DNA from: Chara braunii
Taxonomy: Eukaryota; Plantae; Charophyceae
Assembly: GCA_003427395.1 (NCBI GenBank)
Contig: BFEA01000020.1
Coordinates: forward strand, 3,121,986-3,185,985
Reading direction: 5' to 3'
Length of the DNA stretch: 64,000 bases
Shown here: positions 1 to 64,000 of the stretch, one piece after another
Layout of the letters: each line of letters begins with the position of its first letter
Position numbering within the stretch: the stretch's first letter is position 1
Notes under the pieces: model-generated
The model's database searches: none
Seen by the model: the letters and a program-made list of their open reading frames with translations, nothing else
What the model was told of the DNA's origin: nothing
Program-made: the position numbers and the translations under genes

Positions 1-3000
1 GAAGATTACACTTTTTTTTTCTTTTTTTTTTTCATTAGGAGCTTAGTAGTTTTTAGGGTCCTCGTCCTCTCAACCTTCCCAGGGCTTCGCCGAAGACTTC
101 ACTTCTTTTTCTTCTTTTTTTTCTTTGGTAACTTAGTCATTTTTAGGGTTATCGTCCTCTTAACCCTCCCAGGACTTCGTTGAAGATTACACTTATTTTT
201 CTTCTTTTTTTTCCTTGGGAACTTGGTCATTTTTAGGATCCTCGTCCTTTTAACCCTCCCTAGGGTTTCGCTGAACATTACACCTATTTTTCTTCTTTTT
301 CTTCCTTGGGAACTAGTCGTTCTTAGGATACTCGTCCTCTTAACCCTCCCCAACGCTTCGCCGAAGATCACACTTATTTTTCTTCTTTTTTTTCCTCGGA
401 AACTTAGTCGTTTTTAGGATCCTCGTCCTCTTAACCCTCCCCAGGGCTTCGACGAAGATCACACTTATTTTCTTCTTTTTTTACTTCGGGAACTTAGTCG
501 TTTTTAGGGTCCTCGTCCTCTTAACCCTTCATAGCGCTTCGCCGAAGATTACACTTATTTTTGTTTTTTTTTCTTCTCGGGAGCTTAGTCGTTTTTATGG
601 TCCTTGTCCTGTTAACCCTCCCAGGGCTTCGGCGAAGATTACGCTTATTTTTCCTCTTTTTTTTCCTCGGGAACTTAGTCGTTTTTAGGGTCCTCGTCCT
701 CTTAACCCTCTCAGGGCTTCGTCGAAGATTACACTTATTTTTCTTCTTCTTTTTTTCCAGAAACTTAGTCGTTTTTAGGATCTTCGTCCTCTTAACCCTC
801 CTCAGGGTTTCGCCGAAGATCACACGTATTTTTCCTCTTTTCTTTCCTCGAGAACTTAGTCGTTTTTAGCGTCCTCGTCCTCTTAACCCTCCTCAACGCT
901 TCGCCGAAGATTACACTTTTTTTTTTTTTTTTTTTTCCTCGGGAACTTAGTCGTTTTTAGGGTCCTTGTCAAGTTAACCCTCCAAGGGCTTCGGCGAGGA
1001 TCACACTTATTTTTCTTCTTTTTTTTCCTCGGCAACTTGGTCATTTTTAGGGTTCTCGTCCTCTTAACCCTCCCAGGGCTTCGTCGAAGATTACACTTAT
1101 TTTTCTTCTTTTTTTTTCTCTGGAACTTAGTCGTTTTTAGGATCGTCGTCCTCTTAACCCTCCTTAGGGCTTCGTCGAAGATTACACTTATTTTTCTTTT
1201 TTTTTCCCCTCTGGAACTTAGTCGTTTTTAGGATCGTCGTCCTCTTAACCCTCCTTAGGGCTTCACCGAAGATTACACTTATTTTTCTTTTTTTTTCTCC
1301 TCGGTAACTCAATCGCTTTTAGGGCCCTCGTCCTCTTAACCCTCACCAGGGCTTCGTCGAAGATTACATTTTTCTTTTTTCTTTTTTTTCTTTAGTAACT
1401 TAGTCGTTTTTATGTCCTCGCCCTCTTAACCCTCGCAGAGCTTCGTTGAAGATTACACTTATTTTTCTTCTTTTTTTTTCTTCGGGAACTTAGTCGTTTT
1501 TAGGGTCCTCGTCCTCTTAAACCTCCTAAGGGCTTCGCTGAAGATCACACTTATTTTTCTTCTTTTTTTTCTTCGGGAACTCAGTCGTTTTTGTGGGTTA
1601 ACCACCCACTCAACCTCCTCAGCGCTTCGCCGAAGATTACACTTATTTTTCTTTTTCTTTTTTCTTTGGGAACTTAATAGTTTTTGTGAGTTAACCACCC
1701 ACTCAACCTCGTCAGCGCTTCGCCGAAGATTACACTTGTTGTGCTTTTTTTTTTTCTTTTTGAACTTAGTCGTTTTTAGGGTTCACGTCCTCTTAACCCT
1801 TCCCAGGGCTTCGTCGAAGATTACACTTTTTTNTTTTTTTTTTTTTTTTTTTTTTTTGTGGGAACTTAGTCATTTTCAGGGTCCGCGTCCTCTTAACCCT
1901 CCTAGGGCTTCGCCAAAGATTACACTTATGTTTCTTCTTTTTTTTCCTTGGGAATTTGGTCGTTTTTAGGGTCCTCGTCCTCTTAACCTTCCCAGCGCTT
2001 CGCAGAGGATTACACTTATTTTTCTTCTTTTTTTTCCTTCGCAACTTACATCGTTCTTAGGGTCCTCCTCTTCTTAACCCTCACCAGGGCTTCGCCGAAG
2101 ATTATACTTATTTTTCTTCTTTTATTTCCTCGGGAACTTAGTCTATTTTAGGGTTCTCGTCCTCTTAACCCTCCCAGGGCGTCGCCGAAGATTACACTTT
2201 TTTTCTTTTTTTTTTTTCTTTAGGAATTTAGTCGTTTTTAGGGTCCTCGTCCTCTTAACCCTCGCAGGGCTTCGCCGATGATTACACTTATTTTTCTTCT
2301 TTGTTTTCCTTCGAAACTTAGTCGTTTTTGTTGGTTACCCACCCACTCAACCTCCTCAGCACTTCGCCGAAGATTACATTTATTTTTCTTCTTTTTTTTC
2401 TCTGGGAACTTAGTCGTTTTTGTAGGCTAACCACCGACTTAACCTCCCCAACGCTTCGGCGAAGATTACACTTATTTTTCTTCGTTTTTTTCCTCGAGAA
2501 CTTAGTCGTTCTTAGAGTCCTTGTCCTCTTAACCCTCCCTTGGGCTTCATCGAAGATTACGCTTTTTTTTTTTTTTTTTTTTTTTCCTCGGAAACTTAGT
2601 CGTTTTTTTGGTTCTCGTCCTCTTAACCCTCACAGGGCTTCGCCGAAGATTACACTCATTTTTCTTCATTTTTATCCTTGGGAACTTAGTCGTTTTTAGG
2701 GTCCTAGTCCTCTTAAGCTTCCAAGAGGTTCGCCGAAGATTACATTTATTTTTTTTATTTTTTTTCCTTAGGAACTTAGTCATTTTTAGGGTTCTCGTCT
2801 TCTTAACCCTCCCCAGGGCTTCGTCGAAGATTAAACTTATTTTTCTTCTTTTTTTTCCTCGAGAACTTTGTCGTTTTTAGGATCCTCGTCCTCTTAACCC
2901 TCCTTAGGGCTTCGCCGAAGATTACACCTATTTTTCTTTTTTTTTTCTCATCGGGAACCGAATCGTTTTTAGGGTCCTTGTCCTCTTAACCCTCGCCAGT

Positions 3001-6000
3001 ACATCGTCAAAGATTACACTTATTATTATTATTATTTTTCCTTAGTAACTTGATCGTTTTTAGGGCCCTCATCCTCTTAACCCTCGCAGCGTTTCGCTGA
3101 AGATTACACTTATTTTTCTTCTTTTTTTTCCTTGGGAACTTAGTCGTTTTTAGGGTCCTCGTCCTCTTAAACCTCCTCAGGGCTTCGTTGAAGATCACAC
3201 TTATTTTTCTTCTTTTTTTTCTTCGGAAACTTAGTTGTTTTTGTGGGTTAACCACCCACTCAACCTCCTTAGCGCTTCGCCGAAGATTACACTTATTTTT
3301 TTTATTTTTTTCTTTGGGAACTTAGTAGTTTTTGTGTGTTTACCACCCACTACACCTCCCCAAGCGCTTCGCCGAAGATCACACTTGTTTTGCTTTTTTT
3401 TTTTTCTTTTTGAATTTAGTCGTTTTTAGGGTTCACGTCCTCTTAACCCTTCCCAATGCTTCGTCGAAGATTACTGTTTTTTTTTTTTGGGGGGGGGGGG
3501 GAACTTAGTCGTTTTCAGGGTCCGCATCCTCTTAACCCTTTATATTTCTTCTTTTTTTTCCTTGGGAACTTAGTCGCTTTTAGGGTCCTCGTCCTCTTAA
3601 CCTTCTCATGGCTTCGCAGAAGATTACACTTATTTTTTTTCTTTTTTTTCTTTCACAACCTAAATGGTTCTTAGGGTCCTCGTCCTCTTAACGCTCACCA
3701 GGACTTTGCTGAAGATTATACTTATTTTTCTTCTTTTTTTTCCCCGTGAACTTGGTCTATTTTAGGGTTCTCGTCCTCTTAACCCTCCAGGGCTTCGCCG
3801 AAAATTACTCTTATTTTTCTTCTTTTTTTTATTTAGGAACTTTGTCGTTTCTAGGGTCCTCGTCCTCTTAACCCTTGCAGGGCTTCGTCGATGATTACAC
3901 TTATTTTTCTTCTTTTTTTTCCTCGGAAACTTAGTCGTTTTTATTGGTTAACCACCCACTCAACCTCCCCAGCTCTTCGCCGAAGATTACATTTTTTTTT
4001 TTTTTTTTTTTTTTTTGGGAACTTAGTTGTTTTTGTGGGTTAACCACCGACTTAACCTCCCCAACGCTTCGGCGAAGATTACACTTATTTTTCTTCGATT
4101 TTTTCCTCCGGAAATTAGTCGTTTTTAGCGTCTTCGTCCTCTTAACCCTCCCCCGGGCTTCATCGAAGATTACCCTTCTTTTTCTTCTTTTTTTTTCCTC
4201 GGCAACTTAGTCGTTTTTTTTGTTCTCGTCCTCTTAACCCTCACAGGGCTTCGCCGAAGATTACACTCATTTTTCTTCATTTTTATCCTCGGGAACTTAG
4301 TCGTTTTTAGGGTCCTCGTCCTCTTACCCTTCCAAGGGGTTCGCCGAAGATTACACTTATTTTTCTTCTTTTTTTTCCTTAGGAACTTGGTCGTTTTTAG
4401 GGTCTTCATCCTCTTAACCCTCCTCAGGGCTTCGTCGAAGATTACACTTATTTTTCTTCTTTTTTTTCTTCGAAAACTTAGTCGTTTTTGTGGGTTGACC
4501 ACCCACTGAACCTCCTCAGCGCTTCGCCGAAGATAACACTTAGTTTTTCTTCTTTTTTTTCTTTGGGAACTTAGTCGTTTTTATGGGTTAACCACCCACT
4601 CAACCTTCCCAGCGCTTCACTGAAGATTACACATATTTTTGTTCTTTTTTTTCTTTGGGAACTTAGTCGTTTTTAGGTTTCACGTCCTTTTAACCTTCCC
4701 AGCGCTTCGCTGAAGATTACACATATTTTTGTTCTTTTTTTCCTTTGGGAACTTAGTCGTTTTCAGGTTCCTCGTCCTCTTAACCCTCCCAGGGCTTCGC
4801 CGAAGATTACACTTTTTTTTCTTTTTTTTCTTCCTCGGAATTTTAGTCGTTTTTAGGGTCCTCGTCCTCTTAACCCTCCCAGAGCTTCGCCGAAGATTAC
4901 ACTTATTTTTCTTTTTTTTTTTTCTTTGGGAACTTAATCGTTCTTAGGGTTCTCATCCTCTTAACCCTCCCCATGACTTCGTCGAAGATTACACTTATTA
5001 TTTTTTTTTTTTTCTTTGGTAACTTAATCGTTTTTGTGGGTTAACCACTCACTCAACCTCCTAGGGCTTCTCCGAAGATTACACTTATTTTTTTTTTTTT
5101 TTTCCCTCAGGAATGTAGTCATTTTTAGGGTCCTCGTCTTCTGAACCCCCCTACGGACTTCGCCGAAGATTACACTTATTTTTCTTTTTTTTTTTCTTTG
5201 GGAACTTAGTCGTTTTTAGGGTCCTCGTCTTCTTAACTCTCCCAGGGTTTCACCGAAGATCACACTTTTTTTTTTTTTTTTTTTTTTTGGGCAACTTTGT
5301 CGTTTTTGTGGGTCAACCACCCAATCAACCTCCCCAGCGCTTCGCCAAAGATTACACTTTTTTTTTTTTTTTTAACTTAGTCGTTGTTGTGGGTCAACCA
5401 CCCACTTAACCTCCCCAGCGCTTCGCCGAAGATTACAATTATTATTATTAATTTTTTTTCTTTGGGAACTTAGTCATTTTTGTGGGTCAACCATCCACTC
5501 AACCTCCCTAGCGCTTCGCCGAAGATTACATTTATTTTTCTTTTTTTTCTTCTTTGGCAACTTAGTTGTTGTTTTTTGTCAACCACCCTCTCAACCTCCT
5601 AGCGCTTCATCGAAGATTACACTTATTTTATTTTATTTTTTTTTTCCTTTGGGAACTTGGTCGTTTATAGGATCCTCGTCCTCTTAACCCTCATAGGGCT
5701 TCGCCGAAGATTACACTTATTTTTCATCTTTTTCTTCTTTGGGAGCTTAGCCGTTTTTAAGGTTCTCGTCCTCTTAAACCTTCTCATGGTTTCACCGAAG
5801 ATTACATTTATTCTTCTTTTTTTCCTTTTTTGGGAACTTAGTCGTTTTTAGAGGGCCTTCCACCCACCAACCCTTCCCAAGGCTTCACCGAAGATTACAC
5901 TCATTTTTCTTATTTTTCTTCTTCGGGAACTTAGCCGTTTTTGGAGGGCCACCTACTTACCAATACTCTCCAAGGCTTCGCCGAAGATTGCATTTATTTT

Positions 6001-6440
6001 TCTTCTTTTTATTCTTTTAGAACATAGCCGTTTTTTAGGGATCTCCCACCTACTAACCCTCCCCAAGGTTTTGCCGAAGATTACACTTATTTTTCTTATT
6101 TTTCTGTTTTGATAACTTAGTCGTTTTTATGGGGTCTCCCACCCACCAAGCCTTCCAGGGCCTCGCTGAAGATTACACTTATTTTTCTTATTTTTCTTCT
6201 TTGGGAACTATAGACCGTTTTTAAGGGGTCTCCCACACAACAACCCTCCCCTAGGCTTCGCAAAAAATTACACTTCCTTTTCTTTTTTTTTGTCGTTGGA
6301 AACTTAGCCATCAACCCTCGCTAAGGCTTCATCGAAGATTACGCTTCTTTTGTTTTTTTTTTTCTTCGGAAACTAAATTGTTTTTTTGTTTTTTTTTTTC
6401 TTCGGAAACTAAATTGTTTTTTGGTTTTTTTTTTTTACTT
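1..6440 (+). repeat. Satellite array, ~90-bp monomer (about 70 copies), runs off the left edge
   Basis: Consensus GAAGATTACACTTATTTTTCTTCTTTTTTTTCCTCGGGAACTTAGTCGTTTTTAGGGTCCTCGTCCTCTTAACCCTCCCAGGGCTTCGCC; starts at 1, 92, 182, 273, 363...; three monomer variants. The K/R- and F-rich ORFs here are repeat artefacts. Confidence 0.97.
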
Positions 6441-6521
6441 AATTTTTTTTTAGGGTTTTTGACGGACTAACCCTTTCGAACGCTCCTCACCCTATCCAAC
6501 GTTCTCAACTCACTTAGGGGG

Positions 6522-7502
6522 GTCGGTTTGCGCCACAAAGTTTATCTAACACTTACTACATGCATAACTGGCAAAAATATGATGATGTATCTTTCAATAT
6601 GCATGTGAAAGATTCAGTTAGATTTTCCTCGAGATTAAGGGCGGCTGTACAGTTGTCAGCACCCCTCATTTTCGGCAAGGGTCTCACTACTCTAATTACC
6701 AATGTCTTTCCAGCGTGTCATAACTCGTTTTTTTTTTCTTCCCCCCAGATCTAATGAAAAAATACTCCCCTTCTCGTTGTCAAGCCTGTAAAACACTGTT
6801 CGGACATGCTTGAAGGTGGTTTTTTCAGCTGGGATGTCGGTTTAAATTACTTTTGTGAACTTAGTCTACTCTCACCTAATGTGAAGGGAAAAAAAAAAAT
6901 TGGGGCGGGTGAGTCTCAAGCGAAGGGGGAAAAACAACCAAAACCCTCTTCATTACCAACACGACTGACCCAAATAATAATAACTTGAAACAGGTGGGAG
7001 GCGGGGCGTCCGTTTGCACCACGAATTTTCTCTAATACTTACCGCATGCATAACAAACAAAAATATGACAATGTATCTTTCCATATATCTGTTATAGATT
7101 CATTCAGATTTTTCATGTTTGGTTAGTTGTGGCGTGAGGCCCCGAGATAAGGGGCAGCTGTATATTAACACCCTTCACTTTCGGCAAAGGTCTGGCAACA
7201 CTACTCACCAATGTCTTTTCAGTGCGTCATAAACCGTTTTTTTTTCCCCCCAGATCTTATGAAAGAATACTCCCTGCCTCGTTGTCCCCCAACTAGACGT
7301 TATGTCAAGCCTGTGAAACACTCTTCCGGCATGATTGAAGGTGGGTTTTTCAACTGGGAAAGGTATTAGCGACTTGAATGACTTTTGTGAACTTAGTCTG
7401 CTGTGACCTAATGTGAAAAAAATAAAAATAGCGCGGGTGAGCCTCAAGCGAAGAGGGAAAAAAAAACAAAATCGTCTTCATTACCAACTCGATTGACCCA
7501 AC
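6522..7502 (+). repeat. Diverged tandem duplication of a ~480-bp unit
   Basis: 6522-6973 and 7007-7502 align collinearly (GTTTGC.CCAC, CATGCATAAC, TGTATCTTTC, TTCGGCAA.GGTCT, CCCCCAGATCT, ACTTTTGTGAACTTAGTCT, TCTTCATTACCAAC). Confidence 0.85.
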
Positions 7503-9515
7503 TTCAGAACAAATGGCCAAGTTTAGTAGGTGAGCAACAAAAACTTAATGCCTCGCAAAAAAAAAAAAAAAAAAAAAAACCTAAGGGATCATCTCCTCTT
7601 GAGGGTATCTCTCCGATGGACCAGGGACATTGGACCCCCCACACGGGAAGTGGGTCCACTGTTAAGTAGGTGAGCAACAAAACCTTAATGCTGAGCAAAA
7701 AAAAAAAAAAAAAAAAAAAGGCAAAAGGGGTTAAATAATGGCTAGGTTAGACAACTTGAAGATTTTGTTTTGGCAAAGTGAACCAAACAAGTGTTGCAAT
7801 GTAAAACAACCCACATTATGAAAGTCAAACAATGCTTTATCCCCAAAACAGAAAGGTCAAACAACAACTCATGACAACGAATTTTATTGATAACAAATTT
7901 TGTTAAAGTTGTTGAGTTCCAAGGACGAGACCTCTATCTTCAGCAAGCGGCTTTTGCCAAAGCAGCTGATGACAATAGAACGGCTTCAAAACCCTTCTCT
8001 CTGACATGACGAGTCATATCCTCGTCACAACTCGCCCATCTCAAATAGTGTTGAAAAATGCTTCCGGAATGTATGACTTGACCGACACAAAACCTGTACG
8101 TCAAGTTAATAACAAAATAAATTCATATGTGAGTTTTAAAGACAAACAACAATAAAAAAAATTCTCTATCAAATAGTCAAAAATCTACAGCATCCAAATT
8201 AACATAACACGAAGACGATACACAATCAATTGTTGAATCTGGTTTGTTCGATGTCAACACATATGACCTGTTCCAAAATATGTTGCAAGGTCGTTATAAC
8301 AATGACAGGGATGACTCCTGCGTGCATCACTGTTGATTGCTAGCGGACAACAATCTGACATTGACCAGATACTAAAGGTATAGCATTGGATGTGAACATT
8401 AATGAAAACATAGAAAAAAATAATAATTTCACAAAGCACCAACATGAAATTGGATGAAGAAGATACTGAAAAGACAAGAAAGGGAAAAAACAACCTTAGA
8501 CAACATTCAGAGGAGGAATATCCTAAACGGTGTGGTACAATTCACTGATAATTTTCGCTACTCTTTAAGGTTGTGGGTTCTTATATATAATCTCATCTTG
8601 TCTCAAACTGTCAACGAAGTCCTGGTCATGACATTTAATATGCCACGTCCTTGCCTCCACATTGACAACGAACATGACTGTTAACATCCAACCAAACGAA
8701 ACAAGAAAAAACATGGTCATAAAAAGATCTACAATCTACACTCATTTGAACATTATTGTCTAGCATTATGATATACCACTCAAGTGCATGAAGGACGAGG
8801 CAACTCAGGCAAGATATGCGAAATACCATAACACAGTTGGTCACAACAGTGGTCCGAGATGACTTGTCTGGCTTACGCCAAAAAATAATATATATATATA
8901 TATATATACACATATATTATGTCAGCTGCCAGTAAACCATAGGCAGAGAGGGAAAAGAGAAAAACAAACGAGGGGCATATATATAAATATATGAGTTGGT
9001 GAAACTCCAACAAAACAGTTTGTCACAGTCCCTCGTTTGTTGTCATTTTCCCCCTCTCTGCCCACGGTTTATCAGACAGCTCTGTTTGGCGATGTATACC
9101 ACAATGTACGTGTATGCAGCTTGCGCCTACACACGTTCACGTATTCTTGTACGTGATACGTACGGGTGTACATATACTACCGTACGTGAGAGTACGTTAA
9201 AAAAAAAAAAAAAACGAGAAAATTTGGAAAAAAAATTGAAAAAAATATATAAAAAGGAAAAACAAATTAATAAAAATCTGAAAAAGAAAGTATGTTATGC
9301 ATAATAAAAATCCACACAACTTTTGTCTGTGATTCATCACAAATCTTTTCTTTTAGATTCTTTCAATTTTATCGGGTGTTCAACTAGGCTACCAGCTGGT
9401 CCATGCAAGGGCCAAAGAAGGTCCCCAAAATAAAATAAAATAAATTAAAAGAATCCTAGGCTACCAGTCAGGCCCCACCTCGGACCCCCCCATCGCCCCG
9501 GGATACACCCTCTCC

Positions 9516-9680
9516 TGGTGAGCTCGGGGTGGCCCTGGGCCCGGGGCCTGGGGTGGGGTCAAGCGGGGTGTGGGGCCAGGGATGGTTGGGAGCGGGGGTG
9601 GGGGTACGGGCGCGGGGGCGAGAGCTGGGGCGTGGGTGCGGGGCCAGGGGAGGGCGACACGGCGGGGGAGGGCACGGGGT
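9516..9680 (+). other. G-rich tract with many GGG/GGGG runs (potential G-quadruplex)
   Basis: More than 15 G-runs in ~160 bp, set in an AT-rich background. Confidence 0.45.
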
Positions 9681-10790
9681 TTGTTATTATTTGTTTATTT
9701 TTTTTCTCTTTTTTTCTAGGAATATATTTAAGTGCTCAGACATGTATAAATTATTTTGTTACTCTATTGCAGGTACACAAACAAATCAAGGTTCAACTTC
9801 CTTCTGCTGATCATATGTCAGATTGATCACGAGAAACGATCAAAGTCCGAAATTGACAGAATAAGCTCACGTACAAACCGTTACAAGAAGCGAAGACTTG
9901 TCTGTTGATATGTCAACAACAACCATCGACTGCAGTGTGTGTGTGTATTTCAAGAGGTAAACACTTCTCTTCTCAACCTGCTTGCTTTCCTGGTTGCCTG
10001 TTTTACCTGCTTTGACTGCTTGCTTGCCTGCATACCTGTATGTCTGCTGAACACTTGGATGCCTACTTGCCTGTCTACTTGGCCCGCCCTGTCTCCCTCG
10101 GTGCTTGCGTGTCTATCTACCTGGCTTGCCTGTCTGGCTTTTTATCTGCCCAACTCTCCTCCCTGCGTGAACTGTATGCAAGCTACTATTGATAAAATCA
10201 CTCTCATAATTTTGATGTGAGGCGATTCAACACTGACGTTTTCAATCCAAGAAATAACAGGAGAAAAAACAAATGAGAAAAAAATAAAAGAAAAACAAGA
10301 AATGTCCCTGTGATATGGTTAGGTCGTTGTGGGCGGATTCGTGTCACAAATTTGCTATGAATCTCTTTGTCTCAATGATTATTTTTCAAATTTTCACAAC
10401 ACTTAATATTATCGTTGGTATTATTCACAATCTTCCTCAATATTATATTATTATTATTCAACCTATGTAGTGTATATATATTTTTGTTCACAATGATTAT
10501 TTATAAAATAACTTTTTTTTTAGGGCTGAGCTGCACGACCGGGCAGCCGGGCCATTGCAACTTGGACCCTCTTGCCCGGGTCACTCGGGCGAGTAAAAAT
10601 AGTAGTCAAAACTTTTTTCTTTTCCTTCCCCTGATTATGGGGTATTTTTGCGCCCTCCGAGAGGGACCCAAATCCGTTTTTTTTTTTTTTTTTTCCATGT
10701 CGTTCTGGAGGGTCAGGGGGGGGGGTGAGGGTCTTAAAAGGGCTTGAAAGGGGTAAAAAGGCCTTTAAAAGAGGCGAGATGATTTTCCTT

Positions 10791-11370
10791 NNNNNNNNNN
10801 NNNNNNNNNNNNNNNNNNNNNNNNNNNNNNNNNNNNNNNNNNNNNNNNNNNNNNNNNNNNNNNNNNNNNNNNNNNNNNNNNNNNNNNNNNNNNNNNNNNN
10901 NNNNNNNNNNNNNNNNNNNNNNNNNNNNNNNNNNNNNNNNNNNNNNNNNNNNNNNNNNNNNNNNNNNNNNNNNNNNNNNNNNNNNNNNNNNNNNNNNNNN
11001 NNNNNNNNNNNNNNNNNNNNNNNNNNNNNNNNNNNNNNNNNNNNNNNNNNNNNNNNNNNNNNNNNNNNNNNNNNNNNNNNNNNNNNNNNNNNNNNNNNNN
11101 NNNNNNNNNNNNNNNNNNNNNNNNNNNNNNNNNNNNNNNNNNNNNNNNNNNNNNNNNNNNNNNNNNNNNNNNNNNNNNNNNNNNNNNNNNNNNNNNNNNN
11201 NNNNNNNNNNNNNNNNNNNNNNNNNNNNNNNNNNNNNNNNNNNNNNNNNNNNNNNNNNNNNNNNNNNNNNNNNNNNNNNNNNNNNNNNNNNNNNNNNNNN
11301 NNNNNNNNNNNNNNNNNNNNNNNNNNNNNNNNNNNNNNNNNNNNNNNNNNNNNNNNNNNNNNNNNNNNNN
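10791..11370. other. Assembly gap (N run); others at 14341-14367, 20448-20647, 28208-28756, 39036-39060
   Basis: N characters; ORFs spanning them are artefacts. Confidence 0.99.
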
Positions 11371-13524
11371 ACATTATTTTATTTTTAATTCAAATTTTGT
11401 GCAGACTTTGGAAGTGACCCTCAACCAAAAGTTATCTGGTTTGCTATTCTGCACAACATATATATTTTTTTTTAATTTTTTTTTTTTTTTTTTTTTTTTN
11501 TGGGATATGGGCAGGGACCCCCCCCGGCCCAGTTGCCTGGTCGAGCGTCCTGGGCAGGTCCCGTGCCAGCTTTGGGGACCCGAGCGGCATGGCTGGTAGC
11601 CCACAAGCTGAGGAAATAGGGAATGATTATGTTTTTTGTCTTCCCTCAATGAAAAGTAGGAAAAATAACTGGGAAGAAACCCCCCTCTTTGTTGAGGTCA
11701 TATTAATAGTGAGGGTGACTTTGTTGGTGACTTTTGCAGGCATGATTTGAAAGTAAAGGTTGCTCCCGGGCTCGGAATGATGGTATACCAGGGCATAATG
11801 CTATGCGTTTTCTGGGTATGCAAGCAGCTACTTGAGTTATCATATCTGATTCCGACATACGTATTTCCAGTTGGGGACGTGAAGTGACAGATGCAAAATT
11901 GGGCCAAGGATTTTCTACTGTGTAGCTCTACAAACCTACCCTCTCGACTTGTAGCACTTTTAGACGGCATCGTTGACTACACGTGGCGGACAAAGATACA
12001 CATAGACATATTTCAGTTAATGATAACTTGCACACGTTTGCACTTTGCTCAGCTTGAAGGGAAGACCCTTTCTTGCGAGATTGCTCAAGTGAGATTTTCT
12101 TTGACAGAGAATAAAACCACAGGCTATTTCTGGCCATAAGTGAAGTCAGCTCTAAGACCAACATGTAAACTTTTCAAACGGGCGTAACATCAGGTACAAC
12201 ATGGCTACGTATTGTCAGCCTTTGCACATCTGGCATGTCATTGTTACCAGGGATAATTTGTGGAAGAAGACCTGGTGCCAGAAGCAGCGCAATAAATGGT
12301 TATAGGTTGTGTTTGTTGTCATTGTCCGGGGATGGTTTGTGGCGTGCATGTTGGAGTCGGAACTGCATGGTCTGATGACTCTGATATACTCTGGTTGGGT
12401 CCATGCATGATGATCGTGCACTCTAGCTCACTTGTTCATCTATGCGTTGTGTCCTCATTTATGTGTCGTAAGCAAGGGTCAAAGAACAAAGAGAGAATGA
12501 GGAGGAAAACGTAAAGGAAGTTGCAAGGAGATGTGTGGAAAGTTGAGAAAGTCCGTGATTGTAGGAACACAAGTAGGACTGATTGAAAACGGTAAGCCTG
12601 ACTGATCAATAACAAGAGTTTTGATTGATCAATAGCAAGAGAATTTTGAGGCAGCACAGTTTTGGGTTAGACCTTTATGACATTTATTTTTGTTGTTTTT
12701 TTTGCTGTCTTTCTTTAGGTGTGAGTCTTAGTTTTCAATTTTTTGTAGGTCTAGAGTTAGGGAGTCTAGAAGTAGCTGGAGGAAAAGTGCGTTTGGGTCT
12801 CTTTTCATTTTTTTCAGTTGCCGGTGAAACTCTGTCAGGTTGAGGGTTGAGAGTTGTTGTGCTATCTACAATAAGAACTGTCTTTATCTTCAGGCGGTTG
12901 CTATAGCTGGTGGTTGTGACGGGCGTTGAAAGGCGCTATGCAACAAAGGTTCAGCGTTGCAGAAAGTTATCTTGGCACCTGCAATGTTTGGGGTTATGCG
13001 CTGCCATTACTTCTTGTTGGCAACCTTATTGTTCTTCAATCTGACGAGCAACTTTCTTCTTCGAGGTGGCTGGATAGTCTTCTTTTTCACTCAGGATTTG
13101 TAACGCTGCATTTCTGTGTGGGCACTGAGCTGGGGCAACTATTTTGGGGTTGCTACTTCAGATGTGGTCCAGGGAGATGATTTGGGAATTCTGCTGCTAC
13201 TACAGCCATAGCGAGGGTGATGAGGTGGCAAGGAGGAAAAAATATACTCCGAGAAACTTCATTGAACATTTGTTTTTGATTGTTCAATTGGATAATTTGG
13301 AGGACAAGGTTAATTCAGAGGAGGGGGCTGATTCATAATTCAATTCATACTTCAATTTCTTTCTTGTGTATTGAGTTTTAAGTGCATCTGTCATTCCCGT
13401 TTTCGTGTGGATATGCCTCCTTTGAGTCTTCTGTGAAATTTCATGCATGTATGAGAACGTGTGTGGTCATTGTGGATTGAGATTAAATCAAGTTGTAGAT
13501 TGTAATGAACTTTATCTGAGTGGG

Positions 13525-14060
13525 ATCAGTAATTTATATGAAAAGCAAAAGAAAAAGGTACCTGAAGTGCCCATAAGGTGGAGGGAAACTTGAAGCGTCA
13601 AGACCTTAAGCCCGCAATCCATTTCATCCATGCTTGGTTCTACACGGTCCCTAAAGAAAAAAAAGAAGAAAAAAAGTGTAACCTTCGGTGAAGGTTCATG
13701 GAATGTTAATGAGAGAAGTGACTTGTATGAAACGCAAAAGAAAAAGGTACCTGAAGTACCCAAAAGGTGGAGAGAAACGTGAAGCGTCAAGACCTTAAGC
13801 CCACAATCCAATTCATCCATGCTTGGTTCTACAGAGTCCCCAAAGAAAAAAAAAAAGAAAAAAATATAAGTTTAATGAGAGCAGTGACTTATATGAAAGG
13901 CAAAAGAAAAAGACATCTGAAGTGCCCATAAGCTGGAGGAAAACTTGAAGCGTCAAGACTTTAAGCCCGCAATCCACTTCATCCATGCTTGGTTTTACAC
14001 AGTCCCTGAAGAAAAAAAAGAAGAAAAAAAATGTAACCTTCGGTGAAGGCTTATAGAGTA
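13525..14060 (-). repeat. Three tandem copies of a ~170-190-bp unit containing part of the 90-bp satellite monomer
   Basis: GCAAAAGAAAAAG..A.CTGAAGT.CCCA...GAAGCGTCAAGAC.TTAAGCCC.CAATCCA.TTCATCCATGCTTGGTT at ~13545, 13733, 13900; copies 1 and 3 end in TGTAACCTTCGGTGAAGG, matching the satellite core. Confidence 0.88.
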
Positions 14061-17000
14061 GCTTAATGAGTGAACGCCCTTAAAAACGGTTAACTTCTTG
14101 GAGGAAAAAAAAGAAGAAAAAAAAGTGTAATCTTTGGCGAAGCCTTAGGGAAGGTTAATGAGTCAACGCTCTTAAAAACGATTAAGTTCCCCAATAAAAC
14201 AAATAAGAAAAAAAAGTGTGATCTTCGGCAAAGCCTCAAGGAAGTTAATACGTGAACGCTCCTAAAAACGGTGAAGTTCCAAGAAAAAAGGTGGAAGGTT
14301 GGTGGGTGGCAGACACCTTAAAAACGGCGAAGTTCCCAAANNNNNNNNNNNNNNNNNNNNNNNNNNNAAAAAAAAAAAAAAAAAAAAAAAAGTGTAATCT
14401 TCGGCGAAGCCGTGAGGAGGGTTGGTGAGTGGCATACCTTATAAAAACGGATAACTTCCCGAAGAAGAAAAAAAAGAAAAATAAGTGTAATCTTCGGCGA
14501 AGCCGTGAGGAGGGTTAGTAGGTGGGAGACTCCACAAAAACCGCTAAGTTCCCGTAGCAGAAAAAAAAAAAAAAAAAGTGTAAATTTCGGCGAAGCCCTC
14601 GGGAGGGCTGATGGGTGGGCGACCCCCTGAAAACGGCTGAATTCCCGAGGAAAAAAAAAAAAAAAAAAGTGTAATCTTCGGCGAAGCCCTTGGGAGGGTT
14701 AGTGGATGAGAGACCTAAAAAAACACAGCTAAGTTCTCGAGAAAGAAAAAGAAGAAAAATAAGTGTGTTCTTCGACGAAACCCTAGGAGGGTTTGCGAAT
14801 GGGAGACCCCCTAAAAAACGGCTAAGTTTCCAAAGAAGAAAAAAAAGAAAAATAAGCGTAAACTTCTACGAAGCCTTGGGGAGGGTTGGTAGATGGGAGA
14901 CCCCCAAAAAACGGCTAAGTTCCCAAAGAAGAAAAAAAAGAAAAAGAAGTGTAATCTTCGGCGAAGTCCTGAGAGGGTTGGTGGGTGGCAGACCTCATAA
15001 AAACAACCAAGTTCCAGAAGAATAAAAACGAAAAAAAATTAGTGTAACCTTCAGCGAAGCCTTCGGGCGGGTTGGTGGGTGGGGGACCTCCTAAAAACGG
15101 CTATGTTCCCGAGGACGAAAAGGAGGAAAAATAAGTGTTATCTTCGGCGAAGCCCTATGAGCGTTGGTGGGTGGCAGACCCCCTGAAAATGGCTAAGTTC
15201 CCAAAGAAAAAAAAAAAGAAAAATAAGTGCAATCTTCGGCAAAGCCGTGGGGAGGGTTGGTGGGTGGCAGACCCCCTAAAACGGCTAAATTCCCGAAGAA
15301 GAAAAAAAAAGAAAAATAAGTGCAATCTTCGGTGAACCCGTGAGGAGGGTTAGTTGGTGGGAGACCCACAAAAACAACTTCCTGTAGAAGGAAAAAACAA
15401 AAATAAGTATAATCTTCAGCGAAGCCCTCGGGAGGGCTGATGGGTAGGAGACCCCTTGAAAACGGCAAAAATTCCCGAGGAAGAAAAATACGAAAAATAA
15501 GTATAATCTTCGGCGAAGCCCTCGGGAGGGTTAGTGGGTGAGAGACCTAAAAAACACGGCTAAGTTTTCGAAGAAGAAAAAGAAGAAAGAAAAGTGTATT
15601 CTTCGGCGAAACCCTGGGGAGGGTTGAAGGGTGGCAGACCACCTAAAAAACGGCTAAGTTCCCAAAGAAGAAAAAGAAGAAAAATAAGTGTAAACTTCGA
15701 CGAAGCCTTTGAGAGGGCAGGTAGATGGGAGGCCCCGCAAAAACGGCTAAGTTTCTAAAGAAGAAAAATAAGAAAAAGAAGTGTAATATTCGGCAAAGCC
15801 CTGGGGAGGGTTGGTGGGTGGCAGACCCCCTAAAAATGAACGAGTTCCAGAAGAATAAAAAGAAAAAAAATAAGTGTAATCTTCAGCGAAGCTTTGGGGA
15901 GGGTTGGTGGGTGGGAGACCCCCTAAGAACGACTAAGTTCTCGAGGAAAAAAAAGAAGAAAAATAAGTGTAATCTTCGGCGAAGCCCTGGGAGCGTTGGT
16001 GGGTGGCAGACCCCCTGAAAATGGTCAATTTCCCAAAGAAAAAAAAGAAGAAAAATAAGTGTAATCTTCGGCGAAGCCGTGGGGAGGGTTGGTGGGTAGC
16101 AGACCTCATAAAAACGGCTAACTTCCCGAAGAAAAAGAAAAAAAAAAAAAAGTGTAATCTTCGGCGAAGCCGTGAAAAGGGTTAATTCGTGGGAGACCCC
16201 TAAAAAACGACCAAGTTCCAGTAGAAGAAAAAAAAAAAAAAAAGTGTAATCTTCAGCGAAGCCTTCGGGAGGGCTGATGAGAGAAAGACCCCTTAAAAAC
16301 GACTAAAATTCCCGAGGGAAAAAAAAAAAAAAAAAAAGTGTAATCTTCGGCGAAGCCCTCGGAAGGGTTAGTGGGTGAGAGACCTAAAAAACACGGCTAA
16401 GTTCCCGAAGAAGAAAAATAAGTGTATTATTCGGCGAAACCCTGGGAGGGTTGGCGGGTGGCAAACCTCCTAAAAACGGTTAAGTTTCCAAAGAAGAAAA
16501 AGAAGAAAAATAAGTGTAAACTTCGGCGAAACCTTGGGGAGGGTTGGTAGGTGGGAACCCTCCAAAAAACGGTTAAGTTCCCAAAGAAGAAAAAAATGAA
16601 AAAGAAGTGTAATCTTCGGCGAAGCCCTGGGAGGGTCATTGGGTGACAGACCCCCTAAAAACGACAAAGTTCCAGAAGAATAAAAATAAGAAAAATAAGT
16701 TCAATCTTCAACGAAGCCTTTGGGAGGGTTGGTGCATGGAAAATCTTCTAAGAACGGCTAAGTTCCCGAGAAAGAAAAGGAAGAAAAGTAACTGTAATCT
16801 CGGCGAAGATCTGCGAGCGTTGGTTGGTGGCAGGCCCCGCAAAAACGACCAAGTTTTCGAAGAAGAAAAAAAAGAAAAATAAGTGTAATTTTTGGGCAAG
16901 TCGTGGGGAGATTGAGGGTTGGCAGACCCCCTAAGAATTGCTAAGTTCCCGAAGAAGGAAAAAAAAAAAAAAGTGTAATCTTCGGCGAAGCCCTGGAAGA

Positions 17001-20000
17001 TTGTTAGCAAACCCCCTAAGAACTGCTAAGTTCCCGAAAAAAAAAAAAAAAAAAAAAAGTATAATCTTCGGCGAAACCCTGGGAGGGTTGATGGATGAGA
17101 GACTCCCTAAAAACGGCTAAGTTTCTGAAGAAGAAAAAGAAGAAAAATAAATGTAATCTTTGTCGAAGCCCTGGAAGGGTTGGTGAGTGGCACACCCCCT
17201 AAAAACGGCTAAGTTCCCAAAGAAGAAAAAGAAGTAAAAGAAGTGCAACGGCTAAGTTTCCGAAGAAGAAAAAAAAGAAAAAGAAGTGTAATCTTTGGCG
17301 AAGCCTTGGGAGGGTTGATGGATGGGAGACCCCATAAGAACGGCTAAGTTTCCGAGGAAAATAAGTGTGAATTTCGACGAAGCCTCAAGGAAGTTAATAA
17401 GTGACCTAGTTCTTAAAAAAAGAAGAAAAAAAAGTGTAATCTTCGGCGAAGTCCTAGGGAAATGTGATGACTGAGCCCCCTAAAATTAACCAAGTCTCCG
17501 AAGAAGAAAGAGAAGAAAAATAAGTGTAATCTTTGGCGAAGCCCTGCGGAGGGTTGGTAGGTGGCAGGCCCCCTAAGAACAAATGAGTTCCCGAAGAAGA
17601 AAAAATAAAAATTGTAATCTTTTACGAAGCCCAAGAGGGTTGTTAGGTGGAAACCCCCTCAGAACTGCTAAGTTACCCAAGAAAAAAAAAAAACCCAACA
17701 ACAAGTGTAATCTTCGGTAAAGTCCTGGAGGCTTGGTGGGAGAAAATAAGTGTAATCTTTAGCGAAGCCTTCGAGAGGGCTGATGGGTGGGAAAACCCCT
17801 GAAACCGGCTAAATTCCTGAGGAAGAAAAACAAAAAAAATAAGTGTCATCTTCGGCGAAGCCCTCGGGAGGGTTAGTGGGTGGGAGACCTAAAAAACACG
17901 GTTAAGTTATCAAGTAAGAAAAAGAAGTGTATTCTTCGGCGAAACCCTGGGAAGGGTTGACAAGTGGCAAATCCCCTAAAAACGACTAAGTTCCCAAAGA
18001 AGAAAAAGAAGAAAAATAAATGTAAACTTCGGCGAAGCCGTGGGGAGGGTTGGTGGGTGGCAGACCCCCTAAAAATGGTTAACTTCCCGGAAAAAAAAAA
18101 AAAAAAAAAGTGTAATCTTCGGCGAAGCCCTCAGGAGGCCTGATGGGCGGGAGATCCACTGAAAGCGGCTAAATTCCCGAGGAAGAAAAATAAGAAAAAT
18201 AAGTGTAATCTTTGCCGAAGCCCTCGGGAGGGTTAGTGGGTAGGAGACCTAAAAAACACGGTTAAGTTCTCGAAGAATAAAAAGAAGTGTATTCTTCGGC
18301 GAAACCTTGGGGAGGGTTGGCGGGTGGTAGACCCTCTAAAAACGGCTAAATTCCCAAAAAAGAAAAAAAAAAAAAAAAATTGTAAACTTCGACGAAGCCT
18401 GGGAAGATTTGGTACGTGGGAGACCTAAAAAAAATGGTTAAGTTTTCAAAAAAAAAAAAAAAAAAAGGGTAATCTTCGGCGAAGCCCTGGGAGGGTTGGT
18501 GGGCGGCAGACCCCCTAAAAACGGCCAAGTTTCAGAAGAATACAAATAAGAAAAATAAGTGTAATCTTCGGCGAAGCCTTGGGGAGGGTTGGTGGGTTGG
18601 AGACCCCCTAAGAACGACTATGTTCCCGAGGAAGAAAAAAAAGAAAAATAAGTGTAATCTTCGGCGAAACCCTGGGGAGCGTTGGTGGGTGGCAGATCCC
18701 ATAAAAAAGACTAAGTTCCGGAAGAAGAAAAAAAAAAAAAATAAGTGTAATCTTCGGCGAAGTCCTGGAGGGTTGGTGGATGGGAAACCCCCTAAGAACG
18801 ACTAAGTTCCCGTAGAAGAAAAAAAAGAAAATAAGTGTAATCTTTAGCGAAACCCTTGAGAGGGATGATGGGTGGGAGACCCTCTGAAAACGGCGAAATT
18901 CCCGAGGAAGAAGAAAAAAAAAAAATAAGTGTAATCTTCGGCGAAGCCCTCGGAAGGGTTAGTGGGTGAGAGATCTGAAAAACACGATTAAGTTCTTGAA
19001 GAAGAAAAAAAAATGTATTCTTCGGCGAAACCGTGGGTAAGGTTGGCGGGTGGCAGACCCCTTAAAAAGGGCTAAGTTCCCAAAGAAGAAAAAGAAGAAA
19101 AAGAAGTGTAAACTTCGGCGAAGCCTGTGGAGGGTTGGTAGGTGGGTGGCTCCCAAAAAACATTTAAGTTCCCCCCCCCCCAAAAAAAAAAAAGAGTAAT
19201 CTTCGGCGAAGCCCTAGGGACGGCTGGTGGGTGGCAGACCCCCTAAAAACGGCCAAGTTCCAAAATAATAAAAATATAAAAAATAAGTGTAATCTTCGGC
19301 GAAGCCTTGGGGAGGGTTGGTGGGTGGGAACCCCCCTAAGAATGGCTAAGTTCCCGAGGAAGAAAAAATAGTGTAATCTTCGGTGAAACCCTGGGGAGTG
19401 TTGGTGGGTTGCAGGCCCCATAAAAACGACTAAGTTCCGGAAGAAGAAAAAAAAGAAAAATAAGTGTAATCTTCGGCGAAGCCGTGAGGAGGTTGGTGGG
19501 TGGCAGACACCCTAAGAATTGTCAAGTTTCCGAAGAAGAAATAAAAAAAAAATGTAATCTTCGGCGAAGCTCTGGGAGGGTTGGCAGGTGGCAAACCCCC
19601 TAAGAACTGCTAAGTTCCCGAAGAAAAAAAAAAAGTAATCTTCGGCGAAGCCCTGGATGGGAGACCCCCCAAGAACGGCTAAGTTCCCGGGGAAGAAAAA
19701 TAATAAAAATAAATGTAATCTTCGGCGAAGCCCTTGGGAGGGTTGGTAGGTGGCAAACCCCCTAAAAATGGTTAAGTTTCCAAAGAAGAAAAAAAAGAAA
19801 AAGAAGTGTAACGACTAAGTTCCCGAAGAAGAAAAAAAAGAAAAAGAAGTGTAATTTTCGGCGATGCCCTGAGGGGGGTAATTTCCGACCGCCTAAGAAT
19901 GGCTAAGTTTCCGAACAAGAAAAAAAAAAATGAATTTTGACGAAGCCTTAAGGAAGTTGATAAGTGAACGGTCCTAAAAAATGTTAAGCTCCCCCCCCCC
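14030..20000 (-). repeat. Second array of the same ~90-bp satellite, inverted (about 65 copies)
   Basis: AAGTGTAATCTTCGGCGAAGCCCTGGGAGGGTTGGTGGGTGGCAGACCCCCTAAAAACGGCTAAGTTCCCG is the reverse complement of the array-1 monomer, closest to the variant at 5850-6330. Confidence 0.96.
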
Positions 20001-20219
20001 CCAAACAAAAAAAACAATAGTAATGCTCGGAGTGAGGGTAATATCAATCACCACCAATTCGTCAACGAAGGGACACATCAACAACCCTAGTTCTTAAAGA
20101 GGAAGCACACTTCATTGACAAAAGACGAACCTTTTAAAACCTTCATCAAAGAAAAAATCAAACTCTTTAGCGAATTCACTAAAAATTCATTGCAACTTTC
20201 ACTAGATGATTCCCCGAAG

Positions 20220-20406
20220 CTGAGTAGCACGGCATACACGTATGTGGGCTCCGCATACGTGCATACGCGTATGCACGTATGCGCATACGTATGCGCGCGT
20301 AAGCAAATTTAGGGCCCGCGTACGTGGTCACAGCGGGCCTTTTCCCGGGTTTATCTTGGCCCGGTAGGGGTTAGGGGGGTGGGCGTCGGGATTGGTTGGT
20401 GTGTGT

Positions 20407-20447
<41 letters not shown>

Positions 20448-20647
20448 NNNNNNNNNNNNNNNNNNNNNNNNNNNNNNNNNNNNNNNNNNNNNNNNNNNNN
20501 NNNNNNNNNNNNNNNNNNNNNNNNNNNNNNNNNNNNNNNNNNNNNNNNNNNNNNNNNNNNNNNNNNNNNNNNNNNNNNNNNNNNNNNNNNNNNNNNNNNN
20601 NNNNNNNNNNNNNNNNNNNNNNNNNNNNNNNNNNNNNNNNNNNNNNN

Positions 20648-20691
<44 letters not shown>

Positions 20692-21545
20692 AACCGTGTG
20701 CTGACACTATCAGACCGAAGAAACCGCCCTTATCAACGGGCAACGTGAATCCGGAAGCGGGGCGACATGCACAAAGGACGAAAAATATGGTGGTGTATCT
20801 TTCCATGTTCTGGCGGAAGATTCATTCATATGTTGGGTGGTGGAGAGCGAAGGACCGATGAATCAAGTAAGCACGTAACGTATCTCTGGAACCTTTTTTT
20901 TTTTTTTTGAGAATCTTTGAACAAATGAGACTGAATCCTCCGCTTGAACATGGAAAGATACATTGCCATATATGAGGGGAGGTCGTGACTGTCAGTTCCG
21001 TCGTAGTAATAAGAAGAGAACGTTTTGAGAGATCGCGACCCTCATCATGACTGAATCTGGCCTACAAAAACCCTACCATACAGTCTGATACAAACTGCTA
21101 TTACCGTTGAGGTTATGACAGGTTGGATGCGCCGGGCGACACTCGTGGAAAAAAATTCTGATTTTCTTCTGCAATTTTTTCTTTTTATTAAAAAAAAAGA
21201 AATCCAGGAAAAATGGTTATTAATTCCGTCGTAGTAATAAGAAAAGAATGTTTCGAGAGATCGCGACCCTCATCATGACTGAATCTGGCCTACAACAACC
21301 CTACCATACAGACTGCAATACACACAGAGTGTTACATGGACTCCAGGTTACTAATAGCTTTCACGCCAACCCTACCATATGTGACGAAATACTAACTGTA
21401 TATATTATATATACGTTATATATATATGTAAAAAAAAAAAAAAAAAAAAAAAAAACACGTACGTGTATGCTGGTTTTTGGGCACGTACGCATACACGCAC
21501 ATACGTACGCGTATGCACCGCATACGCGTACGTGGTGCTACCCAG
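20220..21545. mobile_element. Non-autonomous TIR element (MITE-like, 8-bp TSD as in hAT-type elements)
   Basis: TSD CCCCGAAG at 20212-20219 and 21546-21553; TIRs CTGAGTAGCAC / GTGCTACCCAG (10/11); subterminal CATACG/CGTATG motif clusters at both ends; internal ~95-bp direct repeat (20995-21088 vs 21224-21315); no transposase. Confidence 0.88.
20399..20687 (+). repeat. (GT)n and (GA)n microsatellites flanking a gap
   Basis: Direct observation. Confidence 0.95.
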
Positions 21546-21579
21546 CCCCGAAGATTTTCGGGGCCATTAACCGCGAGTG

Positions 21580-22550
21580 GGATACCAGGGAACAATAATA
21601 AAGCAGATGGGCTGAGCAGGATAAATTGGGACAGGACGAAAGGCCATGTGCATGAAGGATCGTCGCCAGTAGATGACTTCCTGGATAAGGAAGAGGACGT
21701 GATGGTCCATATCAATGCATGGTCTGCATCAGTGGAGGAAATGGTAACACCTATGTGGATTACCCCTCAAGGGTATGAACGAAGAGAGGACATAGTCCTC
21801 AAACCGTTCGTAGAAGAGGATCCCTGGGGTGAGCAAGGGGTGGAATGGATGATGGAGTTGGCTCTCGTTGGGACTCAAACGTTGTGTGAAGAGCCATCCA
21901 TAATTGAAGACGGACTACTCCAGGCAGAAAGACACAAAAGATTGATCGGGGGAATGTATGTCCTGGTGAATACCCTAGTCCAAGATGAGGCCGCAATAAT
22001 AGATGCTTAGGAGTGTGAGAAAGAGAAGGGAGGAGACCAAGAGGAGGATGAGGAATTTGAGGAAGAGGAGATAAAGGAGGCATTCCAAGAATATGAGTAT
22101 GAAGGGATATACCTAAACCTAGAGTTGCTCCTTTCATGCGAAATAAGGAAGACAGAGGCAAGTCAGAGGGCTCTCAAGATGCGTCCGCATTTTCTGGTAA
22201 GGGACGACCATCTATTTATGTGAGGAAGAGGAGGTGAGCCCAGAAGGGTGATCTGTGGCCGTAACAGAAAAATTGATGTTATTGCTGCGCTACATGATGG
22301 AAGCGCAGGTGGCCATAAAAGTAAAAATGTCACCTTTGGATAAATATATGGACTTTATTTTTGAGAAGGAATGAGAGAAATGATTCGTATGTATTATGAA
22401 TCTTGTGTACAGTGTTAGGAAAGATCGTTTGTCAGGTATAAAGAACCACTTCACCCAAGATATGTACGAGAGGTTGGGGATGTGATTCATCTCAATCTGT
22501 TAATGATGCCATTGGGGGTAGGAGGATATAACTGTATCTTCGATGCACGG
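21580..22550 (+). pseudogene. pol: Gypsy pol fragment: RNase H C-terminus, linker, integrase H2C2 zinc-binding domain, start of catalytic core
   Basis: IPGNNNKADGLSR (RNase H end); ALHDGSAGGH...ESCVQC (HHCC); PLHP...GDVIHLNLLMMPLGVGGYNCIFDAR; several in-frame stops. Confidence 0.9.
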
Positions 22551-23758
22551 TGTAGAGCGCATCGACCCTCGCTTAAAAACGAGGGCCCTCCCGGCCATGT
22601 CACGCAGGAGTTTACCTACAACAGAACTTCAAAAGAAAACTCGGGAACGACGCATAACTTTCCGCGAGCCGCCGAGATGGACGAGGTTGCATCGCTCCTT
22701 CGCCGCTCTAACTGGGTGCGCCAACTGTACTTCCCACGGTCCCCTACGACAGGACAGGTTCCCACGGGGCATAAGCTTGCATCCCTAAGGGGCTGTCACC
22801 ACCCTTAGGGCGTATCCCTACCGAACTACTGATTCACGTGCGAAGGCTTTTAAATGCAATCGCAGAGGTAGATCAGCCGAGGGCTTTTGCTCGTCTCGCT
22901 GCAGTATAGGAATTGTTTCACTAAACGCCGAATGAACCCGAGCGTCGTTCGTTCCATGGGGCGCTGATCTCCCAAGACGAAGCGTACGCCGGTCAACTAG
23001 GACAGTCTCAACCAAGCGTGAAAACGATCCTTGGTCCCTAGCAATCAAACAACAAGAATCTCCATGCCTTAAAACAAAATCACACAATCCAAATCATTGG
23101 CTTGATGAGCTGGTCTGCCAAAGTGTCCCTTTTCAACCTGTATGACTGAAATAACTCTTATACTGTCACTCAATGATTTTTAATTGAAGACATAAATTAA
23201 GACAGACCCTACAATCATGACAGTTGAAGTTTGTCATAAATAATTTCTGCAAGTAAATACCACTGGTACCATGCAGATCAACAAGTGATTTGGTTCTTGA
23301 TCAATGTTTGAACTCTCGGTTCGACCACGTTTCCGTACCATAAGCAACTACTTGGAGGAGCGAGTGACAACTTTGTTGGTCGCTTTGTCCTCCTGGACAA
23401 TAATTACTCTTTTTGTTTCATGAATGATGGAGTATCCCTCTTCAATGCCAAGTTGCTTAAAACGAAAGGTTCTGTCTTCTGTTGCTTTGTCATCGTCATT
23501 ACACATGACATATTTTTCAACGTTCGTTTTTTATTCAACTTATTTTTATGCGAACGATTACCCCTCAATACATACGCATGATAGTGAAATCATCGGGCTA
23601 ATCCGAATACTATCCATCCGGTGGTCCTACCTACATAAAGTGTTTTGTCTTTGTTTTTAGATTACCTCGTGAAACCATAAATTATATGGTTTCCTCAACG
23701 GGACTGAGTCCATGCGAGGTGTTTTATGAAATCTGAGTAAAATTTCAGAAGACAATGT

Positions 23759-24295
23759 CTAATCCTGGTAGATCTGTCGCCCGTTGCGTACCTGTGCCTC
23801 CAACGAATCCAGACGCGTCAGCTCGTCGTCGTCGCAAATCAGAGTAGACATTCGTCCACATCGCATGACTCTAATAATCCGAGTATTATAGAAGGAGGTC
23901 ATCCGAGAGGTTAGTCTCCAAACTATAACTCAGAGAGGTGGACTAAGTCGAGTCTCTATCCCGGATCCGGACGACGCCGAAACGTCTACCGGACGAGGTA
24001 ATCTTGATACTCACAATGACTCGAGAGAGACATTGGAGATACTCACGCGGTGGAAATACAACGTATAACCGTAAAGCTTGTTGGAAGTTCGAGCCGTGTT
24101 GACTCTGAAATCCTCGCGAGTGTTAGGGAAAAATCCCTCGTCATTTCGAAGCAATCCAATGAAGCCGATCAATACGGTAGGAATACCATCTCGAACTCGT
24201 AAAAGTCGCTCTGCACTCCTGATAAGATCCTCCTCGGGCGTATCGCGAACCAACAGGTACCTTGGGATTGTCAAATCTCTTCGAGCTCCAGGCAT
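23759..24295 (-). pseudogene. Second orphan ORF in the solo LTR (~178 codons) with two in-frame TGA stops
   Basis: MPGARRDLTIP...SLESL*VSRLP...SPPL*VIVWRLTSR...RQIYQD*; both stops could be CGA>TGA decay; the ATG directly follows CTGACTTTGTTCTAATATGCAG. Confidence 0.5.
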
Positions 24296-24319
24296 CTGCA
24301 TATTAGAACAAAGTCAGAA

Positions 24320-24832
24320 TTAGTCGCGTTGATATTGCTCTGTTTCCTCCGCCTCAGCCTCCAATTCATCATCATATAATGGCTCGATGTCTACGATTGC
24401 GAACCTATTGACTCGTACCCGTTCTGCAAAATATATACCGAAGAAATACCCTTGTCGATCATTTAACCAAAGCACGTACCCAACGAACATCAACCTTATT
24501 TCCGCGGTTTCATCCACCCGTGGGTTGATCTCATATGACTGCAATACCACCAAGTTCATATTGACGAAGTGACGCTCGGGCAATGGCAGCGTGAACTCGT
24601 AATGAAGAACATCCAAGCCGGCCAGTCTCCTGAAAATAAGTTGTTTGGGAGGTCTTTGCGCACTTCCATCCCAAAACTGCGGAACGTCCTCCTCAGAGTA
24701 CAACTCTGACGAATTGTAAACAAGTCGGCCTATCCTCTCTACCCTTTCTCCATTACGCCTCTGGAGTTCGACCCTTTCAGCCGCCGAATCGCGGTCGTAG
24801 AAAAGGAACAAGTCCGAGGATCCCATAGCCAT
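24320..24832 (-). CDS. Intact orphan ORF (170 aa) inside the solo LTR
   Basis: MAMGSSDLFLFYDRD...acidic tail DDELEAEAEETEQYQRD; the ATG directly follows an acceptor-like TCTTTCTTTTTTCTTTCAG; no family recognised. Confidence 0.6.
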   Translation of the reverse strand: MAMGSSDLFLFYDRDSAAERVELQRRNGERVERIGRLVYNSSELYSEEDVPQFWDGSAQRPPKQLIFRRLAGLDVLHYEFTLPLPERHFVNMNLVVLQSYEINPRVDETAEIRLMFVGYVLWLNDRQGYFFGIYFAERVRVNRFAIVDIEPLYDDELEAEAEETEQYQRD

Positions 24833-25122
24833 CTGAAAGAAAAAGAAAGACAAATGTGTTTTAAGTTAACTCTTGCCCAAAGAGTATTATTCGGTTTTTG
24901 TGTTCCTTACAGTCCGTGCTTCTTATGACACGACCACCCACGTCAGGAGTATCTAACTTTACTCCGTTCAACTAGTAGGACATGAGTCATGCTGCTTGTG
25001 ACACCAACTCTCCATACGTCAGTGGTACCTAAGATGACCACTTAAAACAGGGGTGCTAAAGCAGTTTTCTTTTTACGCAAGGCGTCAAGAAATAACTTTG
25101 TTCCGTGTAGATGCCTTTTCCA

Positions 25123-25296
25123 TTACCCTAAGAGGTGGTCTGGGATACTCCTCTTCCTCGCCCGAGTATAAATCTCGAATCTCAGAAGTCGGGCCGTCTC
25201 TACCGAATCGGCATAGTACCCCTTCGCAAAACGGTCCACTATGAGTCGATAACAGGGCCGACCCCTAAGGCAACGAACCCCTGCCCCAGATGCCTC
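25123..25296 (-). CDS. Possible terminal coding exon (57 aa, no own ATG) in the solo LTR
   Basis: Acceptor-like TTGCTTTCCCTTTTTTTTAG, then open frame EASGAGVRCLRGRPCYRLIVDRFAKGYYADSVETARLLRFEIYTRARKRSIPDHLLG*. Confidence 0.3.
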   Translation of the reverse strand, partial: EASGAGVRCLRGRPCYRLIVDRFAKGYYADSVETARLLRFEIYTRARKRSIPDHLLG

Positions 25297-26089
25297 CTAA
25301 AAAAAAGGGAAAGCAACTACACGGCAGACAAGAAGAATCTTGTTGCCTAACGTCAAAAGTAAACTTGGATGAAAAAAAAAGAATTCATAGAAAGATAGAA
25401 TCATTCAGACTGACAGGCATAGACGGGAAAAGGGTCATTCGGGAAAGAATGGGTAACCTAAGGGATAAGTCTAAATACAATTGAACTTTTCTTCCTTGTG
25501 CTCACTTCGTTTCTCGTCATCCTCTTTCTTTTTTATTTATACATAGAACACAAACACAAAGATGAAAAAGTGAACCATTCTTTCACCGTCATCACCCTCA
25601 TCCATTTCAGTCCACATGTCGTACCTGTAGTCAAAACCCAACGACACACAGACCACCATGCATTCCTTTACCATTGTAAGAATCCCAGTCATACACGCAA
25701 GAACACACATCCTCTTCCCTTTTTCAATGAACATTCAGTGAAACAGGTCAAAGCAAGTGAGGGTTCACTCAGGTGTGAAGGGAACTGAGTCAATTTAACC
25801 GACCTTGAGTGACGCTGAAATGAAGATAATAACGGCTCACTCAAGAAAACCGTATAAAATTACGCCCCTTTGTCAAGAGACGGTTGTCTTCCAGTCATCG
25901 ACAAATAATCCACACCACTCCTTTCACCACAACCACCTGTCACAACGCCTCCTCACTATGTTTTCCAATGAGTGTCACTGCCACTGACTTCTACTGTTAC
26001 CGCATCACCATGCCGTCAAAATTCACACCATCTCAATCCTCCACTTCAGCGATACCTTCCCTACACCAAGGTCCGGCTGCCGCTAAATG

Positions 26090-26525
26090 TGGAACTTCTA
26101 CCGCCGGTAACCTTGCGTTGCCGCCGTAGAATTTTCACAGCCCTTCCGCACCACCGCTGGTAAGACCGGAGTCACCGCCGAAAAATTTAGGCATCTCTTT
26201 CGCACCACCGCTGATAAAACCGTAGTCGCCGCCGTAGAAATTTTGCAGCACTTCAGTACCACTGCAGTAAAACTTGTGCCGCCACTGCAGAAATTCGGCA
26301 GCACTTCGGCACCACCGCAGTAAAAACTTGTGCCGCCGCCGCAGAAGTTTTGCAGCACTTCGGTACCACCGCAGTAAAACTTCTGCCGCCGCTGTAGAAA
26401 TTCGGCAACACTTCGGCACCACCGCAGTAAAAACTTGTGCCACCGCCGCAGAAGTTCGGCATCACTTCGGCACCACCGCAGTAAAAACCAGGACTGCCGC
26501 TGTAAAATTCCGGCAGCACTTCCCT
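26090..26525 (+). repeat. ~53-54-bp minisatellite (about 8 copies, two related half-units)
   Basis: CACTTCGGCACCACCGCAGTAAAAACTTGTGCCGCCGCCGCAGAA.TT..GCAG at ~26249, 26303, 26356, 26410, 26463, with more diverged copies upstream. Confidence 0.92.
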
Positions 26526-27926
26526 ACTATAGTGGGAAAATGGCAGACCAAAATTGGTAAAATTTGGGCCCCGGGCCCAAATCTCACAGCGCCGCACTGC
26601 CGCAGTCCCGCAGTACCACTGGGTCTGTCCCGTGGGACCAACACCAACCAAAGGAGAGAAGCAAAGTGCTCCTTGCCTTAGCTATGGCTGCCCAGTCTTC
26701 CTCTTCGCGCTCCTCTGCAGACCTCCAACTTCTTCTCCTTGCCTCAGGCAGCACCTCAGCAGCCCAGCAGCACTCAAATGCACGTCACACAATGACAACA
26801 CGAATGCTTTGTGAGGCAGCCGGGGGCAGCTGGCTGTTTTATAGTGGCTGAGGAGGGCTGGTCGTCACTCCAGCCCCCAGGCAAAATCGCGGGCTCACTG
26901 TGAGCCCTTCATCTGCCAAGATCCAAGGCTGACTGTGGCCGCACGACAACCACAACCTTAGTGTGGGGCGGTTTTTTTAACTGCTCTATTTTATTTTTCT
27001 TTTTCTTTTTCCCAGCTATCTCGGAATCTAGCGAGATAGCTACGCTCCTGCCATTTCCAAATATGTTTTTCTTTTATTTTTCTAATAAAGGGTTGAAAAG
27101 ATACAACCCTTTTCAGTTTGATGTATCTGGACCTTTTTTCCAGGGTAGATACATCGAGGAAAAAGGCTGTATCTAGCCTTTTCCTTAGTGGCCCTTTAAT
27201 TTCCAGGCTCCCTTCAAAAATGGGAGCCTGACAGTTACCTCTGGCAGAAGCACCACGTGAGGACAAGTGTCCTCACACTAAATAAAGAAAGGAAAAGAAA
27301 AAAAACTAACTTCCTAAATTCTACCGCACCTGGCTTTTACCTTGGCCAGGTGCATGCTGTTGCATACAACAACCCCCTTCCTTTTTCTCTGCTGTCCTCC
27401 CCTGAAAACGGGGAGGCAGTTGGCAAGTTGGGAGGAGTAGGTCCTCCCCCGCCCAACTCCCATGCCCCTCTCTCTGTCTCTCTCTCCCACGCGAGTACTG
27501 TGAGCCACGAGATTCAAGATCTCGTGGCCAGAGTGAGTAGGCAAAAAAAACGAAGTGGAAGCTTTTATGCTCCCACACAGTCCCAAGGACTGTTCTAGTC
27601 CTACCACGAGGCAGTTGCCTCGTTTTCGTTTTCTTTTTCTGCTTTTTTTTTTTTTTTTTTTTTTTTACAGTTTTTCAAGTTTACTTCGCTTCTTAGTCCT
27701 TTCCCGTTGCTTTCCCTTCTGGCTGTACTTCAACGGCCACGAACGGGGAGGAACAAAACAACAACAAACAAACAAAAAAAAGCAGAAAAACAAATAAAAA
27801 AAAACTTACTTGAAATTGTTGTCTGGCGGCCGCAGCAACAACAGTGGCCTTGACCACTGCTCATGACTGTATTCTTCCACGTTTCCGCGGAAGATTCATT
27901 CGATTTTGATCATCCTATACGTGGTG

Positions 27927-27996
27927 TGTAGGTAGGTAGGTAGGTAGGTAGGTAGTCTTTTTCTCCCTCTCTCTCTCTCTCCCTCTCTCTCTCTCT
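27927..27996 (+). repeat. (GTAG)n followed by (CT)n microsatellites
   Basis: Direct observation, just upstream of the hammerhead. Confidence 0.9.
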
Positions 27997-28048
27997 GTCA
28001 CGCGCGCCCGTACCTAGACGTTATTAGCGTTGGGTTCAGGTGCAATGG

Positions 28049-28106
28049 TAGACTGTCGAGGCTGCAGCCTCCCGATGAGTCGGTGAAACCCTGACGAAAC
28101 AGTCTG
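28049..28106 (+). ncRNA. Type III hammerhead ribozyme motif with a U4>C core variant
   Basis: Stem III AGACTGT/ACAGTCT; GTC cleavage triplet (cut after 28057); stem I GAGGC-TGCA-GCCTC; core CCGATGA; stem II GTCGG-TGAAACC-CTGAC; GAAA. Confidence 0.85.
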
Positions 28107-29381
28107 GCACAAGTTACCCGTTCGTTCAAAACAAACGGGTGTCCAAAAAAAAAAGGAAGAAAAATAACGGAAAAAAAAAAAAAAAATCTAAACTGAATCT
28201 AAGAAAANNNNNNNNNNNNNNNNNNNNNNNNNNNNNNNNNNNNNNNNNNNNNNNNNNNNNNNNNNNNNNNNNNNNNNNNNNNNNNNNNNNNNNNNNNNNN
28301 NNNNNNNNNNNNNNNNNNNNNNNNNNNNNNNNNNNNNNNNNNNNNNNNNNNNNNNNNNNNNNNNNNNNNNNNNNNNNNNNNNNNNNNNNNNNNNNNNNNN
28401 NNNNNNNNNNNNNNNNNNNNNNNNNNNNNNNNNNNNNNNNNNNNNNNNNNNNNNNNNNNNNNNNNNNNNNNNNNNNNNNNNNNNNNNNNNNNNNNNNNNN
28501 NNNNNNNNNNNNNNNNNNNNNNNNNNNNNNNNNNNNNNNNNNNNNNNNNNNNNNNNNNNNNNNNNNNNNNNNNNNNNNNNNNNNNNNNNNNNNNNNNNNN
28601 NNNNNNNNNNNNNNNNNNNNNNNNNNNNNNNNNNNNNNNNNNNNNNNNNNNNNNNNNNNNNNNNNNNNNNNNNNNNNNNNNNNNNNNNNNNNNNNNNNNN
28701 NNNNNNNNNNNNNNNNNNNNNNNNNNNNNNNNNNNNNNNNNNNNNNNNNNNNNNNGAGCAGCTCTTCAATATGAAGAGCTAGCCCAGGTGATTTCCCTGC
28801 CTGCGGCCTTGCAGGCTCCGCCCGTATGTGGCCTAGCAGGCCTGCCCCGGCTATGGCCTAGCAGGGCTACCCTGCCTGTGGCCTGCCGTTTACCTGCCCG
28901 TGGCCTACCCATACCGGTTAGCCGCGTGACCACGGCTTGGTCGGCCATCGAACCGGGTAAGCCTTGGCATTTGCCTATCGGCTCCCAGGCTCGAAGTCAG
29001 ACCCCGCAGCCCTAAAAAAAACAAATGCTTCCTACACCTCCTGCGTTGTGGCCCTATACTCCGGCGCAACCCTCTTTTTAGCCCATTTAGGCCCTGAATC
29101 ATAGGTAGGATAGGTTTAATTTTAACATTTCTTTATCCGCACATTCCTGCGGTTTTGACAATTCGTAGCCTTGTCGTTCACATCCGATACCTCCGGACGT
29201 CACATGCGTCCGGACTAAGTCCGAAAACTCTTAGTTTCTCAATCATAGGTCAAGTCGGAATAAACTTTTGGCAGACGTCAGTCTCATCAAGACTATTATT
29301 TCAACGCAAGAGTCGGACAACGTCCGACGTTCAAAAACACCGGCAAATACCCTTGTCAAGGTTTTTGCCCCGACATCACGG

Positions 29382-30170
29382 AACAACGTCACGAGCTTTG
29401 TAGACGACAGGGTCATACACTCTAAGACTGGTGAGACAATGGCCCAATCCATTGAAGAGTATTACCTCCGATACCCGTTTGTGGTGGAGTTTCTAATGGA
29501 CAGGGGGTCAGAGTTTACTTGTAAAGAAGTGAAGATGCTCCTAGACGAATATGGGGTAACTGTGAAATATACGACTGCAACACATCCCAAAGCGAATGCG
29601 TCAGTGGAAAGATGACATAGTACACTTACGAACCTCCTTGCGAAGTGGACAGGCGGAAGATTCATTCAATGGCCGAAGTATTTGAGGGCAACCTTCTTTG
29701 TGGAAAATGCGACTGCTAAATGAATCACGGGGTATGCGCCAGCAACACTTTGGTATGGGAGGCACGCGACATTTCCAACCGAAAGCATCCTAAAGACTTG
29801 GAGACGGCAAGACCTCGAGACTAATTTGTCATTTGAAGACCTTCTCGATTTAAGAGCACGCCAAATCGGAGCTACGAAAGATAGAATCAGGGATGTGGCT
29901 AACAAATCAGCAAATAGCTGCACCGCAGATAAGTTCACGTGAGATTGATTGACGCGCGTTCGAAGAGAGCCATTAAAGGTTGGAGATATTGTATTGTTGT
30001 ATGACTCCTCGTTAGAAAAGCAATGGTCCCGAAAGCTCGACAAGAGATGGCTCGGACCATACAGGATTGCCCGTTGTGGAGACTATGGATAATATCAGAT
30101 TGAGGAACCGAACAGGACGACACAAAAGGACTGGGTGTCATGAGGCAAATTAGCAAAATTTGTAGCACAG
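29382..30170 (+). pseudogene. pol: Remainder of the element A integrase (catalytic core and GPY/F region)
   Basis: FLMDRGSEFT, HPKANASVER, WPKYL, TGYAPATLWYGR, KVGDIVLLYD, RWLGPY; in-frame stops. Confidence 0.92.
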
Positions 30171-30310
30171 GAAGGGGTAAGTATGCATACGATAAGAATA
30201 AGATAACAAAAGGGTAATTAGGAGGTTAATATAAATTAGGAGTCAGAATTAGAGAGTTAATTGAAGAGTTTTGTTTGGTATGGTCAATGCTAAAGGTTGT
30301 AACCACCCGT

Positions 30311-30355
30311 ACTGATTCCCTTGTGTGCGTCTTGTTTTTCTCGCTTGTTCTGCAG
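30311..30355 (+). promoter_or_regulatory. Predicted 3' splice site upstream of the extra ORF
   Basis: CTGAT branch-like motif, long pyrimidine tract, TGCAG; ATG at 30366. Confidence 0.6.
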
Positions 30356-30365
30356 GCGTAACTTT

Positions 30366-32759
30366 ATGAAGACGACCATGCCGAAGGGTGGGAGGGACAA
30401 ACAGCCTCAAGAAGGTCCAGGAGGCGGGGAATCATCACGATCACATCAGCGAGACAACACTCCAATCTATGACGATGGTAGCCCAGATATGTTCATCGAG
30501 CAGTTCACGCGGCATGCGACAGACAGAGGATGGTCAAAGGGAACGATGATCCAACATTTGAGGGGTACGGGAGAGATGGGAGAGAGGATTGAGGAGTTGT
30601 GGACGCAAGGAGGGAGCTGGTTAGAAATAGAGGTGGGATTGCGGTTGCTGCAGCCATCACCGATAGGACTTGATGGGTTGCCCATTTGTATGACTGCAGA
30701 CAATCTGGACGAGTTCTTTCCAGCATATGAGGAGCACTGCAGGACAGTGGCCGTCATGAGAGAAGAGTACATGAGGAGGTCCCACAGTGGGCAGTGCCTG
30801 GGCTACGGAGAGACATCGCCCAAATTGGGCGTGCGGCGCGAGACTGGGAAGACTGCAAGGCCCAGATAAGGAGTGTCTGTGGGTTGTTTCGACACGACTC
30901 TCCAAGACCGCGAGTCGAGAGGAGGAGGAGGAGTGATTGAGTACGTGGCAGGAAGGAGACAATCTGTCTCTCGCCGATATAGAGAGGTCATTGATTTGGG
31001 GGACGATAGTCCACCTTTGTCAACCATTCACGAGACTGAGCCAGAGAGGAGAGTTACCCCTGAGAAGAAACATGAAGTGAGACCTGTTGTAGAAACTATC
31101 CTTGAGCTGGGGGACCGACCAAAGGCAGAGATGTTGGAGGAAGCGCGACCGATTGCGAATTTAGAGGAGTTGGAGACCCATTCGGAACCATCACAGTGAC
31201 CGTCGTCAGAGGCTGTTCCTGCCCCCACATCAGATGCGGCCCCTAGCAGTGTGGAGGCCGACAGAGTGATCGACACGCATCTTACGGCTGGGTTGGCATC
31301 ATCGGCAGGGGTTGCTAAGGCACCATCAACGGGTTCACCCAGAAAAGGGGCTCAAACTGAGCTAGTGGTATGTTGGGGAGCTCAGACCGAGCCAGTGGTA
31401 TGTGGGGAGACCCAATGACGAACCAGTCATCAGGCAAGGGAGACCCTACAGGAGCGTCAGGCCAGGGTAAAGGAAAGACTCGAGGAATTGGGAAGAGAGA
31501 AAGATAGGCATGAGGCAGCAGAAACACTACCAGACCCACCAGCAGATATGGGGTCGCAAGAGAGAGGAGTAGAGGCAATCTGGGCTAGATGGCTGGAGCA
31601 GAGAGACGCAGATCGTCAGAGACCTCAGGGCTTTGAATTTGTGGACATGAGGCTGGATCGTCGAGATGAGCTGATGGATTCTAGTTTTGTAGCAGCACGA
31701 AGGGCAGATCAGCGTTTGGAAGAGAAGATATGACGGCTTGCAACAACCTCTTTCGATAGGTACTCGATGTTGAGTGCTAAGTTGCAAGCACAAAAGCTAA
31801 AGATGGAAAGTCTGACCAAGCGATTGGAAAAGGTAGAGGCTGAAAACAAGTAACAGAAGGCGGCAGCCCAAGCAAAGGATGCTGAATGGGAGAGAAGACT
31901 TTGAGAGATGGAGGCGAAGATGGAGAAGTTCCAATCCACCACAGTGGTAGACTAGACCGAGCAAAGCAGGTACGACGTCCAAGGTCAAGCACTGGATGGT
32001 CTGTTTGTACAGAAGAAGGGGACGAAACCATCTCAATATCAAGGTTTGGGTAAGGTGATTATGGATCCTGCCGAGGCTAAGGCAAAGAAAGAAAGGGAGA
32101 AGGGAAACTTTGAGTTAAAGGCCCCAACAAAATTGGCCTCTCAGTTACCAATGCCTATGCAGAAGGAGGGAACGGTGGGAGAGAAGGCTCAAGTACCTAT
32201 GACAGAACCAGGGGAAGGGCAAGCAATGGAAATAACTCAGGCACCTGAGCCAGAACAGGTAGAGAGATCTTTAGACAGACTACTAGAGGCGCCCATGGAG
32301 AGGTTGATGTGCTTACCTACCTCAGCCACGGTCAGTGCACCTACCCACACACTAGGAGAGGAGGGTGCATATGGGACAGCGGCGAAGATTTGGTTAGGGA
32401 TGCCACTAGGGTTGCCCGAGAGTACGATGAGTCCTACGCTGACCATGGAGAAGGAGAGCCAGCCGTCAGAGAGGGATCTTCCTGAGATTGTTGCCGCAAG
32501 TGCTATGGAGGTAGATGTTCCCCTGGAGACGCCACAGAGGCTGGACACCCCAGAGTATGTACCACCGCTTGGCAAGCCTGGAGAGGGGATGAACTCATGG
32601 TTGGCGGGGGCAGCCATGGGAGAGTCGGTACCCATACCGACACAAGAGGGAGCCACGACCCAGGCGACAGATGCCCTCTCATCATCAACCCCTCATGAGA
32701 GGAAGAGAAAGAGGATAAGGAAGCACGAACGGGAACAGAAGGTTGCAGGCCCAAGTTGA
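30366..32759 (+). pseudogene. Extra ORF downstream of integrase (env position): Gag-capsid-like N-terminus, coiled coil, E/P-rich tail, basic C-terminus
   Basis: Fragments 30321-30869, 30873-31199, 31488-31733, 32046-32759; PIYDDGSPDMFIEQFTRHATDRGWS resembles retrotransposon Gag motifs; KRKRIRKHER at the end; no obvious TM segment. Confidence 0.65.
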
Positions 32760-34870
32760 TTGGAGGAAGGCCTTGTGATTGTATTTAGTAGGGAATCTTT
32801 CCTAATAAGGTCCGGAAAACGGAAAGGACGGAGTGTGGGTTGTTGAGTAGTTGTGTGATAGACTTGGTATAGGATTGTATTAGGATTGTACATTCTTAGA
32901 GACACGTGTGTTGTAGTCCTTGTTCAAGATAGCACGTTAGTATGTATATAGAGATCTTTGGATTATGATGTGATGTGATTGGGTTGTTTTGCTTTTTCAG
33001 TATGGTAACCATGGGGTTATGTCAGATCATACTTCATAGGCTACCTTTTCTATTTCTTTTTAGCATCATTGAAGGGATGAGGGGATTCGACTATTGAAGT
33101 CGTGGTACCTTTGTGTGATACTTGGTAATATTGTGGTCATTCCTAATTCCTTTGGGCTAGGGATTTCTTCCCAACTTTGGATATATTAACAATATATTGG
33201 TTACCTTGTTTCATTTGTAAGGTTGATTCAACTCTAAGTACACAAGTGGCTTCGAGGCTATTCTTGTTCCGTTGAGTTGGGATATCCCAACTTTGTACAT
33301 AATTAGGATTCGAGGTTACTTCTTGGTCTGATGACCACGATCACTCTCATGTGTGTGGACTTATCATAGCGTATGACTATTTTGTGTGAAAGGTATATGT
33401 GATGCATTTCTTATACTTTATGAGTGTAAGATGTATAAATTATCTACTCTTTTGTATACTTGGGCAACCTTCCGTATGGACGGACAAGGGGCCTAAGTAT
33501 AAGAAATAAAAATGTCGTTTTATTTTAAGGAATTGGTGTAAAGGTCCCAAAGGACCTATGGAATAGTATGATTGAATGTTTGTCCATACCATATGTTTTT
33601 TAGAATTAAGACAAGGACCCACAAGTTGGTCTCTCGGTATGAGTGTTTTATGGTTGACTCATCTCCACGTCGGAGGTGGTTATGAGATTTTATGAGTGAT
33701 TGCCCTTCAAAAAGGAAGGTGGTTTAAAGAGGCATGAAAAACAGTTTGATTGATGAAGTCTGACGAGAAAGACCAGGAGACTGACTTATTGGTGAAATTT
33801 TGGAATGTCGCACATATGAGGAAATTTTGAGAGATGTCTTTAAGATATGTGGTCTACCTTGCTTTGATCAAACAAGGGAGGCCACGACCCTGTGAATCTG
33901 GCAATGATTTTCTGTACTTTTTTTTGGAAAGGAGGTCGTGTCCCCTATGCTGTTCCATAGCGAGCTGGTGAATATCTTTGAACCAAGCAGACCTCTGCGT
34001 AATCTCGCAATAGGCCTGAGTTTACTGCGACACACTGTCAAACCACTATGATGCTAATCTTAAGGCATTTATAAGAGACTCAGCTAGGGGTCAAACTGAC
34101 ATCACTGGGGTGCAACCCCCATTGTTGGCTGTTGACCGGCATAACCTAGCAGCGGTCTCACGTCTCACCAAATGGGTAACACTTGAGGGGTGTGGCCGCC
34201 TCAGAGAATCTTATTCCCGCGGGATCTCAGAGGGATAAGACTCAAGTCTGACATGTATTTTGAGTCCTGATTAAGTGTTTCATCAGGAAAAGTTGCCTAT
34301 TGTTGCACAACCAACAAGGGCACCGCCTCTAATATAACAACGCGACGGGCCGTAGATCTGCCTCGATTAACCAGACTATGGTGAGCCAAGATGAAGACCT
34401 TCCCACCTGTGCTAGACTCCAAGACGGGTGTTGTTTGGATTATGAGATTATATGGATAGGCCAACAATGTTTGGCACGAAAATATTCTTCAGGCTCAGAA
34501 AGGTCTCGATTAGGGTCCGCGTCTAAAGCTTTGGCCTCGTACGCGAGCACAAGACGATGGACACTCAACGAAAAGTCGGATGATGTGTAGGGCTAAGGGA
34601 GAGGGTGTCAACTGTTTACCCAAAATCGAAATTCAGGCTGTAGTACTAATCAAGTATCCTTGGAAATCCGAGGTCAGGAATCAGGAGACCCAAGTTAGAA
34701 CCCTGACAGCTCAAGGTCGTAAAGAGTGTTCAGTTGGTTGACCACTCAAACAGAACCATACCGGTGGATCGGATTGGTTATTTTCTCATCAGCAAAAAAA
34801 TGTTATGCATCATTTGAATTAGTTGATTATCCGATGCGACGGGGACGTCGCTTAATAAGGTCCGGAAAGC

Positions 34871-37800
34871 TGTAGGCGTGAATACCCTTACAAGGGTATT
34901 CATGCGCATATTTGCACTTCACATAATTAGTGTCTGAGGCGATACTAGAAGCTATAATTTATATATAAGTATCACGCGGCCCACGCTCGACTCATTTTTA
35001 ATCGAACCATGGGGCGTGCGGGGGGAGAGTAGAGAGTGTGTGGGCGTGCAGTTCTGAGACGCGCGTGATGATTTTTATCTTGATATTATAGAGTCGGCGT
35101 TTCCGCCGACAAAATTTTAATTTTTGATTAAAGCTAGGAAGGGTTTTCTTTTATTGAAGTGATCGTGGTGCGTCTATGCTCATACAGATGGTGTCATCGG
35201 CAATGGTATTGCCTTTGAGCGATAATCGAACATGTGAGAGGAAATAGATCGCGAACAAGGGCTTTCGCATGGTGGACGAGGAAGCTTGGCGGTCGTGGGT
35301 TCGGCTGATAGGTCGAGGTGTGGCCTTAGAATGTTTCGGTAGACCTGTATGTCGCGTGGTAACCGCTTATATAGGTGTCCGCTAGTGTCAGACTCAGCCT
35401 TGGGTCTAACACTACTGGTATGGTAACGAACATTCATTCAAGGGATCCATGGATTGAGATCAGCACGGCAGCACAGGAGCAGTGGAGCGGCGAGGAGGAA
35501 CTTGGGGTTGAGGGTCTGGCGGGGTTACCCCACCTTGGTTTTGCTATCAACAAAGACGGAGCAAAACTGGCGGTCCCTTTTTCTCGTCGGTCGTTTCCTG
35601 ACGATTAAAATCTTTCTAAATATTTTACTATTTACCGTCGTACTATTATTATTTTTATGCTTCGACTTTCCTAGAATAGGATGTAACAATGGAATACGGG
35701 CCGTTAGTGCCCGTCACGACAGTCGAGGACCTTGAGCAAATGCCTCTTTTGACGGGCCCGTTCGGGTTCCTACGTATTCAGGATGCTGGTGAAATCCCTT
35801 TATCCCGCCCGTCTTGGAACGAGGACCGAGAAGCTCAACGTGCATGTGAGCCGGTGGGTGATTAGCTGACGAGGCGGAGTAAACCTGAGTGGCAGGGACC
35901 CTCCGCGAGGACACCGTCCGCCAACCTCAATCTGATGAGAGAGGTTTGAATCTGGGCATGACCCGTCCCACTTTTTGTTGTGTGAGGTTTGAGTATGAGC
36001 ATGCCCTTTGAAACTCGAAAGACGGCGAATGGTGCTAAGGCATAGTGGCGGAGGGCGTAGATTGTGCACATCTGCGCACATAGGATCCTTCCCCACTTCA
36101 GTTTTCAGAAGTTCCCATTTGAATCTTTGCTGCCACCACCAAGATCTGCACCGGGACCCACTTCACTCAGGCTTATGCTGCAGACTTTGCAGCAGGCCCT
36201 CGCCCTTCTACTCATTGGGGCGTCGGAATCAATGGCGCTGAAGCACCCGACTTATGCTCCGAGGCTGGCTAGGCAACCAGCAGCCTGGTACAGTTGGTAC
36301 ACCTATGAACTGTCGAAAATACAGACCGAAAGTTTACCACAAATATCATATTTTTATTATTTATTTGTTTTATTTATCTTCGTTCACTAAAAATTTTTGT
36401 GCAAGATTTGTGGACGGCGCCATGTGACCAGCGGAGTACCAAAGTGTTATTGCTCCAAACGGCCAGGGCCTTGTCCCATCTGAAAAGGTACGGCGGTGCG
36501 ACCCCTTGGAATCCGGAAGATGGTGAACAGTGTCGTGGGCACAGTCTGCCCAAAGGCACCAGTGGGAGGCTGCCGAGGTGTTTGCTGTGTGGCAGGCTGT
36601 CTCGGAAGTTGTGCACATGGAACCCTTACCCACACTTCGGTCTTCGAAGTTTCTTTTGAATATTTGCCTACCGCCACCAAAATCTGCGCTTGGAACCCGA
36701 AAGATGGTGAACTGTGTCGTGGGCACAGTTCAACAGAGGGCACCAGCTAGAGGCTGCCGCAATGCTTGCTGTGTGACAGGCTGTCCCGACAGCTGGTAAA
36801 CAAGGCATGAGCATAAAAGGGTCACGGGTACTGCGGTAAAAACCCGCAGCGATGCTGATCTGTAAATTGTCCTTCGGATCTGGGTATAGAGCGGAAGACT
36901 ACTCGAGCCATTTAGTTGTTGATTCCCTCTGAAGCTTCCCTCTGGGTAGCCGGAGCTGAAGCGAGATGCAGTCTGTGACTGCATGATCCACCAACCACGA
37001 TCTGCTGTGAGAGGTTTCAGTAGGGTAATGCCCGTTGGGCACAGTGGCGGAGGGTGCAGATTGTGCGCAGCCACTTACATGAGACCCTCTCCACTTTGGT
37101 CTTCAAAAATTCCCATTTGAACATTTGGTTACGACCACCAAGATTTACATTAGGGCTGGCCTACCGGTGCTCATGCTGCAGGTTCCGCAGCAGGCCCGTG
37201 CCCTCGATCCCGCGACGTGTGTTTGAGTCTGTCCGTTGAAAATTCGGAAGGGTGTAAGCTCTGCCTGAGCAGAGCTTGACCTGAGGCGCAGTGGAATAAG
37301 CGTGCAGTAAATACGGGCGAAAAACTAGTCGGACGGCGTTCTCTTCGGAGTTTTTCCCCAGATTGACTCAAGCCGCCAAACAACCTTCACTAGATCGTCG
37401 GGCGGTGCGCTACGAAGAAAGACTAATGGGAGGGACGCAAAGTTGTGGGGGCGTGAGCAACAGATCGAACGTGGATGTGTAGAAGAAATAGTGATAGTAT
37501 AGAGAGAGAGGAAGAACGAATTAGAGAAGAGAGGGGTAGCGCAGGAGAGCGCGGCAAGACCGGAAGGAAAACAATAGAGACAATGACGAAGGAAGAACGA
37601 ACTTGGATGCAGTTTCGTGCCAGGTACGTTCGAAGAAAGGGGGAGGAGACAACGTTGGAGCCAGAAGCTATGGCGGAATGAAAAGTTACGGCGTGCTCGT
37701 TTCCTGATAAACTCAGGCAAGACAAGGTGGTAAGTTGGGGTTTTTCTGTGTGACAAACTGATCTGAGGCATCAAATTTGGGTTCTAGAAGGCGGATTGAC

Positions 37801-38100
37801 CACTACCAGAATAATAAGTTGTGTGCGAAGGAATCGAGAGCAGAAGGAGAACGAAAAGCAAAGGGGGAAAAGGTTATAACTCACTCATTTCTCGACAGAA
37901 TCGAGTATGGTAAAAGGCTAGACGGGGGTTTTGGGACATGGCGAAGAGATTGGCAGTACCGGATTTCGATTTTGGGCAGCAATTTGGCTAGTGTGAACAC
38001 AGAAGGTTAACGACACCTATTTTTTTCATTATTCTAGGAACACTCGGTTGACAATCCTGATTTCTACGAGTTCAGACCAATGTTTTCACTAGCATTCTTG
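34871..38100 (+). repeat. LTR (U3 part), same superfamily as the other two giant LTRs; 3' end not found
   Basis: Starts TGTAGGCGTGAATACCCTTACAAGGGTAT versus TGTCGGTGCGAATACCCTGACAAGGGTAT (minus strand from 52509); GTGTG.GCG...AGTTC..GACGCGCGTG is shared between 35036-35075 and the reverse complement of 52322-52365. Confidence 0.75.
35780..37290. pseudogene. Mosaic of degenerate LSU (25S/28S) rRNA fragments in both orientations
   Basis: Sense: CCCGTCTTGGAACGAGGACC (cf. CCCGTCTTGAAACACGGACC), ACCCGAAAGATGGTGAACT, GGGTATAGAGCGGAAGACTACTCGAGCCATTTAGT. Antisense: CCACTTCAGTTTTCAGAAGTTCCCATTTGAATCTTTGCTGCCACCACCAAGATCTGCACCG at ~36093, related copies at ~36612 and ~37070. Confidence 0.85.
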
Positions 38101-38149
38101 AAAAGTTTTAAGATTTACATTGTTGGTATGGTGCCCCGTTTACGGAGAG

Positions 38150-41070
38150 GGGAGGAGGACGGAATGGGCAATTTCAAACCTTCACACATTTCACCAGTTC
38201 AGTCTGTTCTCAATCTTCACTACCGTCGAAGCAAGGAAGGGGGGAAGGATGAAAAAAACAATTTCATGCCTTTACCGATTTCACCACTTCAGTTCCTTCA
38301 CAGCCTTCACTACCGTCCAAGAAACAAGGGGAAAGGACGGAAGGGGCAATTTCAGACCTTCACGAATTTCACCACTTCAGTTTCTTCACATCTTTCACTA
38401 TCGTCTTTGTATGAGAGGGGGGGGGCGATTTCATGCCTTCACCGATTTCGCCACTTCAGTTCCTTCACAGTCTCCACTACCGTCCAAGCAAGAGGGGTGG
38501 AGGATGGAAGGGGGAATTCCATGCCTTCACCGATTTCACCACTTCAGTTCCTTCACAATCTTCACTACCGTCTAAGCAACAAGGGGGGGAACGGAAGGGG
38601 CAATTTCAGGCCTTCACAAATTTCACCACTTCAGTTCATTCACAATCTTCACTACCGTCCAAACAAGGGGGGTGGAAGATGAAAGGGGCAATTTGAGGCC
38701 TTCACGGATTTCACCACTTCAGTTCCTTCATAATCTTCACGATCGTCCAAACAACAGAGGGGGGGGAAGGGACGGAAGGGACAATTTCATGCCTTCACAA
38801 ATTTTGCCACTTAAGTTCGTTCACAATTTTCACTACCGTCCAAGCAAGGGGGGTGGATGACGGAATGGGAAATTTCAGGTCTTCACAAATTTCACCACTT
38901 CAGTTCATTCACAATCTTCACTACCGTCAAAGCAAGCGGGGTGAAGGATAGAAGGGGCAATTTTATGCCTTCACCGATTTCACCACTTCAGTTCCTTCTC
39001 AACTTTCATTATCGTCTATGTAGGAGGGGGGGGGGNNNNNNNNNNNNNNNNNNNNNNNNNTTCATGCCTTCACCGATTTCACCACTCCAGTTCCTTCACA
39101 ACCTTCACTACTGTCTAAGCAATAGGGAGGAAGAACGGAAGGGGCAATTTCAGGTCTTTACAAATTTTACCACTTCAGTTCGTTCACAATCTTCACTACC
39201 GTTCAAGCCAGGGGGGTGGAGGATGGAAGGGAATATTTCAGGCCTTCACAAATTTCACCACTTCAGTTCATTCACAGTCTTCACCACCGCCCAAGCAAGG
39301 GGGGTGGAGGATGGAAGGGGCAATTTCATGCCTTCACTGATTTCACCACTTCAGTTCCTTCACAACCTTCACCACCGTTCAAGCAAAGTGGTGAAATTCG
39401 TGAAGGTCAGAAATTTGTGAAGGCCTGAAATTACCCTTTCCGTCCTCCCCCCCACTTGCTTGGACAGTAGTGAAGGTTGTGAATGAACTGAAGCGGTGAA
39501 ATCAATGAAGGCATGAAATTGCCCCTTCCTTCCTCCTCCTGTTGCTTGGACGGTAGTGAAGGTTGTGGAGGAACAGAAGTGGTGAAATCCGTGAAGGCCT
39601 GAAATTACCCCTTTCATCCTTCACCCCCCTTGTTTGGACGGTAGTGAAGATTGTGAATGACTTGAAGTGGTGAAATTTGTGAAGGCCTGAAATTGCCCCT
39701 TCCATCCCCCCCCCTTTTGCTTAGAACGTAGTGAAGGTTGAGAAGGAACTGAAGTGGTAAAATCGGTGAAGGCATGAAATTGGCCCTTCCGTCCACCCCC
39801 CCTCTATTACTTGGATGATAGTGAAGGTTGTGAAGGAACTGAAGTGGTGAAATCCGTGGAGGCCTGAAATTGCCCCTTCCATCCTCCACCCCCTTGCTTG
39901 GACGGTAGTGAAGATTGTGAATGAACTGAAGTGATGAAATTTTTGAAGGTCCGAAATTGCCCTTTCCGTCCCCCTCCCCTGTTGCTCAAACGGTAGTAAA
40001 AGTTGTGAAGAAACTGAAGTGGTGAAATCAGTGAAGGTATGAAATTGTTTCTTCCATCCTCCACCCCCCTTGCTTGGACGGTAGTGAAGACTGTGAATGA
40101 ACTGAAGTGGTGAAATTTGTGAAGGCGTGAAATGTTCTCTTTCATCCTCCACCCCCTTGCTTGGACGGTAGTGAAGATTGTGAACGAACTGAAGTGGTGA
40201 AACTTATGAAGGCCTGAAATTGCCCCTCTGTCCTTCCCCCCTGTTGCTTGGACAATGGTGAAGGTTGTGAAGAAACTGAAGTGGTGAAATCGGTGAAGGC
40301 ATGAATTTGTCCCCCCCCTCTTCCCTCCTGCATGGACGATAGTGAAAGATGTAAAGGAACTGTAGTGGTGAAATCGGTGAAGGCATGAAATTGTTCGTTT
40401 CATCCTTCATTTCCCTTGCTTGGACGGTAGTGAAGATTGTGAACGAACTGAAGTGGTGAAATTTGTGAAGGCTTGAAATTGCCCCTTCCAGACTTCACCC
40501 CCTTTGCTTGGACGGTAGTGAAGATTGTAAACACACTGAAGTGGTGAAAGTAGTGAAGGTCTGAAATAGCCCCTCGCCTCTCCTTTCTCTTGGTTTGGAC
40601 GATGGTGAAATATGTGAAAGTACTGAAGTGGTGAAATTAGTGAAGGTCTGAAATTGCGCCTCGGACCTTCTTTCTCTTGGATTGCACGATGGTGAAAGAT
40701 GTGAACGTACTGAAGTGGTGAAAATAGTGAAGGTCTGTAATTGTCCCTCGGACTTCCTTTCTCTTGGTTTGTACGATGGTGAAAGATGTGAACGTACTGA
40801 AGTGGTGAAAGTAGTGAAGGCCTGTAAGTTGCCTCGCCTAGGTGAAATTAGTGAAGTCTTGAAATTGCCCCCTCCTTCCTCTCGAGACCCTGAAAGTTGT
40901 GAAAAATGTAAAGTGGTGAAATTGGTGTAGGTCCCTCCCCAAAATTGCCTCGTCTAGGTGAAATTAGTGAAGTCCTGAAATTGCCCCCTTCCTCCCCTTG
41001 AGACCCTGAAAGCTGTGAAAAAAGTGAAGTGGTGAAATTAGTGTAGGTCCCTCTCCTAAAATGCCTCGCC
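38150..41070. repeat. ~88-bp satellite with an internal orientation switch at ~39386
   Basis: GGGGCAATTTCAGGCCTTCACAAATTTCACCACTTCAGTTCATTCACAATCTTCACTACCGTCCAAGCAAGGGGG on + from 38150 to 39385, reverse complement from 39386 to 41070. Confidence 0.95.
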
Positions 41071-41250
41071 TAGATGCATTTAAACTACTGAACAACACAA
41101 CCTCACAACCCCCATTCATTATTGCAGCTTCCTTTTTCATCATGAAGAACACATCCCCCACCCTGAATTCAGGCCAAACAAAACACAACAAAATTCTCAC
41201 TTCACATTTTTCATCCTTGAAATTTCAGGTAGGTGATAACCACTTGTGCG

Positions 41251-44200
41251 ATGCATCTGCGTTCCACAAGCCTCCCGCGTCTCACATTGTCACCACGTTC
41301 AGCCGCGGCAAGTCCTGTACCCACCGTAGCGTCCTGTTTGACTTAATAAAGCAAAACCAAGGAGACACGTACGATCCGTCGGAATAGCTAGGAACCTGAG
41401 TACGCATCTTGCCATGTAGATAATCCACCACCATCTTCTCCTCATAAGGATTCGGATATCGCGCGCCCCTTAGATTCCACGGCTCGTGTGGGACCGTGTG
41501 GATCCGAATCATCGGAATTTTGTCCACATCCAGCCTCCCATGTTGATCATCATTAAAGGCGTATGCGCGATGCCTCTTCTGCATCAATCCCACCATGAAG
41601 GCCTTCTCTTGGGGTGAAAGGAAACCCGGTTCTCCAACTATCAACTTCCCTTCATGCTCATCGTTGATATGGCATGAACCATTCCACACCTGTTCTCACA
41701 TACGCCGTATCAATCCTCGTTCCCGCTCGTAGTATGCCTCCTCGTCTTCAGTAACGAGTACGGGAACTGAATGTCACTTTTTATCTACCGTCTTGTACCG
41801 CCTTTGGGAGCCCTGCTTAAGCCGTCCACTAAAAAAAGCCGGCTTGTTGTTTGTGCTTGCGCCATCGCAGAACCTCCTCTTCCACCGGGGAGTCGATAGA
41901 TCAATTTCACTTTCCCTACCTGAGGATCTTCTATGATTTGCTCCCTAAGTGCCTTGATTGCCTCCGGATCCGCCATTTCATGTGCCGCGACTATCTCCAT
42001 TGCCTTGTTTACGTCTGTGAGGCTTAGCGACAACACCTCTATTCCTCCTTCCTCCTCGGACTCTTCCCAAAGCCTCCGCCGCTCATTCTCCGATTCCTCA
42101 AGGGTGAATGAGCCGGGATTAGGCCTATTCCTCTCGCTCCCTGGACCTGTGTTCCGGCAGGTGATAACTTCATAGTTCCCACACGCCGGATCACTCATGT
42201 GCAGTATCATCATTCCATCGTGCTTATTGAAGATCAAAGTCTCCGTCCTGCACAGGAACGATCTTCCCGGGAGGATAGGGTGATCCACGTCCGGCATGAC
42301 GAAGAAGCAAGTTCTCACCCGTACCTTACCAATTTCCATGATCACATTGGATGCCGTACCACAAAAAATTGCCTTGCAGTTAACTCCATGCAGTACACCA
42401 TGGTCCGCGCGATCAATCTCCAATCCCAGCATAAGGGCATCCCTTTCCCTGATAATATTCATCTCAGCACATGTGTCCACCATTGCAACACACTTCTTCT
42501 CTTTGACCACTAAATCCACCAACTCGCATGTCGCGCACTTCCAGTCCATCCTTGTTTCGGCTTCAGTCCATCCTACCTCCCTTTGTAGGATCGTACTCAG
42601 ATGGATGTTGGGCACTAACCTCCGGGATAACCGTCCCTTCAAACCATCTCGGAGTCTCGGGGCGGACGCCAGGATATCCTTCCGGTTCATGAGGTCGTTA
42701 TGACCTTCAAGGAGCCTTTCCACCATTCTTTCTACATCAAAGCCTTCTTCTAGCCTGACTGCATACTTCTTTTTCTTAGGTACGCTTTCATGCTGGCTTG
42801 GCTCGGCTTCCTCCTGGATCCCTCTATTCTTAGCCCTTAATTCCGTTCGCCGATCCTCCTCCTGTCGGAGTCTCTCGTCCTCCGCGTCATCATCCTCCTC
42901 TTCCTCGGAACCTCCACCACTTATTTCCTACGCTCGGGCTCAGGTCCCTTTCGAAGAGGTGCCTGACTCGGCGCTTGACTAGTGCCAGCCTTACTTTGGC
43001 TCCTGGTTTGCGCCACCTGTGGTGCCCGCCCATGCGAGGTGGGTGGCCTGAACGTCATCCCCGACCTAGGGCCCGACCCTACCGTCGCGACCCCAAAATA
43101 ACCTTGCTACCCTGATGCTGATCCAGACCCAGATTCGTAAAGGAAGACTCTAGGGAGGTTGGCCTTCCATGCCTGGGCCTCCTCACACAACTCCTTTAGC
43201 CTTTGCTGGTACCTCCCCACCTTTCTCAGCAGGTCCTCCATTTTCTCCAGGATTGTCGTGACCGACTCTTCTACCTCCCCTTAGTCCTCGTCATCCGACT
43301 CAACGATTATTGATTCTTCCTTTATTGTCCCAACCTTTAATCGCTGGTTTACCTCCTCATCCTCCCCCACGATCTCTTCGACTCTCATGGGCGGGTCCTG
43401 TCTTTCTTGCCATAACCTAAACATCGCCGGGGGCGCCGACCCTGCCGTTGCTCGCCTAATGGCTTCCTGTCTGACTCCACTTGGAGTCTTTGGGTCGATA
43501 TACTTCTCAAATTTATCATATATGTCCCCATCCATGTTTGTGGAGATTAAACCAGAGAGCTCATCGCCCCGCCGCTGCTGGCAAAATCATATAGTGTGGC
43601 CCGTATTACCACAATACCAACACAAAGCATTTCGCCAATCAAAACAGGGCCGCCTGTACCCTTGGCCCCCTTCCTGGCTGCCTTGGCCACCTTGATTTAG
43701 CCCTCCTTGGCCATTCCATCCACCACCACGTCCTCTGTCGTTCCTTCCTTGGCTGCCACCTCCTCGACCTCCCTGTCCTCGACCACCATTGCCTTGCCAA
43801 CCTTGTCCTTGACCTCCTCCTCCTGCCACGCTAGCCTGCGAAGCTTGCTGCGAGGTGGGAGGCTGGGCCGTGAACTGACCTTGGGTCGCCGGAAAACTTG
43901 GTGACCCTGCACTCGCCAATGGGCCCGAATATGGGACCACCTGTCCTAAGGGAGCTTGGCCTCCTCCACACGAGTTGTAGTGATTACATCCAAGCCAAGG
44001 TGCCATTTGACAACAAGGTATCCAATGTCCACATGATGATGGCGGCCTCATTCGCGAAGGCCCTGTCGACACATGTGCAGTTGTGTCGGCGGCCGATGGC
44101 GCAACAATTGCCTATGGGATCTGTCCCTTTCCAGAGCCTTGTCCTCCGAGCAGCAAGTTACGCTGCTTGCGCTGGGCTTTGGTGAGAACTTGGAACCCCG

Positions 44201-44996
44201 TCTCCTCCTCACCGTAGTCTTCTTGCTTGGTCTCTTCGTCCCCTACCTCCTTTCCCCGACTTTGGACTACGGTTACCACCTTTCTCTGTACCTCAGCGTC
44301 ATTGCCATAGCCTAGCTCCGCAAGCACGTCCGTGACAATCCTTTTCACTCCCGGGGTTCCAGATGCAGAAGCGTCCCTCTCCTTTTTCTTCCTCCTCTGC
44401 AAGCGCATCTGACACTGCTCTACCTGGTCCAGACTCTCATCTTCTACTCCCTTATCAATGGTGGCCCAGGTGAGTTTTGCACTACCCCCTCCATGGCTCG
44501 TCAATTCTGCAGCCTCTGAAGCAGTGAGCAACCCCCAAAAAATGGTGCACTGCGCTTCTTCTGAGATCCCATGAACCTTCCTTGCCTTTTTCTTAAATTC
44601 TTGAAAAAACGTCCCTACCGTAGTGAAGTCGTCCTTGTTCATGGCTTCGAGATCTGCGGTGGTCAGCAACCCATCGCCCAGCCTATACTTGCGCTGCATG
44701 CCATCTCTAAACCTCGCCCAACTGTCATTGGCCGTATTTATGACCTTCTCGACTTCTTGATGATGACCATGAAGTACGTACTTCAGAATGCGCTGAAATT
44801 TTATCGCATCTGACAACCCCACCAACGCTTGCTCCACCAAATCCAACCAATCTGAAACCCTTTCTCCGCTGAAGTGGAAGGCATCAACCTTCAGGATATT
44901 GCTTGGCGTTTTCTCATGTCTATCAATGGCTGCAATGAGGTCCTCAAGTGTCAGGACCTTTCTTGTACCATCCACTAAGCCACCAGACTCCGGCAT
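41251..44996 (-). pseudogene. gag-pol: gag-pro-RT(N-terminal) polyprotein of element B, with stops and frameshifts
   Basis: Gag FHFSGERVSDWLDLVE; RGG/Q-rich region; CWYCGNTGHTI*FC knuckle; protease AMVDTCAEMNII...ILPGRSFL; RT IHTVPHEPW...SPWFCFIKSNRTLRWVQDL; homology ends near 41251. Confidence 0.93.
41830..41836 (-). promoter_or_regulatory. Predicted -1 frameshift heptamer T_TTT_TTA between protease and RT
   Basis: The protease frame reads CTT TTT TTA and stops 15 codons later; the -1 frame reads FSGRLKQGSQRRYKTVDKK towards RT. Confidence 0.65.
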
Positions 44997-45311
44997 CTTG
45001 ACCGACGCCTCTTGTCAACTTCCTGTTAAGAGAAAGGCAAAATACTCACCTATTCAGCACCATTCTCTGTAAAGATTTATGTCGTATACCCTACCTAGTT
45101 TCCCCACGATGTCTACCTAACTAGGTATGGCTGCTCCTCATAGCTTTTCTAGGTTAGGCAGGTAACCAACCAACATAGGGGATGCTAAGTTTTTCTTATT
45201 TGTACTCAATATACAGACCAACCCAGACTCTCATTTTCTTCCTATGCCTATTTCCTTTTCAGTCTCATACCCGGATGTCGTTCCACCAGGGACAACGGTA
45301 GGCTTCCGTTA

Positions 45312-45329
45312 TCCCCGGCAACGGCGCCA
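45312..45329 (-). promoter_or_regulatory. Primer-binding site (tRNA-Asp type, as in Athila-like Gypsy elements)
   Basis: Minus strand TGGCGCCGTTGCCGGGGA, 2 nt after the LTR end ...CGCTCGACA. Confidence 0.88.
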
Positions 45330-47584
45330 CCTGTCGAGCGCATCCCTCCGACACGGCAAAGGGCAGCGAGGGACCCTTTCGGCCGCGTCACTCAGGAGTT
45401 TGTCTATTTCCTCGTTGCGAATATACACATAGAGCTTCCATAAGCCGCTCTGGCCGAGTGCGCCAGCCATACCTCNCGCGAGCCCCTACGACAGGATAGG
45501 GCCTACGCGAGGCACAACTTGCCTCCACCTTACGGGAGTTGTCACCTCCCTTCGGTGGGCGTATCCCCGCCGAGCTACCAGTCCACATTACGAAAGCTAA
45601 TCAATTGCAATCGCAGAGGTGGACCAGCCGATGACGTTTCTCGTTCGCTGTAGCATAGGGGGTACGAGTGGTATTACGCCTCTATCGAACCCGTACGAGA
45701 ACCGACATCTTGGGGGCTAAGGTCCCAAGCGCGACTCGTCGTCGGTCGACTAGGACGTATCCCACTCACCATGCGTACACCACACTACGAAAAAAAAATA
45801 AAACACACACACACACATACATCAAACAATGCGACAACACTCCTAGTCCCTTAGTAGCCATCCCATAACTCTACGATGCTTAAATCAGATAGGTGTCACG
45901 CGCGAGACTTAGTATAAGATCGCGTGGACGCAGGACTAACTCATATCGATTCGCAACGTAAGCGTACACAAGCGGTCGCAATGATGGTGTACTATATAGT
46001 ACCCATACTTATGCGGTCCTCGTTAATCTCGAGGGTCGCATTCAACACTCAAGTGTCGGCTGACACGCGCCTTGAGGGTTAATCTCTCGACACTGGACAA
46101 CCTCCAAGTGCGGTTGAAAACCACACCCTCTTCTACACCCTGCGGAGAGTGGGTGGTACACAGGTTCATACCAGTGGTGGAAATCGTGTCTTATGGCCCT
46201 GGAGACCAACTCCTTCCCCTAGGGCCTGGAAACGAGTCAAGGGGTTTGACTTTGACGGTTACCACGGACTACAACGTGCAGCTATGACAACTCCGAAAAA
46301 CAAAAATACGTCGAAGGCCTCCCTATCCCAAAATCACAACCTTGGGTAACCTTTTCGGTTGGCACCAACGACCTATACTGACTCTGGACACACATGTACA
46401 CATACGAATCACTTGATCTCATAACTCTAAACACTAGGACGGGAGAACATCGTGCGCAAGACTTTGATATAAAGTTGTGCGGTTGCAAGCCCTTCCTACA
46501 TCAACTGGCGATGCTAGTCATACGCTGCAATCGCAGTTTCGGCCTCGCGATATTGAATGGCTGAAGGAATATATCGTGAGGGGTTACCCTTCACGATATT
46601 GAACGGCCGAAGGACATGTCGTTCAGACCTCGCAATATTTCTGGCCTCAGGGTTGGGTGTCTCGACGGGCAGGGCACTTAGGTCCTGTGTGGAGGGGTAG
46701 TCCCTCCTTGCAGGGCTAAGCCATGGGGCGTCCTAGACAAGGACCTCGAATTTCAGGCCCAGGACTAAATGTCCGACTATATCAACTCAAAATGCAAAAG
46801 GAGTCTCGCTTTTTCTCTCGAAGTCAGAGGCCGGTAGGCCCCTACGTGTAGCCATAAATAGGCGGCGCCGTCACTCATAATATGTATAAATATGGGGTTG
46901 TTTATATGGGACGATCGTTTCTCATAGTCACAGTGGGGCCCCTTGTAACCATACTTGTATGTTGTCGCAGGCAGTTACATCCAAACATCCAACTCACCAC
47001 ACATATCTGCAATCACATGAAAAATCCCACGAAGGATTTCACACGCTACACGGGGTTAACTTCAACCCATCTCTGTACTCACACCCTTTGCTTTAACCAA
47101 TCAAGCCTCACTCTTGTGCAACTCCTCAAAATAAAATACTCAGTACTTTTCTTTAAATGGTCATTCAAGTAAAGTCCGGGCGAAAACATAACAAAACAGT
47201 TCAAATCACAAGGCTAAAACCTTTAGGTTGAGTGACAAGAGTGGATTGGAGTTGAGTAAAACGACGAATCGGTAACCAACATGTTATCAGTGATAACAGA
47301 AGGTGATCCTCAAGGGATCAACCTGGATCTAGTCCAAGTCCTGAACCCAATCGATTCAGTTGGCCTGTAACACAAGACAGGTCAACGCTCAAGACAAAAC
47401 TTATAAGTTCATGGAGAATAATCTCCACATCACCATCTCACTCAATTCATCTTATTTAAGTAGGCCTAAGTCTACCTCTAGGCAAGTGCCGAAAGAAAGG
47501 TAGAATCATGACAGAATCTTCCCTATCCAGGGTGGATTACCAGAATCGCCACCTATCAAAATATAATATAACTCCCCTTAAACT

Positions 47585-47890
47585 AAGAAAATTCCGGCAG
47601 CGCTTGCCGTAGGAAAAATGTATGTTCAGAATCTATATCAGCCTGAATATGAAAATAGAAATAGTCTTTGACTTTTTTAAGTCAAATTTTGTTGAACTTC
47701 CTTATTTAGCAAAAATTTGGCAGCACTCCCTTTAGAAAAGGAGACTTTCCAGATTTTTACTAAGCCATGTATGAAATTTAGACAAGTTGAACCTTGAAAA
47801 AACGAAATTTGACTAACTCTCTAGCTTTGCAGAAATTTCGGCAGCGCTTCCGTAGGGAAAGTGGCTTACCAAAATGTATACGAGCCCAAG
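47585..47890 (+). repeat. Three diverged ~122-bp tandem units
   Basis: AAATT..GGCAGC.CT..C.TAG.AAA at ~47589, 47712, 47833. Confidence 0.65.
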
Positions 47891-48173
47891 TATAATAAAT
47901 AATATCAGAAAATACAAAAATTGGTCTAAGTAAAAAACTAACTCAGAAAATGCAGAAATTGAAACTAACTCTTATTGCTCTAGCACGTGGCGAGTCACTA
48001 AAGCAACTACCTATCAACCTGAAACTCAAACTAAGTAGTAATCTCCCCCAGCCACATGCAGGCTAAACCACAAAGGTCAGTACTCTCACAATTCTCAAGG
48101 TTAGAACTTGTCAAACAATAGTTCATAGTCTTTCATTGATTTAACCCCTTATACCCTGCTTACATAGGGCACT

Positions 48174-48993
48174 GAGCTTGGTCATTCGTCTTAGAAATAA
48201 TGCTAACTCTCTGCCTTACTTATACACGAACAGGTTGCACAACTACTTCTCTCTTCATTGGGCACACGACTAAGCCATTCGTCTTAGAAACGATGCTTAG
48301 TCGCCTTGATTTGTTTAAATAGTCAAGTTATATATCTCTCTCCGAACTTAATCTTCAAAAGTGAGCGTAAGACTGAGCCATTCGTCTTAGAAACAATGGT
48401 CCGCCGGACCAAGTTACCTTCAGTTATAGCTCTTAGTTATACTCTCTTGATTTGTGGTAAGGCTATAGTCAGACCATTCATCTTAGAAACAATGTCTGGC
48501 TAGCCTTGTTCTCATAAACATACAGATATAGAGTTATAAAAAAATCTTATTTTTTTGTTCTCATTATAATCCTGTGGCCTCAAACTTAGACCATTCATCT
48601 TAGAAACAATGCCTAGTCTTTGACCTTAACCTCCGTCTGAATTAAACAATCAAAAGAATTGAGCCATTCATCTTAGAAATAATGCTCAACCTATTTTCTC
48701 AGCAAAAAAAAAAAACAGATTACTCTGGGTCAAAAATCCAGAGACTGTTCAGAAACCACCCAAAATAAACAGTGACCAGACCATTCATCTTAGAAACAAT
48801 GTCCGATCCTCAAATTTTGCACAGTCAATACCCCAAAGAAACAACAACCAGACCATTCATCTTAGAAACAATGCCTGGTTAAATTAAATAAACACAGCGA
48901 CCAAGCCATTCATCTTAGAAATAATGCTTGGTCCTTCAGAAAATAGAACAAAACATAGCAGTCAGACCATTCATCTTAGAAAGAATGCCTGAC
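48174..48993 (-). ncRNA. Array of 10 predicted RNA hairpins with conserved 20-nt core, variable covarying stems and unrelated spacers
   Basis: Core CATTC(A/G)TCTTAGAAA(C/T)AATG at 48183, 48276, 48379, 48475, 48592, 48665, 48782, 48854, 48907, 48968; flanking arms differ per copy but are mostly self-complementary. Confidence 0.8.
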
Positions 48994-51900
48994 CCTATAA
49001 GACTCATTCAAGTGCAAGCAAAACTGGCTTCCTCCCAGCCTTCCCCGTGATGCAACCCCTTTTCACAATCTGTTTTTTAGACAAACAACAAAAGTTGAAA
49101 CTGAAAAATTGTGCATGCATTTTTTTACTTAAGTCTGGGTTATGTCCTGAAAGTCAAACTAAAGTCAAAGTAGGGGTGCACTCAATACACTCAGTCAGAT
49201 ATATAGAAAGATGTATAGGTAGGGGTTATAACTGGGTTTATAAGGGGAAACAATGGTTACCTCTGAGTTCCCTGCCTCCAGAACTCCTCCTGAGTTCCGA
49301 CAGAGCTCCCGCAATCGGTGGGTTGACTCCCCACAGAGTCTTGACGAGGACCTACGGGTTGCAATCCCGTCTGCCGCCTTCCTCTCAGAACCAATAGACT
49401 AGACTTAGAGTAAGAAGGGTAGAAGAAGAAGATTAAGACTATCAGATACAAGGAGGGTGCTCTCAGACTCGCGTGAGAGGGCCTGGATATCTCTGGTCGC
49501 CTGAGGGCCCCGCAATGGTGGCCAAACGGCAACAACTTGGTCAAACCTGATTCAACCCGCTGCAGCCAACTCTCTGGCGACTTCCCAGTTCGCAGCGATA
49601 ACTTCCTTGCAATTCAACCACCCTTCGCTACACCACGTCTTCACCCTGCAACAACAAGAGTAATCACCCTCCAGAGAGTTGGCACCATCAGCAGCAACCG
49701 CAGGGCATGAGGATGCCGACCCTGCAAACCGCCGATCTTTGAAGATTGCTAACCTTGCAGACTGCCACCAAGTCTAGGTATGTACCCCTTTTCTACTCCC
49801 CTTTTCTGTTGTTGTACTGTTCGCAGGTACACGTCTCCTCTCCGCAGCGCGGCTATGGTGGACTTCCTTTGCGATGACGCTCCTCCACTCCCACGACCTG
49901 CGGTGCGTGGGATAGCGGGTACCAGCTCTGGGACCAGTACAATCAGACTCCCTTTTTCACTCGCTTCATGGGCATGCGAACAAGAGATTCAGCAAACTGG
50001 CAACTAGCGACTAGCCTCAGAGCTCGAAAAATAACAACTTGGAACATAGTTCGTATACAAGTCCCCATCAGACGGCTGCGGCGCACAACGCCCGCAACCC
50101 CCAACTCGACACTATACTCAACTTACTGTTTGCACACACACCCACACCCTGCACAATCTTTACAACTACGGCTCCCTCTAGCTCTATACTATGGCTATTC
50201 TCTTCTCCCCGCCCACTTTCTCGTCGGGCATCTGTAGACCAATACTACGTGGTCCGACAATTGTCGTTCACATCGCTGTAACAACGCTTCTGTATGGCTT
50301 ATGCAGGAATGAATCATTACCTCGGCGCTGCACCTTGATTTATACTTTTGCTCCGTATTGGTCTGCCCTTCCCATCGACCCTGGGTGCTCACGGTCCCGT
50401 ATGGTACTTGCTTGCCTGGACCTAGACAGGCTGGGACTGGGTCCCACCGACTCAGCACAGGTGGACTTCACCATTTGCCAGTAAGTGTGAAACTCGAAAC
50501 GGGACGAGGATGTATCTTCCGCTAGAATATGAAAAGATACATCACCACGCACCTGTTACTCTTTATGACTGTCACGCAGTCTCATCTCTCTTCTACACTA
50601 AATCTACTAACTCTTTACTCAAACTAACCACATAACCTGACTCGCCCGGCCTAGAAACCTCAATCTAATGCCCTAGATCGTCAAAAATCGGACGGAAAGT
50701 GCGCGAATTACTATCACTTCGCTCTCGCTCACCTTCCCTTCCGACACTCTCCGCGCACTCCATCTTTCTACGAACTTTTTCTACACTAACTTTCTCTTAA
50801 TTATGAGTTTAGAAATGAGGTCGCCATGATCCAAAAGTCCCGTTCTAAGCCCTCCCCTGCCAAAATCCATTCACAGCCGCATGAGATATGCTCGCTCCTT
50901 TCTCCTTATCCTCCACCATCTCCATCTCCGAGCAACTCTATCCTCATCTAGCTCCAAATCTACTAACCTTTTACTAAATCTAACACCACCATCGGACTCG
51001 GCCTAGCAATAACCTCCTAAAACAACTCTTCGTTCACCCGTTTTCATCAAGAAATGGGTGAGCTAGACGATTCCTTGTTCTACTATAGCCACAACCTTCT
51101 CACGTTCGACTACCGACGCACCTTGCACAGGCGCCTGTACGGGTTCACTCCTTCTGTTTCCACCAGTCTCGTCGACCTCACCTTCTCTGTTAAACTCCGC
51201 CCCTCTGTACTAGCTCGTTTCCCCTCTCTAGTCCTTTACACCTCCTTACCCGCAGCGCTCCGCTTCGCCTTTCCCTTCATGCCAACTCTTTCTATTCCGA
51301 TCCACTTCTTTCCCTCTCGTCTACCCGCTTCCCGCCTCACTCCAATTTTCTTGTCACACCTGCGCTTCGTTCTTCGCAACGCCCGACCATGATAGCCCCA
51401 CAACGCCCTGTACCCGACCCTTTCAATACTACGTGGTCCGACAACATCAAAATATCAAAAAAGAAAACAACCGACTGTCGGATCTCTCTGTATCATTCCA
51501 AGGCAGTGCCCCGTGGTACTCTCAAATGCTAACTGGCCTTTACACCGGGCATATTGAACAGGGAATAAACACCACTCCCTGGCATGCCCGACTATCCTGG
51601 TCTCCCTGCCTATCGTGATGCCCTTTGCCTGGGCCCAGACCGCGGCCTGCATCCCAAAAATCTATAGGTGTACCCACCGAGTCATGATCATGGACCCTCG
51701 GCCCGGGCTCGAAACCGGTACCAGCCCAAATGGAATCAAAATAATGTAAAATAAAATAAAAATAAATAAAAGTCGAAAAAGGAGGTTCTAATAGGACAAG
51801 CCGACTGGGACAGGAGGAGGGACCTTGCGGCACTCCCCTGATCCCGCCAAACGGGCCCGCAATCGGTTTTCCCCAGCAAAACTAAGAAGGATAGTCCCGC

Positions 51901-53139
51901 GGGACCCTCAACCCCTCAGCTCCTTCGTCGCTGCTTTGCTCCCAAGTTGCTGCCTGCTGGCCTCGATCCTCGCACCTCCATCTCGCCAGTCTAGTACCGT
52001 AACCTATAGGGCTAAGCCCCAACTTGGGACCAGCAGGCGCGGAGTCTCATGTAAAATGGTATAGCGCCGCGCCCAGGCCCAAAAAGCACGACCCAAACCT
52101 TACTTCCACCTACAACCAAGTGCGCATCTGCTAGACTTCTGCCCCAACTTACGCAGCTGGCGCCATGACCACCAAGAGCACCATCCCGCATGCCAAAGCT
52201 ACCGCTGGTCATACATGTGGGACAAAACAAAAATTAGAACTTTCAAATTCTTATTTTATCCTAGCAATCAAAAATCATGTTTGACAACTTATGCCAAACA
52301 TCACAATCCATGACCAAAAGTAAAAGATCACACGCGCGTCTTGAACTTACTCGCTCACACATCCTCTATCTTAGTCAACCTCCTAGCCCAATGCAGGTCA
52401 CAGACGCGGCCGTGCCTCACGCGGTACACTCAGACTTTTAATTCAAACTTGTCTTCTGTCATTTGCAAAAACGAGGGTGGATACCCTTGTCAGGGTATTC
52501 GCACCGACATAGCGGATGCGGAAGTTCGGATTCCAGCGAACTTTCGTCGAGACAGGGTGGAGGACATGATTGGTGGGCGGGGTTTAGAGGGTCGAGGACG
52601 ACCGTTTTCTAATTTTCTGAGAGTCGCCAGCAACGACTGTCAGACCCTGATGTTGCAGGAATGTGTTTTTGCAAGCGTCGTCTCCGCGGTGTCGTACCAA
52701 ATACAAGGGTATTTGGCGTGTCTCCTCCAAGTTTTGCGAGTGCAGGCCTCGCTAGTCCGACGGCGTGCGCGCGAGAGGAGGCTTAGGTCCTGGTAGGGGT
52801 GAGCGGCACGCGCAGGGTATTCATGGCAAGGTAAAACCCTGCGTGGCCAGGGTGTGAGCGGCGTCGCAAGCAAACGGGACGTGCAGCCCCTCGTCCCAGT
52901 AATGTTTGTGTTCCCCCGCATTTTAGTTTTTTTATGCATTGGTAATTTTTTTATTATTGTTATTCCTACCTTTATTTTGTGCATTTGACTCGGTGATGGG
53001 GTCTGAGACCGACGTCGGGACCGGCACGCCGGGCTCTGTTACAGTATTGTCGGGCACGGATTGCCGTCACGACAGTTGGGGACCTTGGGTGTGCGCCCTT
53101 CGGGTTGGCCCATGGTGCAGGAGAAAAGGCTGAATAGTG

Positions 53140-53290
53140 GGGCCAGCCGATGCGGTGCACCGTCCGCTCCCCAACATTTGTTGTGAGAGGTTTGAGCGTG
53201 AGCGTGTCCGTTGGGGCACGTAAGATGGGGAACTGTGCCTGAGCTAGGCAGGGCCAGAGGACACCAGGGGGAGGCCGCCACAATACCAGT
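53140..53290 (+). pseudogene. Second, separate degenerate LSU rRNA-like segment
   Basis: GGTGCACCGTCCG...GTGAGAGGTTTGAGCGTGAGCGTGTCCGTTGGGGCACGTAAGATGGGGAACTGTGCCTGAGCTAGGCAGGGCCAGAGGACAC aligns to LSU ...GAGCATACCTGTTGGGACCCGAAAGATGGTGAACTATGCCTGAGCAGGGCGAAGCCAGAGGAAAC. Confidence 0.75.
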
Positions 53291-53815
53291 TGTCTCACGC
53301 TAGTGTTCCCGTTGCCGTCCGGTAGAAGGGGTCTGCCGGCACGCCGTCCGAACCCTATGTCTCACGCCGCGTCTGTCACCCGCAGGAGGGTCGGTCGGGG
53401 CTCCTGTAACCTGCACAAAACATGTCAGTCCACATCAACAAATACAAGTACCGTAGCCAACCGTGACCAATGCGAGAAGGAACTCATGAGACACTATCTG
53501 GCAGAAATAATAAAGGTAGTTGCATTCAATCCAAAACAATGGGGTGTGAGACACTCGTTCCGGCCTCAGCCGTACACCTCGCTCCAATGTCTGAAAAATC
53601 CGTCTGAGTCCCTACAGACCTAGCCATCAAACGCCGCCTAATCCTCCTCCCAATTGGGTGTCGCCTATATCGTGCCCGTCGATCCCAAGGGACCGTGCTA
53701 GAGCTCTCAGTGTCTGACGTAGCCTCCCTCGCCCATCGAGGCCAAAGCTCCAAATCCACCGTGACCATAGTTCGGGTGTACCACTTCGGAAAGCCTGCTT
53801 CATGAAAGTACCCGC

Positions 53816-56800
53816 TCAAGGAGTCCCCATAAGATAACGCCCTATCTTATGATATTTGCCAATGTATAGATTTTCAAAAAACAAGGAAGTTTCTCCTGCA
53901 GCGGACTCTATTTTTAAGGAGCTTATGTCCATTTGTAAAAAATTGTCAATACCACGAGGCGACCCTAGATCTCCCTCTTCTAGAGGGATTCGCCAGAGAC
54001 CATCAGCAACTGAGTTCTTAGCTCCGGTTATTCGCTCTACTACATAGTCAAACATCCTTATATGCATGAGCCATCTGGTGACCGTTGGATTTGTTAATGA
54101 GAAGTCTTTTTGTAATTTTGCTGCCACTGCCGTCGGATCGACCCGCAGTACGAACCTTCGCCCGTAAATATAATGTCGGAAAATATTTAAACAATGTAAG
54201 ACTCCTATAACTTCTTTCTTAAATTGTGAGTAGTTCCTTTCGGTGGTGTTTAAGGTCTTACTCTCGAATCTGAGAGACCTCTTATTGCCATCTTGATCCT
54301 TTTGAGCCAAGACTCCACCAACAGAGGTAGGTTCCGCGTCCGTACATACGACGAATGACCGATTTTTCTCGTTTTCGAAGTAAGGCACTCCAAGGACTTG
54401 ACCTCCTTCCTTAAACTCATCTTTTAACGTTTTTATTGTATCCTCTTGTTCACTCGTCTATTGTCATTTTACTCCCTTGCGCAAGAGCTTTCGTAGGGGT
54501 TCGGCCTTTGCAGCATAGCCTTTTATGAAATTCCTCCAAAATCCGACCACTCTTAGAAACTGACGTATGTCAGTAATATGTCTGAGGGGGGTTGGCCATT
54601 TCATAAGTTTTTCTAACTTTGCCGGATCTGGGCGTCTGCCATCCTTGTCGCAGATGTAACCTAATATCTTTTTGAAGGATACCGCCCATCTGTTTTTTTT
54701 TCCACTGACCGTAAGGTTTGCATCTTCTAACTTCACTAGTATTTTTTTTATATCCTCTGCGTGGGTGGCTACGAATTTCCTCACTCTAGGTGTCACTTCT
54801 GTCTCATCTTTCTTGTATGGTCCTTTGATCAGGAAGTCATCAAGGAAAACTTCTACGAGGTTTGGTATGAGCTCCCCTAGAACGGCGACCATCGCTCTTT
54901 GAAAGACTGCGACACCGTTAGTCCAACCCATCGGCACCACCATCATTTGAACTAAGCCTAACGGTGTATGCATTGCAGTTAGATGTCGGTCTCTGTAGTC
55001 TAGCGGTATCTCATCGTATCCCGAAAAAAAGCCGCAGACTGAGTAAATTGAACGTCCTGCTGAGCCTTCAGATAGGAGATCCGCGTTTGGGATGGACCGA
55101 CGTCCCTCACTGTGACCTTATTTGTCTTTTGCAAGTCTTGTATCCATCGTAGTTTCCCATTTGATTTCCTTATAAAGAACCACCGATTGGCATAGGCGCT
55201 CTTACAGGGTTCCGCTACGAATGTCCTTATCTTCTCTTTGAGGAAGTCCACTATCATTTCTTTTTCTTTTTGCGCACACTTCCATCCCGCATCGTTTCAT
55301 GGAGTGTGCGGAACCGTATAGATTCTCGTCGGTTTAACATATCGTGGATCTATTCGCCCTCTCTCTGCGTCACAAAAGGCTACTGCCTTGTCGCATGCTC
55401 TTAATGTTTTTATTATGAGTTCTTTTTCGTTTTCCGTTATGTTTTCGTCGCCTATATCCATTTCATTTAACCTGACTTCAGTGATTCTCTGCCCTTCAGT
55501 GACCTTTCGTTCCCTGATCATCTGAGTAATTTCTTCTTTAGTGATCCCCATTTCCCCGGTCCTATCACGGTTGACTGCGACTGGCTTGACTTTTTGGGCT
55601 ACAGTTTTGTATCTCTTTCCTCCGCCGTGTGGAGGAATTCCTCCGAAAAAAAAAGGTTTATACATCCACCGAATTCCTTGTCGTCAGACTTTTTCTCATA
55701 GATTGTTCTGTCCACCACGTACTTAGTTTCGAGGTCCTCGACGTCAATCTTTTTTCCTCTCACTTTATGCGGTCCTAGTGTAAGGTCTTCAGATATCATT
55801 TGGCAACTTCTTGTGTTCAGTCATCCTCTATTTTGCAATGAAATCTTGTGACGGTTGTCAAATTCGTTCACGGTCTTCATGGTAAGCCTGCTACCTTGAG
55901 GTCCGTCTATGGTAACTGTCTGACTTCCGTCCCGCTTATTTTCGGTGGTGGCGTTGACCCGTGTCAGCCATGTTATTCCGAGAATTATTTGTGATGAGCA
56001 GTTCTCAACTGTAAAGACGGGCATAGTGACCTCAACTCCCGCGGCTACAATCTTGGTTTTGTGGCATACTCCGAGCGCAGGTTGCTTGAGTTTGTTAGCG
56101 GATATCGTAGTCATAGCTACACTTCTGTCTACTTCTAAGCCAAGGTTTCTAGCCATCTTGTCCTCACATACAGTGGACTCGGACCCGACGTCGACTATAG
56201 CCTCCATCCCTATGCCATTGACTGTGACATTGAGCTTTCCACTGACAAGGACGTAAAAGTAGTTGCTTCTACCTGAAGGTTTTGTACTTGTTTGTCTCCT
56301 TCGGTTAGTGCCGTTAGGACTGAGGTTTTCACCTCCTCCTTCTGTTGTCCAGAATTTGTGTCTTATAGCGGTACTTTAGTTTTCTTCATCATGCCTATTA
56401 ATTCATCCCTCACCGGGCCACAGCCTGCTATAAATTCCTTGAGGGTGATAGGGATTAGCATATCCATGACCCTTCTTAAAGGTTCTCGTAAATCGACTTC
56501 GTCTAGCGAGCTTTTAAGGTGAAACTTCTTGGCTGCTCGTTTTCTAGGGGATTGTGGTGACTTGGGCGACTCAATTTGGTCGTCTGTCATAGGTTGATCT
56601 TGATCCTCTTTCTTTGTGTCGCTTGACTCGCCGACCTCGTCGATGCCTTGGGTGCGTACGTAGACTTCTGCGTTATTTTTCGTCTCTTCAAACTTAATGG
56701 ATGAAATTCTTATGCCTGGGCTTTCTATTTATTCGTCGAAATCATCCTCGAAGGTTACTCGGGAGAGCTTGGCAGGTAATTGATCCTGAGATTGCTTGCC

Positions 56801-58261
56801 TTTTGCTTCATTCATCCTTCTCCTGCGGATATCCACATTAATCTACATCGAGGGCAGGAAGGGTACCGGTTTGCCTTCATTAGCCCAGATGACGTATTTT
56901 CGATCGTCGAGTTCAATGATGCCCTCTTTTAGTGCGTCTAACATTGTTTGGCAATCTCTTTTGCGGTGGTCTTCGTCTCCGCAGTATATACATGCATTAT
57001 CATTCCACGTTCGCTTTGGGCTATGGTCGGTTTTGTCGCGCGTGGTCCGGATAGGAGTTTCCTCCTTTCTCTGGTTATTACTTTGCAATCTCTCTACTGC
57101 CACTTTTAGTACTTCTATCTGTCTTGCCATCTCCTATTCTCGTCTGTCTGGTCTTTTTGCTTCTATCTCATCTTTTGGCTTCCACCTGTTATCTTTTGTA
57201 TTTGACCACTTGGAGGTTTCTCATTCCGCGTCGTTTCTTTTCCAATCACTCCTGTTTCCTTTCCTCCATTCGCCCTCGTTTTTTGTTGTGTCCGCTCTTC
57301 TAGGTGAGCTCGCGTAGGTGTCCCTTCCTTCGGTCCTGGGCCTCCTGTCCTCGAATTGCGATTTTCCTCCTCCTTTTTATGTAGTTACGCCTTTTCCTAG
57401 GTTGTCAAGAACCCTCGCGAGGTGTTCTTTCGCGCTTTGGTCTTCGGTGTCATGGGTTAAAGCTTTGACTTCGCTGAACGTTACCTTAGAGGGAAGATCC
57501 CTCATAATCTTGTCTCGCTTTTCTCGAGACAGAAATCCTAGGAATATTCCGCACCTTTCTATTTCGCCCATAAATCCACCTTCTACTAGAGGGTTCGAAG
57601 CCTTCCCATATCTCCTTGCGAACGCTACTAGACTCTCGTCCTCCTGTTTTTTCATTTCCTTTAGATCTTCTATTGAATAAGATGTTTCATCCCATGCGAA
57701 GATTCTTGTAATCCTTTTTCTGAATATTAGCCAACGCCAACTGTCCGGAATGACTTCTCTGACTTCGCGATCTATCTTGGGAGCTGTGTGGTGGAGTAGA
57801 TTTATAATCATCTCCTGATCGCTCCATTCCGCTCTCATCCCCAGTACTTCCCAGTCGTCTAAAAATTATGAAACATTCTTTCTTGTGAAGATTGTTTGGA
57901 TTCCGGACAGTGTCTGTAATTCGAAAGTTTGTGCTCCCAGGAAGGGGGATACGTAGGAGCCTGGTGCATATGCCATTTTGTAAGGCTGACTCGGGGTTTC
58001 CCTATATGGTTCCCTTGTACCGGGATCCGAGAATCGGGCTACTCTATTCCTGATTAGAACGTCTTTCCTCCACCCTTCGCTCTTGGAAGTGCGTTCCTCA
58101 AGTTCTGTGACTGTAGTTTCTAACTCTTTTAGGGTCTTCCTCAATTTTTCGGCGTCCTTTGTGATATCAGTTGTCATTTTCCTAATTGGGGTACTCGTCC
58201 TTGATTCTTGTGTTTTGACTTCGCTGCCTATCGAGGATAGATAGACTCCTTCCGCATCCAT
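53816..58261 (-). pseudogene. gag-pol: gag-pol of element C (capsid, CCHC knuckle, protease, RT, RNase H), degenerate
   Basis: MKKQEDESLVAFARRY; CIYCGDEDHRKRDC; AIVDVGSEST...ILGITWL; RWFFIRKSNGKLRWIQDL; PMGWTNG...VFLDD; VCTDAEPTSVGGVLAQ...ERNYSQFKKE...ADGL. Confidence 0.94.
55617..55653 (-). promoter_or_regulatory. Predicted -1 frameshift signal: T_TTT_TTT plus downstream stem-loop
   Basis: The protease frame reads CTT TTT TTT TCG and stops at 55599; the -1 frame reads FFFGGIPPHGGGKRYKTV into RT; stem TTCCTCC-ACACGGC-GGAGGAA lies 9 nt downstream. Confidence 0.65.
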
Positions 58262-61200
58262 ATTTTTCCTTCACTCTTCCAGAAGTTGATCAAAGGCGAC
58301 TTTAACTCTTTCTGTCGATTCTTCTAGTAGCTCTTGTAATGTGTTGAAGTTCTACTTTTTTCCTTCAGCTTTGACGACTAAGGCGGTAGCTAAAGCGGTT
58401 TGTAGGTAGCGTGAGTTTGCCTCCAACTTATTTAAGGATATTTCATCAACTATTACGTTGGCGAGTTCTCCTAGAGCTCGAGCATCCTCTTTCAATTTTT
58501 CTACAGATGTGGCTATCGTCTCTCTCCAGGTGTGTGGGATTGATTGTCCGCTTGGGTTGACAGTGAGGATTTGTATTCTTACGAGAAAGAGCTCTCCTGC
58601 AGCTTTCCAGACGACACACTTCCTGACTTCTATTACTGCTTTTGTGGCGCACTCGGTTTCCTCTTCTTGGCTTAATTGCTCATTATGTACTGCTTCCACT
58701 AGGACTCGTACTAAGGAGCCTTCTCTTTCTGCTCTGCCTGAGATACTAAATTTTTGCCTTCTAGGTTCGACATTAGTCATTTCTTTGTTTGTTAGTGTCT
58801 TCTCGGTCTTGCTTCAGGAGTCTGACAATGAAGTCATTTCGCCATCTTATAATGTTCTCTCTTTCCTCTCTATAGATTGCGACAAGACGTTCGATGTTGT
58901 TTTCCAGTTTATTTAAGCCAGCTTCATCCATAGAGCCACGTCATTCGTGGTATTTTTCTAGTGACTTTTCAACCTTTCTCTCAGTTGGGTCTAAGTATAT
59001 TTCTAGGATGGCATTAATTTTCGGATGTCTTCGCCTTACACGTGTGTTCGTGCTTCTCGAATTGTCTCTTCCTTCTCTATCTCGCACTTCATCCATCCCT
59101 CGGCCCAGATCATCACATTGTAGGCTCTGCGATTCTCTGTTCTAACTTGTGCTAGTGCCCTTGGTCTTTCGCGCTGTATAGCTTCTTGTGTCAATCGTCG
59201 GCAATCTAATGTGTCTAATGCTCTAGAGGTTCGGATCCGAATAATCGAAGTTATAGTCCCTGCGAAGCATACCCGATTCACTTCCTCTTCATCAGTTACT
59301 GCTCCCGGCATTTTTGAGTTCGTCTTGTGCCCCCTTTACTTTCCATACGAGGTCTATTACGGCCGACCATTCATTGTTAGCGAGCGTAAGCCCTTCAACT
59401 GGTGGCGACGATATTCCAATGAAAGGCCTAACGTAGGTACTCCATGAGAAATTCGCCCTTAATTGTTGGAGTATTCTCTTCTCGTCATGCACTATGTTCG
59501 AGGCCCGTTGCCAACAACGACCTTTTTCGTCTTCCTTAAACCTATGTTGCGGCACGTATATTCCCACATCTTACTCATTAAGGTTGATGAAGTAGTAGGT
59601 GATGACATGCATACCATCAATCCCCCATCCTTGACTCCTTAGGCCTTCGTATCTCACGATCTCATATGGGATCACTGCTCTCTTCGATATAGAGTTAAGG
59701 GAACGGACCAACTTTCTCGACTCCCCCTCCTCTAGCCTCCTACATCTCCTCATCCTTGGTCAACTCCCTTAGCATGGCTCTTAATCCTGCTCTTGATCTT
59801 GGAAGCTTTCTCTCTCTTAGTCTCCCTTGCACTAATCCTTCATTGTCCTCATGATTCTAATCAATCTTCCTCTGTCATCTCTTATCTTGTGCTCACTTTC
59901 TATTCCGAGCAGGCATGTGTCAAGGTAGAGTTTCCCTTCTTGATCTCGTAGGCAAGAGGCTCCTCTCTTAATCCCTATCAACCCTGTTTCATCAGATCGG
60001 ACTCTCCTACAGATTGTCGTGCCTAGAGTACGCAAGTCCTCTTGGGTCCATTCCGTCAAAAGTATGAGCAGCTCTTGGGACCTCCACCTATCATGGTCAC
60101 GCTGTCTTAGTTCACTTGTTATATCCCCCCCAGGCTGGCTATTCTCGTTCCCTCTGGCCATTCGGTTTATGGTGCCGGTTTATGAAATCAATTATTAGAC
60201 CTCGACCGATGCCTATCAACGCTCCGTAAGGAATCCGCGGTCTAGGCAAGTCTTCAAAGACCCTGATTTCAGTACTCCAAGCGACTTCTTTCTTCAAGGA
60301 AAGGAGCTTATCCTTCTCGACCTCTACCACTTCTCTCGCTCTTTGCCAGCAACGTCCGTACACTAAATCTTCCGATCTCTCCGTTGGTAAGTAAATGCCT
60401 ACGTCTCTTACCTCAGTCCCTAGGAAGCGCGCAGTCATAACATAGAGTCGGCTTAGTTCCCATGCGCTGTCGACCATCTCCTAGGGTACTCAAGAATGCA
60501 CACACCGCATGAAACTTCTCTTGCAGCGGTCGGTTCCCAACGATGATTTTGTTATCCCACTCTTCAAGTTTCTCTGTAGACTTCTTATGCCTTACTCGTT
60601 CATGACCCAACATTGTTTTGGCCACACCCGCCTAACACAACCGGGCTCGTTCCCTGACCAGTCCCTAGTCTTACCTCAGTCTCTAGTCGTTCCACCTTCA
60701 GTAGATAACTGATCTCGGTTTGGTTGGTAATTATTCTCAAAGCCGACTCCCTCATACGATCCAAATAAGGTTGTATGAGTTCAAGCTCTTCAAACCCAAA
60801 GAGATCTATATCAGGAATTCAGAGGGTGCCCTCAACTTTTACCATTCTCTCTTCCGCGATAGCCCTGAAGGAGAATTGTTCCCTAAAACCCGGCATCCTT
60901 ACTGACCCCAACTCCTTGCTTTGAGCGCCATATTAATTAAAGGCTCTCAGTTCTTGTCGTCAGTAAAACTGTCAGATAGACTAGGTTCTGGAACCCCATA
61001 GTATAGGACCGGTAATGAGCCACTAATTACTTTCTCCCCTCTCCTTTCTAATTCCTTGCTTTCCTGGCTGATGACGCTTTTAATCCAGTTTCTAAGCGAC
61101 TCTCGATCAGTTCCCCTCTCTCTCAATAGAGGTATATATGGCCTAATGTCGTACTCCCCTGTATCAAGGTGTTTTACNACAAGGACATAGGCTTTCCCAG

Positions 61201-63203
61201 GAGCGTGGCGTTCNTCCANCGATATACAACTTTCTATTTTGTAANGGAACGCCNCCCCGCTAGTAATAGGGACTAAGGCGTCTAGGGCCGNTGTGACCCT
61301 ANGGCAATAACCTGACATTTTTCNTTCCCTATCACNGAGGTCACTCTAGGCTCATCCGGACCCCNAGTCGTGGCCATCGTCCCTCGACATAATCTTCTAT
61401 TTCGGTAGCGCTCCTGAAGTACCCCACCCTTTCCTCAGGAAAATCTGCGGCGTCTTCCCACTCTTCACGGTCGTCGTCCCTTAACCGTTCCCACTCGGCT
61501 AGATCCCAATCTTCTTCCCCGTACTTTATGTCCTCGTCGTTTACTGCCTCTGTCCCTTCGTAGTATGTCCGGAGTTCGAAGAACCCAATTAGTGACCCTT
61601 CCCTAACCGACGAGTCGTATCCAGGAGTCCCGTATAACTCGGCTATACGAGCTAGGTGGCTCGGCGGCAACTTAGGGCTCTATCCAAAGCGGTCCAGATT
61701 TCGGCCAGTTGATCAAACCTCGGCGCCTCTCTTAGACCTCTAGGTGAAATAGCTCTAATTAGCTCTACCAATTCTAAAGCCGACGCCCCGAACCTGGGCC
61801 CTTCCTTCCAGAGCGCGTAGTAAGCGTAATCTTCGTCACTGTTCCTCAAAAGGTTTCTAATCTCGAGGAAGGCTCGGTAGACCTCAATAAGGCGGCCAAG
61901 CCCCCTTAGAAAGCCTTCCAAGACAAAACCCGGGACGGGTAGCCTCAAGGCTTGTTCGGGTTGGGGCAAGAACCCTTCCCTAGCCAGTCGAAGTGATACC
62001 ACTACCGACCTATAGTCCCTGTCGTAGCAGCGTTCCTTCCCCCTTAGCTTGTCGACCACTTCCTGCAGTATGCGTCGCGCTGTTACCTCGTCTGCCCAAG
62101 TATGAGAGTCGAGACTCAGAATTACCCCTAAGATCGGATCCCACCGACTTCGTTCTACGGCTTGGAAAACTATGTCCGCTAGAACGGAAAACTGATAGTA
62201 GACGAAACCTCTGATCGCCAATTCCAGATATTCTTCTATTAGCCTGCCTCTCCTGTCAAACTCACACCCTACCTGGGGCGCGACCAGCAACCAGACCCCC
62301 GGCCTCAATAGGATAGATCTCTACTCCTTATCTACTTTATCCAGATATCCTCGCCTGACAGCTTACCCGGGTAAGGTAAATTCCACCCAATCTTCTCCAA
62401 TGAACTCGGGTTCCTTATAGTCGAAGTGGCAAAGCTCAACTGGGTGCTCTATCTCGCCGTGAGGCATCTAGTCGTCCGCGGAGCTCCCGTCTAAAATTTT
62501 GCCCCTGTCTATCTCCCCACTTATCTCCGCTCTCCTTACCTCGTCTCTCCTTACCTCGTCTCTCCTTACCTCGTCTCTGACCCTGTACACGACTCTGCGC
62601 AACTGTCTATGTGTGGGAATCGCTCGGTCTAGACAATAAAGAAGTAACCAGGTTAGCTCAACGGCAGTTATCCTAAACTGTGTTGCCCTCTGCACTACAG
62701 CGAGTAGCCTCTGATGTCTCTCCTTATCGCCAAAGACTACTGTGAGGAATCTAGGAACAATAACCGCTCTAACAGACATAGCTCTAGGGAGCTCCCAGTC
62801 GTACGCAAAACGCACCGTGTAGAAGGCTACCGAGTCGGCCTCCGCTCCTCTCCACAAACTCACTGAACACTCTCGCACCGAATCTACGTGCTAATGATGT
62901 CAGGCATAAGAGAGTGTGATAACGACGGGCAGTCCCTATTACTGGATACCTCCACTCCTCCTCTGGGAGATATAGTCTAACGTTCACATCTGCGCGAAGA
63001 GGTTTGCTAGCCCTGTCCCTTCTAACACATACTCTAGGCTCCGCCTCAATTCTCACCCACAGGAAGACGCCCTCTCGTATGACTAGACCTCGCTGTTCAG
63101 ACGACCTATACTTGCTCGACCCTTCCAAAGGAAGACTGATGACGTCACAGAAGCCGCTCCGTTCAACGAGATGTACTTGAGACTCCGATTCGATGTAAAC
63201 CAT
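58262..63203 (-). pseudogene. ~5 kb of contiguous, decayed accessory coding sequence upstream of gag (unknown proteins, internally repeated domain)
   Basis: Near-abutting minus-strand ORFs 62784-63203, 62468-62878, 61652-62308, 61341-61670, 60947-61318, 60139-60477, 59832-60161, 59292-59567, 59036-59311, 58352-58780; the first ATG follows TTTTTTATTTTGCTTAG-GA. Confidence 0.7.
62530..62578 (-). repeat. 15-bp in-frame tandem repeat (DEVRR x3)
   Basis: CTCTCCTTACCTCGT x3. Confidence 0.9.
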
Positions 63204-64000
63204 TCCTAAGCAAAATAAAAAACGGTTCTCTCTCAGTATGTCACTCCCTGTGCCACTCTTAGACTATTGAGCTCACAGACCCCCACGACAGGCCTCCTCT
63301 GATCACCCCTGTATCCCTTCAAGACGTCAACAGGCCTAGAAGAGAACCGCCCTGTAGCGTATCTCTCCCTACCCTCATGTCAAGAAGGAGGTCGGATCAA
63401 TGTGCCATCGTCGCTGGCCTACCTTCCCTGTCGCGACCTGAGCACAAGCCGGCCAACTCATGTGCTCTAGGGTGGACCGAAGTCACACGCGGATAGGGAG
63501 GCGGTGTCTCACTCGTGCATCCTCACTCCTATCCATGCCTCTACTCGGCCCACCTCAGGCATGGTCTCACATCCCGACTCGTGCTATGAATCAATCCCCC
63601 CCGCTATCCATCAGAATCGACTAGCCCCTGCCCAACTCCTTGCAAATCCGGGGCGCTTCTCCCCTCCCCTTCAGTCCCTTCACGTCGTCCCCTGCTCACG
63701 GTTCTCTCTCTTAGATTCAATATCTGGGTGGACTGACCAAAGGGTAGGGAAAATCAGAATGACGTCCCTCGATCACAAGAAAGGCAATAGGAATAAAACG
63801 CATGAAAGACGAGAAGAAAGCAGGAATCAGCGAAACCACGAAATGCAGAAATCACAATCTCACCGGTGAACGTCGATCATAGGTCGATGGGGGTGTCGTC
63901 TGCCCGCTCGTGCCCGTACTTATGCATTCGGACCACTGGCCAACTGCTTAGCCCCCTCCGTCTGCCCTGTCCCAATCAAATCCCTGTCCTGATCCTCTCA

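Follow-up and report, generated by a model that had tools for sequence, protein, structure and literature searches.

Ty3/gypsy LTRs of about 7 kb with conserved ends and unrelated interiors in the charophyte Chara braunii

Results

The window analyzed here is a stretch of 64,000 nt from contig BFEA01000020.1 of Chara braunii. Gag, protease, RT, RNase H and integrase domains were detected in it with Pfam, and the order PR-RT-RH-IN was observed both with Pfam and in tblastn searches with Chara polyproteins. Among the matches listed for the RNase H ORF, 120 out of 120 homologues were C. braunii Ty3/gypsy polyproteins. The window is thus Chara DNA full of nested, decayed Ty3/gypsy elements. One of the fragments, on the minus strand at 53819-57750, runs from protease through RT to RNase H (Pfam Asp_protease_2, RVT_1 and RT_RNaseH; tblastn) and lies outside the three LTR regions described below. 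No intact element with two LTRs was found within the window, nor any direct repeat of at least 100 nt joining two of these regions. As there is no LTR pair, the identification of the LTRs depends on other features.

The first region, LTR 1 (22551-29375, minus strand), is a solo LTR with TGT..ACA ends, and both boundaries are exact LTR termini. Its length of 6825 bp is an estimate because it includes an assembly gap of 548 N (28208-28755). Several other assembly gaps occur in the window. LTR 1 was inserted into the pol of a plus-strand Ty3/gypsy element. The left half of this host (21582-22550) encodes RNase H and integrase and matched P0031 residues 710-1034 in tblastn. The right half (29376-32669, plus strand) contains the integrase core, with a Pfam rve match at 29235-29612, and a long C-terminal/post-integrase region; it matched P0031 residues 1033-1285, 1286-1420 and 1702-1887. 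LTR 1 therefore splits one integrase frame exactly at 22550/29376, with two integrase residues read twice across the insertion. A CACGG duplication flanks it, with GCACGG on one side and TCACGG on the other, which can be read as a 6-bp target duplication containing a single mismatch or as one of 5 bp with an additional base. In addition, a paralogue contig without the insertion has the empty-site joint 22549->29397 (X4). The depth in every bin within LTR 1 was 1,700-46,000, compared with about 10-16 for single-copy sequence, although summed contig depth is no copy number. In the post-integrase ORFs of the host, no Pfam match was found and no env-like ORF was recognized.

We considered whether 22551-29375 is instead a complete non-autonomous element with short LTRs, LARD/TRIM-like or retrozyme-like. 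Its TG..CA ends, target duplication, lack of coding capacity and hammerhead-like motif (see below) would fit such an element, and the 548 N hide part of the sequence. However, its two ends share no direct repeat, and neither a PBS nor a copy of either terminus motif was found inside it. Its ends are also homologous to both ends of LTR 3, a bona fide 5′ LTR. We regard this explanation as highly improbable.

LTR 3 (45332-52509, minus strand) is the 5′ LTR of a minus-strand element. It is 7178 bp long with TGT..ACA ends; both boundaries are exact LTR termini, and the depth jumps at each of them. A tRNA-Asp primer-binding site lies 2 nt after the LTR (45311-45329, minus strand). It is the single match in the window and is identical at 19/19 nt to the tRNA-Asp PBS printed for FIDEL in Table 1 of PMC2844528. 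The gag starts 336 bp beyond the LTR, at 44996. The gag and protease region (41252-44996, minus strand) matched P0062 residues 1-702 and 715-1008 in tblastn as well as Pfam Retrotrans_gag and Asp_protease_2, and it is truncated before RT. In one contig, a joint (52509->45312) connects an LTR-3-type terminus with the PBS through 28 purine-rich nt, which stand before that terminus.

LTR 2 starts at 34871, on the plus strand, with TGTAGG and the 5′ terminal motif. This is a genuine LTR start, which we assigned to the 3′ LTR of the plus-strand element. LTR-like sequence extends for only about 0.7 kb (34871-35570), and no LTR 3′ terminus was found downstream of 34871. Farther downstream, at 37341-38007, the depth drops to about 45. 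The 30 nt that precede 34871, checked for a polypurine tract, are not rich in purines. They are conserved with other copies, and they resemble the consensus of the contigs running on from 29375; 131 X1 contigs continue past 29375 into sequence of this kind. About 4.7 kb separates the integrase core from 34871. Between LTR 2 and the truncated minus-strand element lies an 87-88-bp satellite in two inverted blocks, together with a 116-bp repeat (38146-41073; TRF, inverted repeats, depth 150-1,065). These satellites are unrelated to the 90-93-bp satellites at 1-20000. A sequence-only reading of this DNA had proposed three giant LTRs of about 7 kb. Two of them, LTR 1 as a solo LTR and LTR 3, are indeed of this size, but nothing found here supports it for the second, downstream of which no 3′ terminus was seen.

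The ends of these LTRs are related. LTR 1 and LTR 3 both begin with TGTCGG on the minus (LTR-sense) strand, followed by a common terminal hairpin motif, which had four matches at three sites in the window against 0.17 expected. Both end in the 13-mer GATGCGCTC(T/G)ACA, i.e. ..CTC(T/G)ACA, which had only two matches in the window. In nhmmer comparisons, positions 30-462 of LTR 1 matched positions 36-434 of LTR 3 (about 430 bp, 68-80% identity), and the first 0.7 kb or so of LTR 2 matched positions 6520-7176 of LTR 3 (about 75% identity; also found with blastn). No homology was found between LTR 1 and LTR 2 with nhmmer, and blastn agreed. The roughly 6 kb between the conserved ends is unrelated among the LTRs with both programs. 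The earlier proposal of shared ends and different interiors holds for the two LTRs of about 7 kb. All three LTRs come from different subfamilies that have diverged even at the ends, and none is the partner of another.

The depth within LTR 3 is extremely uneven. Although it is no copy number, the summed contig depth ranged from 20-28 at 51140-51699 to 470,000-750,000 at 45540-45819, with exact single-copy contigs at about 7-17. A low-copy stretch lies at 50020-51699 (depth 20-390, with two exact single-copy contigs, 1545 and 893 bp long) and is interrupted by a repeated bin at 50300-50579. Conversely, a short block at 49180-49459 is very abundant (219,000-272,000, compared with about 15,000 on either side) and matched no Rfam family. 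LTR 3 is therefore a mosaic of blocks that differ greatly in genomic abundance. Many loose ends and joints indicated that the LTR blocks are joined differently in other copies. About 2 kb in LTR 3 is close to single-copy and is therefore not a propagated module.

Such unevenness, together with the 548-N gap in LTR 1, the other gaps in the window and the truncated start of LTR 2, which shows that truncated LTR starts occur here, might mean that the spans of about 7 kb are composites. In that case, 5′ and 3′ fragments of shorter LTRs would have been joined by deletion, recombination or scaffolding around unrelated DNA. Several observations speak against this. LTR 1 is one insertion with matching target bases and both termini in the correct orientation, situated within a continuous reading frame. 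LTR 3 is a second, independent case in which 7.2 kb containing just one N separates the same two termini, and exact contigs tile 49501-51917 over its low-copy part. Neither an internal PBS nor a second terminus motif or internal LTR-like repeat was found. We consider composites unlikely.

Several sequence features lie inside or near the LTRs. In LTR 1, TRF confirmed a minisatellite at 26120-26522, with 6.8 copies of a 54-bp unit (78% matches) or 2.7 copies of a 107-bp unit. The orphan ORFs that had been noted in this LTR found no support: none of the 97 ORFs with a length of 70 aa or more matched a Pfam domain, and the 181-aa ORF had no homologue.

The hammerhead that had been reported in LTR 1 is present as a type III hammerhead-like motif. 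Antisense to the LTR (28050-28105, plus strand), it matched the full Hammerhead_3 model of Rfam (RF00008) with 44.4 bits (E = 9e-07), below the gathering score of 48.5. At gathering thresholds, Rfam reported nothing in the whole window. The GUC cleavage triplet and GAAAC are present, and CCGAUGA replaces CUGAUGA, a change at an important core position. The minimum free energy fold is a predicted three-way junction (z = -2.5). The motif follows directly after a (TC)n run, between microsatellites and the assembly gap, which begins 100 nt downstream. In a plant LTR retrozyme, each of two LTRs of about 350 bp contains a type III hammerhead, and between them is a short non-coding core bearing PBS and PPT; here, a single hammerhead motif was seen, and no PBS lies nearby. 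Loose ends flank it at 28050 and 28111 in both DNA and RNA reads; the motif behaves as a free-standing 60-nt repeat, found genome-wide with unrelated flanks.

Downstream of the start of LTR 2, pieces derived from LSU rRNA are split and partly duplicated (about 35707-35960 and 36690-36921, plus strand). Positions 816-953 of LSU_rRNA_eukarya were matched at 36697-36921 with 38.9 bits and positions 675-812, weakly, at 35835-36011 with 12.7 bits. About 730 bp separates the two pieces, an RNA-read joint (35960->36690) connects them, and uniform loose ends are found at 35707 and 36199. The Rfam matches and the RNA-read joint point to a block derived from host RNA. An rRNA mosaic in the second LTR had been claimed; the split pieces exist, but they lie beyond the LTR-like 0.7 kb.

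The hairpin array described for LTR 3 was borne out. Ten hairpins at 48173-48996 have a conserved 19-nt loop and covarying stems of 8-9 bp. Only one of 20000 permutations of swapped arms equalled the pairing of a hairpin's own arms. Of the cells, 77.8% were paired, compared with 65.4% after shuffling (0/500), and eight of the nine pairs had changed on both sides. Such covariation is the pattern that would be expected of a selected structure and not of junk.

For none of these modules did we find a TSD or the terminal structure of a nested insertion, and no second copy of the hammerhead or of the LSU fragment was seen. We infer nested insertion of the modules from depth and loose ends only.

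Discussion

LTR 1 and LTR 3 each span about 7 kb between genuine termini, with conservation confined to a few hundred bases at the ends. We think it probable that all three regions belong to a single Athila/Tat-like lineage of Ty3/gypsy elements in Chara, each being an LTR of a different, diverged member, and that their interiors result from accretion and turnover and not from maintained cargo. The ends would persist because both integrase and reverse transcription depend on them. The interior, which would be mostly U3, could expand in three ways. The minisatellite and the hairpin array could come from tandem duplication. Other dispersed repeats could insert, for example the unit bearing the hammerhead and the 280-bp block of very high abundance. 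Template switching could capture abundant cellular RNA and so supply the LSU rRNA pieces. Any sequence landing in the LTR of an active copy would be copied into both LTRs in the next cycle; LTR size would then ratchet up and subfamilies would diverge quickly. The occurrence of independent LTRs of 6.8 and 7.2 kb suggests that large size is a trait of the lineage, which accretion alone does not explain. The stem covariation of the hairpin array likewise counts against this reading.

The same observations could be read as an LTR platform for exchangeable accessory modules (ORFs, a ribozyme and structured RNAs) that benefit the element, are copied into both of its LTRs and survive in solo LTRs. 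Such a platform would look like what is seen in LTR 1 and LTR 3, each about 7 kb long, with conserved ends but wholly different interiors. In or close to the LTRs there are also a motif resembling a hammerhead and pieces of rRNA origin, and Cassandra, Helenus/Ajax and the retrozymes provide precedents, as far as the sources cited below describe them. The hairpin array also has high genomic abundance; together with the conserved loop and the covarying stems, this makes it appear propagated and constrained. Against this, no module was observed in both LTRs of a single element, the ORFs lack domains and homologues, the hammerhead-like motif falls short of the gathering threshold, has one altered core base and shows boundaries of its own across the genome, and some 2 kb of LTR 3 is close to single-copy. 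The rRNA pieces lie outside the demonstrable part of LTR 2, and the elements in the window are old and broken. The claim that the lineage keeps exchangeable accessory modules is thus unsupported, and we judge a cargo platform improbable.

Under the accretion and turnover that we prefer, the finding itself reveals no new mechanism. It gives a picture of LTR inflation, in which conserved ends enclose a mosaic interior that changes quickly. The picture bears on the growth of the Chara genome of about 2 Gb and on LTR-finding software that limits LTR length. Only the covarying hairpin array might be something other than junk. A bolder version, which we offer only as speculation and doubt strongly, is that the LTRs of a charophyte Ty3/gypsy lineage are the longest yet described (>7 kb) and that they carry and amplify structured-RNA modules, chiefly covarying hairpin arrays with a fixed 19-nt loop. 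Subfamilies would exchange these modules through recombination in the course of reverse transcription, and the LTR, not the internal region, would be the evolvable cargo bay.

Among known systems, the parts consulted on Cassandra (5S rRNA), Helenus/Ajax and the plant retrozymes describe RNA-derived sequence inside the LTR that is duplicated by the LTR replication scheme (PMC10886601, PMC4918200), the retrozymes having a type III hammerhead in LTRs of about 350 bp. As described there, these elements are short and non-autonomous, and both of their LTRs contain the module, which their biology requires. In Chara, by contrast, we found one sub-threshold hammerhead in one solo LTR, and the LSU fragment lies outside the demonstrated LTR. 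Chlamys Penelope-like elements, according to the sections seen of PMC8557442, reach high copy numbers in C. braunii, have 3′ hammerheads and use (CT)n or (CA)n microsatellites as insertion sites. The position of our motif directly after a (TC)n run is similar. However, the hammerhead of Chlamys-2_cBra given there has a type I layout and another sequence, whereas the motif here is of type III, and the Pfam search of the ORFs revealed no PLE coding sequence near it.

The Athila/Calypso-Tat group is characterized, in the portions seen of PMC2844528 and PMC1142308, by long elements whose LTRs exceed 1.2 kb and by a sizeable region separating integrase from the 3′ LTR. The Chara elements resemble its members FIDEL, Diaspora and Calypso in their tRNA-Asp PBS, their LTRs of more than 1.2 kb and their long post-integrase region; a putative membership of the group is based on these three features. 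They differ in having a charophyte alga as host and no recognized env-like ORF. Their LTRs are also about 7 kb long, compared with 1.5 kb in FIDEL.

Ogre elements are characterized by their own PBS type and an intron in pol. In legumes, these Ty3/gypsy elements hold the record and owe their size mostly to the extraordinary length of their LTRs, for which the text seen of PMC6431247 quotes 1.9-6.5 kb. The Chara LTRs are at or slightly above the top of that quoted range, the two complete ones (6.8 and 7.2 kb) slightly exceeding it, and their PBS is of the tRNA-Asp type.

Ty3/gypsy elements in the window

In a protein homology search, the 213-aa RNase H ORF at 53819-54457 (minus strand) had 132 matching proteins at E <= 1e-10, and all 120 that were listed were Chara braunii Ty3/gypsy polyproteins (best identity 82%). 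Pfam searches of 23 long ORFs revealed pieces of gag, aspartyl protease, RT, RNase H and integrase on both strands. The window also contained extensive satellite arrays and a number of assembly gaps, one of them of 548 N (28208-28755).

We mapped the elements with tblastn, using 120 Chara polyproteins as queries against the window. RNase H-integrase of one plus-strand element ran from 21582 to 22550 and resumed at 29376-30134, and the long C-terminal region of this element extended to about 32669. On the minus strand, an element had its gag start at 44996 and its protease end at about 41252, where it stopped. A further minus-strand fragment, comprising protease, RT and RNase H, lay at about 57750-53819. 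Abundance was read from summed contig depth, which is not a copy number; exact single-copy contigs gave about 7-17. The post-integrase region of the plus-strand element (30671-33338) was near single-copy (depth 15-70) and the adjoining integrase was repeated, which suggests that the sublineage is old or rare.

Two complete LTRs and one truncated LTR start

The first region (LTR 1; 22551-29375, minus strand) interrupts the plus-strand element. Residues 710-1034 and 1033-1285 of one Chara polyprotein query (P0031) abutted exactly at 22550/29376; thus, the region is an insertion within the integrase reading frame. Its termini were TGT..ACA, and CACGG was found on each side (GCACGG and TCACGG). 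A contig of run X4, aligned to the window, connected 22549 to 29397 and represents a paralogue without the insertion. The ends of the region shared no repeat with each other, and neither an internal terminus motif nor a PBS was found. A solo LTR, 6825 bp long with the N gap included, accounts best for the region. It was repeated along its whole length, with a summed depth of 1,700-46,000 per 667-bp bin.

The third region (LTR 3; 45332-52509, minus strand) is a 5′ LTR of 7178 bp with a single N inside. Two nucleotides past it lay the PBS, a 19-nt string identical to the PBS given for the peanut element FIDEL, which Table 1 of PMC2844528 describes as complementary to the 3′ end of Arabidopsis tRNA-Asp. 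The gag start mapped 336 bp past LTR 3 (tblastn). At 52509 there was a terminal hairpin motif common to the TSD-flanked end of LTR 1 and to the start at 34871; it had four matches at three sites in the window, compared with 0.17 expected. Summed contig depth rose at 45260 from about 90-110 to over 200,000, and fell after 52539 from about 30,000 to about 1,000. One contig of run X1 linked 52509 to the PBS (45312) via only 28 purine-rich nucleotides, which amounts to an LTR-PBS-PPT-LTR unit with hardly any internal sequence, located elsewhere in the genome. No RNA match was listed for LTR 3. The RNA reads of run X5 were mostly less than 90% alike and limited to the hammerhead, the rRNA-like pieces and a few short motifs, and therefore derive from other loci.

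The second region (LTR 2) starts at 34871 on the plus strand, downstream of the post-integrase region of the plus-strand element. The 30 nt preceding this start resembled the consensus of 131 X1 contigs continuing past 29375. Homology to LTR 3 was restricted to the first ~0.7 kb, and summed depth dropped to about 45 at 37341-38007. The 3′ terminal 13-mer was not repeated downstream of 34871; its two matches in the window were both elsewhere. As no 3′ terminus of LTR 2 was found, the three ~7-kb LTRs of the sequence-only reading are really two: that length held for LTR 1 and LTR 3, and only ~0.7 kb of LTR 2 was LTR-like.

No direct repeats of at least 100 nt were found between the three regions. 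Using nhmmer and relaxed blastn, we aligned positions 30-462 of LTR 1 with 36-434 of LTR 3 (68% across some 315 bp, one patch reaching 80%) and their final 44 bp (77%). The first ~0.7 kb of LTR 2 matched positions 6520-7176 of LTR 3 at about 75%, in patches, and LTR 1 and LTR 2 had no similarity except the terminal motif. The relationships found were at the ends alone, as expected from the claim that terminal sequence is shared and interiors differ. The three LTRs are diverged relatives, with no pair among them.

Two satellite families were present. A 90-93-bp satellite formed two large arrays (1-6200 and 13500-20000) in opposite orientation, with strong opposite AT/GC skew, separated by about 7 kb of other sequence including an N gap. 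An 87-88-bp satellite formed inverted blocks at 38146-39386 and 39410-40833, with arms of up to 274 nt that were 89% complementary; it occupies the space separating the truncated LTR 2 from the truncated gag-protease element and is unrelated to the 90-93-bp satellite. Similarity between the arrays at 38146-41073 (87-88 bp) and 1-20000 (90-93 bp) would have pointed to a 5′ LTR partner of LTR 2, but none was found.

Modules proposed for the LTRs

The hairpin array described in LTR 3 was recovered as ten units (48173-48996), whose 19-nt loop is invariant and whose stems of 8-9 bp covary. The own arms of each unit paired better than swapped arms (1 of 20000 permutations). In the alignment, paired cells reached 77.8%, compared with 65.4% after shuffling (0/500) and 19-38% when slid, and eight of nine stem pairs were changed on both sides. 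Its depth (10,000-52,000) and the copy-number joints indicate that the array is widespread in the genome. It matched no Rfam family. The array is the sole component bearing a signature of constraint, and it may itself be an RNA or DNA structure under selection.

The minisatellite of LTR 1 was present at 26120-26522. The orphan ORFs gained no support: when ORFs of at least 70 aa from the three regions and their surroundings were searched against Pfam, none of the 97 had a match (E <= 0.01), and the longest, of 181 aa, had no homologue among proteins of 99-317 aa. Autonomous transposable elements nested inside the LTRs were rejected on the same Pfam result.

At gathering thresholds, Rfam gave no match in the whole window. 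A hammerhead-like motif in LTR 1 (28050-28105, plus strand) matched the type III model over its full length, but its 44.4 bits fell below the gathering score of 48.5. Besides a GUC triplet and a three-way MFE fold, it shows CCGAUGA in place of the consensus CUGAUGA. It lies antisense to LTR 1 and is immediately preceded by (GTAG)n and (TC)n runs; the N gap follows 100 nt further. DNA contigs and RNA reads matched only about 28050-28111 and then diverged into unlike sequence, with loose ends at 28111 in 140-163 contigs and 884 reads. Therefore, the hammerhead is a free-standing, abundant 60-nt unit. RNA reads on this unit carried on into a single downstream sequence, on which they agreed well (agreement 0.87), which suggests that a hammerhead-bearing repeat family is expressed in Chara braunii. 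The Chlamys Penelope-like elements of C. braunii are described in PMC8557442 as high-copy, hammerhead-bearing and preferring (CT)n targets. The Chlamys-2 hammerhead given there has a type I layout and another sequence, whereas that of the window is type III-like; the hammerhead strings searched were absent from the supplementary sequences of that paper.

In the second region, positions 816-953 of the Rfam LSU rRNA model matched 36697-36921, and positions 675-812 weakly matched 35835-36011. About 730 bp interrupt the piece, which is also duplicated in part, and 33 RNA reads joined 35960 to 36690. Agreement among the loose ends was 0.98-0.99 at 35707 and 36199, as expected for one abundant RNA. 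The split LSU rRNA pieces behind the proposed rRNA mosaic are real, but they are located past the demonstrable LTR.

Block structure of LTR 3

Summed depth along LTR 3 was 100,000-750,000 at 45260-46379, about 1,200-1,700 at 46660-46939, 25,000-137,000 at 47220-48059 and 220,000-270,000 at 49180-49459. It was 50-390 at 50020-50299 and 50580-51139, 20-28 at 51140-51699 and 26,000-36,000 in the last 250 bp (52260-52539). Loose ends occurred within the LTR, for example at 47255 (agreement 0.88). These thousand-fold depth steps, the loose ends and the joints show that neighbouring blocks differ strongly in genomic history. No convincing TSDs or terminal inverted repeats were found around internal blocks. 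A tRNA-like or SINE origin of the abundant block at 49180-49459, suggested by what looked like a T-arm, was rejected, as ARAGORN reported 0 genes and no Rfam family matched.

A perfect 21-nt direct repeat (50240-50260 and 51424-51444, 1184 bp apart) was observed in the low-copy part of LTR 3. RNA reads on a ~75-nt stretch at 50273-50347, which had no Rfam match, had loose ends of high uniformity (agreement 0.92-0.96), a pattern that a piece of a single abundant transcript would give. A ~35-nt motif that contains a short inverted repeat occurred six times, on both strands (6558-6626, 7045-7112, 20788-20834, 20927-20968, 27868-27901 and 50506-50547). RNA reads stacked on the last copy (50504-50547), with unlike flanks.

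Discussion

The LTR ends used by integrase and reverse transcription are conserved. Between them lies an interior pieced together from tandem repeats, other dispersed repeats, fragments of host RNA and unique sequence. This combination fits accretion plus rapid turnover within a lineage tolerant of very long LTRs. It is no demonstration of the maintained, exchangeable cargo that had been proposed.

Our literature search found no paper on Chara LTR length, although the Chara genome paper (Cell 2018) may cover the topic. PMC2844528 and PMC1142308 name a tRNA-Asp PBS, LTRs above 1.2 kb and a long post-integrase region as characters of the Athila/Calypso-Tat branch. The Chara elements resemble this branch in having a tRNA-Asp PBS, LTRs above 1.2 kb and a ~4.7-kb post-integrase region. 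LTRs over 3 kb are called infrequent in PMC3485330, and a review terms the length of Ogre LTRs, 1.9-6.5 kb, extraordinary (PMC6431247). Compared with that range, the two complete Chara LTRs are marginally longer.

Follow-up and report, generated by a model that had tools for sequence, protein, structure and literature searches.

Do the long terminal repeats (LTRs) of a retrotransposon in the alga Chara braunii carry small genes of their own, and could these genes be expressed by splicing? The question is raised by a 64,000-nucleotide stretch of contig BFEA01000020.1 (the window), in which an original prediction placed three tandem orphan reading frames (A, B, and C) on the minus strand of an LTR, each directly behind a splice acceptor to which one leader would be alternatively spliced. 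The three acceptor strings are indeed present, with AG|GAG before 25296 and AG|ATG before 24832 and 24295.

A giant LTR within an older integrase

The reading frames lie in an insertion of 6,825 nt (including 548 N) with TG..CA ends, running on the minus strand from 29375 to 22551, which interrupts the integrase of an older element. The insertion and its site comprise the following features.

22551..29375, minus strand: giant solo-type LTR with TG..CA ends; its termini match those of the primer-binding site (PBS)-flanked LTR at 52509-45332
22545..22550, plus strand: left target-site duplication, GCACGG
29376..29381, plus strand: right target-site duplication, TCACGG; 5/6 identical to the left copy, with the inner 5 bp perfect
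22080..22550, plus strand: integrase of the host element, pre-insertion part (P0034 residues 219-375)
29376..29543, plus strand: integrase of the host element, post-insertion part (P0034 residues 374-429; Pfam rve, E 3e-6)
28208..28755, no strand: assembly gap of 548 N within the insertion

The alignment to P0034, an integrase-containing Chara protein, has a 2-residue overlap across the insertion point. The insertion thus shows TG..CA termini and a 5- to 6-bp target duplication, and it has its termini in common with the neighboring LTR at 52509-45332, next to which lie a PBS and gag: likeness is 68% between the last 300 nt of the insertion and the end of that LTR, and 77% between the first 43 nt and its start at 52508. 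Because these ends match a PBS-flanked LTR of 7.2 kb, we class the insertion as a solo-type giant Ty3/gypsy LTR, the Ty3/gypsy label being given by association, since no internal domain is attached to the LTR itself and it is the neighboring elements that display the domain order gag, protease, RT. No internal domain was found between the LTR ends among the called bases, the 548-N gap lying inside the insertion. Apart from the 43-nt terminal motif, the first 619 nt of the LTR do not recur in the window; therefore, the ORFs lie within the LTR, and no short 3′ LTR starts after them. The placement of the ORFs in the LTR is thus borne out by the termini, the target duplication, the split integrase, and the nonrecurring first 619 nt. 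The LTR that contains the ORFs may be solo, or it may be the 3′ end of an element concealed in the 548-N gap.

Neighboring elements

A second giant LTR lies in the same window.

52509-45332, minus strand: second giant LTR (element 2), ~7.2 kb, followed by a PBS and gag; TATA-like site at 49242 with short repeats behind it

The acceptor-headed ORF cassette is absent from this LTR, which shares only its last 300 nt and the terminal start motif with the cassette-bearing LTR. A PBS at 45329, which we take to be complementary to tRNA-Asp, abuts the element 2 LTR, and the gag at 44996 gave 41 matches, all of them named Chara braunii proteins. A strong acceptor on the minus strand (45022-44996), 26 nt before the gag ATG, suggests that the gag mRNA is spliced from a long LTR leader.

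Element 3 (63203-58780, minus strand) has a tandem array of orphan ORFs upstream of gag, of 139, 103, ~250 (broken), 123, 112, 109, and 91 aa. An acceptor sits 2 nt ahead of the ATG of the first of these, and a duplicate of the ORF at 60477 lies near 59700-59350 (z 26). On the plus strand, the region after the host integrase (30340-32759) holds a 167-aa orphan ORF with an acceptor 10 nt ahead, and then broken frames and an ORF of 232 aa; it constitutes a sense 3′ extra-ORF region without a Pfam match. From 34871 onward, also on the plus strand, there is a third LTR-like start with the TG..ACAAGGGTAT terminal motif common to both giant LTRs. Two pairs of tandem arrays in opposite orientation (90- to 93-bp and 88-bp units) occur at 1-6200 and 13600-19950, and at 38080-40830, as long imperfect inverted repeats. 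A degenerate large-subunit rRNA fragment is located at 36697-36921 (plus strand), and no tRNA gene was found in the window.

An intact frame behind the top-ranked acceptor

Read on the minus strand, the LTR contains, in order, a TATA-like site at 26844, a 54-bp array, acceptor A, then acceptors B and C, each with its own ORF behind it, a 60-codon stretch, and the LTR end.

26837..26844, minus strand: TATA box-like CTATAAAA, predicted promoter with an inferred start at ~26810
26120..26522, no strand: 54-bp tandem array of ~7 copies, located in what is predicted to be the leader or the first intron
25127..25312, minus strand: acceptor A (AG at 25298-25297) and a 170-nt probable exon with 57 open codons, ending in a donor-like GG|GTAATG (25127|25126)
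24833..24856, minus strand: acceptor B, a pyrimidine tract and CAG, with a branch-like TTAAC 37 nt upstream
24320..24832, minus strand: ORF-B, intact, 170 aa; acidic (net charge −13), without a transmembrane stretch and without a homolog
24296..24319, minus strand: 24-nt spacer with acceptor C (branch-like CTGAC/CTAAT, CAG)
24011..24295, minus strand: ORF-C, 94 open codons; 44/1,000 shuffles score as well
23759..24010, minus strand: ORF-C continued in the same frame, interrupted again by a stop at 23932-23930; resembles B weakly from end to end, with stops read as X
23348..23530, minus strand: fourth coding-like stretch, 60 open codons, with no strong acceptor; 7/1,000 shuffles score as well; RNA peak in runs X1 and X3

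When the 446 minus-strand AGs were ranked by an untrained pyrimidine-tract score, the AG before ORF-B came first, that of A third, and that of C 12th; on the plus strand, two AGs in T-runs outscored acceptor B. AG|ATG occurs six times in 22541-28207, where the two best-scoring sites open frames of 170 and 94 codons, against 2 to 19 codons at the remaining four. A 170-codon ATG frame alone arose in 12 to 58 of 1,000 simulations. An acceptor score of at least 7.5 combined with an ATG and at least 170 codons was never obtained in 1,000 simulations under each of five Markov models, nor were two acceptor-headed frames of at least 94 codons, these models under-producing long pyrimidine tracts.

As originally predicted, ORF-B (24832-24320) is an unbroken frame of 170 codons. 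Under a codon model built from eight retroelement ORFs of the window, none of 1,000 shuffles scored as well as ORF-B in codon log-odds, and the frame beat its own five other frames, which have 4 to 11 stops each. With its top-ranked acceptor, its coding-like codons, and a joint pattern seen in 0/1,000 simulations of each of the five null models, ORF-B looks like a genuine coding frame. The original prediction had further set this intactness against the decay of the neighboring pol, an argument that fails: the stop-ridden pol (5 stops in 327 codons and 6 in 261) belongs to the older host element, on the strand opposite to the LTR ORFs. The intactness of ORF-B is consequently no sign of selection, and the LTR is not dated by pol.

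No homolog of ORF-B was detected among 187 candidates from a word-indexed search or in 1.84 billion representatives, and its best score in the Atlas, 0.79 for a YolD-like lead, was below the useful range. No Pfam family matched A, B, or C at E ≤ 1, and PF10536, PF04195, and PF03078 gave no match to any of them. A single-sequence AlphaFold model of ORF-B reached a pLDDT of 38, and Foldseek returned no match at E ≤ 0.001, a blank that is uninformative given so poor a model. No transmembrane segment of the env-like kind was found, the highest 19-residue hydropathy being 0.69 in ORF-B and 1.46 in ORF-C. We infer that ORF-B encodes a soluble, acidic, beta-rich protein that is not env-like; as no relatives were found and the models are unusable, its function can be assigned by analogy only.

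Across the whole window, 10 pairs of an acceptor and an ORF of at least 80 aa passed the same filter. They comprise B, C, the host 3′ ORF, the gag of element 2, and the first extra ORF of element 3, together with five in tandem arrays or antisense. The acceptor-to-ATG distance is 10 nt for the host 3′ ORF at 30366, 26 nt for the gag at 44996, and 2 nt for the element 3 ORF at 63203. Since acceptor-headed ORFs recur in the retroelements of the window, spliced expression is plausible.

Frames A and C and a fourth stretch

Of the three tandem frames proposed, B stands intact, whereas C is broken, and A has no ATG, only 57 codons, and a donor-like end. ORF-C does not encode 178 aa as had been written, as a TGA at 24013-24011 ends the frame after 94 codons and the 178-aa reading crosses two TGA. 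Its acceptor is, as described, in a 24-nt gap (24319-24296) behind the stop of ORF-B. Among RNA reads of run X2 near 24039, within ORF-C, 7 of 11 differ in length by one base from the window copy, and thus a single-frame 178-aa reading of C may fail in other copies. ORF-C had no Atlas match, and its structure model reached a pLDDT of 41.

Frame A lacks an in-frame ATG and is not coding-like (386/1,000 shuffles score as well); the sequence called “ORF-A” more probably represents a leader exon of 170 nt, or else a duplicate of B that has decayed. A single spliced A+B protein was rejected for the window copy, because splicing from the donor-like site would not join the open frame of A to B in phase, and the frame of A that would be in phase contains a stop. 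Among three candidates for the 60-codon stretch at 23530, none was a homolog of greater length. Overall, the LTR copy in the window is old, with no more than two ORFs, of which one is intact and the other broken, and a probable leader exon.

Possible relatedness of A, B, and C

When aligned collinearly from their acceptors, the DNA of A and B gave z values of 3.2, 3.9, and 3.6 over 170, 250, and 430 nt, respectively. The best-matching window of the LTR for ORF-B is the start of A; a GC-rich window at 26612 equals the best score of A. At the protein level, no likeness between A and B was seen, with 33 of 40 shuffles scoring as well. The B and C proteins, with X at stops, aligned end to end at z 4.0 (BLOSUM62) and 3.2 (BLOSUM45), and five control frames gave p values of at least 0.18. 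BLASTP returned an E value of 0.2 for B and C, a pair picked after ~80 pairwise tests, so that a B-C duplication is suggested at most. Taken together, the alignments suggest that an old series of tandem duplications gave rise to A, B, and C. Likenesses noted by eye between A and C, and between C and the element 3 ORF at 62779, were not significant (p 0.08-0.6). Among the extra ORFs of element 3, the tandem duplicate (z 26) is clear.

RNA reads and further copies

Four of 17 listed RNA runs (X1 to X4) were aligned to 22300-28200 at 80% likeness, the share of the run read being 6, 12, and 13 in 100 for X1, X2, and X3, respectively. No near-identical sequence was found among the 17 RNA runs listed. 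Reads at least 99% alike over the aligned stretch numbered 0/1,486 in X1, 6/4,864 in X2, and 0/2,334 in X3; most reads were <90% alike and hence derive from diverged copies. The majority fall on a hammerhead repeat.

28050..28105, plus strand: type III hammerhead-like motif (44.4 bits versus a gathering score of 48.5, E 2e-6), beside microsatellites and the N gap

In each of the four runs, RNA signal was deepest, by a wide margin, on hammerhead-related motifs, whose flanks varied and which possibly represent an abundant retrozyme- or Penelope-like RNA family in the alga.

X2 reads reached both strands in 29 of 30 bins. One-directional peaks, which would correspond to minus-strand RNA if, as we assumed, the libraries are stranded, appeared in X1 and X3 at 23285-23481 and near exon A. 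Over ORF-B, mean depth was 0 in X1, <2 per direction in X3, and 1 to 5 on both strands in X2. The nine joints listed include no canonical splice to any of the three AGs, read depth over both B and C being too low for a test; the joint at 25296 has the ends CT..AA. One X4 contig aligns over 25128-25299 only, that is, from the donor to the acceptor of exon A, and another breaks exactly at 25296. These contig ends hint at use of exon A, although a diverged intron would look alike. Read differences in ORF-B among the matches listed (three rows, with 736 others) were one synonymous and two nonsynonymous, which is uninformative. No transcription start site was mapped in the RNA data for 22300-28200. 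In metagenome contigs, 180 pattern matches yielded no confirmed second copy, and an exact 30-nt pattern had no match.

Proposed expression of the cassette and alternative explanations

On balance, we favor reading the LTR, with its intact 170-codon ORF and broken second ORF, as a likely accessory-gene cassette with a leader spliced to B or C. The leader would be made from the predicted LTR promoter at 26844, and exon A (25296-25127) would form a noncoding leader exon, perhaps as a decayed tandem duplicate of the B unit. The leader would then likely be spliced to either acceptor B or acceptor C, yielding separate short mRNAs, and each small ORF would accordingly be the first on its own mRNA. 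By analogy with retrotransposon extra ORFs alone, the ORF-B protein might be a soluble accessory factor that aids the RNA or the replication cycle of its own element in trans. Because the cassette is inside the LTR, solo LTRs would retain the promoter and the ORFs together. We put forward as tentative, and as a good deal more doubtful, the wider proposition that the 7-kb LTR of a Chara Ty3/gypsy family is an operon-like unit, in which a promoter, a leader, and tandemly duplicated acceptor-headed accessory genes of a new protein family are selected in active copies and remain expressible from solo LTRs after loss of gag-pol.

A, B, and C might instead be the remains of exons captured or duplicated from a former gene and carried passively in the LTR leader, with an acceptor and a coding bias that are fossils and no protein made or selected now. 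We consider this unlikely, yet it would account for the broken state of A and C, for the scant RNA over B with reads mostly <90% alike, and for a related neighboring LTR that has no cassette; at the rate of ORF-C (2 stops in 178 codons), we estimate that ORF-B would have stayed stop-free ~15% of the time without selection. However, no donor gene was found in any protein collection searched, and the units begin with AG|ATG rather than in mid-frame, which is a better fit to independent genes than to internal exons.

It is decidedly improbable that the ORFs are real but located in U3, with a promoter downstream of them and expression from the 3′ LTR by splicing from the 5′ leader across the element, as MMTV sag, itself in U3, is reportedly spliced from a 5′ leader across its whole element. 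A start at ~26810 would, we infer, make R plus U5 ~4.3 kb and so an unusually long first cDNA piece, and no start site was mapped. A scan for TATAAA nevertheless found the sole clear site upstream of the cassette at 26843 and none below 24437, and the TATA-like site of the neighboring LTR is similarly placed, 3.9 kb from the 3′ end.

A chance coincidence of T-rich tracts and one long open frame in a noncoding LTR appears very improbable: the 170-codon frame alone does occur in 1 to 6% of simulations, the acceptor score is ad hoc, and stronger tracts are present on the other strand without an ORF, but the joint pattern was seen in 0/1,000 simulations under all five null models, the codon use of B was equaled in 0/1,000 shuffles, and a second AG|ATG unit follows immediately behind ORF-B. 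Scarcely credible is an insertion that is not one LTR, with the ORFs in an internal or nested segment and further sequence concealed by the 548-N gap (28208-28755), which sits beside a probably nested hammerhead repeat in an LTR of which no second copy was found, given that nothing from the ORFs to the 3′ end repeats the first 619 nt of the LTR, that X2 reads from related copies reach 29/30 bins, and that the neighboring LTR is also ~7 kb.

Comparison with known systems

Plant retrotransposon extra ORFs are mostly without known origin or function. In PMC6317226, PMC7264820, and PMC11963269, extra ORFs of plant Ty3/gypsy elements (eORFs, aORFs) are chiefly those of the OTA superclade (Athila, Ogre, and Retand); according to PMC7264820 and PMC6317226, they are heterogeneous, occupy the internal region 5′ or 3′ of gag-pol, and have no known function. 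Spliced expression has been reported for the env-like ORF of Bagy2 (PMC7264820), as have LTRs of 1.9 to 6.5 kb for Ogre (PMC6431247) and antisense ORFs for Retand (PMC11963269). The Chara elements resemble this group in their orphan, heterogeneous ORFs beyond gag-pol, their very long LTRs, and their tandem arrays. Unlike OTA eORFs, which lie in the internal region and often carry PF10536, PF04195, or PF03078, the ORFs described here are inside the LTR, in tandem, and each behind its own acceptor, with none of these domains and no transmembrane stretch, and ORF-B, at 170 codons, is shorter than the 250-codon eORF cutoff of PMC6317226.

A further comparison is with retrozymes and hammerhead-bearing retroelements (PMC4918200). 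As in these, a type III hammerhead-like motif is found inside the LTR. Unlike theirs, the motif lies on the strand opposite to the cassette, of which it forms no part; it scores below the gathering threshold, has an altered core, and is probably nested, and an intact sense-strand hammerhead was not seen in the LTR. A literature search by title and the start of the abstract, covering few subscription journals, found no spliced ORFs in a plant or algal LTR.

Complex retroviruses have multiply spliced accessory genes, and MMTV sag and HIV nef are LTR encoded, in U3. An LTR-encoded or spliced accessory comparison is also offered by CERV of Caenorhabditis elegans Cer1 (PMC10309623). Like retroviral accessory genes and CERV, the cassette has coding sequence in the LTR and small extra genes that are predicted to be reached by 3′ splice site choice from one leader. 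Unlike retroviral accessory genes, its ORFs are downstream of the TATA-like site rather than in U3, there is no env and no homology, and the splicing is predicted. If the cassette is real, it would be doubled in each full element and persist in solo LTRs, such that dead elements could supply protein in trans. Such a cassette would also go some way to account for giant LTRs, and would widen the range of retrovirus-like gene expression to include a streptophyte alga. Overall, the spliced LTR cassette, with its splicing and function putative, is likely a variant on the extra ORFs of plant retrotransposons.

Follow-up and report, generated by a model that had tools for sequence, protein, structure and literature searches.

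What kind of mobile element left a hammerhead ribozyme motif at positions 28050-28105 of a 64,000-nucleotide stretch of the Chara braunii genome (GCA_003427395.1, BFEA01000020.1:3121986-3185985; hereafter the window, with positions counted from its first letter), and is this copy of the ribozyme still at work? A sequence-only reading of the window had placed the motif inside a solo long terminal repeat (LTR), antisense to the element, where it might process an antisense transcript from U3, or else had assigned it to a small separate element. Two kinds of hammerhead-bearing retroelement are known against which these proposals can be set. Type III hammerheads are found in the LTR retrozymes of flowering plants, in numbers ranging from tens to about 150 per genome, whilst type I hammerheads are carried by Penelope-like elements and by the animal elements derived from them.

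A type III hammerhead with one core substitution

The plus strand at 28050-28105 encodes a full type III hammerhead. The sequence read-out, AGACUGU-C / GAGGC-UGCA-GCCUC / CCGAUGA / GUCGG-UGAAACC-CUGAC / GAAA-CAGUCU, places all three stems in register, with the following parts (single nucleotides numbered as in 28050-28105):

A50-U56 with A99-U105, plus strand: stem III, 7 bp, including U56-A99, the 16.1-15.1 pair
G55 U56 C57, plus strand: GUC cleavage triplet, with C28057 as position 17 and U56 paired with A99
G58-C62 with G67-C71, plus strand: stem I, 5 bp, with the 4-nt loop UGCA
C72 C73 G74 A75 U76 G77 A78, plus strand: core, CCGAUGA, with C73 at the expected U4
G79-G83 with C91-C95, plus strand: stem II, 5 bp, one wobble (G82-U92), loop of 7 nt
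28096-28099, plus strand: GAAA, from the sequence read-out

Both the fold and the Rfam alignment have helix III open and helices I and II capped by loops, which is the type III layout, and both the N-U-H triplet and the A15.1-U16.1 pair are present. Measured against the conserved core (C3 U4 G5 A6 N7 G8 A9 and G12 A13 A14), the motif departs at position 4 (28073), where it has C; this is its sole deviation, every other core position being intact. The cut is predicted to fall after C28057, that is, after the C of GUC.

These results uphold the sequence-only reading as far as the ribozyme itself is concerned: the three stems, the GUC site and the GAAA, all in register, are recovered by the read-out, by the Rfam model RF00008 (Hammerhead_3) and by the fold, and the CCGAUGA core with its U4C change is indeed there. 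The comparison with RF00008, which that reading had proposed as a check, aligns the whole model (positions 1-54 of 54) at 44.4 bits, with an E-value of 1.2e-8 for a 411-nt query and of 1.9e-6 for the whole 64-kb window, both strands. The score lies below the gathering score of 48.5 bits, so that a default Rfam scan of the window is empty and the motif appears only at an E-value threshold. Energy minimisation of 28040-28111 yields the hammerhead fold (-25.2 kcal/mol, z -2.05, 6 of 200 shuffles as good), and in it GUGC and GCAC pair as an outer extension, as had been suggested for stem III. Within a 151-nt context the hammerhead fold is retained (z -2.54, 1 of 200 shuffles), with two separate hairpins on either side.

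A large family of canonical relatives

To look for relatives we used reads from two runs taken as DNA (X1 and X3, whose DNA nature is a guess) and from three poly(A)-selected RNA runs, all under the same species label; X1-X4 carry the stretch, and X5-X20 contain small shares. At 90% likeness the summed DNA contig depth, which differs from copy number in that overlapping contigs may count more than once, is 283,467 at 28066-28106, 10,799 in the bin before and 6 at 27984-28024. When 28005-28160 is mapped at 80% likeness, the depth of the core (28083-28088) rises to 458,102 in X1 and 709,660 in X3; the flank at 28005-28046 stands at 30-33, and 28113-28142 at 47-52 in X1 and 358-497 in X3. Exact matches to this locus come from contigs of depth 11.8 and 14.3; the core exceeds them about 39,000-fold and about 50,000-fold, and the family probably numbers in the tens of thousands of copies, that is, of the order of 10^4. 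The C. braunii genome is about 1.75 Gb and, if this size is near the mark, some 10^4 copies agree with the two that we find in 64 kb.

The paralogs cease to align at 28050, where helix III begins, and on the other side at 28106-28112, so that the unit common to most of them is a ribozyme module of about 62 nt (28050-28111). The loose ends before 28050 number 39 and 49 contigs, together with 316 and 173 RNA reads. Those before 28068 (83 and 90 DNA contigs) have the consensus ..GGC AGACTGTC GAGG TTCAA joined to CCTC CTGATGA.., and in paralogs of this AGACTGTC type helix I is 4 bp long and its loop one base shorter than in the 28050-28105 copy. A second subfamily, in which ..GGGGATTCTGC is joined to AGACTGTT GAGGGTTCAGCCTC.., accounts for the 316 and 173 RNA reads, which agree at 0.86 and 0.81. 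A further paralog flank, ..GAAAC CGTTAGTC ACAG.., was considered as a type I motif with a minimal helix III; we dropped this reading because the strand after GUC is unpaired with the strand before CUGAUGA, and the type III layout was later seen.

The paralogs are whole type III hammerheads with the canonical CUGAUGA core. The sequence-only reading had asked whether U4 is the paralog consensus, and it is: more than 99% of the DNA depth reads T at 28073 (257,400 of 258,939 and 367,186 of 370,483 units), as do 603/686 and 1631/1674 reads in one RNA run and 362/426 and 1114/1121 in another. At 28092 the paralogs have C (359,079 of 397,270 units, X1), which makes a Watson-Crick pair of G82-C92; the T of the window copy is a CpG-to-TpG change that turns it into a G-U wobble. 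Other frequent differences among paralogs fall in loops or convert a pair to a wobble (28104 C>T gives G-U, as does A59G in some contigs), loop 1 varies in length, and in the subfamily sharing the window copy's loop-1 length position 17 is mostly U (5814 of 6147 depth, X1). No double compensatory change is seen among the paralogs, so this variation supports the structure only modestly.

Since its paralogs carry U4 and G-C where it has C and G-U, the 28050-28105 copy is slightly decayed, a minority, worn form within its own family. The U4C change and the CpG-deamination wobble in stem II are predicted to have weakened it, and it is predicted to be silent. U4C is not necessarily lethal, to judge by analogy with a natural viroid variant that, in the available part of Perreault et al. 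(2011, PMC3088659), has lower activity in vitro yet retains infectivity in vivo.

Transcription of the family

The hammerhead family is transcribed and is present in poly(A)-selected RNA. At 80% likeness the module is found in 3323 of 16,654,260 reads of run X22 and 2169 of 16,176,506 reads of run X23. The first mate lies on the minus strand in 72-73% of cases (2393.8 vs 925.3 and 1572.5 vs 594.8), and certain variants occur in one orientation only, for example 28094 A>G in 26 of 146 vs 0 of 115; these two facts indicate that the libraries are stranded and that one orientation dominates. By common protocol the majority orientation would be the sense strand of the ribozyme, an assignment that depends on a library protocol not on record. 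One subfamily, marked by T at 28104 and 28107, supplies most of the RNA reads, with 2015 and 1352 loose ends behind 28111; in DNA it is a minority (14-23% at 28104).

In the RNA runs, AT-rich loose ends occur before 28065, 28074 and 28075, which fits the existence of many more copies truncated inside the ribozyme beside TA-rich DNA. In the majority orientation, the share of reads spanning the cut site, taken relative to the core, is lower by a factor of 3.3 (X22: 0.079 vs 0.263; X23: 0.064 vs 0.215). We rejected this deficit as evidence of cleavage: the copy of the RNA-dominant subfamily in the window, described below, is truncated inside the ribozyme, and truncated copies explain the deficit.

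A truncated copy with an inverted partner

Neither BLAST nor RF00008 finds a second full hammerhead copy within the 64-kb window, and neither window nor reads yielded a full-length member of the family. A mismatch-tolerant pattern search located 8995-9016, part of a second, incomplete copy that blastn-short missed and in which nhmmer pairs 8991-9041 with 28075-28126 (E 5.7e-4). Its surroundings are laid out as follows:

8889-8908: (TA)10, outside the inverted partner
8924-8976, minus strand: inverted partner, 3' module only, more deeply 5'-truncated and head-to-head with the 8991 copy (nhmmer, E 0.021)
8977-8992: TA-rich spacer between the two 5' ends
8991-9027, plus strand: second family copy, its hammerhead 5'-truncated inside the core so that it begins AUGAG (pattern search, nhmmer)
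9028-9085, plus strand: 3' module of the second copy, matching the flank consensus of the RNA-dominant subfamily

This consensus matches 9028-9047 on the plus strand, with 3 mismatches in 20, and 8957-8976 on the minus strand, and two such matches were reached in none of 100 shuffles. The arms of 8924-9085 fold as a long hairpin (z -7.81, 0 of 200 shuffles), and the second copy has undergone three CpG-to-TpG/CpA changes (GUUGG, CCAAC, CAAAAC).

Craig et al. (2021, PMC8557442) give as hallmarks of Penelope-like elements the truncation of copies at the 5' end, a neighbouring inverted copy that is itself 5'-truncated, and insertion into microsatellites; for the Chlamys elements of C. braunii they report very high copy number and a preference for (TA)n, (CA)n and (CT)n. 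The first two of these hallmarks are found together at 8924-9085, and microsatellites are found at both loci, as (TA)n at 8889-8908 and 8977-8992 and as (GTAG)n and CT-rich sequence at 27928-27995. A type I or minimal hammerhead in a pseudo-LTR, a further Penelope-like trait, is lacking, the motif being type III, and nhmmer finds no inverted partner at the main locus, 28050-28105. From its sequence, 8924-9085 is a pair of head-to-head 5'-truncated copies in (TA)n bearing a Penelope-like insertion signature; the pattern rests on this one locus and on the loose ends of reads.

The data show 28050-28105 to be a worn member of a very large, transcribed family of type III modules. The fuller account, which we think fairly likely, places the module near the 3' end of a probably non-autonomous retroelement mobilised in the Penelope manner. 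The observations on which we build this account are the motif and its register, the canonical-core paralogs, the shared module of about 62 nt, the strand-biased poly(A) RNA and the truncated head-to-head copy. The ribozyme in a sense transcript of such an element is predicted to fold and to cleave behind the GUC triplet, which here means after C28057; cleavage would trim or unit-size the RNA of the element, and a reverse transcriptase acting in trans would copy the element into DNA again. Given the truncation, the inverted partner and the microsatellite pattern, this enzyme would most likely be Penelope-like (Chlamys-type), not Gypsy.

Surroundings of the motif and the case for an LTR

The sequence around 28050-28105 contains the following:

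27887-27904, plus strand: 18-nt piece matching the integrase at 29653-29670 in 17 of 18 positions, inside the high-copy 27861-27942
27928-27955: (GTAG)n, from the sequence read-out
27956-27995: CT-rich microsatellite, from the sequence read-out
28000-28049, plus strand: low-copy upstream flank (depth 30-33) with a hairpin of its own in the fold
28106-28126, plus strand: persisting homology to the 3' module of the family (GGCACA...), within the nhmmer pairing of 8991-9041 with 28075-28126
28114-28207, plus strand: perfect hairpin at 28115-28141, then an A-rich run up to the gap (read-out, fold)
28208-28755: assembly gap of 548 N, beginning 102 nt 3' of the motif
29253-30100, plus strand: decayed Ty3/Gypsy integrase with in-frame stops (rve, E 7.4e-6), linked to the hammerhead only by nearness
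41788-42927, minus strand: gag-protease ORF, with all 47 of its 47 protein matches from C. braunii, the top one 99% identical across 89% of the query

The motif begins 54 nt past the (GTAG)n and CT-rich tracts, close to the 50 nt or so noted earlier, and these microsatellites (27928-27995) are a possible insertion target, by analogy with the microsatellite preference of the Chara Penelope-like elements in the part of PMC8557442 seen. Read mapping shows 27861-27942 to be of very high copy (depth 17,311-18,041) and a block at 27000-27600 to be repeated (depth 270-5200); between this block and the motif lie T/A runs, the short integrase-like piece and the two microsatellites. When 26500-30300 is compared with the rest of the window by BLAST, only low-complexity runs recur. 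The window as a whole is mostly retrotransposon debris, with matches to gag, protease, RT, RNase H and integrase (the two protein matches of the RNase H ORF are, again, both from C. braunii). Among its 117 ORFs of at least 100 aa there are no host genes, and ORFs of this size at 26-29 kb or near either hammerhead copy have no Pfam match. A direct-repeat test, as for a plant LTR retrozyme, gave no second LTR copy within the window and low-copy flanks, with the 548-N gap beginning 102 nt 3' of the motif.

The best-placed alternative follows the sequence-only reading in putting the motif in the solo LTR of an LTR retrozyme or other Gypsy-dependent element, where it would process the LTR transcript as in flowering plants. 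Several features are in keeping with this: the type III topology, a stem II and loop 2 near the Rfam consensus (itself largely plant- and viroid-based), a streptophyte host, Gypsy fragments nearby, the repeated block at 27000-27600 and the fact that, in the available text of PMC4918200, most plant genomic hammerheads are isolated motifs in solo LTRs of 300-400 bp. However, the sequence directly adjoining the motif is low-copy and the window holds no second copy of an LTR. There is no tRNA-Met-type primer-binding site (PBS) near the motif: the PBS pattern, a 12-mer, has just two matches in the window, each with 2 mismatches, at 12149 and 49925 (16 and 22 kb from the motif), where 2.89 are expected by chance. 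In addition, the 5' truncation and the inverted partner in (TA)n at the second copy are not made by LTR elements, and the highest count among the plants in Additional file 1 of Cervera, Urbina and de la Pena (2016, PMC4918200), which does not tabulate Chara, is 152 hammerheads per genome, as against some 10^4 here. The solo LTR antisense to its element thus finds no support in flanks, partner or PBS, and we regard an LTR origin as rather unlikely. The other option raised by the sequence-only reading, a small separate element, fits the data better; its analogy with plant retrozymes holds only in part, because the one informative relative in the window has a Penelope-like, not an LTR, insertion pattern.

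Tandem arrays, a local ribozyme and chance as rival readings

The very high abundance of the module would also suit a satellite-like, head-to-tail tandem repeat akin to the non-LTR retrozymes of animals, whose RNA would be cleaved into unit-length pieces that become circles and of which the window would hold stray fragments. One back-joint, from 28099 to 28070, speaks for this reading too, and animal non-LTR retrozymes have themselves been linked to Penelope-like elements (in the portion seen of preprint 10.64898/2026.07.22.740005). That joint, however, is backed by just 2 reads of X22. Among the contigs listed, of 431-953 nt, there is one hammerhead piece per contig, both copies in the window are solitary, and the animal elements bear type I motifs. 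We consider a tandem repeat unlikely, somewhat more so than an LTR origin.

Less probable again, to the point of being hard to credit, is that 28050-28105 is a working, locus-specific ribozyme on a host or antisense transcript despite U4C. Its stems are intact, it has its GUC site, its fold is stable in context, and U4C is tolerated in vivo in one viroid (in the part of PMC3088659 cited above). Against this, none of the 293, 798 and 424 family reads of the three RNA runs is at least 99% alike to the locus and at most 38 in any run are 95-99% alike (classes of at least 99%, 95-99% and the rest: 0/7/286, 0/38/760 and 0/2/422); mapping at 80% likeness gives locus-like counts of 0/3 and 0/0. Nor was any build-up of RNA ends flagged among the family reads, and the locus is without reads of its own. 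The copy also departs from the family consensus at a core position and through CpG decay, and there is no gene near and no Pfam match at 26-29 kb among the 117 ORFs. The suggestion that the motif processes an antisense transcript from U3 finds no support in the same RNA data. Finally, a chance look-alike, which the score under the Rfam cut-off might have favoured, is already refuted by the E-value of 1.9e-6 for the window and by thousands of canonical-core relatives in the same organism.

Comparison with known hammerhead systems

Hammerheads have been described in the Chara Penelope-like elements Chlamys-2, Chlamys-3, Chlamys-5 and PLE-X1, all type I with a helix III of 2-3 bp (PMC8557442, File S2, in the part seen). 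The present family resembles these elements (Chlamys-2/-3/-5_cBra and PLE-X1_cBra) in host and in high copy number, and resembles the Chara Penelope-like elements of that paper more generally in carrying the ribozyme in sense orientation close to the 3' end, in 5' truncation, in an inverted truncated neighbour and in microsatellite targets. It differs in the motif itself, which is type III with a 7-bp helix III, has other stems and is unrelated in sequence. Five core and flank motifs of the present family have no match in the consensus library of PMC8557442. A sixth, a 9-letter piece of the core, has 2 matches there, neither in a Chara consensus; of six further motifs, two have none and four have 1-2 each, in unrelated-looking sequence.

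Plant LTR retrozymes, as the accessible part of PMC4918200 describes them, carry type III hammerheads in LTRs of 300-400 bp, with a tRNA-Met PBS, a polypurine tract (PPT) and 4-bp duplications. Shared with the Chara family are the type III topology with a canonical core in the family consensus, the non-coding nature of the repeat, the streptophyte host, transcription, and the fact that members have little in common beyond the ribozyme. Unlike these retrozymes, the Chara window shows no paired LTRs or PBS, one Chara copy lacks everything 5' of a point within the ribozyme and has an inverted partner in (TA)n, and the copy number is about two orders of magnitude above the table maximum of 152.

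The non-LTR retrozymes of metazoans (Cervera and de la Pena 2020, PMC7229834; Li et al. 2026 preprint, each in part) are likewise abundant non-coding hammerhead repeats thought to be driven by Penelope-like enzymes; they form tandem arrays, have type I motifs and live in animals, whereas the Chara copies seen are dispersed, type III and in an alga. With the type III hammerheads of viroids and satellite RNAs (PMC3088659, in part) the family shares topology and core, U4C being a known natural deviation among them. Unlike those replicating circular RNAs, 28050-28105 lies in the chromosome and, within its family, is a minority variant. According to a 2020 review (PMC7761336), type III hammerheads belong to plants and to circular RNAs that are infectious, type I to animals.

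The Chara type III family thus differs from both known kinds of hammerhead-bearing retroelement. No prior report of it was found in the literature searched, a search whose scope stopped short of the Chara genome paper and repeat databases and whose sole relevant match on Chara hammerheads, retrozymes or ribozymes was Craig et al. (2021, PMC8557442); this very large family of type III hammerheads, from a streptophyte alga, is apparently unreported. It is a bolder proposition, and one that we advance only tentatively, that C. braunii holds tens of thousands of type III modules borne by a retroelement with a Penelope-type mode of insertion. If true, it would amount to a third kind of 'retrozyme', one with a plant-type ribozyme topology and animal-type mobilisation machinery, at about 100 times the copy number of any known plant and in a streptophyte alga near the root of the land plants. 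A charophyte with some 10^4 type III copies and a Penelope-like insertion pattern would bridge the two hammerhead worlds and would bear on the origin of plant retrozymes and perhaps of viroid-type ribozymes. The locus at 28050-28105 is real but ordinary, and its value lies in the family to which it points, which would provide a large natural alignment for following the survival of a ribozyme module in decaying repeats.

Pattern scans of viral and of metagenome contigs gave 3 and 4 loci, which amount to 5 distinct stretches, two contigs being in both collections. These hammerheads were considered as family members and rejected: they share stem II with the Chara module but are other elements, with dissimilar flanks.

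Sequence context of the hammerhead and a variant in RNA reads

The type III hammerhead at window positions 28050-28105 (+) is bordered by two further hairpins. Further upstream, window positions 27000-27640 (+) hold a chain of about 14 short hairpins, mostly perfect, with stems of 8-11 bp. The minimum free energy of this block is -248 kcal/mol, compared with -169.9 +/- 6.2 for shuffled sequences (z -12.66; equalled by 0 of 20 shuffles), and the block is repeated in X1, a read run of the same organism presumed to be DNA, at a depth of 270-5200.

Among the RNA reads, an A>G variant at position 28094, in helix II of the hammerhead, occurs solely where the first mate maps to the + strand. In the three RNA runs it was found in 26/146, 27/221 and 32/226 reads of this orientation versus 0/115, 0/273 and 0/150 of the other, and it is nearly lacking in the DNA contigs (depth 12.5/308,749). 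The variant may represent an expressed rare paralog or else RNA editing in helix II.

Similar hammerheads in viral and metagenome contigs

Pattern scans of viral and metagenome contigs identified type III hammerheads at the following loci outside the window:

L001:1496-1550 (-), type III hammerhead
L003:1480-1534 (+), type III hammerhead
L004:1480-1534 (+), type III hammerhead
L006:1368-1422 (-), type III hammerhead

These share with the Chara hammerhead family the helix II GUCGG UGAAA .. CGAC. Two viral contigs of 19-21 kb carry a type III hammerhead scoring 53.6 bits, over gathering. In two metagenome contigs of 2.47 kb the type III hammerhead has a GUA site and scores 45.9 bits; these short contigs may represent RNA elements that are viroid-like or carry a ribozyme.

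Retrotransposon debris and other repeats

Further features of the window are:

26108-26540, tandem repeats of ~107/54 nt (families D1 and D2), with many GCAGCACTTCGGCACCACCG-like units
27861-27942, stretch of very high copy number (depth of 17,311-18,041 in DNA), present in RNA too
30303-30866 (+), 188-aa open frame
36697-36921 (+), fragment like eukaryotic LSU rRNA (RF02543 positions 816-953; 38.9 bits, under gathering)

Because the high-copy stretch contains an 18-nt match (17/18) to positions 29653-29670 of the decayed Ty3/Gypsy integrase (29253-30100, +), its sequence is probably that of a stray Gypsy integrase fragment. The 188-aa frame, which begins ~200 nt past the end of the decayed integrase and had no match in a Pfam scan, may be the gag of the next element. 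The LSU-rRNA-like fragment is surrounded by retrotransposon debris.

Follow-up and report, generated by a model that had tools for sequence, protein, structure and literature searches.

What is a patch of large-subunit (LSU) rRNA pieces, turned now one way and now the other, doing among broken retrotransposons and satellites, and how did it come to be there? The window analysed here (the whole 64-kb stretch of Chara braunii DNA, to which all coordinates refer) holds about nine degenerate pieces of eukaryotic LSU rRNA between 35745 and 37218, sense and antisense mixed. A preliminary description had taken these pieces for rRNA captured by template switching and then amplified inside the LTR of a retroelement, where they might act as an rRNA mimic or give rise to dsRNA. 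The feature is real and was correctly described but is of an ordinary kind: a pseudogene cluster of LSU rDNA that has been scrambled, amplified locally and has decayed. The fuller reading that we favour, and which we consider probable though well short of certain, is that of a decayed and rearranged rDNA pseudogene or ‘orphon’ cluster lying in a wreck of Ty3/gypsy elements and satellites, with no present function.

The rRNA origin of the pieces is supported by three kinds of search. As reference we used 109 real LSU loci from metagenomes, fetched with a 17-base motif copied from the window, and 33 eukaryotic LSU segments from these loci that span the region made up the nhmmer profile with which the whole window was searched on both strands. 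Mapping to an LSU model, which the preliminary description had proposed as a check, returned significant LSU matches: seven nhmmer matches with E values from 6e-22 to 3e-5 (all at or below 3.4e-5), beside four others that were not significant (E 0.27 to 3). By blastn of the whole window against the 109 loci, six LSU-like intervals were found in the patch and one more at 53130-53286, the remaining matches being only to a low-complexity part of one locus. Rfam gave no match in the 64 kb at the gathering score; with E-value thresholds, LSU_rRNA_eukarya (model length 3401) matched three times, at 36697-36921 on the plus strand (38.9 bits, E 5e-7, model 816-953) and twice inside 35690-36300, where the minus strand scores 28.4 bits (E 7e-5) over model 1335-1720 and the plus strand 23.7 bits (E 0.0014) over model 530-880. 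The window pieces thus fall in model 530-1720, with the sense pieces at about Rfam LSU positions 640-1000 and the three antisense pieces at about 1335-1540, a span of about 900 nt of LSU (domains I/II to III). No SSU, 5.8S or other part of LSU was found in the 64 kb by Rfam or by blastn against the 109 LSU loci, and Rfam gave no 5S match in the window. Our count of about nine, drawn from nhmmer, Rfam, blastn and internal repeats, bears out the ‘about ten’ sense and antisense pieces first reported, and the three antisense intervals given at that time (36075-36222, 36612-36690 and 37070-37210) agree with nhmmer to about 10 nt.

Read from left to right, the patch begins with a sense piece, S1 (35745-36038, plus strand), which corresponds to about Rfam model 640-880 (Rfam E 0.0014; nhmmer 35745-36029, E 3.6e-17, profile columns 36-287) and contains an internal 43-nt tandem duplication (35917-35963 and 35960-36006). 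It is followed directly by the first antisense piece, A1 (36039-36300, minus strand), the first 20-35 nt of which (36039-36075) constitute the sense-to-antisense junction; A1 runs from about model 1540 down to 1335 (nhmmer 36231-36076, E 6.1e-22, columns 817-972; Rfam 28.4 bits, E 6.9e-5). A candidate sense piece after A1 (36227-36259, nhmmer E 0.62) was dropped, Rfam aligning the same bases antisense with low confidence. From 36300 to 36494 there is an AT-rich spacer with a non-LSU stretch, unlike S1 in sequence (z 0.1), and an LSU origin for 36395-36500 was rejected, its local alignment to S1 being at chance level (z 0.1).

The second unit opens with s2 (36495-36611, plus strand), short and degenerate, from about model 805, for which nhmmer alone gives only E 0.27. 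Next comes a2 (36610-36697, minus strand; about model 1540 down to 1440; nhmmer 36692-36610, E 1e-11, columns 895-975), the best-kept copy of all at 85% identity to real LSUs over 80 columns, followed by s3 (36682-36795, plus strand), a duplicate of s2 (36505-36611 and 36689-36795 are 79-81% alike) that nhmmer matches at 36690-36716 (E 3.4e-5, columns 266-292) and at which the Rfam alignment starts. The sense piece S4 (36785-36976, plus strand; about model 820-1000) is matched by nhmmer at 36843-36971 (E 1.1e-19, columns 331-456), by Rfam at 38.9 bits, and by blastn with 72% identity to real LSUs, at E 1e-22 to 5e-24 (the value varies with the search space). The third unit consists of a sense part (36987-37067, plus strand), seen in the three-unit alignment as a copy of 35917-35963 plus the junction (74%, internal repeat family; the likeness to 35917-35963 is at 36987-37033), and of A3 (37068-37218, minus strand), a duplicate of A1 (nhmmer 37198-37078, E 8.1e-11, columns 848-969). 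Outside the patch there is one lone sense piece, S53 (53132-53300, plus strand; nhmmer 53155-53261, E 8.8e-8; also found by blastn), which has no antisense partner and lies 500 nt past the truncated end of a gypsy element (element C, below). The AT-rich leaders ahead of the LSU blocks seemed alike at first, but only a 38-nt motif common to 35697-35734 and 53051-53087 (z 6.8) stands out, which may belong to a variable region of the source gene; what else they have in common is low-complexity.

With sense and antisense blocks scrambled in this way, the patch is not a collinear rDNA pseudogene, as had been claimed from the start. The two LSU regions involved had also been described as close to one another in LSU structure, and indeed they form a long-range helix: in the Rfam consensus structure ACCAAG (about model 664-669) pairs with CUUGGU (about model 1450), and among the 33 aligned real LSUs at least 90% are complementary at seven columns in a row. 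A location of the junction at this helix was considered and rejected, the helix halves being at about model 664-669 and 1450 and the junction joining about 900 to about 1540. The two halves lie on opposite strands in the window, so that pairing within one transcript is impossible.

The junctions themselves suggest how the patch was built. All three antisense pieces start at one LSU position (nhmmer profile columns 972, 975 and 969), the sense side of each junction ends at about the same LSU position, and the same sense segment precedes every antisense piece. Independent captures would not coincide in this manner, and a breakpoint common to three junctions therefore points to one chimeric unit that was later duplicated. 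Units 1 and 3 align through the junction (36039-36206 with 37038-37204, 72%, E 6e-16), and 78 of the 287 columns in the alignment of all three units are invariant. The repeats are spaced at 184 nt (s2-a2 and s3) and at 998 nt (units 1 and 3), the local units number only two to three, and the copies differ from one another by about 19-31%. Most likely the sense-antisense chimera was made once and then copied.

Contigs assembled from DNA runs of the same organism extend this picture beyond the locus. Among the contigs listed, at least one covers 35848-36283 with 84% identity and at single-copy depth, and because it crosses S1, the junction and A1, there must be at least one further locus with the same mosaic. 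The amplification first proposed is thus borne out both by the one breakpoint in three units and by this contig from elsewhere. The contigs also bear on whether the mosaic order might be an artefact of assembly from joined repeat-derived reads, as could be suspected from the own-locus contigs among those listed, of which the long ones end at 35864 (35089-35864) and resume at 36991 (36991-38139), leaving the middle of the patch (35865-36990) uncovered; but the independent contig from the other locus has the same S1-junction-A1 order, and the three units, which are 19-28% apart, would hardly collapse or be mis-joined with ease. We regard an artefact as very improbable.

A second reading of the same evidence is that the alga has a separate repeat family whose body is the chimeric LSU module, be it a satellite derived from rDNA or a non-autonomous mobile element, and that a few nested or tandem copies of this family happen to lie here. 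The periodic local duplication and the paralogous contig are both compatible with such a family, as is the additional LSU piece at 53132-53300, and an rDNA-derived satellite does exist in tomato (PMC2679016). Moreover, 28-39 contigs per run match from 36449 rightwards with a common loose end at 36449 (in the three of four runs listed), and summed depth in the bin 36320-36624 reaches 1,600-3,300 compared with about 8-25 in single-copy bins. This depth, however, adds up all matching contigs in 305-nt bins and does not count copies; a large share of it may stem from true rDNA. The highest depths, almost all of which carry a letter other than that of the window (141,734 of 141,947 at 35776), most likely do come from true rDNA. 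Nor were any defined termini, target-site duplications, poly(A) or other RNA hallmark seen at the patch, which counts against a mobile family as it does against capture from RNA; S53 lacks an antisense partner; a 119-aa frame across the second junction, taken as a possible gene model over other copies, found no match in a protein-database search at near lengths; and one bridging paralogue is what appears among the contigs listed. Taken together, we find a distinct repeat family unlikely, albeit worth bearing in mind. A bolder version, in which the chimera would be the core of an undescribed, mobile or satellite-like Chara repeat family derived from LSU, with hundreds of copies whose transcripts, carrying antisense LSU, would feed rRNA-directed small RNAs, we consider a long shot.

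The setting of the patch is relevant to the claim that it sits in an LTR. To our knowledge, the Cassandra elements are the sole well-known case of rRNA-gene sequence inside LTRs. We mapped the context by tblastn with Chara braunii polyproteins and by Pfam, and found three broken Ty3/gypsy elements; the retroelement ORFs have their best protein matches, without exception, in sequences annotated as Chara braunii. Element A (21582-32723, plus strand) is 5′-truncated and begins mid-pol, its pol is interrupted by a 6.8-kb insert (22551-29375), and the integrase (29376-30173) is followed by an extra ORF that reaches about 32.7-32.9 kb. Element B (45005 down to 41177, minus strand) retains gag, protease and the start of RT and is truncated where an 88-bp tandem array ends, while element C (57904 down to 53825, minus strand) is truncated after RNase H. 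The 88-bp array (38150-41080) is a palindrome with mutually inverted halves (38157-39384 and 39411-40575), and two 90-93-bp arrays (1-6390 and 14000-19810) are inverted copies of one satellite to which the 88-bp array is unrelated. With the palindrome and the inverted arrays, inverted rearrangements are common locally. The LSU patch is outside any intact rDNA unit, with gypsy remnants and satellites around it.

It is in this setting that the preliminary description envisaged a capture of rRNA itself, through template switching by reverse transcriptase, into the LTR of a retrotransposon, and its amplification with the element. The patch does lie 3 kb past the coding end of element A and on the same strand, a purine-rich tract (32700-32742) is found 3 kb upstream of it, at least one paralogue has the same junction, and transposable elements with rRNA-derived modules are known (Cassandra and SINE28; PMC10946416). 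But the window holds no second copy of 32700-38150, self-BLAST giving only three weak matches of 56-99 nt, and no LTR pair was found in it, although the 5′ LTR of element A may simply be absent given the truncation of that element at about 21.5 kb. Upstream of its gag, element B, which belongs to the same superfamily, holds no sequence like it. Depth along the supposed LTR is very uneven: the sums over matching contigs range several thousand-fold across the region (8 to 76,000 per bin), with about 8-25 in 30.2-33.3 kb, 12,000-23,000 at 34795-35099, 45,000-76,000 at 35710-36014 and 150-240 at 36625-36929, and differences of this size between bins argue against a single coherent LTR. The coding part of element A is itself at single-copy depth, so that its family is not abundant at 80% likeness, and template switching would have to occur two or more times, at separate steps of reverse transcription, to give both orientations. 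The placement of the patch in an LTR is thus not borne out, and capture from RNA within an LTR seems to us quite improbable. As to the first event alone, the sequence is compatible with either a DNA-level or an RNA-level origin, and we infer, as the preferred reading, that the history was one of DNA.

Could the patch nonetheless have a present role, supplying antisense-rRNA transcripts or small RNAs, or mimicking rRNA? The sole point in favour is that a plus-strand transcript would hold stretches of about 80-190 nt antisense to LSU in three places. Against it stands, first, the extent of decay. At columns invariant across eukaryotes (in at least 32 of the 33 real LSUs), a yardstick from which the source gene's own LSU may differ, 42 of 243 positions are changed (17%), 31 by transitions and 11 by transversions. 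The copies have moreover diverged from one another, as given above, and have done so largely on their own: each of the three pairs of antisense copies shares 15-17 invariant columns, of which one site per pair is altered in both copies, and at only one of those three doubly altered sites do both copies have the same base. Substitutions are thus mostly private to each copy, which indicates that most of the decay postdates the duplication.

Preservation of rRNA helices, which the preliminary description had suggested as a further check, was examined with an RNAalifold structure supported by the real LSUs, the null being a shuffle of each piece's own substitutions and P the fraction of the null at or above the observed value. 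The answer differs among pieces. Five of the six are no better than the null: canonical pairs number 16 of 19 in A1 (P 0.08), 7 of 9 in a2 (P 0.60), 14 of 17 in S4 (P 0.40), 14 of 18 in A3 (P 0.16) and 7 of 11 in S53 (P 0.83). The exception is S1, where 24 of 28 pairs are canonical against a null mean of 16.6 (P 0.002). S1 spans a variable expansion region, and its excess of pairs would represent lineage-specific compensated differences inherited from the source gene.

Nor is there internal complementarity from which dsRNA could form, the sense and antisense pieces being from different LSU regions and hence not complementary to one another: inverted repeat pairs reaching 20 nt are absent, and inverted matches extend to 10 nt at most. 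Nor can the pieces yield a working rRNA, being truncated, non-collinear, mutated at conserved sites and below the Rfam gathering score. The suggested present roles as rRNA mimic or dsRNA source accordingly find no support, and on the letters of the locus we would put a working function among the least probable of the readings considered here.

We therefore return to the decayed pseudogene cluster, made up of pieces of the nuclear LSU rRNA gene. Its end state is what the window displays, and its history we infer in four steps. An rDNA fragment would first have landed outside the rDNA array. One DNA-level rearrangement, perhaps an inversion or a template switch during repair, may then have joined sense LSU at about model 900 to antisense LSU at about 1540. 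Unequal crossing-over or segmental duplication could next have produced at least three local copies, spaced at about 184 nt and about 1 kb, as well as one or more copies at another locus. Finally, the copies would have decayed independently and neutrally.

The value of the locus is mainly one of annotation. It illustrates that degenerate rRNA-gene fragments feed the repeat-rich DNA of a large streptophyte-alga genome, and that they can be scrambled and multiplied locally. They can also lead rRNA masking, small-RNA mapping and gene prediction astray. A literature search turned up no account of LSU fragments in Chara repeats, nor of LSU within LTRs, which is weak evidence of absence given that few subscription journals were covered by the search. 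Comparisons can be drawn with four known systems.

Two of these are mobile elements with rRNA-derived cargo, which is known to comprise 5S rRNA (Cassandra, 5S-SINEs) and the LSU 3′ end (SINE28) (PMC10946416, PMC4994717). Cassandra TRIMs are small plant elements that carry 5S rDNA with its Pol III promoter in both LTRs (PMC10946416), whereas the Chara patch is LSU, has no 5S match and has no demonstrable LTR pair; the 30 nt that precede its second direct repeat (36957-36986) are also not rich in purines. SINE28 (Longo et al., 2015, PMC4994717) is a mammalian dispersed repeat built from LSU rRNA. The Chara pieces resemble it in deriving from LSU rRNA, but they map to model 640-1540 of 3401, form a decayed chimera and lack SINE hallmarks. 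The patch thus fits neither the Cassandra/5S-SINE type nor the SINE28 type; were it a true repeat family after all, it would be the second dispersed repeat built from LSU rRNA, after mammalian SINE28.

The other two systems are rDNA that has strayed or degenerated. Robicheau et al. (2017, PMC5381670) describe degraded rDNA units and fragments in the human genome, and the Chara patch is like these human orphons in being rRNA-gene DNA outside a working unit, truncated, mutated and of the nature of junk DNA. It is unlike them in comprising only about 900 nt of LSU, in being scrambled between sense and antisense and locally multiplied, and in belonging to a streptophyte alga. In tomato, fragmented 25S rDNA lies among Ty3/gypsy sequences and was multiplied by unequal recombination or segmental duplication and not by transposition (Jo et al., 2009, PMC2679016). 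There, too, Ty3/gypsy elements, AT-rich stretches and tandem subrepeats lie between the rDNA pieces. The tomato units share 89-94% identity with real rDNA and have 18S, 5.8S, 25S and IGS still in order (PMC2679016), whereas the Chara pieces are about 15-30% diverged, represent part of LSU only and possess a sense-antisense junction. With these differences in mind, the degenerate rDNA array of tomato is the closest precedent for the mechanism proposed here.

The tandem repeats of the window include two arrays of a single 90–93-bp satellite, each of about 6 kb (1–6390 and 14000–19810), which are mutually inverted, separated by about 7.6 kb and about 70% identical to one another, with a monomer that is T-rich on one strand. 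The 88-bp tandem array that lies between the LSU rRNA patch and element B, a truncated gypsy element, is itself a palindrome: its monomer is oppositely oriented in the two halves (38157–39384 and 39411–40575), the orientation flipping near 39400.

Near the LSU rRNA patch, the short segment 34795–35099 has a very high summed contig depth of 12 000–23 000, a total over all matching contigs of the sequencing runs rather than a copy number. About 100 contigs per run end within a poly-T run at position 35069, suggesting that the minus strand carries an abundant SINE-like element here. Inverted copies weakly related to this segment lie at 51875–52509.

Element A, a 5′-truncated Ty3/gypsy element, carries about 2.4 kb of additional coding sequence downstream of its integrase (30312–32723, plus strand), which matches several polyprotein models from Chara braunii over their C-terminal portions, with 30–37% identity, and for which no Pfam family was found. 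The element is also interrupted by a nested insertion of 6.8 kb (22551–29375), whose position corresponds exactly to the junction of residues 1345 and 1344 in the reference polyprotein. This insertion contains a 54-bp tandem-like repeat (26109–26522) and a stretch (22702–22910) that is 73.5% alike to 45444–45659, upstream of the gag of element B.

Within the same insertion, directly ahead of a low-complexity stretch that is open in all six frames (28079–29015), lies the only hammerhead ribozyme copy found in the window, a full-length, plus-strand match to the type III model (RF00008; 28050–28105; whole-window E = 2e-6; 44.4 bits, below the gathering score of 48.5). The GUC site and all three stems are present, and the core reads CCGAUGA where CUGAUGA is expected. 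This hammerhead could be a remnant of the retrozyme or Penelope type.

Follow-up and report, generated by a model that had tools for sequence, protein, structure and literature searches.

We analysed a 64,000-nt stretch of Chara braunii DNA, here called the window, and found a broken LTR retrotransposon, element A, on its minus strand. The element comprises the following features:

45332-49526, minus strand: 5′ LTR of element A, ending ...CGACA at 45332; at least 4.2 kb long, reaching at least 49526
45312-45329, minus strand: primer-binding site (PBS), TGGCGCCGTTGCCGGGGA, preceded by ...CGACA GG
41785-45014, minus strand: interrupted gag and protease, assigned by Pfam; the element ends at a satellite near 41250

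Pfam recognised a retrotransposon Gag (E 0.002) and an aspartyl protease (E 5e-5) in element A. Together with the LTR end and the PBS, these matches suggest an LTR retrotransposon of Ty3/gypsy type. Element A stops after the protease; its listed relatives bear Pfam labels for RT, RNase H and integrase. By eye, Gag shows an RGG-rich part and one zinc-knuckle-like stretch. The Gag frame (44112-45014, minus strand) is 100% identical to Chara braunii CBR_g21809 over 78% of the query, and every one of the 120 relatives listed, from a total of 174, comes from Chara braunii. Neither the conserved LTR patterns nor the Gag alignment gave a match in prokaryote genomes or viral contigs.

The PBS may resemble the Athila type. 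A search for tRNA genes in the window found none. The earlier note had spoken of a giant LTR. The 3′ end and the PBS are indeed clear and the length is at least 4.2 kb; no second copy of this LTR was found within the window. TGTCGGACCACGTAGTATTG occurs twice on the minus strand, at 51443 and 50259. Its TGTCG is the inverse of the CGACA end, so either site could be the 5′ end of the LTR.

The summed depth of the X1 DNA contigs was 1.9e3-4.5e5 over 45.3-49.5 kb versus 140-700 in gag, and locus-specific X1 contigs had a depth of about 10. This pile-up shows that the LTR is very repetitive, though it yields no copy number. X1 may underlie the assembly itself, and X2 belongs to the same study; neither can count as independent.

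The window holds further repeats. A satellite of about 90 nt forms arrays at 1-6200 (plus strand) and, in opposite orientation, at 14000-19900, roughly 8 kb apart. An 88-nt satellite at 38100-40900 consists of two inverted arms around 39400, and element A ends next to it, at about 41250. A different, decayed gypsy-type element occupies 53800-63300 on the minus strand, with Pfam matches to protease, RT and RNase H and several long frames of no assigned family upstream of its gag (60947-63263). A short motif beginning TGTATC(T)TT recurs at 50504-50547, 20795-20960 and 27870-27900, with inverted ends around 20795-20960, and is probably the terminus of a MITE; many RNA reads match this piece alone. 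A related LTR end without a PBS lies at 22546.

Ten hairpins on the element-sense strand

The earlier note had reported a 20-nt core recurring tenfold in the LTR at irregular spacing of 53-117 nt, and the core is indeed present at ten coordinates. It reads CATTCATCTTAGAAACAATG, and its ten copies in the window carry 0-2 mismatches each. They start on the plus strand at 48183, 48276, 48379, 48475, 48592, 48665, 48782, 48854, 48907 and 48968, giving core-to-core distances of 93, 103, 96, 117, 73, 117, 72, 53 and 61 nt. Outside the array, the best core-like matches in the window have 5 mismatches. On the minus strand, which is the element-sense strand, each copy is predicted to lie in a hairpin:

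48953-48998, minus strand: hairpin 10 (first in the RNA), loop UAAGAU at 48978-48973; z -3.1
48892-48937, minus strand: hairpin 9, loop at 48917-48912; z -3.3
48839-48884, minus strand: hairpin 8, loop at 48864-48859; z -2.9
48767-48812, minus strand: hairpin 7, loop at 48792-48787; z -1.8 (plus strand +1.2)
48650-48695, minus strand: hairpin 6, loop at 48675-48670; z -1.9
48577-48622, minus strand: hairpin 5, loop at 48602-48597; z -2.0 (plus strand +0.7)
48460-48505, minus strand: hairpin 4, loop at 48485-48480
48364-48409, minus strand: hairpin 3, loop UAAGAC at 48389-48384
48261-48306, minus strand: hairpin 2, loop at 48286-48281; z -4.5
48168-48213, minus strand: hairpin 1 (last in the RNA), loop at 48193-48188; decayed in this copy

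Folded singly on the minus strand, 8/10 hairpins had z scores of -1.8 to -4.5. Copies 1 and 3 scored about -0.3, in agreement with the poor pairing first described for these two. The plus strand also folded well for 5/10 hairpins (z -1.8 or lower), and 100-nt sliding-window folding across the array was mostly unremarkable. All ten window loops, taken with the closing base, read CTAAGA. The 3-bp upper stem of the window hairpins is weak, with a closing-pair probability of 0.00-0.51 in a 1.3-kb fold.

We then asked how well the arms of each hairpin fit each other. The six arm pairs quoted in the earlier note were all found in the sequence. In an arm-swap test, the control that note had called for, own arms paired in 68/90 cells versus 59.7±3.1 with permuted arms (p=0.0028), and their energy was -133 versus -102±8 kcal/mol (p=2.5e-5). 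The lower stems are 7-10 bp long. Among 11 window-type hairpins (the ten of the window and one from L002, a related LTR described below), changes on both sides were seen at 8/9 lower-stem pairs. The number of lower-stem cells changed on both sides was 25, versus 11.8±3.3 in shuffled sets and far lower values in slid registers; units inside one array are related and two full-length LTR lineages were compared, so these counts represent non-independent events.

A scan for the core pattern gave 26 loci in metagenome contigs and one in viral contigs, all of them single matches. One metagenome contig, BFBZ01008522.1 (L002), bears a related LTR that is 79-80% identical to the window LTR over 49075-49526 and 48298-48512 (both array flanks). 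LTR flanks common with the window were found in L002 only, and the remaining 26 loci were taken as chance. The L002 cores mostly differ from those of the window (for example, CCCCA-TAAGTT-TGGGG and TTCTG-TAAGTT-CAGGG), but the loop is the same. The L002 minus strand has 11 TAAG[AT][TC] sites, ten of which fall inside its array, and at least 3 closing pairs are formed at 9/10 of these array sites (shuffle mean 0.06, maximum 2).

Over 19 hairpins of both lineages, TAAG is the sole invariant block. The upper stem changes while staying paired: C-G 11, A-U 6 and G-C 2 at the first pair under the loop, U-A 15, C-G 3 and A-U 1 at the second, and U-A 11 and C-G 8 at the third. The upper-stem covariation score was 0.76 versus 0.26 in shuffled sets and at most 0.33 in slid registers, in a set of related, hence non-independent, rows that omits L002:341 (C.C at the third pair) because the scan required 3 pairs. 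The earlier note had folded the core into a stem with a CUA triloop and wobbles. That fold is incompatible with L002: in the comparison, the UAAGAY hexaloop is closed by UUC/GAA and sits over an internal loop, which makes the hexaloop on a short stem, and not the 20-mer, the unit that is kept. As predicted from the two lineages, the conserved unit is a hexaloop UAAG(A/U)(U/C) on an upper stem of 3-7 bp, followed by an internal loop and the 7-10 bp lower stem. By eye, U.U and G.G oppositions are frequent in this internal loop.

Several single units fill in this picture. A loose-end consensus of X6 (60 reads, at 48171) has a further variant, TAAGTT closed by CCA/TGG. The L002 counterpart of hairpin 4 retains the lower stem, topped by a different upper part, and the counterpart of hairpin 2 (L002:20-50) has lost the loop part and retains a short stem, GACTAG/CTAGTC. 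A model built from the window-type hairpins recovered L002:202-250, on which it had not been trained, on the minus strand (E 0.017); it missed the upstream L002 units and gave no other window match below E 3. An RNAalifold consensus was left unused because a misplaced gap shifts its register. Rfam had no match to the array or to L002, and its three weak matches elsewhere in the window were far below gathering. We discarded two candidate classes. The loops UAAGAU, UAAGAC and UAAGUU are, on inspection, not palindromic, which does not suit a kissing-loop dimer initiation site, and a miRNA or hairpin-siRNA precursor needs a duplex of at least about 21 bp, far beyond the lower and 3-bp upper stems seen here.

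An excess of G-U over A-C oppositions on the minus strand had also been claimed. Within the helices, the element-sense strand of the window had 11 G-U to 4 A-C (p=0.12; 2/11 G-U are private changes), so the window alone does not bear the claim out. L002 had 16:2 (p=0.001), and with both lineages together the bias is clear (27:6, p=0.0003). A count of 43:5 was set aside, as it included internal-loop positions of the common core.

We compared the window with other genomic copies of the array, using the 40 of 460 copy-versus-copy differences that were listed. Five lay in cores, where the other copies carry the common core letter. Among the 14 non-core differences assessed for pairing, 8 lie in stems, and at 5/8 of these the other copies have a Watson-Crick pair, against a mismatch here at three (hairpins 1 and 3) and a G-U at two. 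The remaining three comprise a neutral change and two that disrupt the outermost pair of the other copies. Hairpin 3 has two stem positions unlike most genomic copies, both unpaired in the window copy. Other copies thus pair where the window copy is broken, which indicates that the window copy is decaying and that the family pairs better. DNA depth was higher on hairpins than on spacers; cores cross-map, so this depth is no measure of conservation.

Taken together, the upper-stem covariation in two LTR lineages, the excess of G-U (27) over A-C (6) and the broken stems that are paired in other copies support the selection on RNA structure proposed in the earlier note. As far as sequence comparison can tell, the array is very probably a selected structure of the element-sense RNA.

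Splice signals and transcripts around the array

The array lies between predicted splice signals:

49255-49430, minus strand: exon-like block, highly repeated and sense-transcribed, ending in a predicted donor; its upstream limit is approximate
48134-49255, minus strand: predicted long-range helix bracketing the array (49255-49234 with 48134-48156), starting 5 nt after the donor
45023-45037, minus strand: predicted splice acceptor (pyrimidine tract and CAG), about 27 nt before the Gag ATG

The predicted donor, GAG/GTAACC, falls at 49261/49260, and the array begins about 260 nt behind it. A sequence scan downstream of the donor found two acceptor-like sites, at 45785 and 45023. Over 49015-49415, sense versus opposite reads were 20.6 versus 1.4 in X5 and 46.4 versus 0.45 in X7, and X7 depth by strand at 49275-49321 was 179 versus 1. 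Both are poly(A) runs, and the sense call assumes the orientation usual in most stranded libraries. Almost all RNA reads were under 95% alike and so derive from other copies.

The X5 and X7 reads ceased to match at 49266-49268, adjoining the donor. There, RNA loose ends continue from AG into something other than GT in X5 (14 reads) and X7 (26 + 15 reads, with 30 more X7 reads ambiguous), whereas DNA contigs (83, 88) and one X6 group (69 reads) read AG/GTA. Agreement within the loose-end consensuses was 0.5-0.87, and DNA depth also drops at the donor. It is likely that the donor at 49260 is spliced in related copies. No 49261-45023 joint was among those listed, from a set with 624 more, and two RNA loose-end motifs matched nowhere in the window or L002.

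The array itself had few X5 and X7 reads, mainly sense with some opposite. In X6, the opposite strand dominated over 48852-48898 (66.9 versus 15.1), tracking the DNA profile. The bracketing helix had a pair probability of 0.98 for its two helices and ranked only second in a duplex scan; it gives a weak indication that the whole array is enclosed by one long-range pairing. Depending on where transcription starts, the array could alternatively be confined to the 3′ terminal part of the genomic RNA.

A distant LTR of the same clade occupies 22546-28000 on the minus strand (73% identity between 22702-22910 and 45444-45659). Its donor, at 27238, is likewise GAG/GTAAC; the sequence behind it folds strongly, and an acceptor immediately precedes an ATG. 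Very strong hairpins lie at 27000-27850, with z down to -6 on both strands; a search of 22546-28000 for UAAG hairpins found none. Two frames, 24833-24323 and 24313-24014, stand behind acceptor-like sites and have no Pfam hit, the first being also without a homologue. This LTR contains a 54-nt tandem repeat at 26100-26520, and the GCTGCCGAA-like motif of that repeat occurs three times in the LTR of element A (47590-47850).

Possible readers of the array

A fixed loop, free stems, a single favoured strand and ten copies suggest a multivalent docking site on RNA. We consider it fairly probable that the array is a protein-docking platform. The fuller proposal, a multivalent platform that marks unspliced element RNA, most likely for the element's own Gag, we also favour, if only mildly. 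That the docking protein is Gag specifically we put forward tentatively.

In this model, the hairpins would fold in vivo. The donor at 49260 would be joined to the acceptor at 45023, a splice that would remove the array together with the PBS and leave the array to unspliced RNA alone. A protein would read the loop and perhaps also the U.U/G.G-type internal loop beneath it. This reader would be the Gag nucleocapsid, acting in packaging, in preference to an export or intron-retention factor; with its zinc-knuckle-like and RGG-rich stretches, Gag is the most economical candidate. The uniform cores of each LTR lineage may arise by template switching or conversion between units.

Retroviral psi elements (HIV-1 SL1-SL3, the MoMLV GACG hairpin pair, RSV mu-psi) comprise 2-4 hairpins that differ from one another and mostly follow the PBS. 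The array resembles them in its purine-rich loops on hairpins, its place in the 5′ retroelement RNA near a donor and upstream of gag, and the zinc-knuckle-like and RGG-rich region of the Chara Gag. As in psi elements, hairpins with conserved loops are predicted on the genomic-sense RNA. Unlike them, the Chara array has ten like units over 820 nt, sits in the LTR upstream of the PBS and has homogenised cores. The RSV packaging signal lies upstream of the donor, according to PMC5035971; a position behind the donor is thus no rule for packaging signals.

The main rival to Gag as the reader is an export or splicing factor. Host factors might use the hairpins to control splicing, export or premature polyadenylation, with the loops in a row acting on U1 snRNP or an hnRNP as decoys or telescripting sites. 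We regard this as unlikely, though it has points in its favour. The loop is like positions +2 to +6 of a 5′ splice site, and in L002 3/10 loops read GTAAGT and 5/10 ATAAGT; the array also follows closely behind a donor, within the predicted bracketing helix. The ten window loops match just four consensus bases, however, with the -1 base paired, and the bracketing helix is the second best of the duplex scan. RRE and CTE are known elements for the export or retention of unspliced RNA. PMC12786077 and PMC10309623 report on export elements and on a Rev-like protein: the RTE of IAP, the MTE of MusD and the CERV-dependent export of Cer1. In the LTR of element A, a search for a Rev-like ORF yielded none, the frames between 45300 and 48200 being short, at 60-104 aa. 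The array is like these export and retention elements in being structured, in belonging to RNA that splicing is predicted to remove and in having a mismatch-rich internal loop below the apex. It differs in being a modular array in an LTR, theirs being single complex folds of internal regions.

Less probable still, the array could act at the DNA level, as sites for a transcription or anti-silencing factor or as single-stranded DNA hairpins during reverse transcription. The 20-nt core is nearly invariant in the LTR lineage of the window, the array sits in an LTR, and tandem protein-binding motifs occur in transposon non-coding DNA as the targets of VANC, which offer a precedent. A reader of duplex DNA, however, would preserve neither pairing amid letter changes nor a one-strand G-U bias, and TAAG alone is kept between lineages. 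As to single-stranded hairpins, minus-strand cDNA corresponds to the plus strand of the window, which is the disfavoured one. We judge action at the DNA level improbable.

Hairpin scaffolds and sponges offer another comparison. The GGA hairpins of CsrB/RsmZ, the Xist A-repeat and the tandem TAR of HIV-2/SIV likewise consist of repeated hairpins in which the loop word is fixed, the stems vary and the linkers are rich in U. The Chara array differs in loop, host and context, and it has no Rfam match. By analogy, the array may act like psi hairpins, export elements or CsrB/Xist-type repeats; we liken it to these classes and assign it to none.

Among plant Ty3/gypsy non-chromoviruses with large LTRs, Athila, Tat and Ogre share with element A an LTR of at least 4 kb, a TGG-type PBS, the gag-protease order and non-coding repeats, and in the available part of PMC6317226 their tandem repeats are not described as loop-conserved hairpin arrays. 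A GUAAG loop of rRNA, described in PMC6326782, is a different motif from the UAAG loop of the array. Our literature search found no description of such a hairpin array; supplements and the repeat annotation of the Chara genome paper were outside its scope.

On a more speculative reading, the array might be a lineage barcode. Each LTR lineage would homogenise its own version of the UAAG-loop hairpin over some ten units, in co-evolution with its Gag or with an accessory protein. Placed within an intron of the LTR, the array would restrict packaging or export to unspliced RNA. It would then belong to a recurring class, so far undescribed, of modular same-loop hairpin arrays in retrotransposons; we think this barcode reading doubtful as it stands. 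The array itself offers a small and modular candidate, being one 45-nt hairpin with an invariant loop word of four letters and natural variants in two lineages, and the many genomic copies provide material for covariation analysis. If a protein does read it, the array would amount to a natural counterpart of MS2 hairpin arrays, and it might account for the way in which lineages of the element recognise their own RNA.

Spacers between the hairpins

Outside the stems, the spacers are 16-80 nt long, U-rich and of low complexity, with the U-richness in the upstream half. The earlier note had called them unrelated, which holds at most in part: the upstream spacers are U-rich, and a distal spacer, which follows hairpin 4, can be aligned with the corresponding L002 spacer (p=0.003), an alignment that continues through the next spacer. 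The aligned distal spacers have diverged about as much as the flanks (about 80% identity). DNA-contig joints suggest that unit number and order vary between copies, a signal confounded by cross-mapping. These patterns fit inheritance with unit turnover and homogenisation, and not acquisition.

The likeness to a CRISPR array, from which the earlier note had started, is one of layout. Short near-identical repeats alternate with dissimilar spacers, and upstream units differ between LTR lineages while distal units are common to both. The differences are that the Chara array lies in a eukaryotic retrotransposon with irregular, inherited spacers and no cas genes, and that its variable arms are part of the hairpin. 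A search for Cas families found none in the 34 of 79 long frames scanned, and the host is a eukaryote.

The same layout could point to a processing substrate, in which a nuclease recognises the hairpins and frees the spacers as small RNAs. A candidate would be an RNase III with a preference for an AAGU-type loop. Distal units in common with L002, differing upstream units and DNA joints that hint at variable unit number or order (partly mapping ambiguity) would suit such a substrate. The irregular, low-complexity spacers do not, the distal ones being vertically inherited at about the divergence of the flanks. Nor do the stems, whose 7-10 bp below and 3 bp above the internal loop are too short for a Dicer-type duplex. 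A search of the spacers against 50,697 phage records gave no match. No read-end pile-ups were seen at the hairpins in the poly(A) libraries, which are blind to small RNAs. The CRISPR-like reading of the earlier note finds no support, and we think spacer release very improbable.

Least probable of all, and hard to credit, is a neutral by-product, a short inverted repeat amplified in tandem whose pairing stems from recent duplication or replication-slippage repair: tandem repeats are frequent in non-coding regions of large plant non-chromovirus elements (PMC6317226) and the window copy is clearly decaying, but every unit has its own matched arms, closing pairs are compensatory under a loop kept across lineages, wobbles are strand-biased and pairing letters prevail in the other copies.
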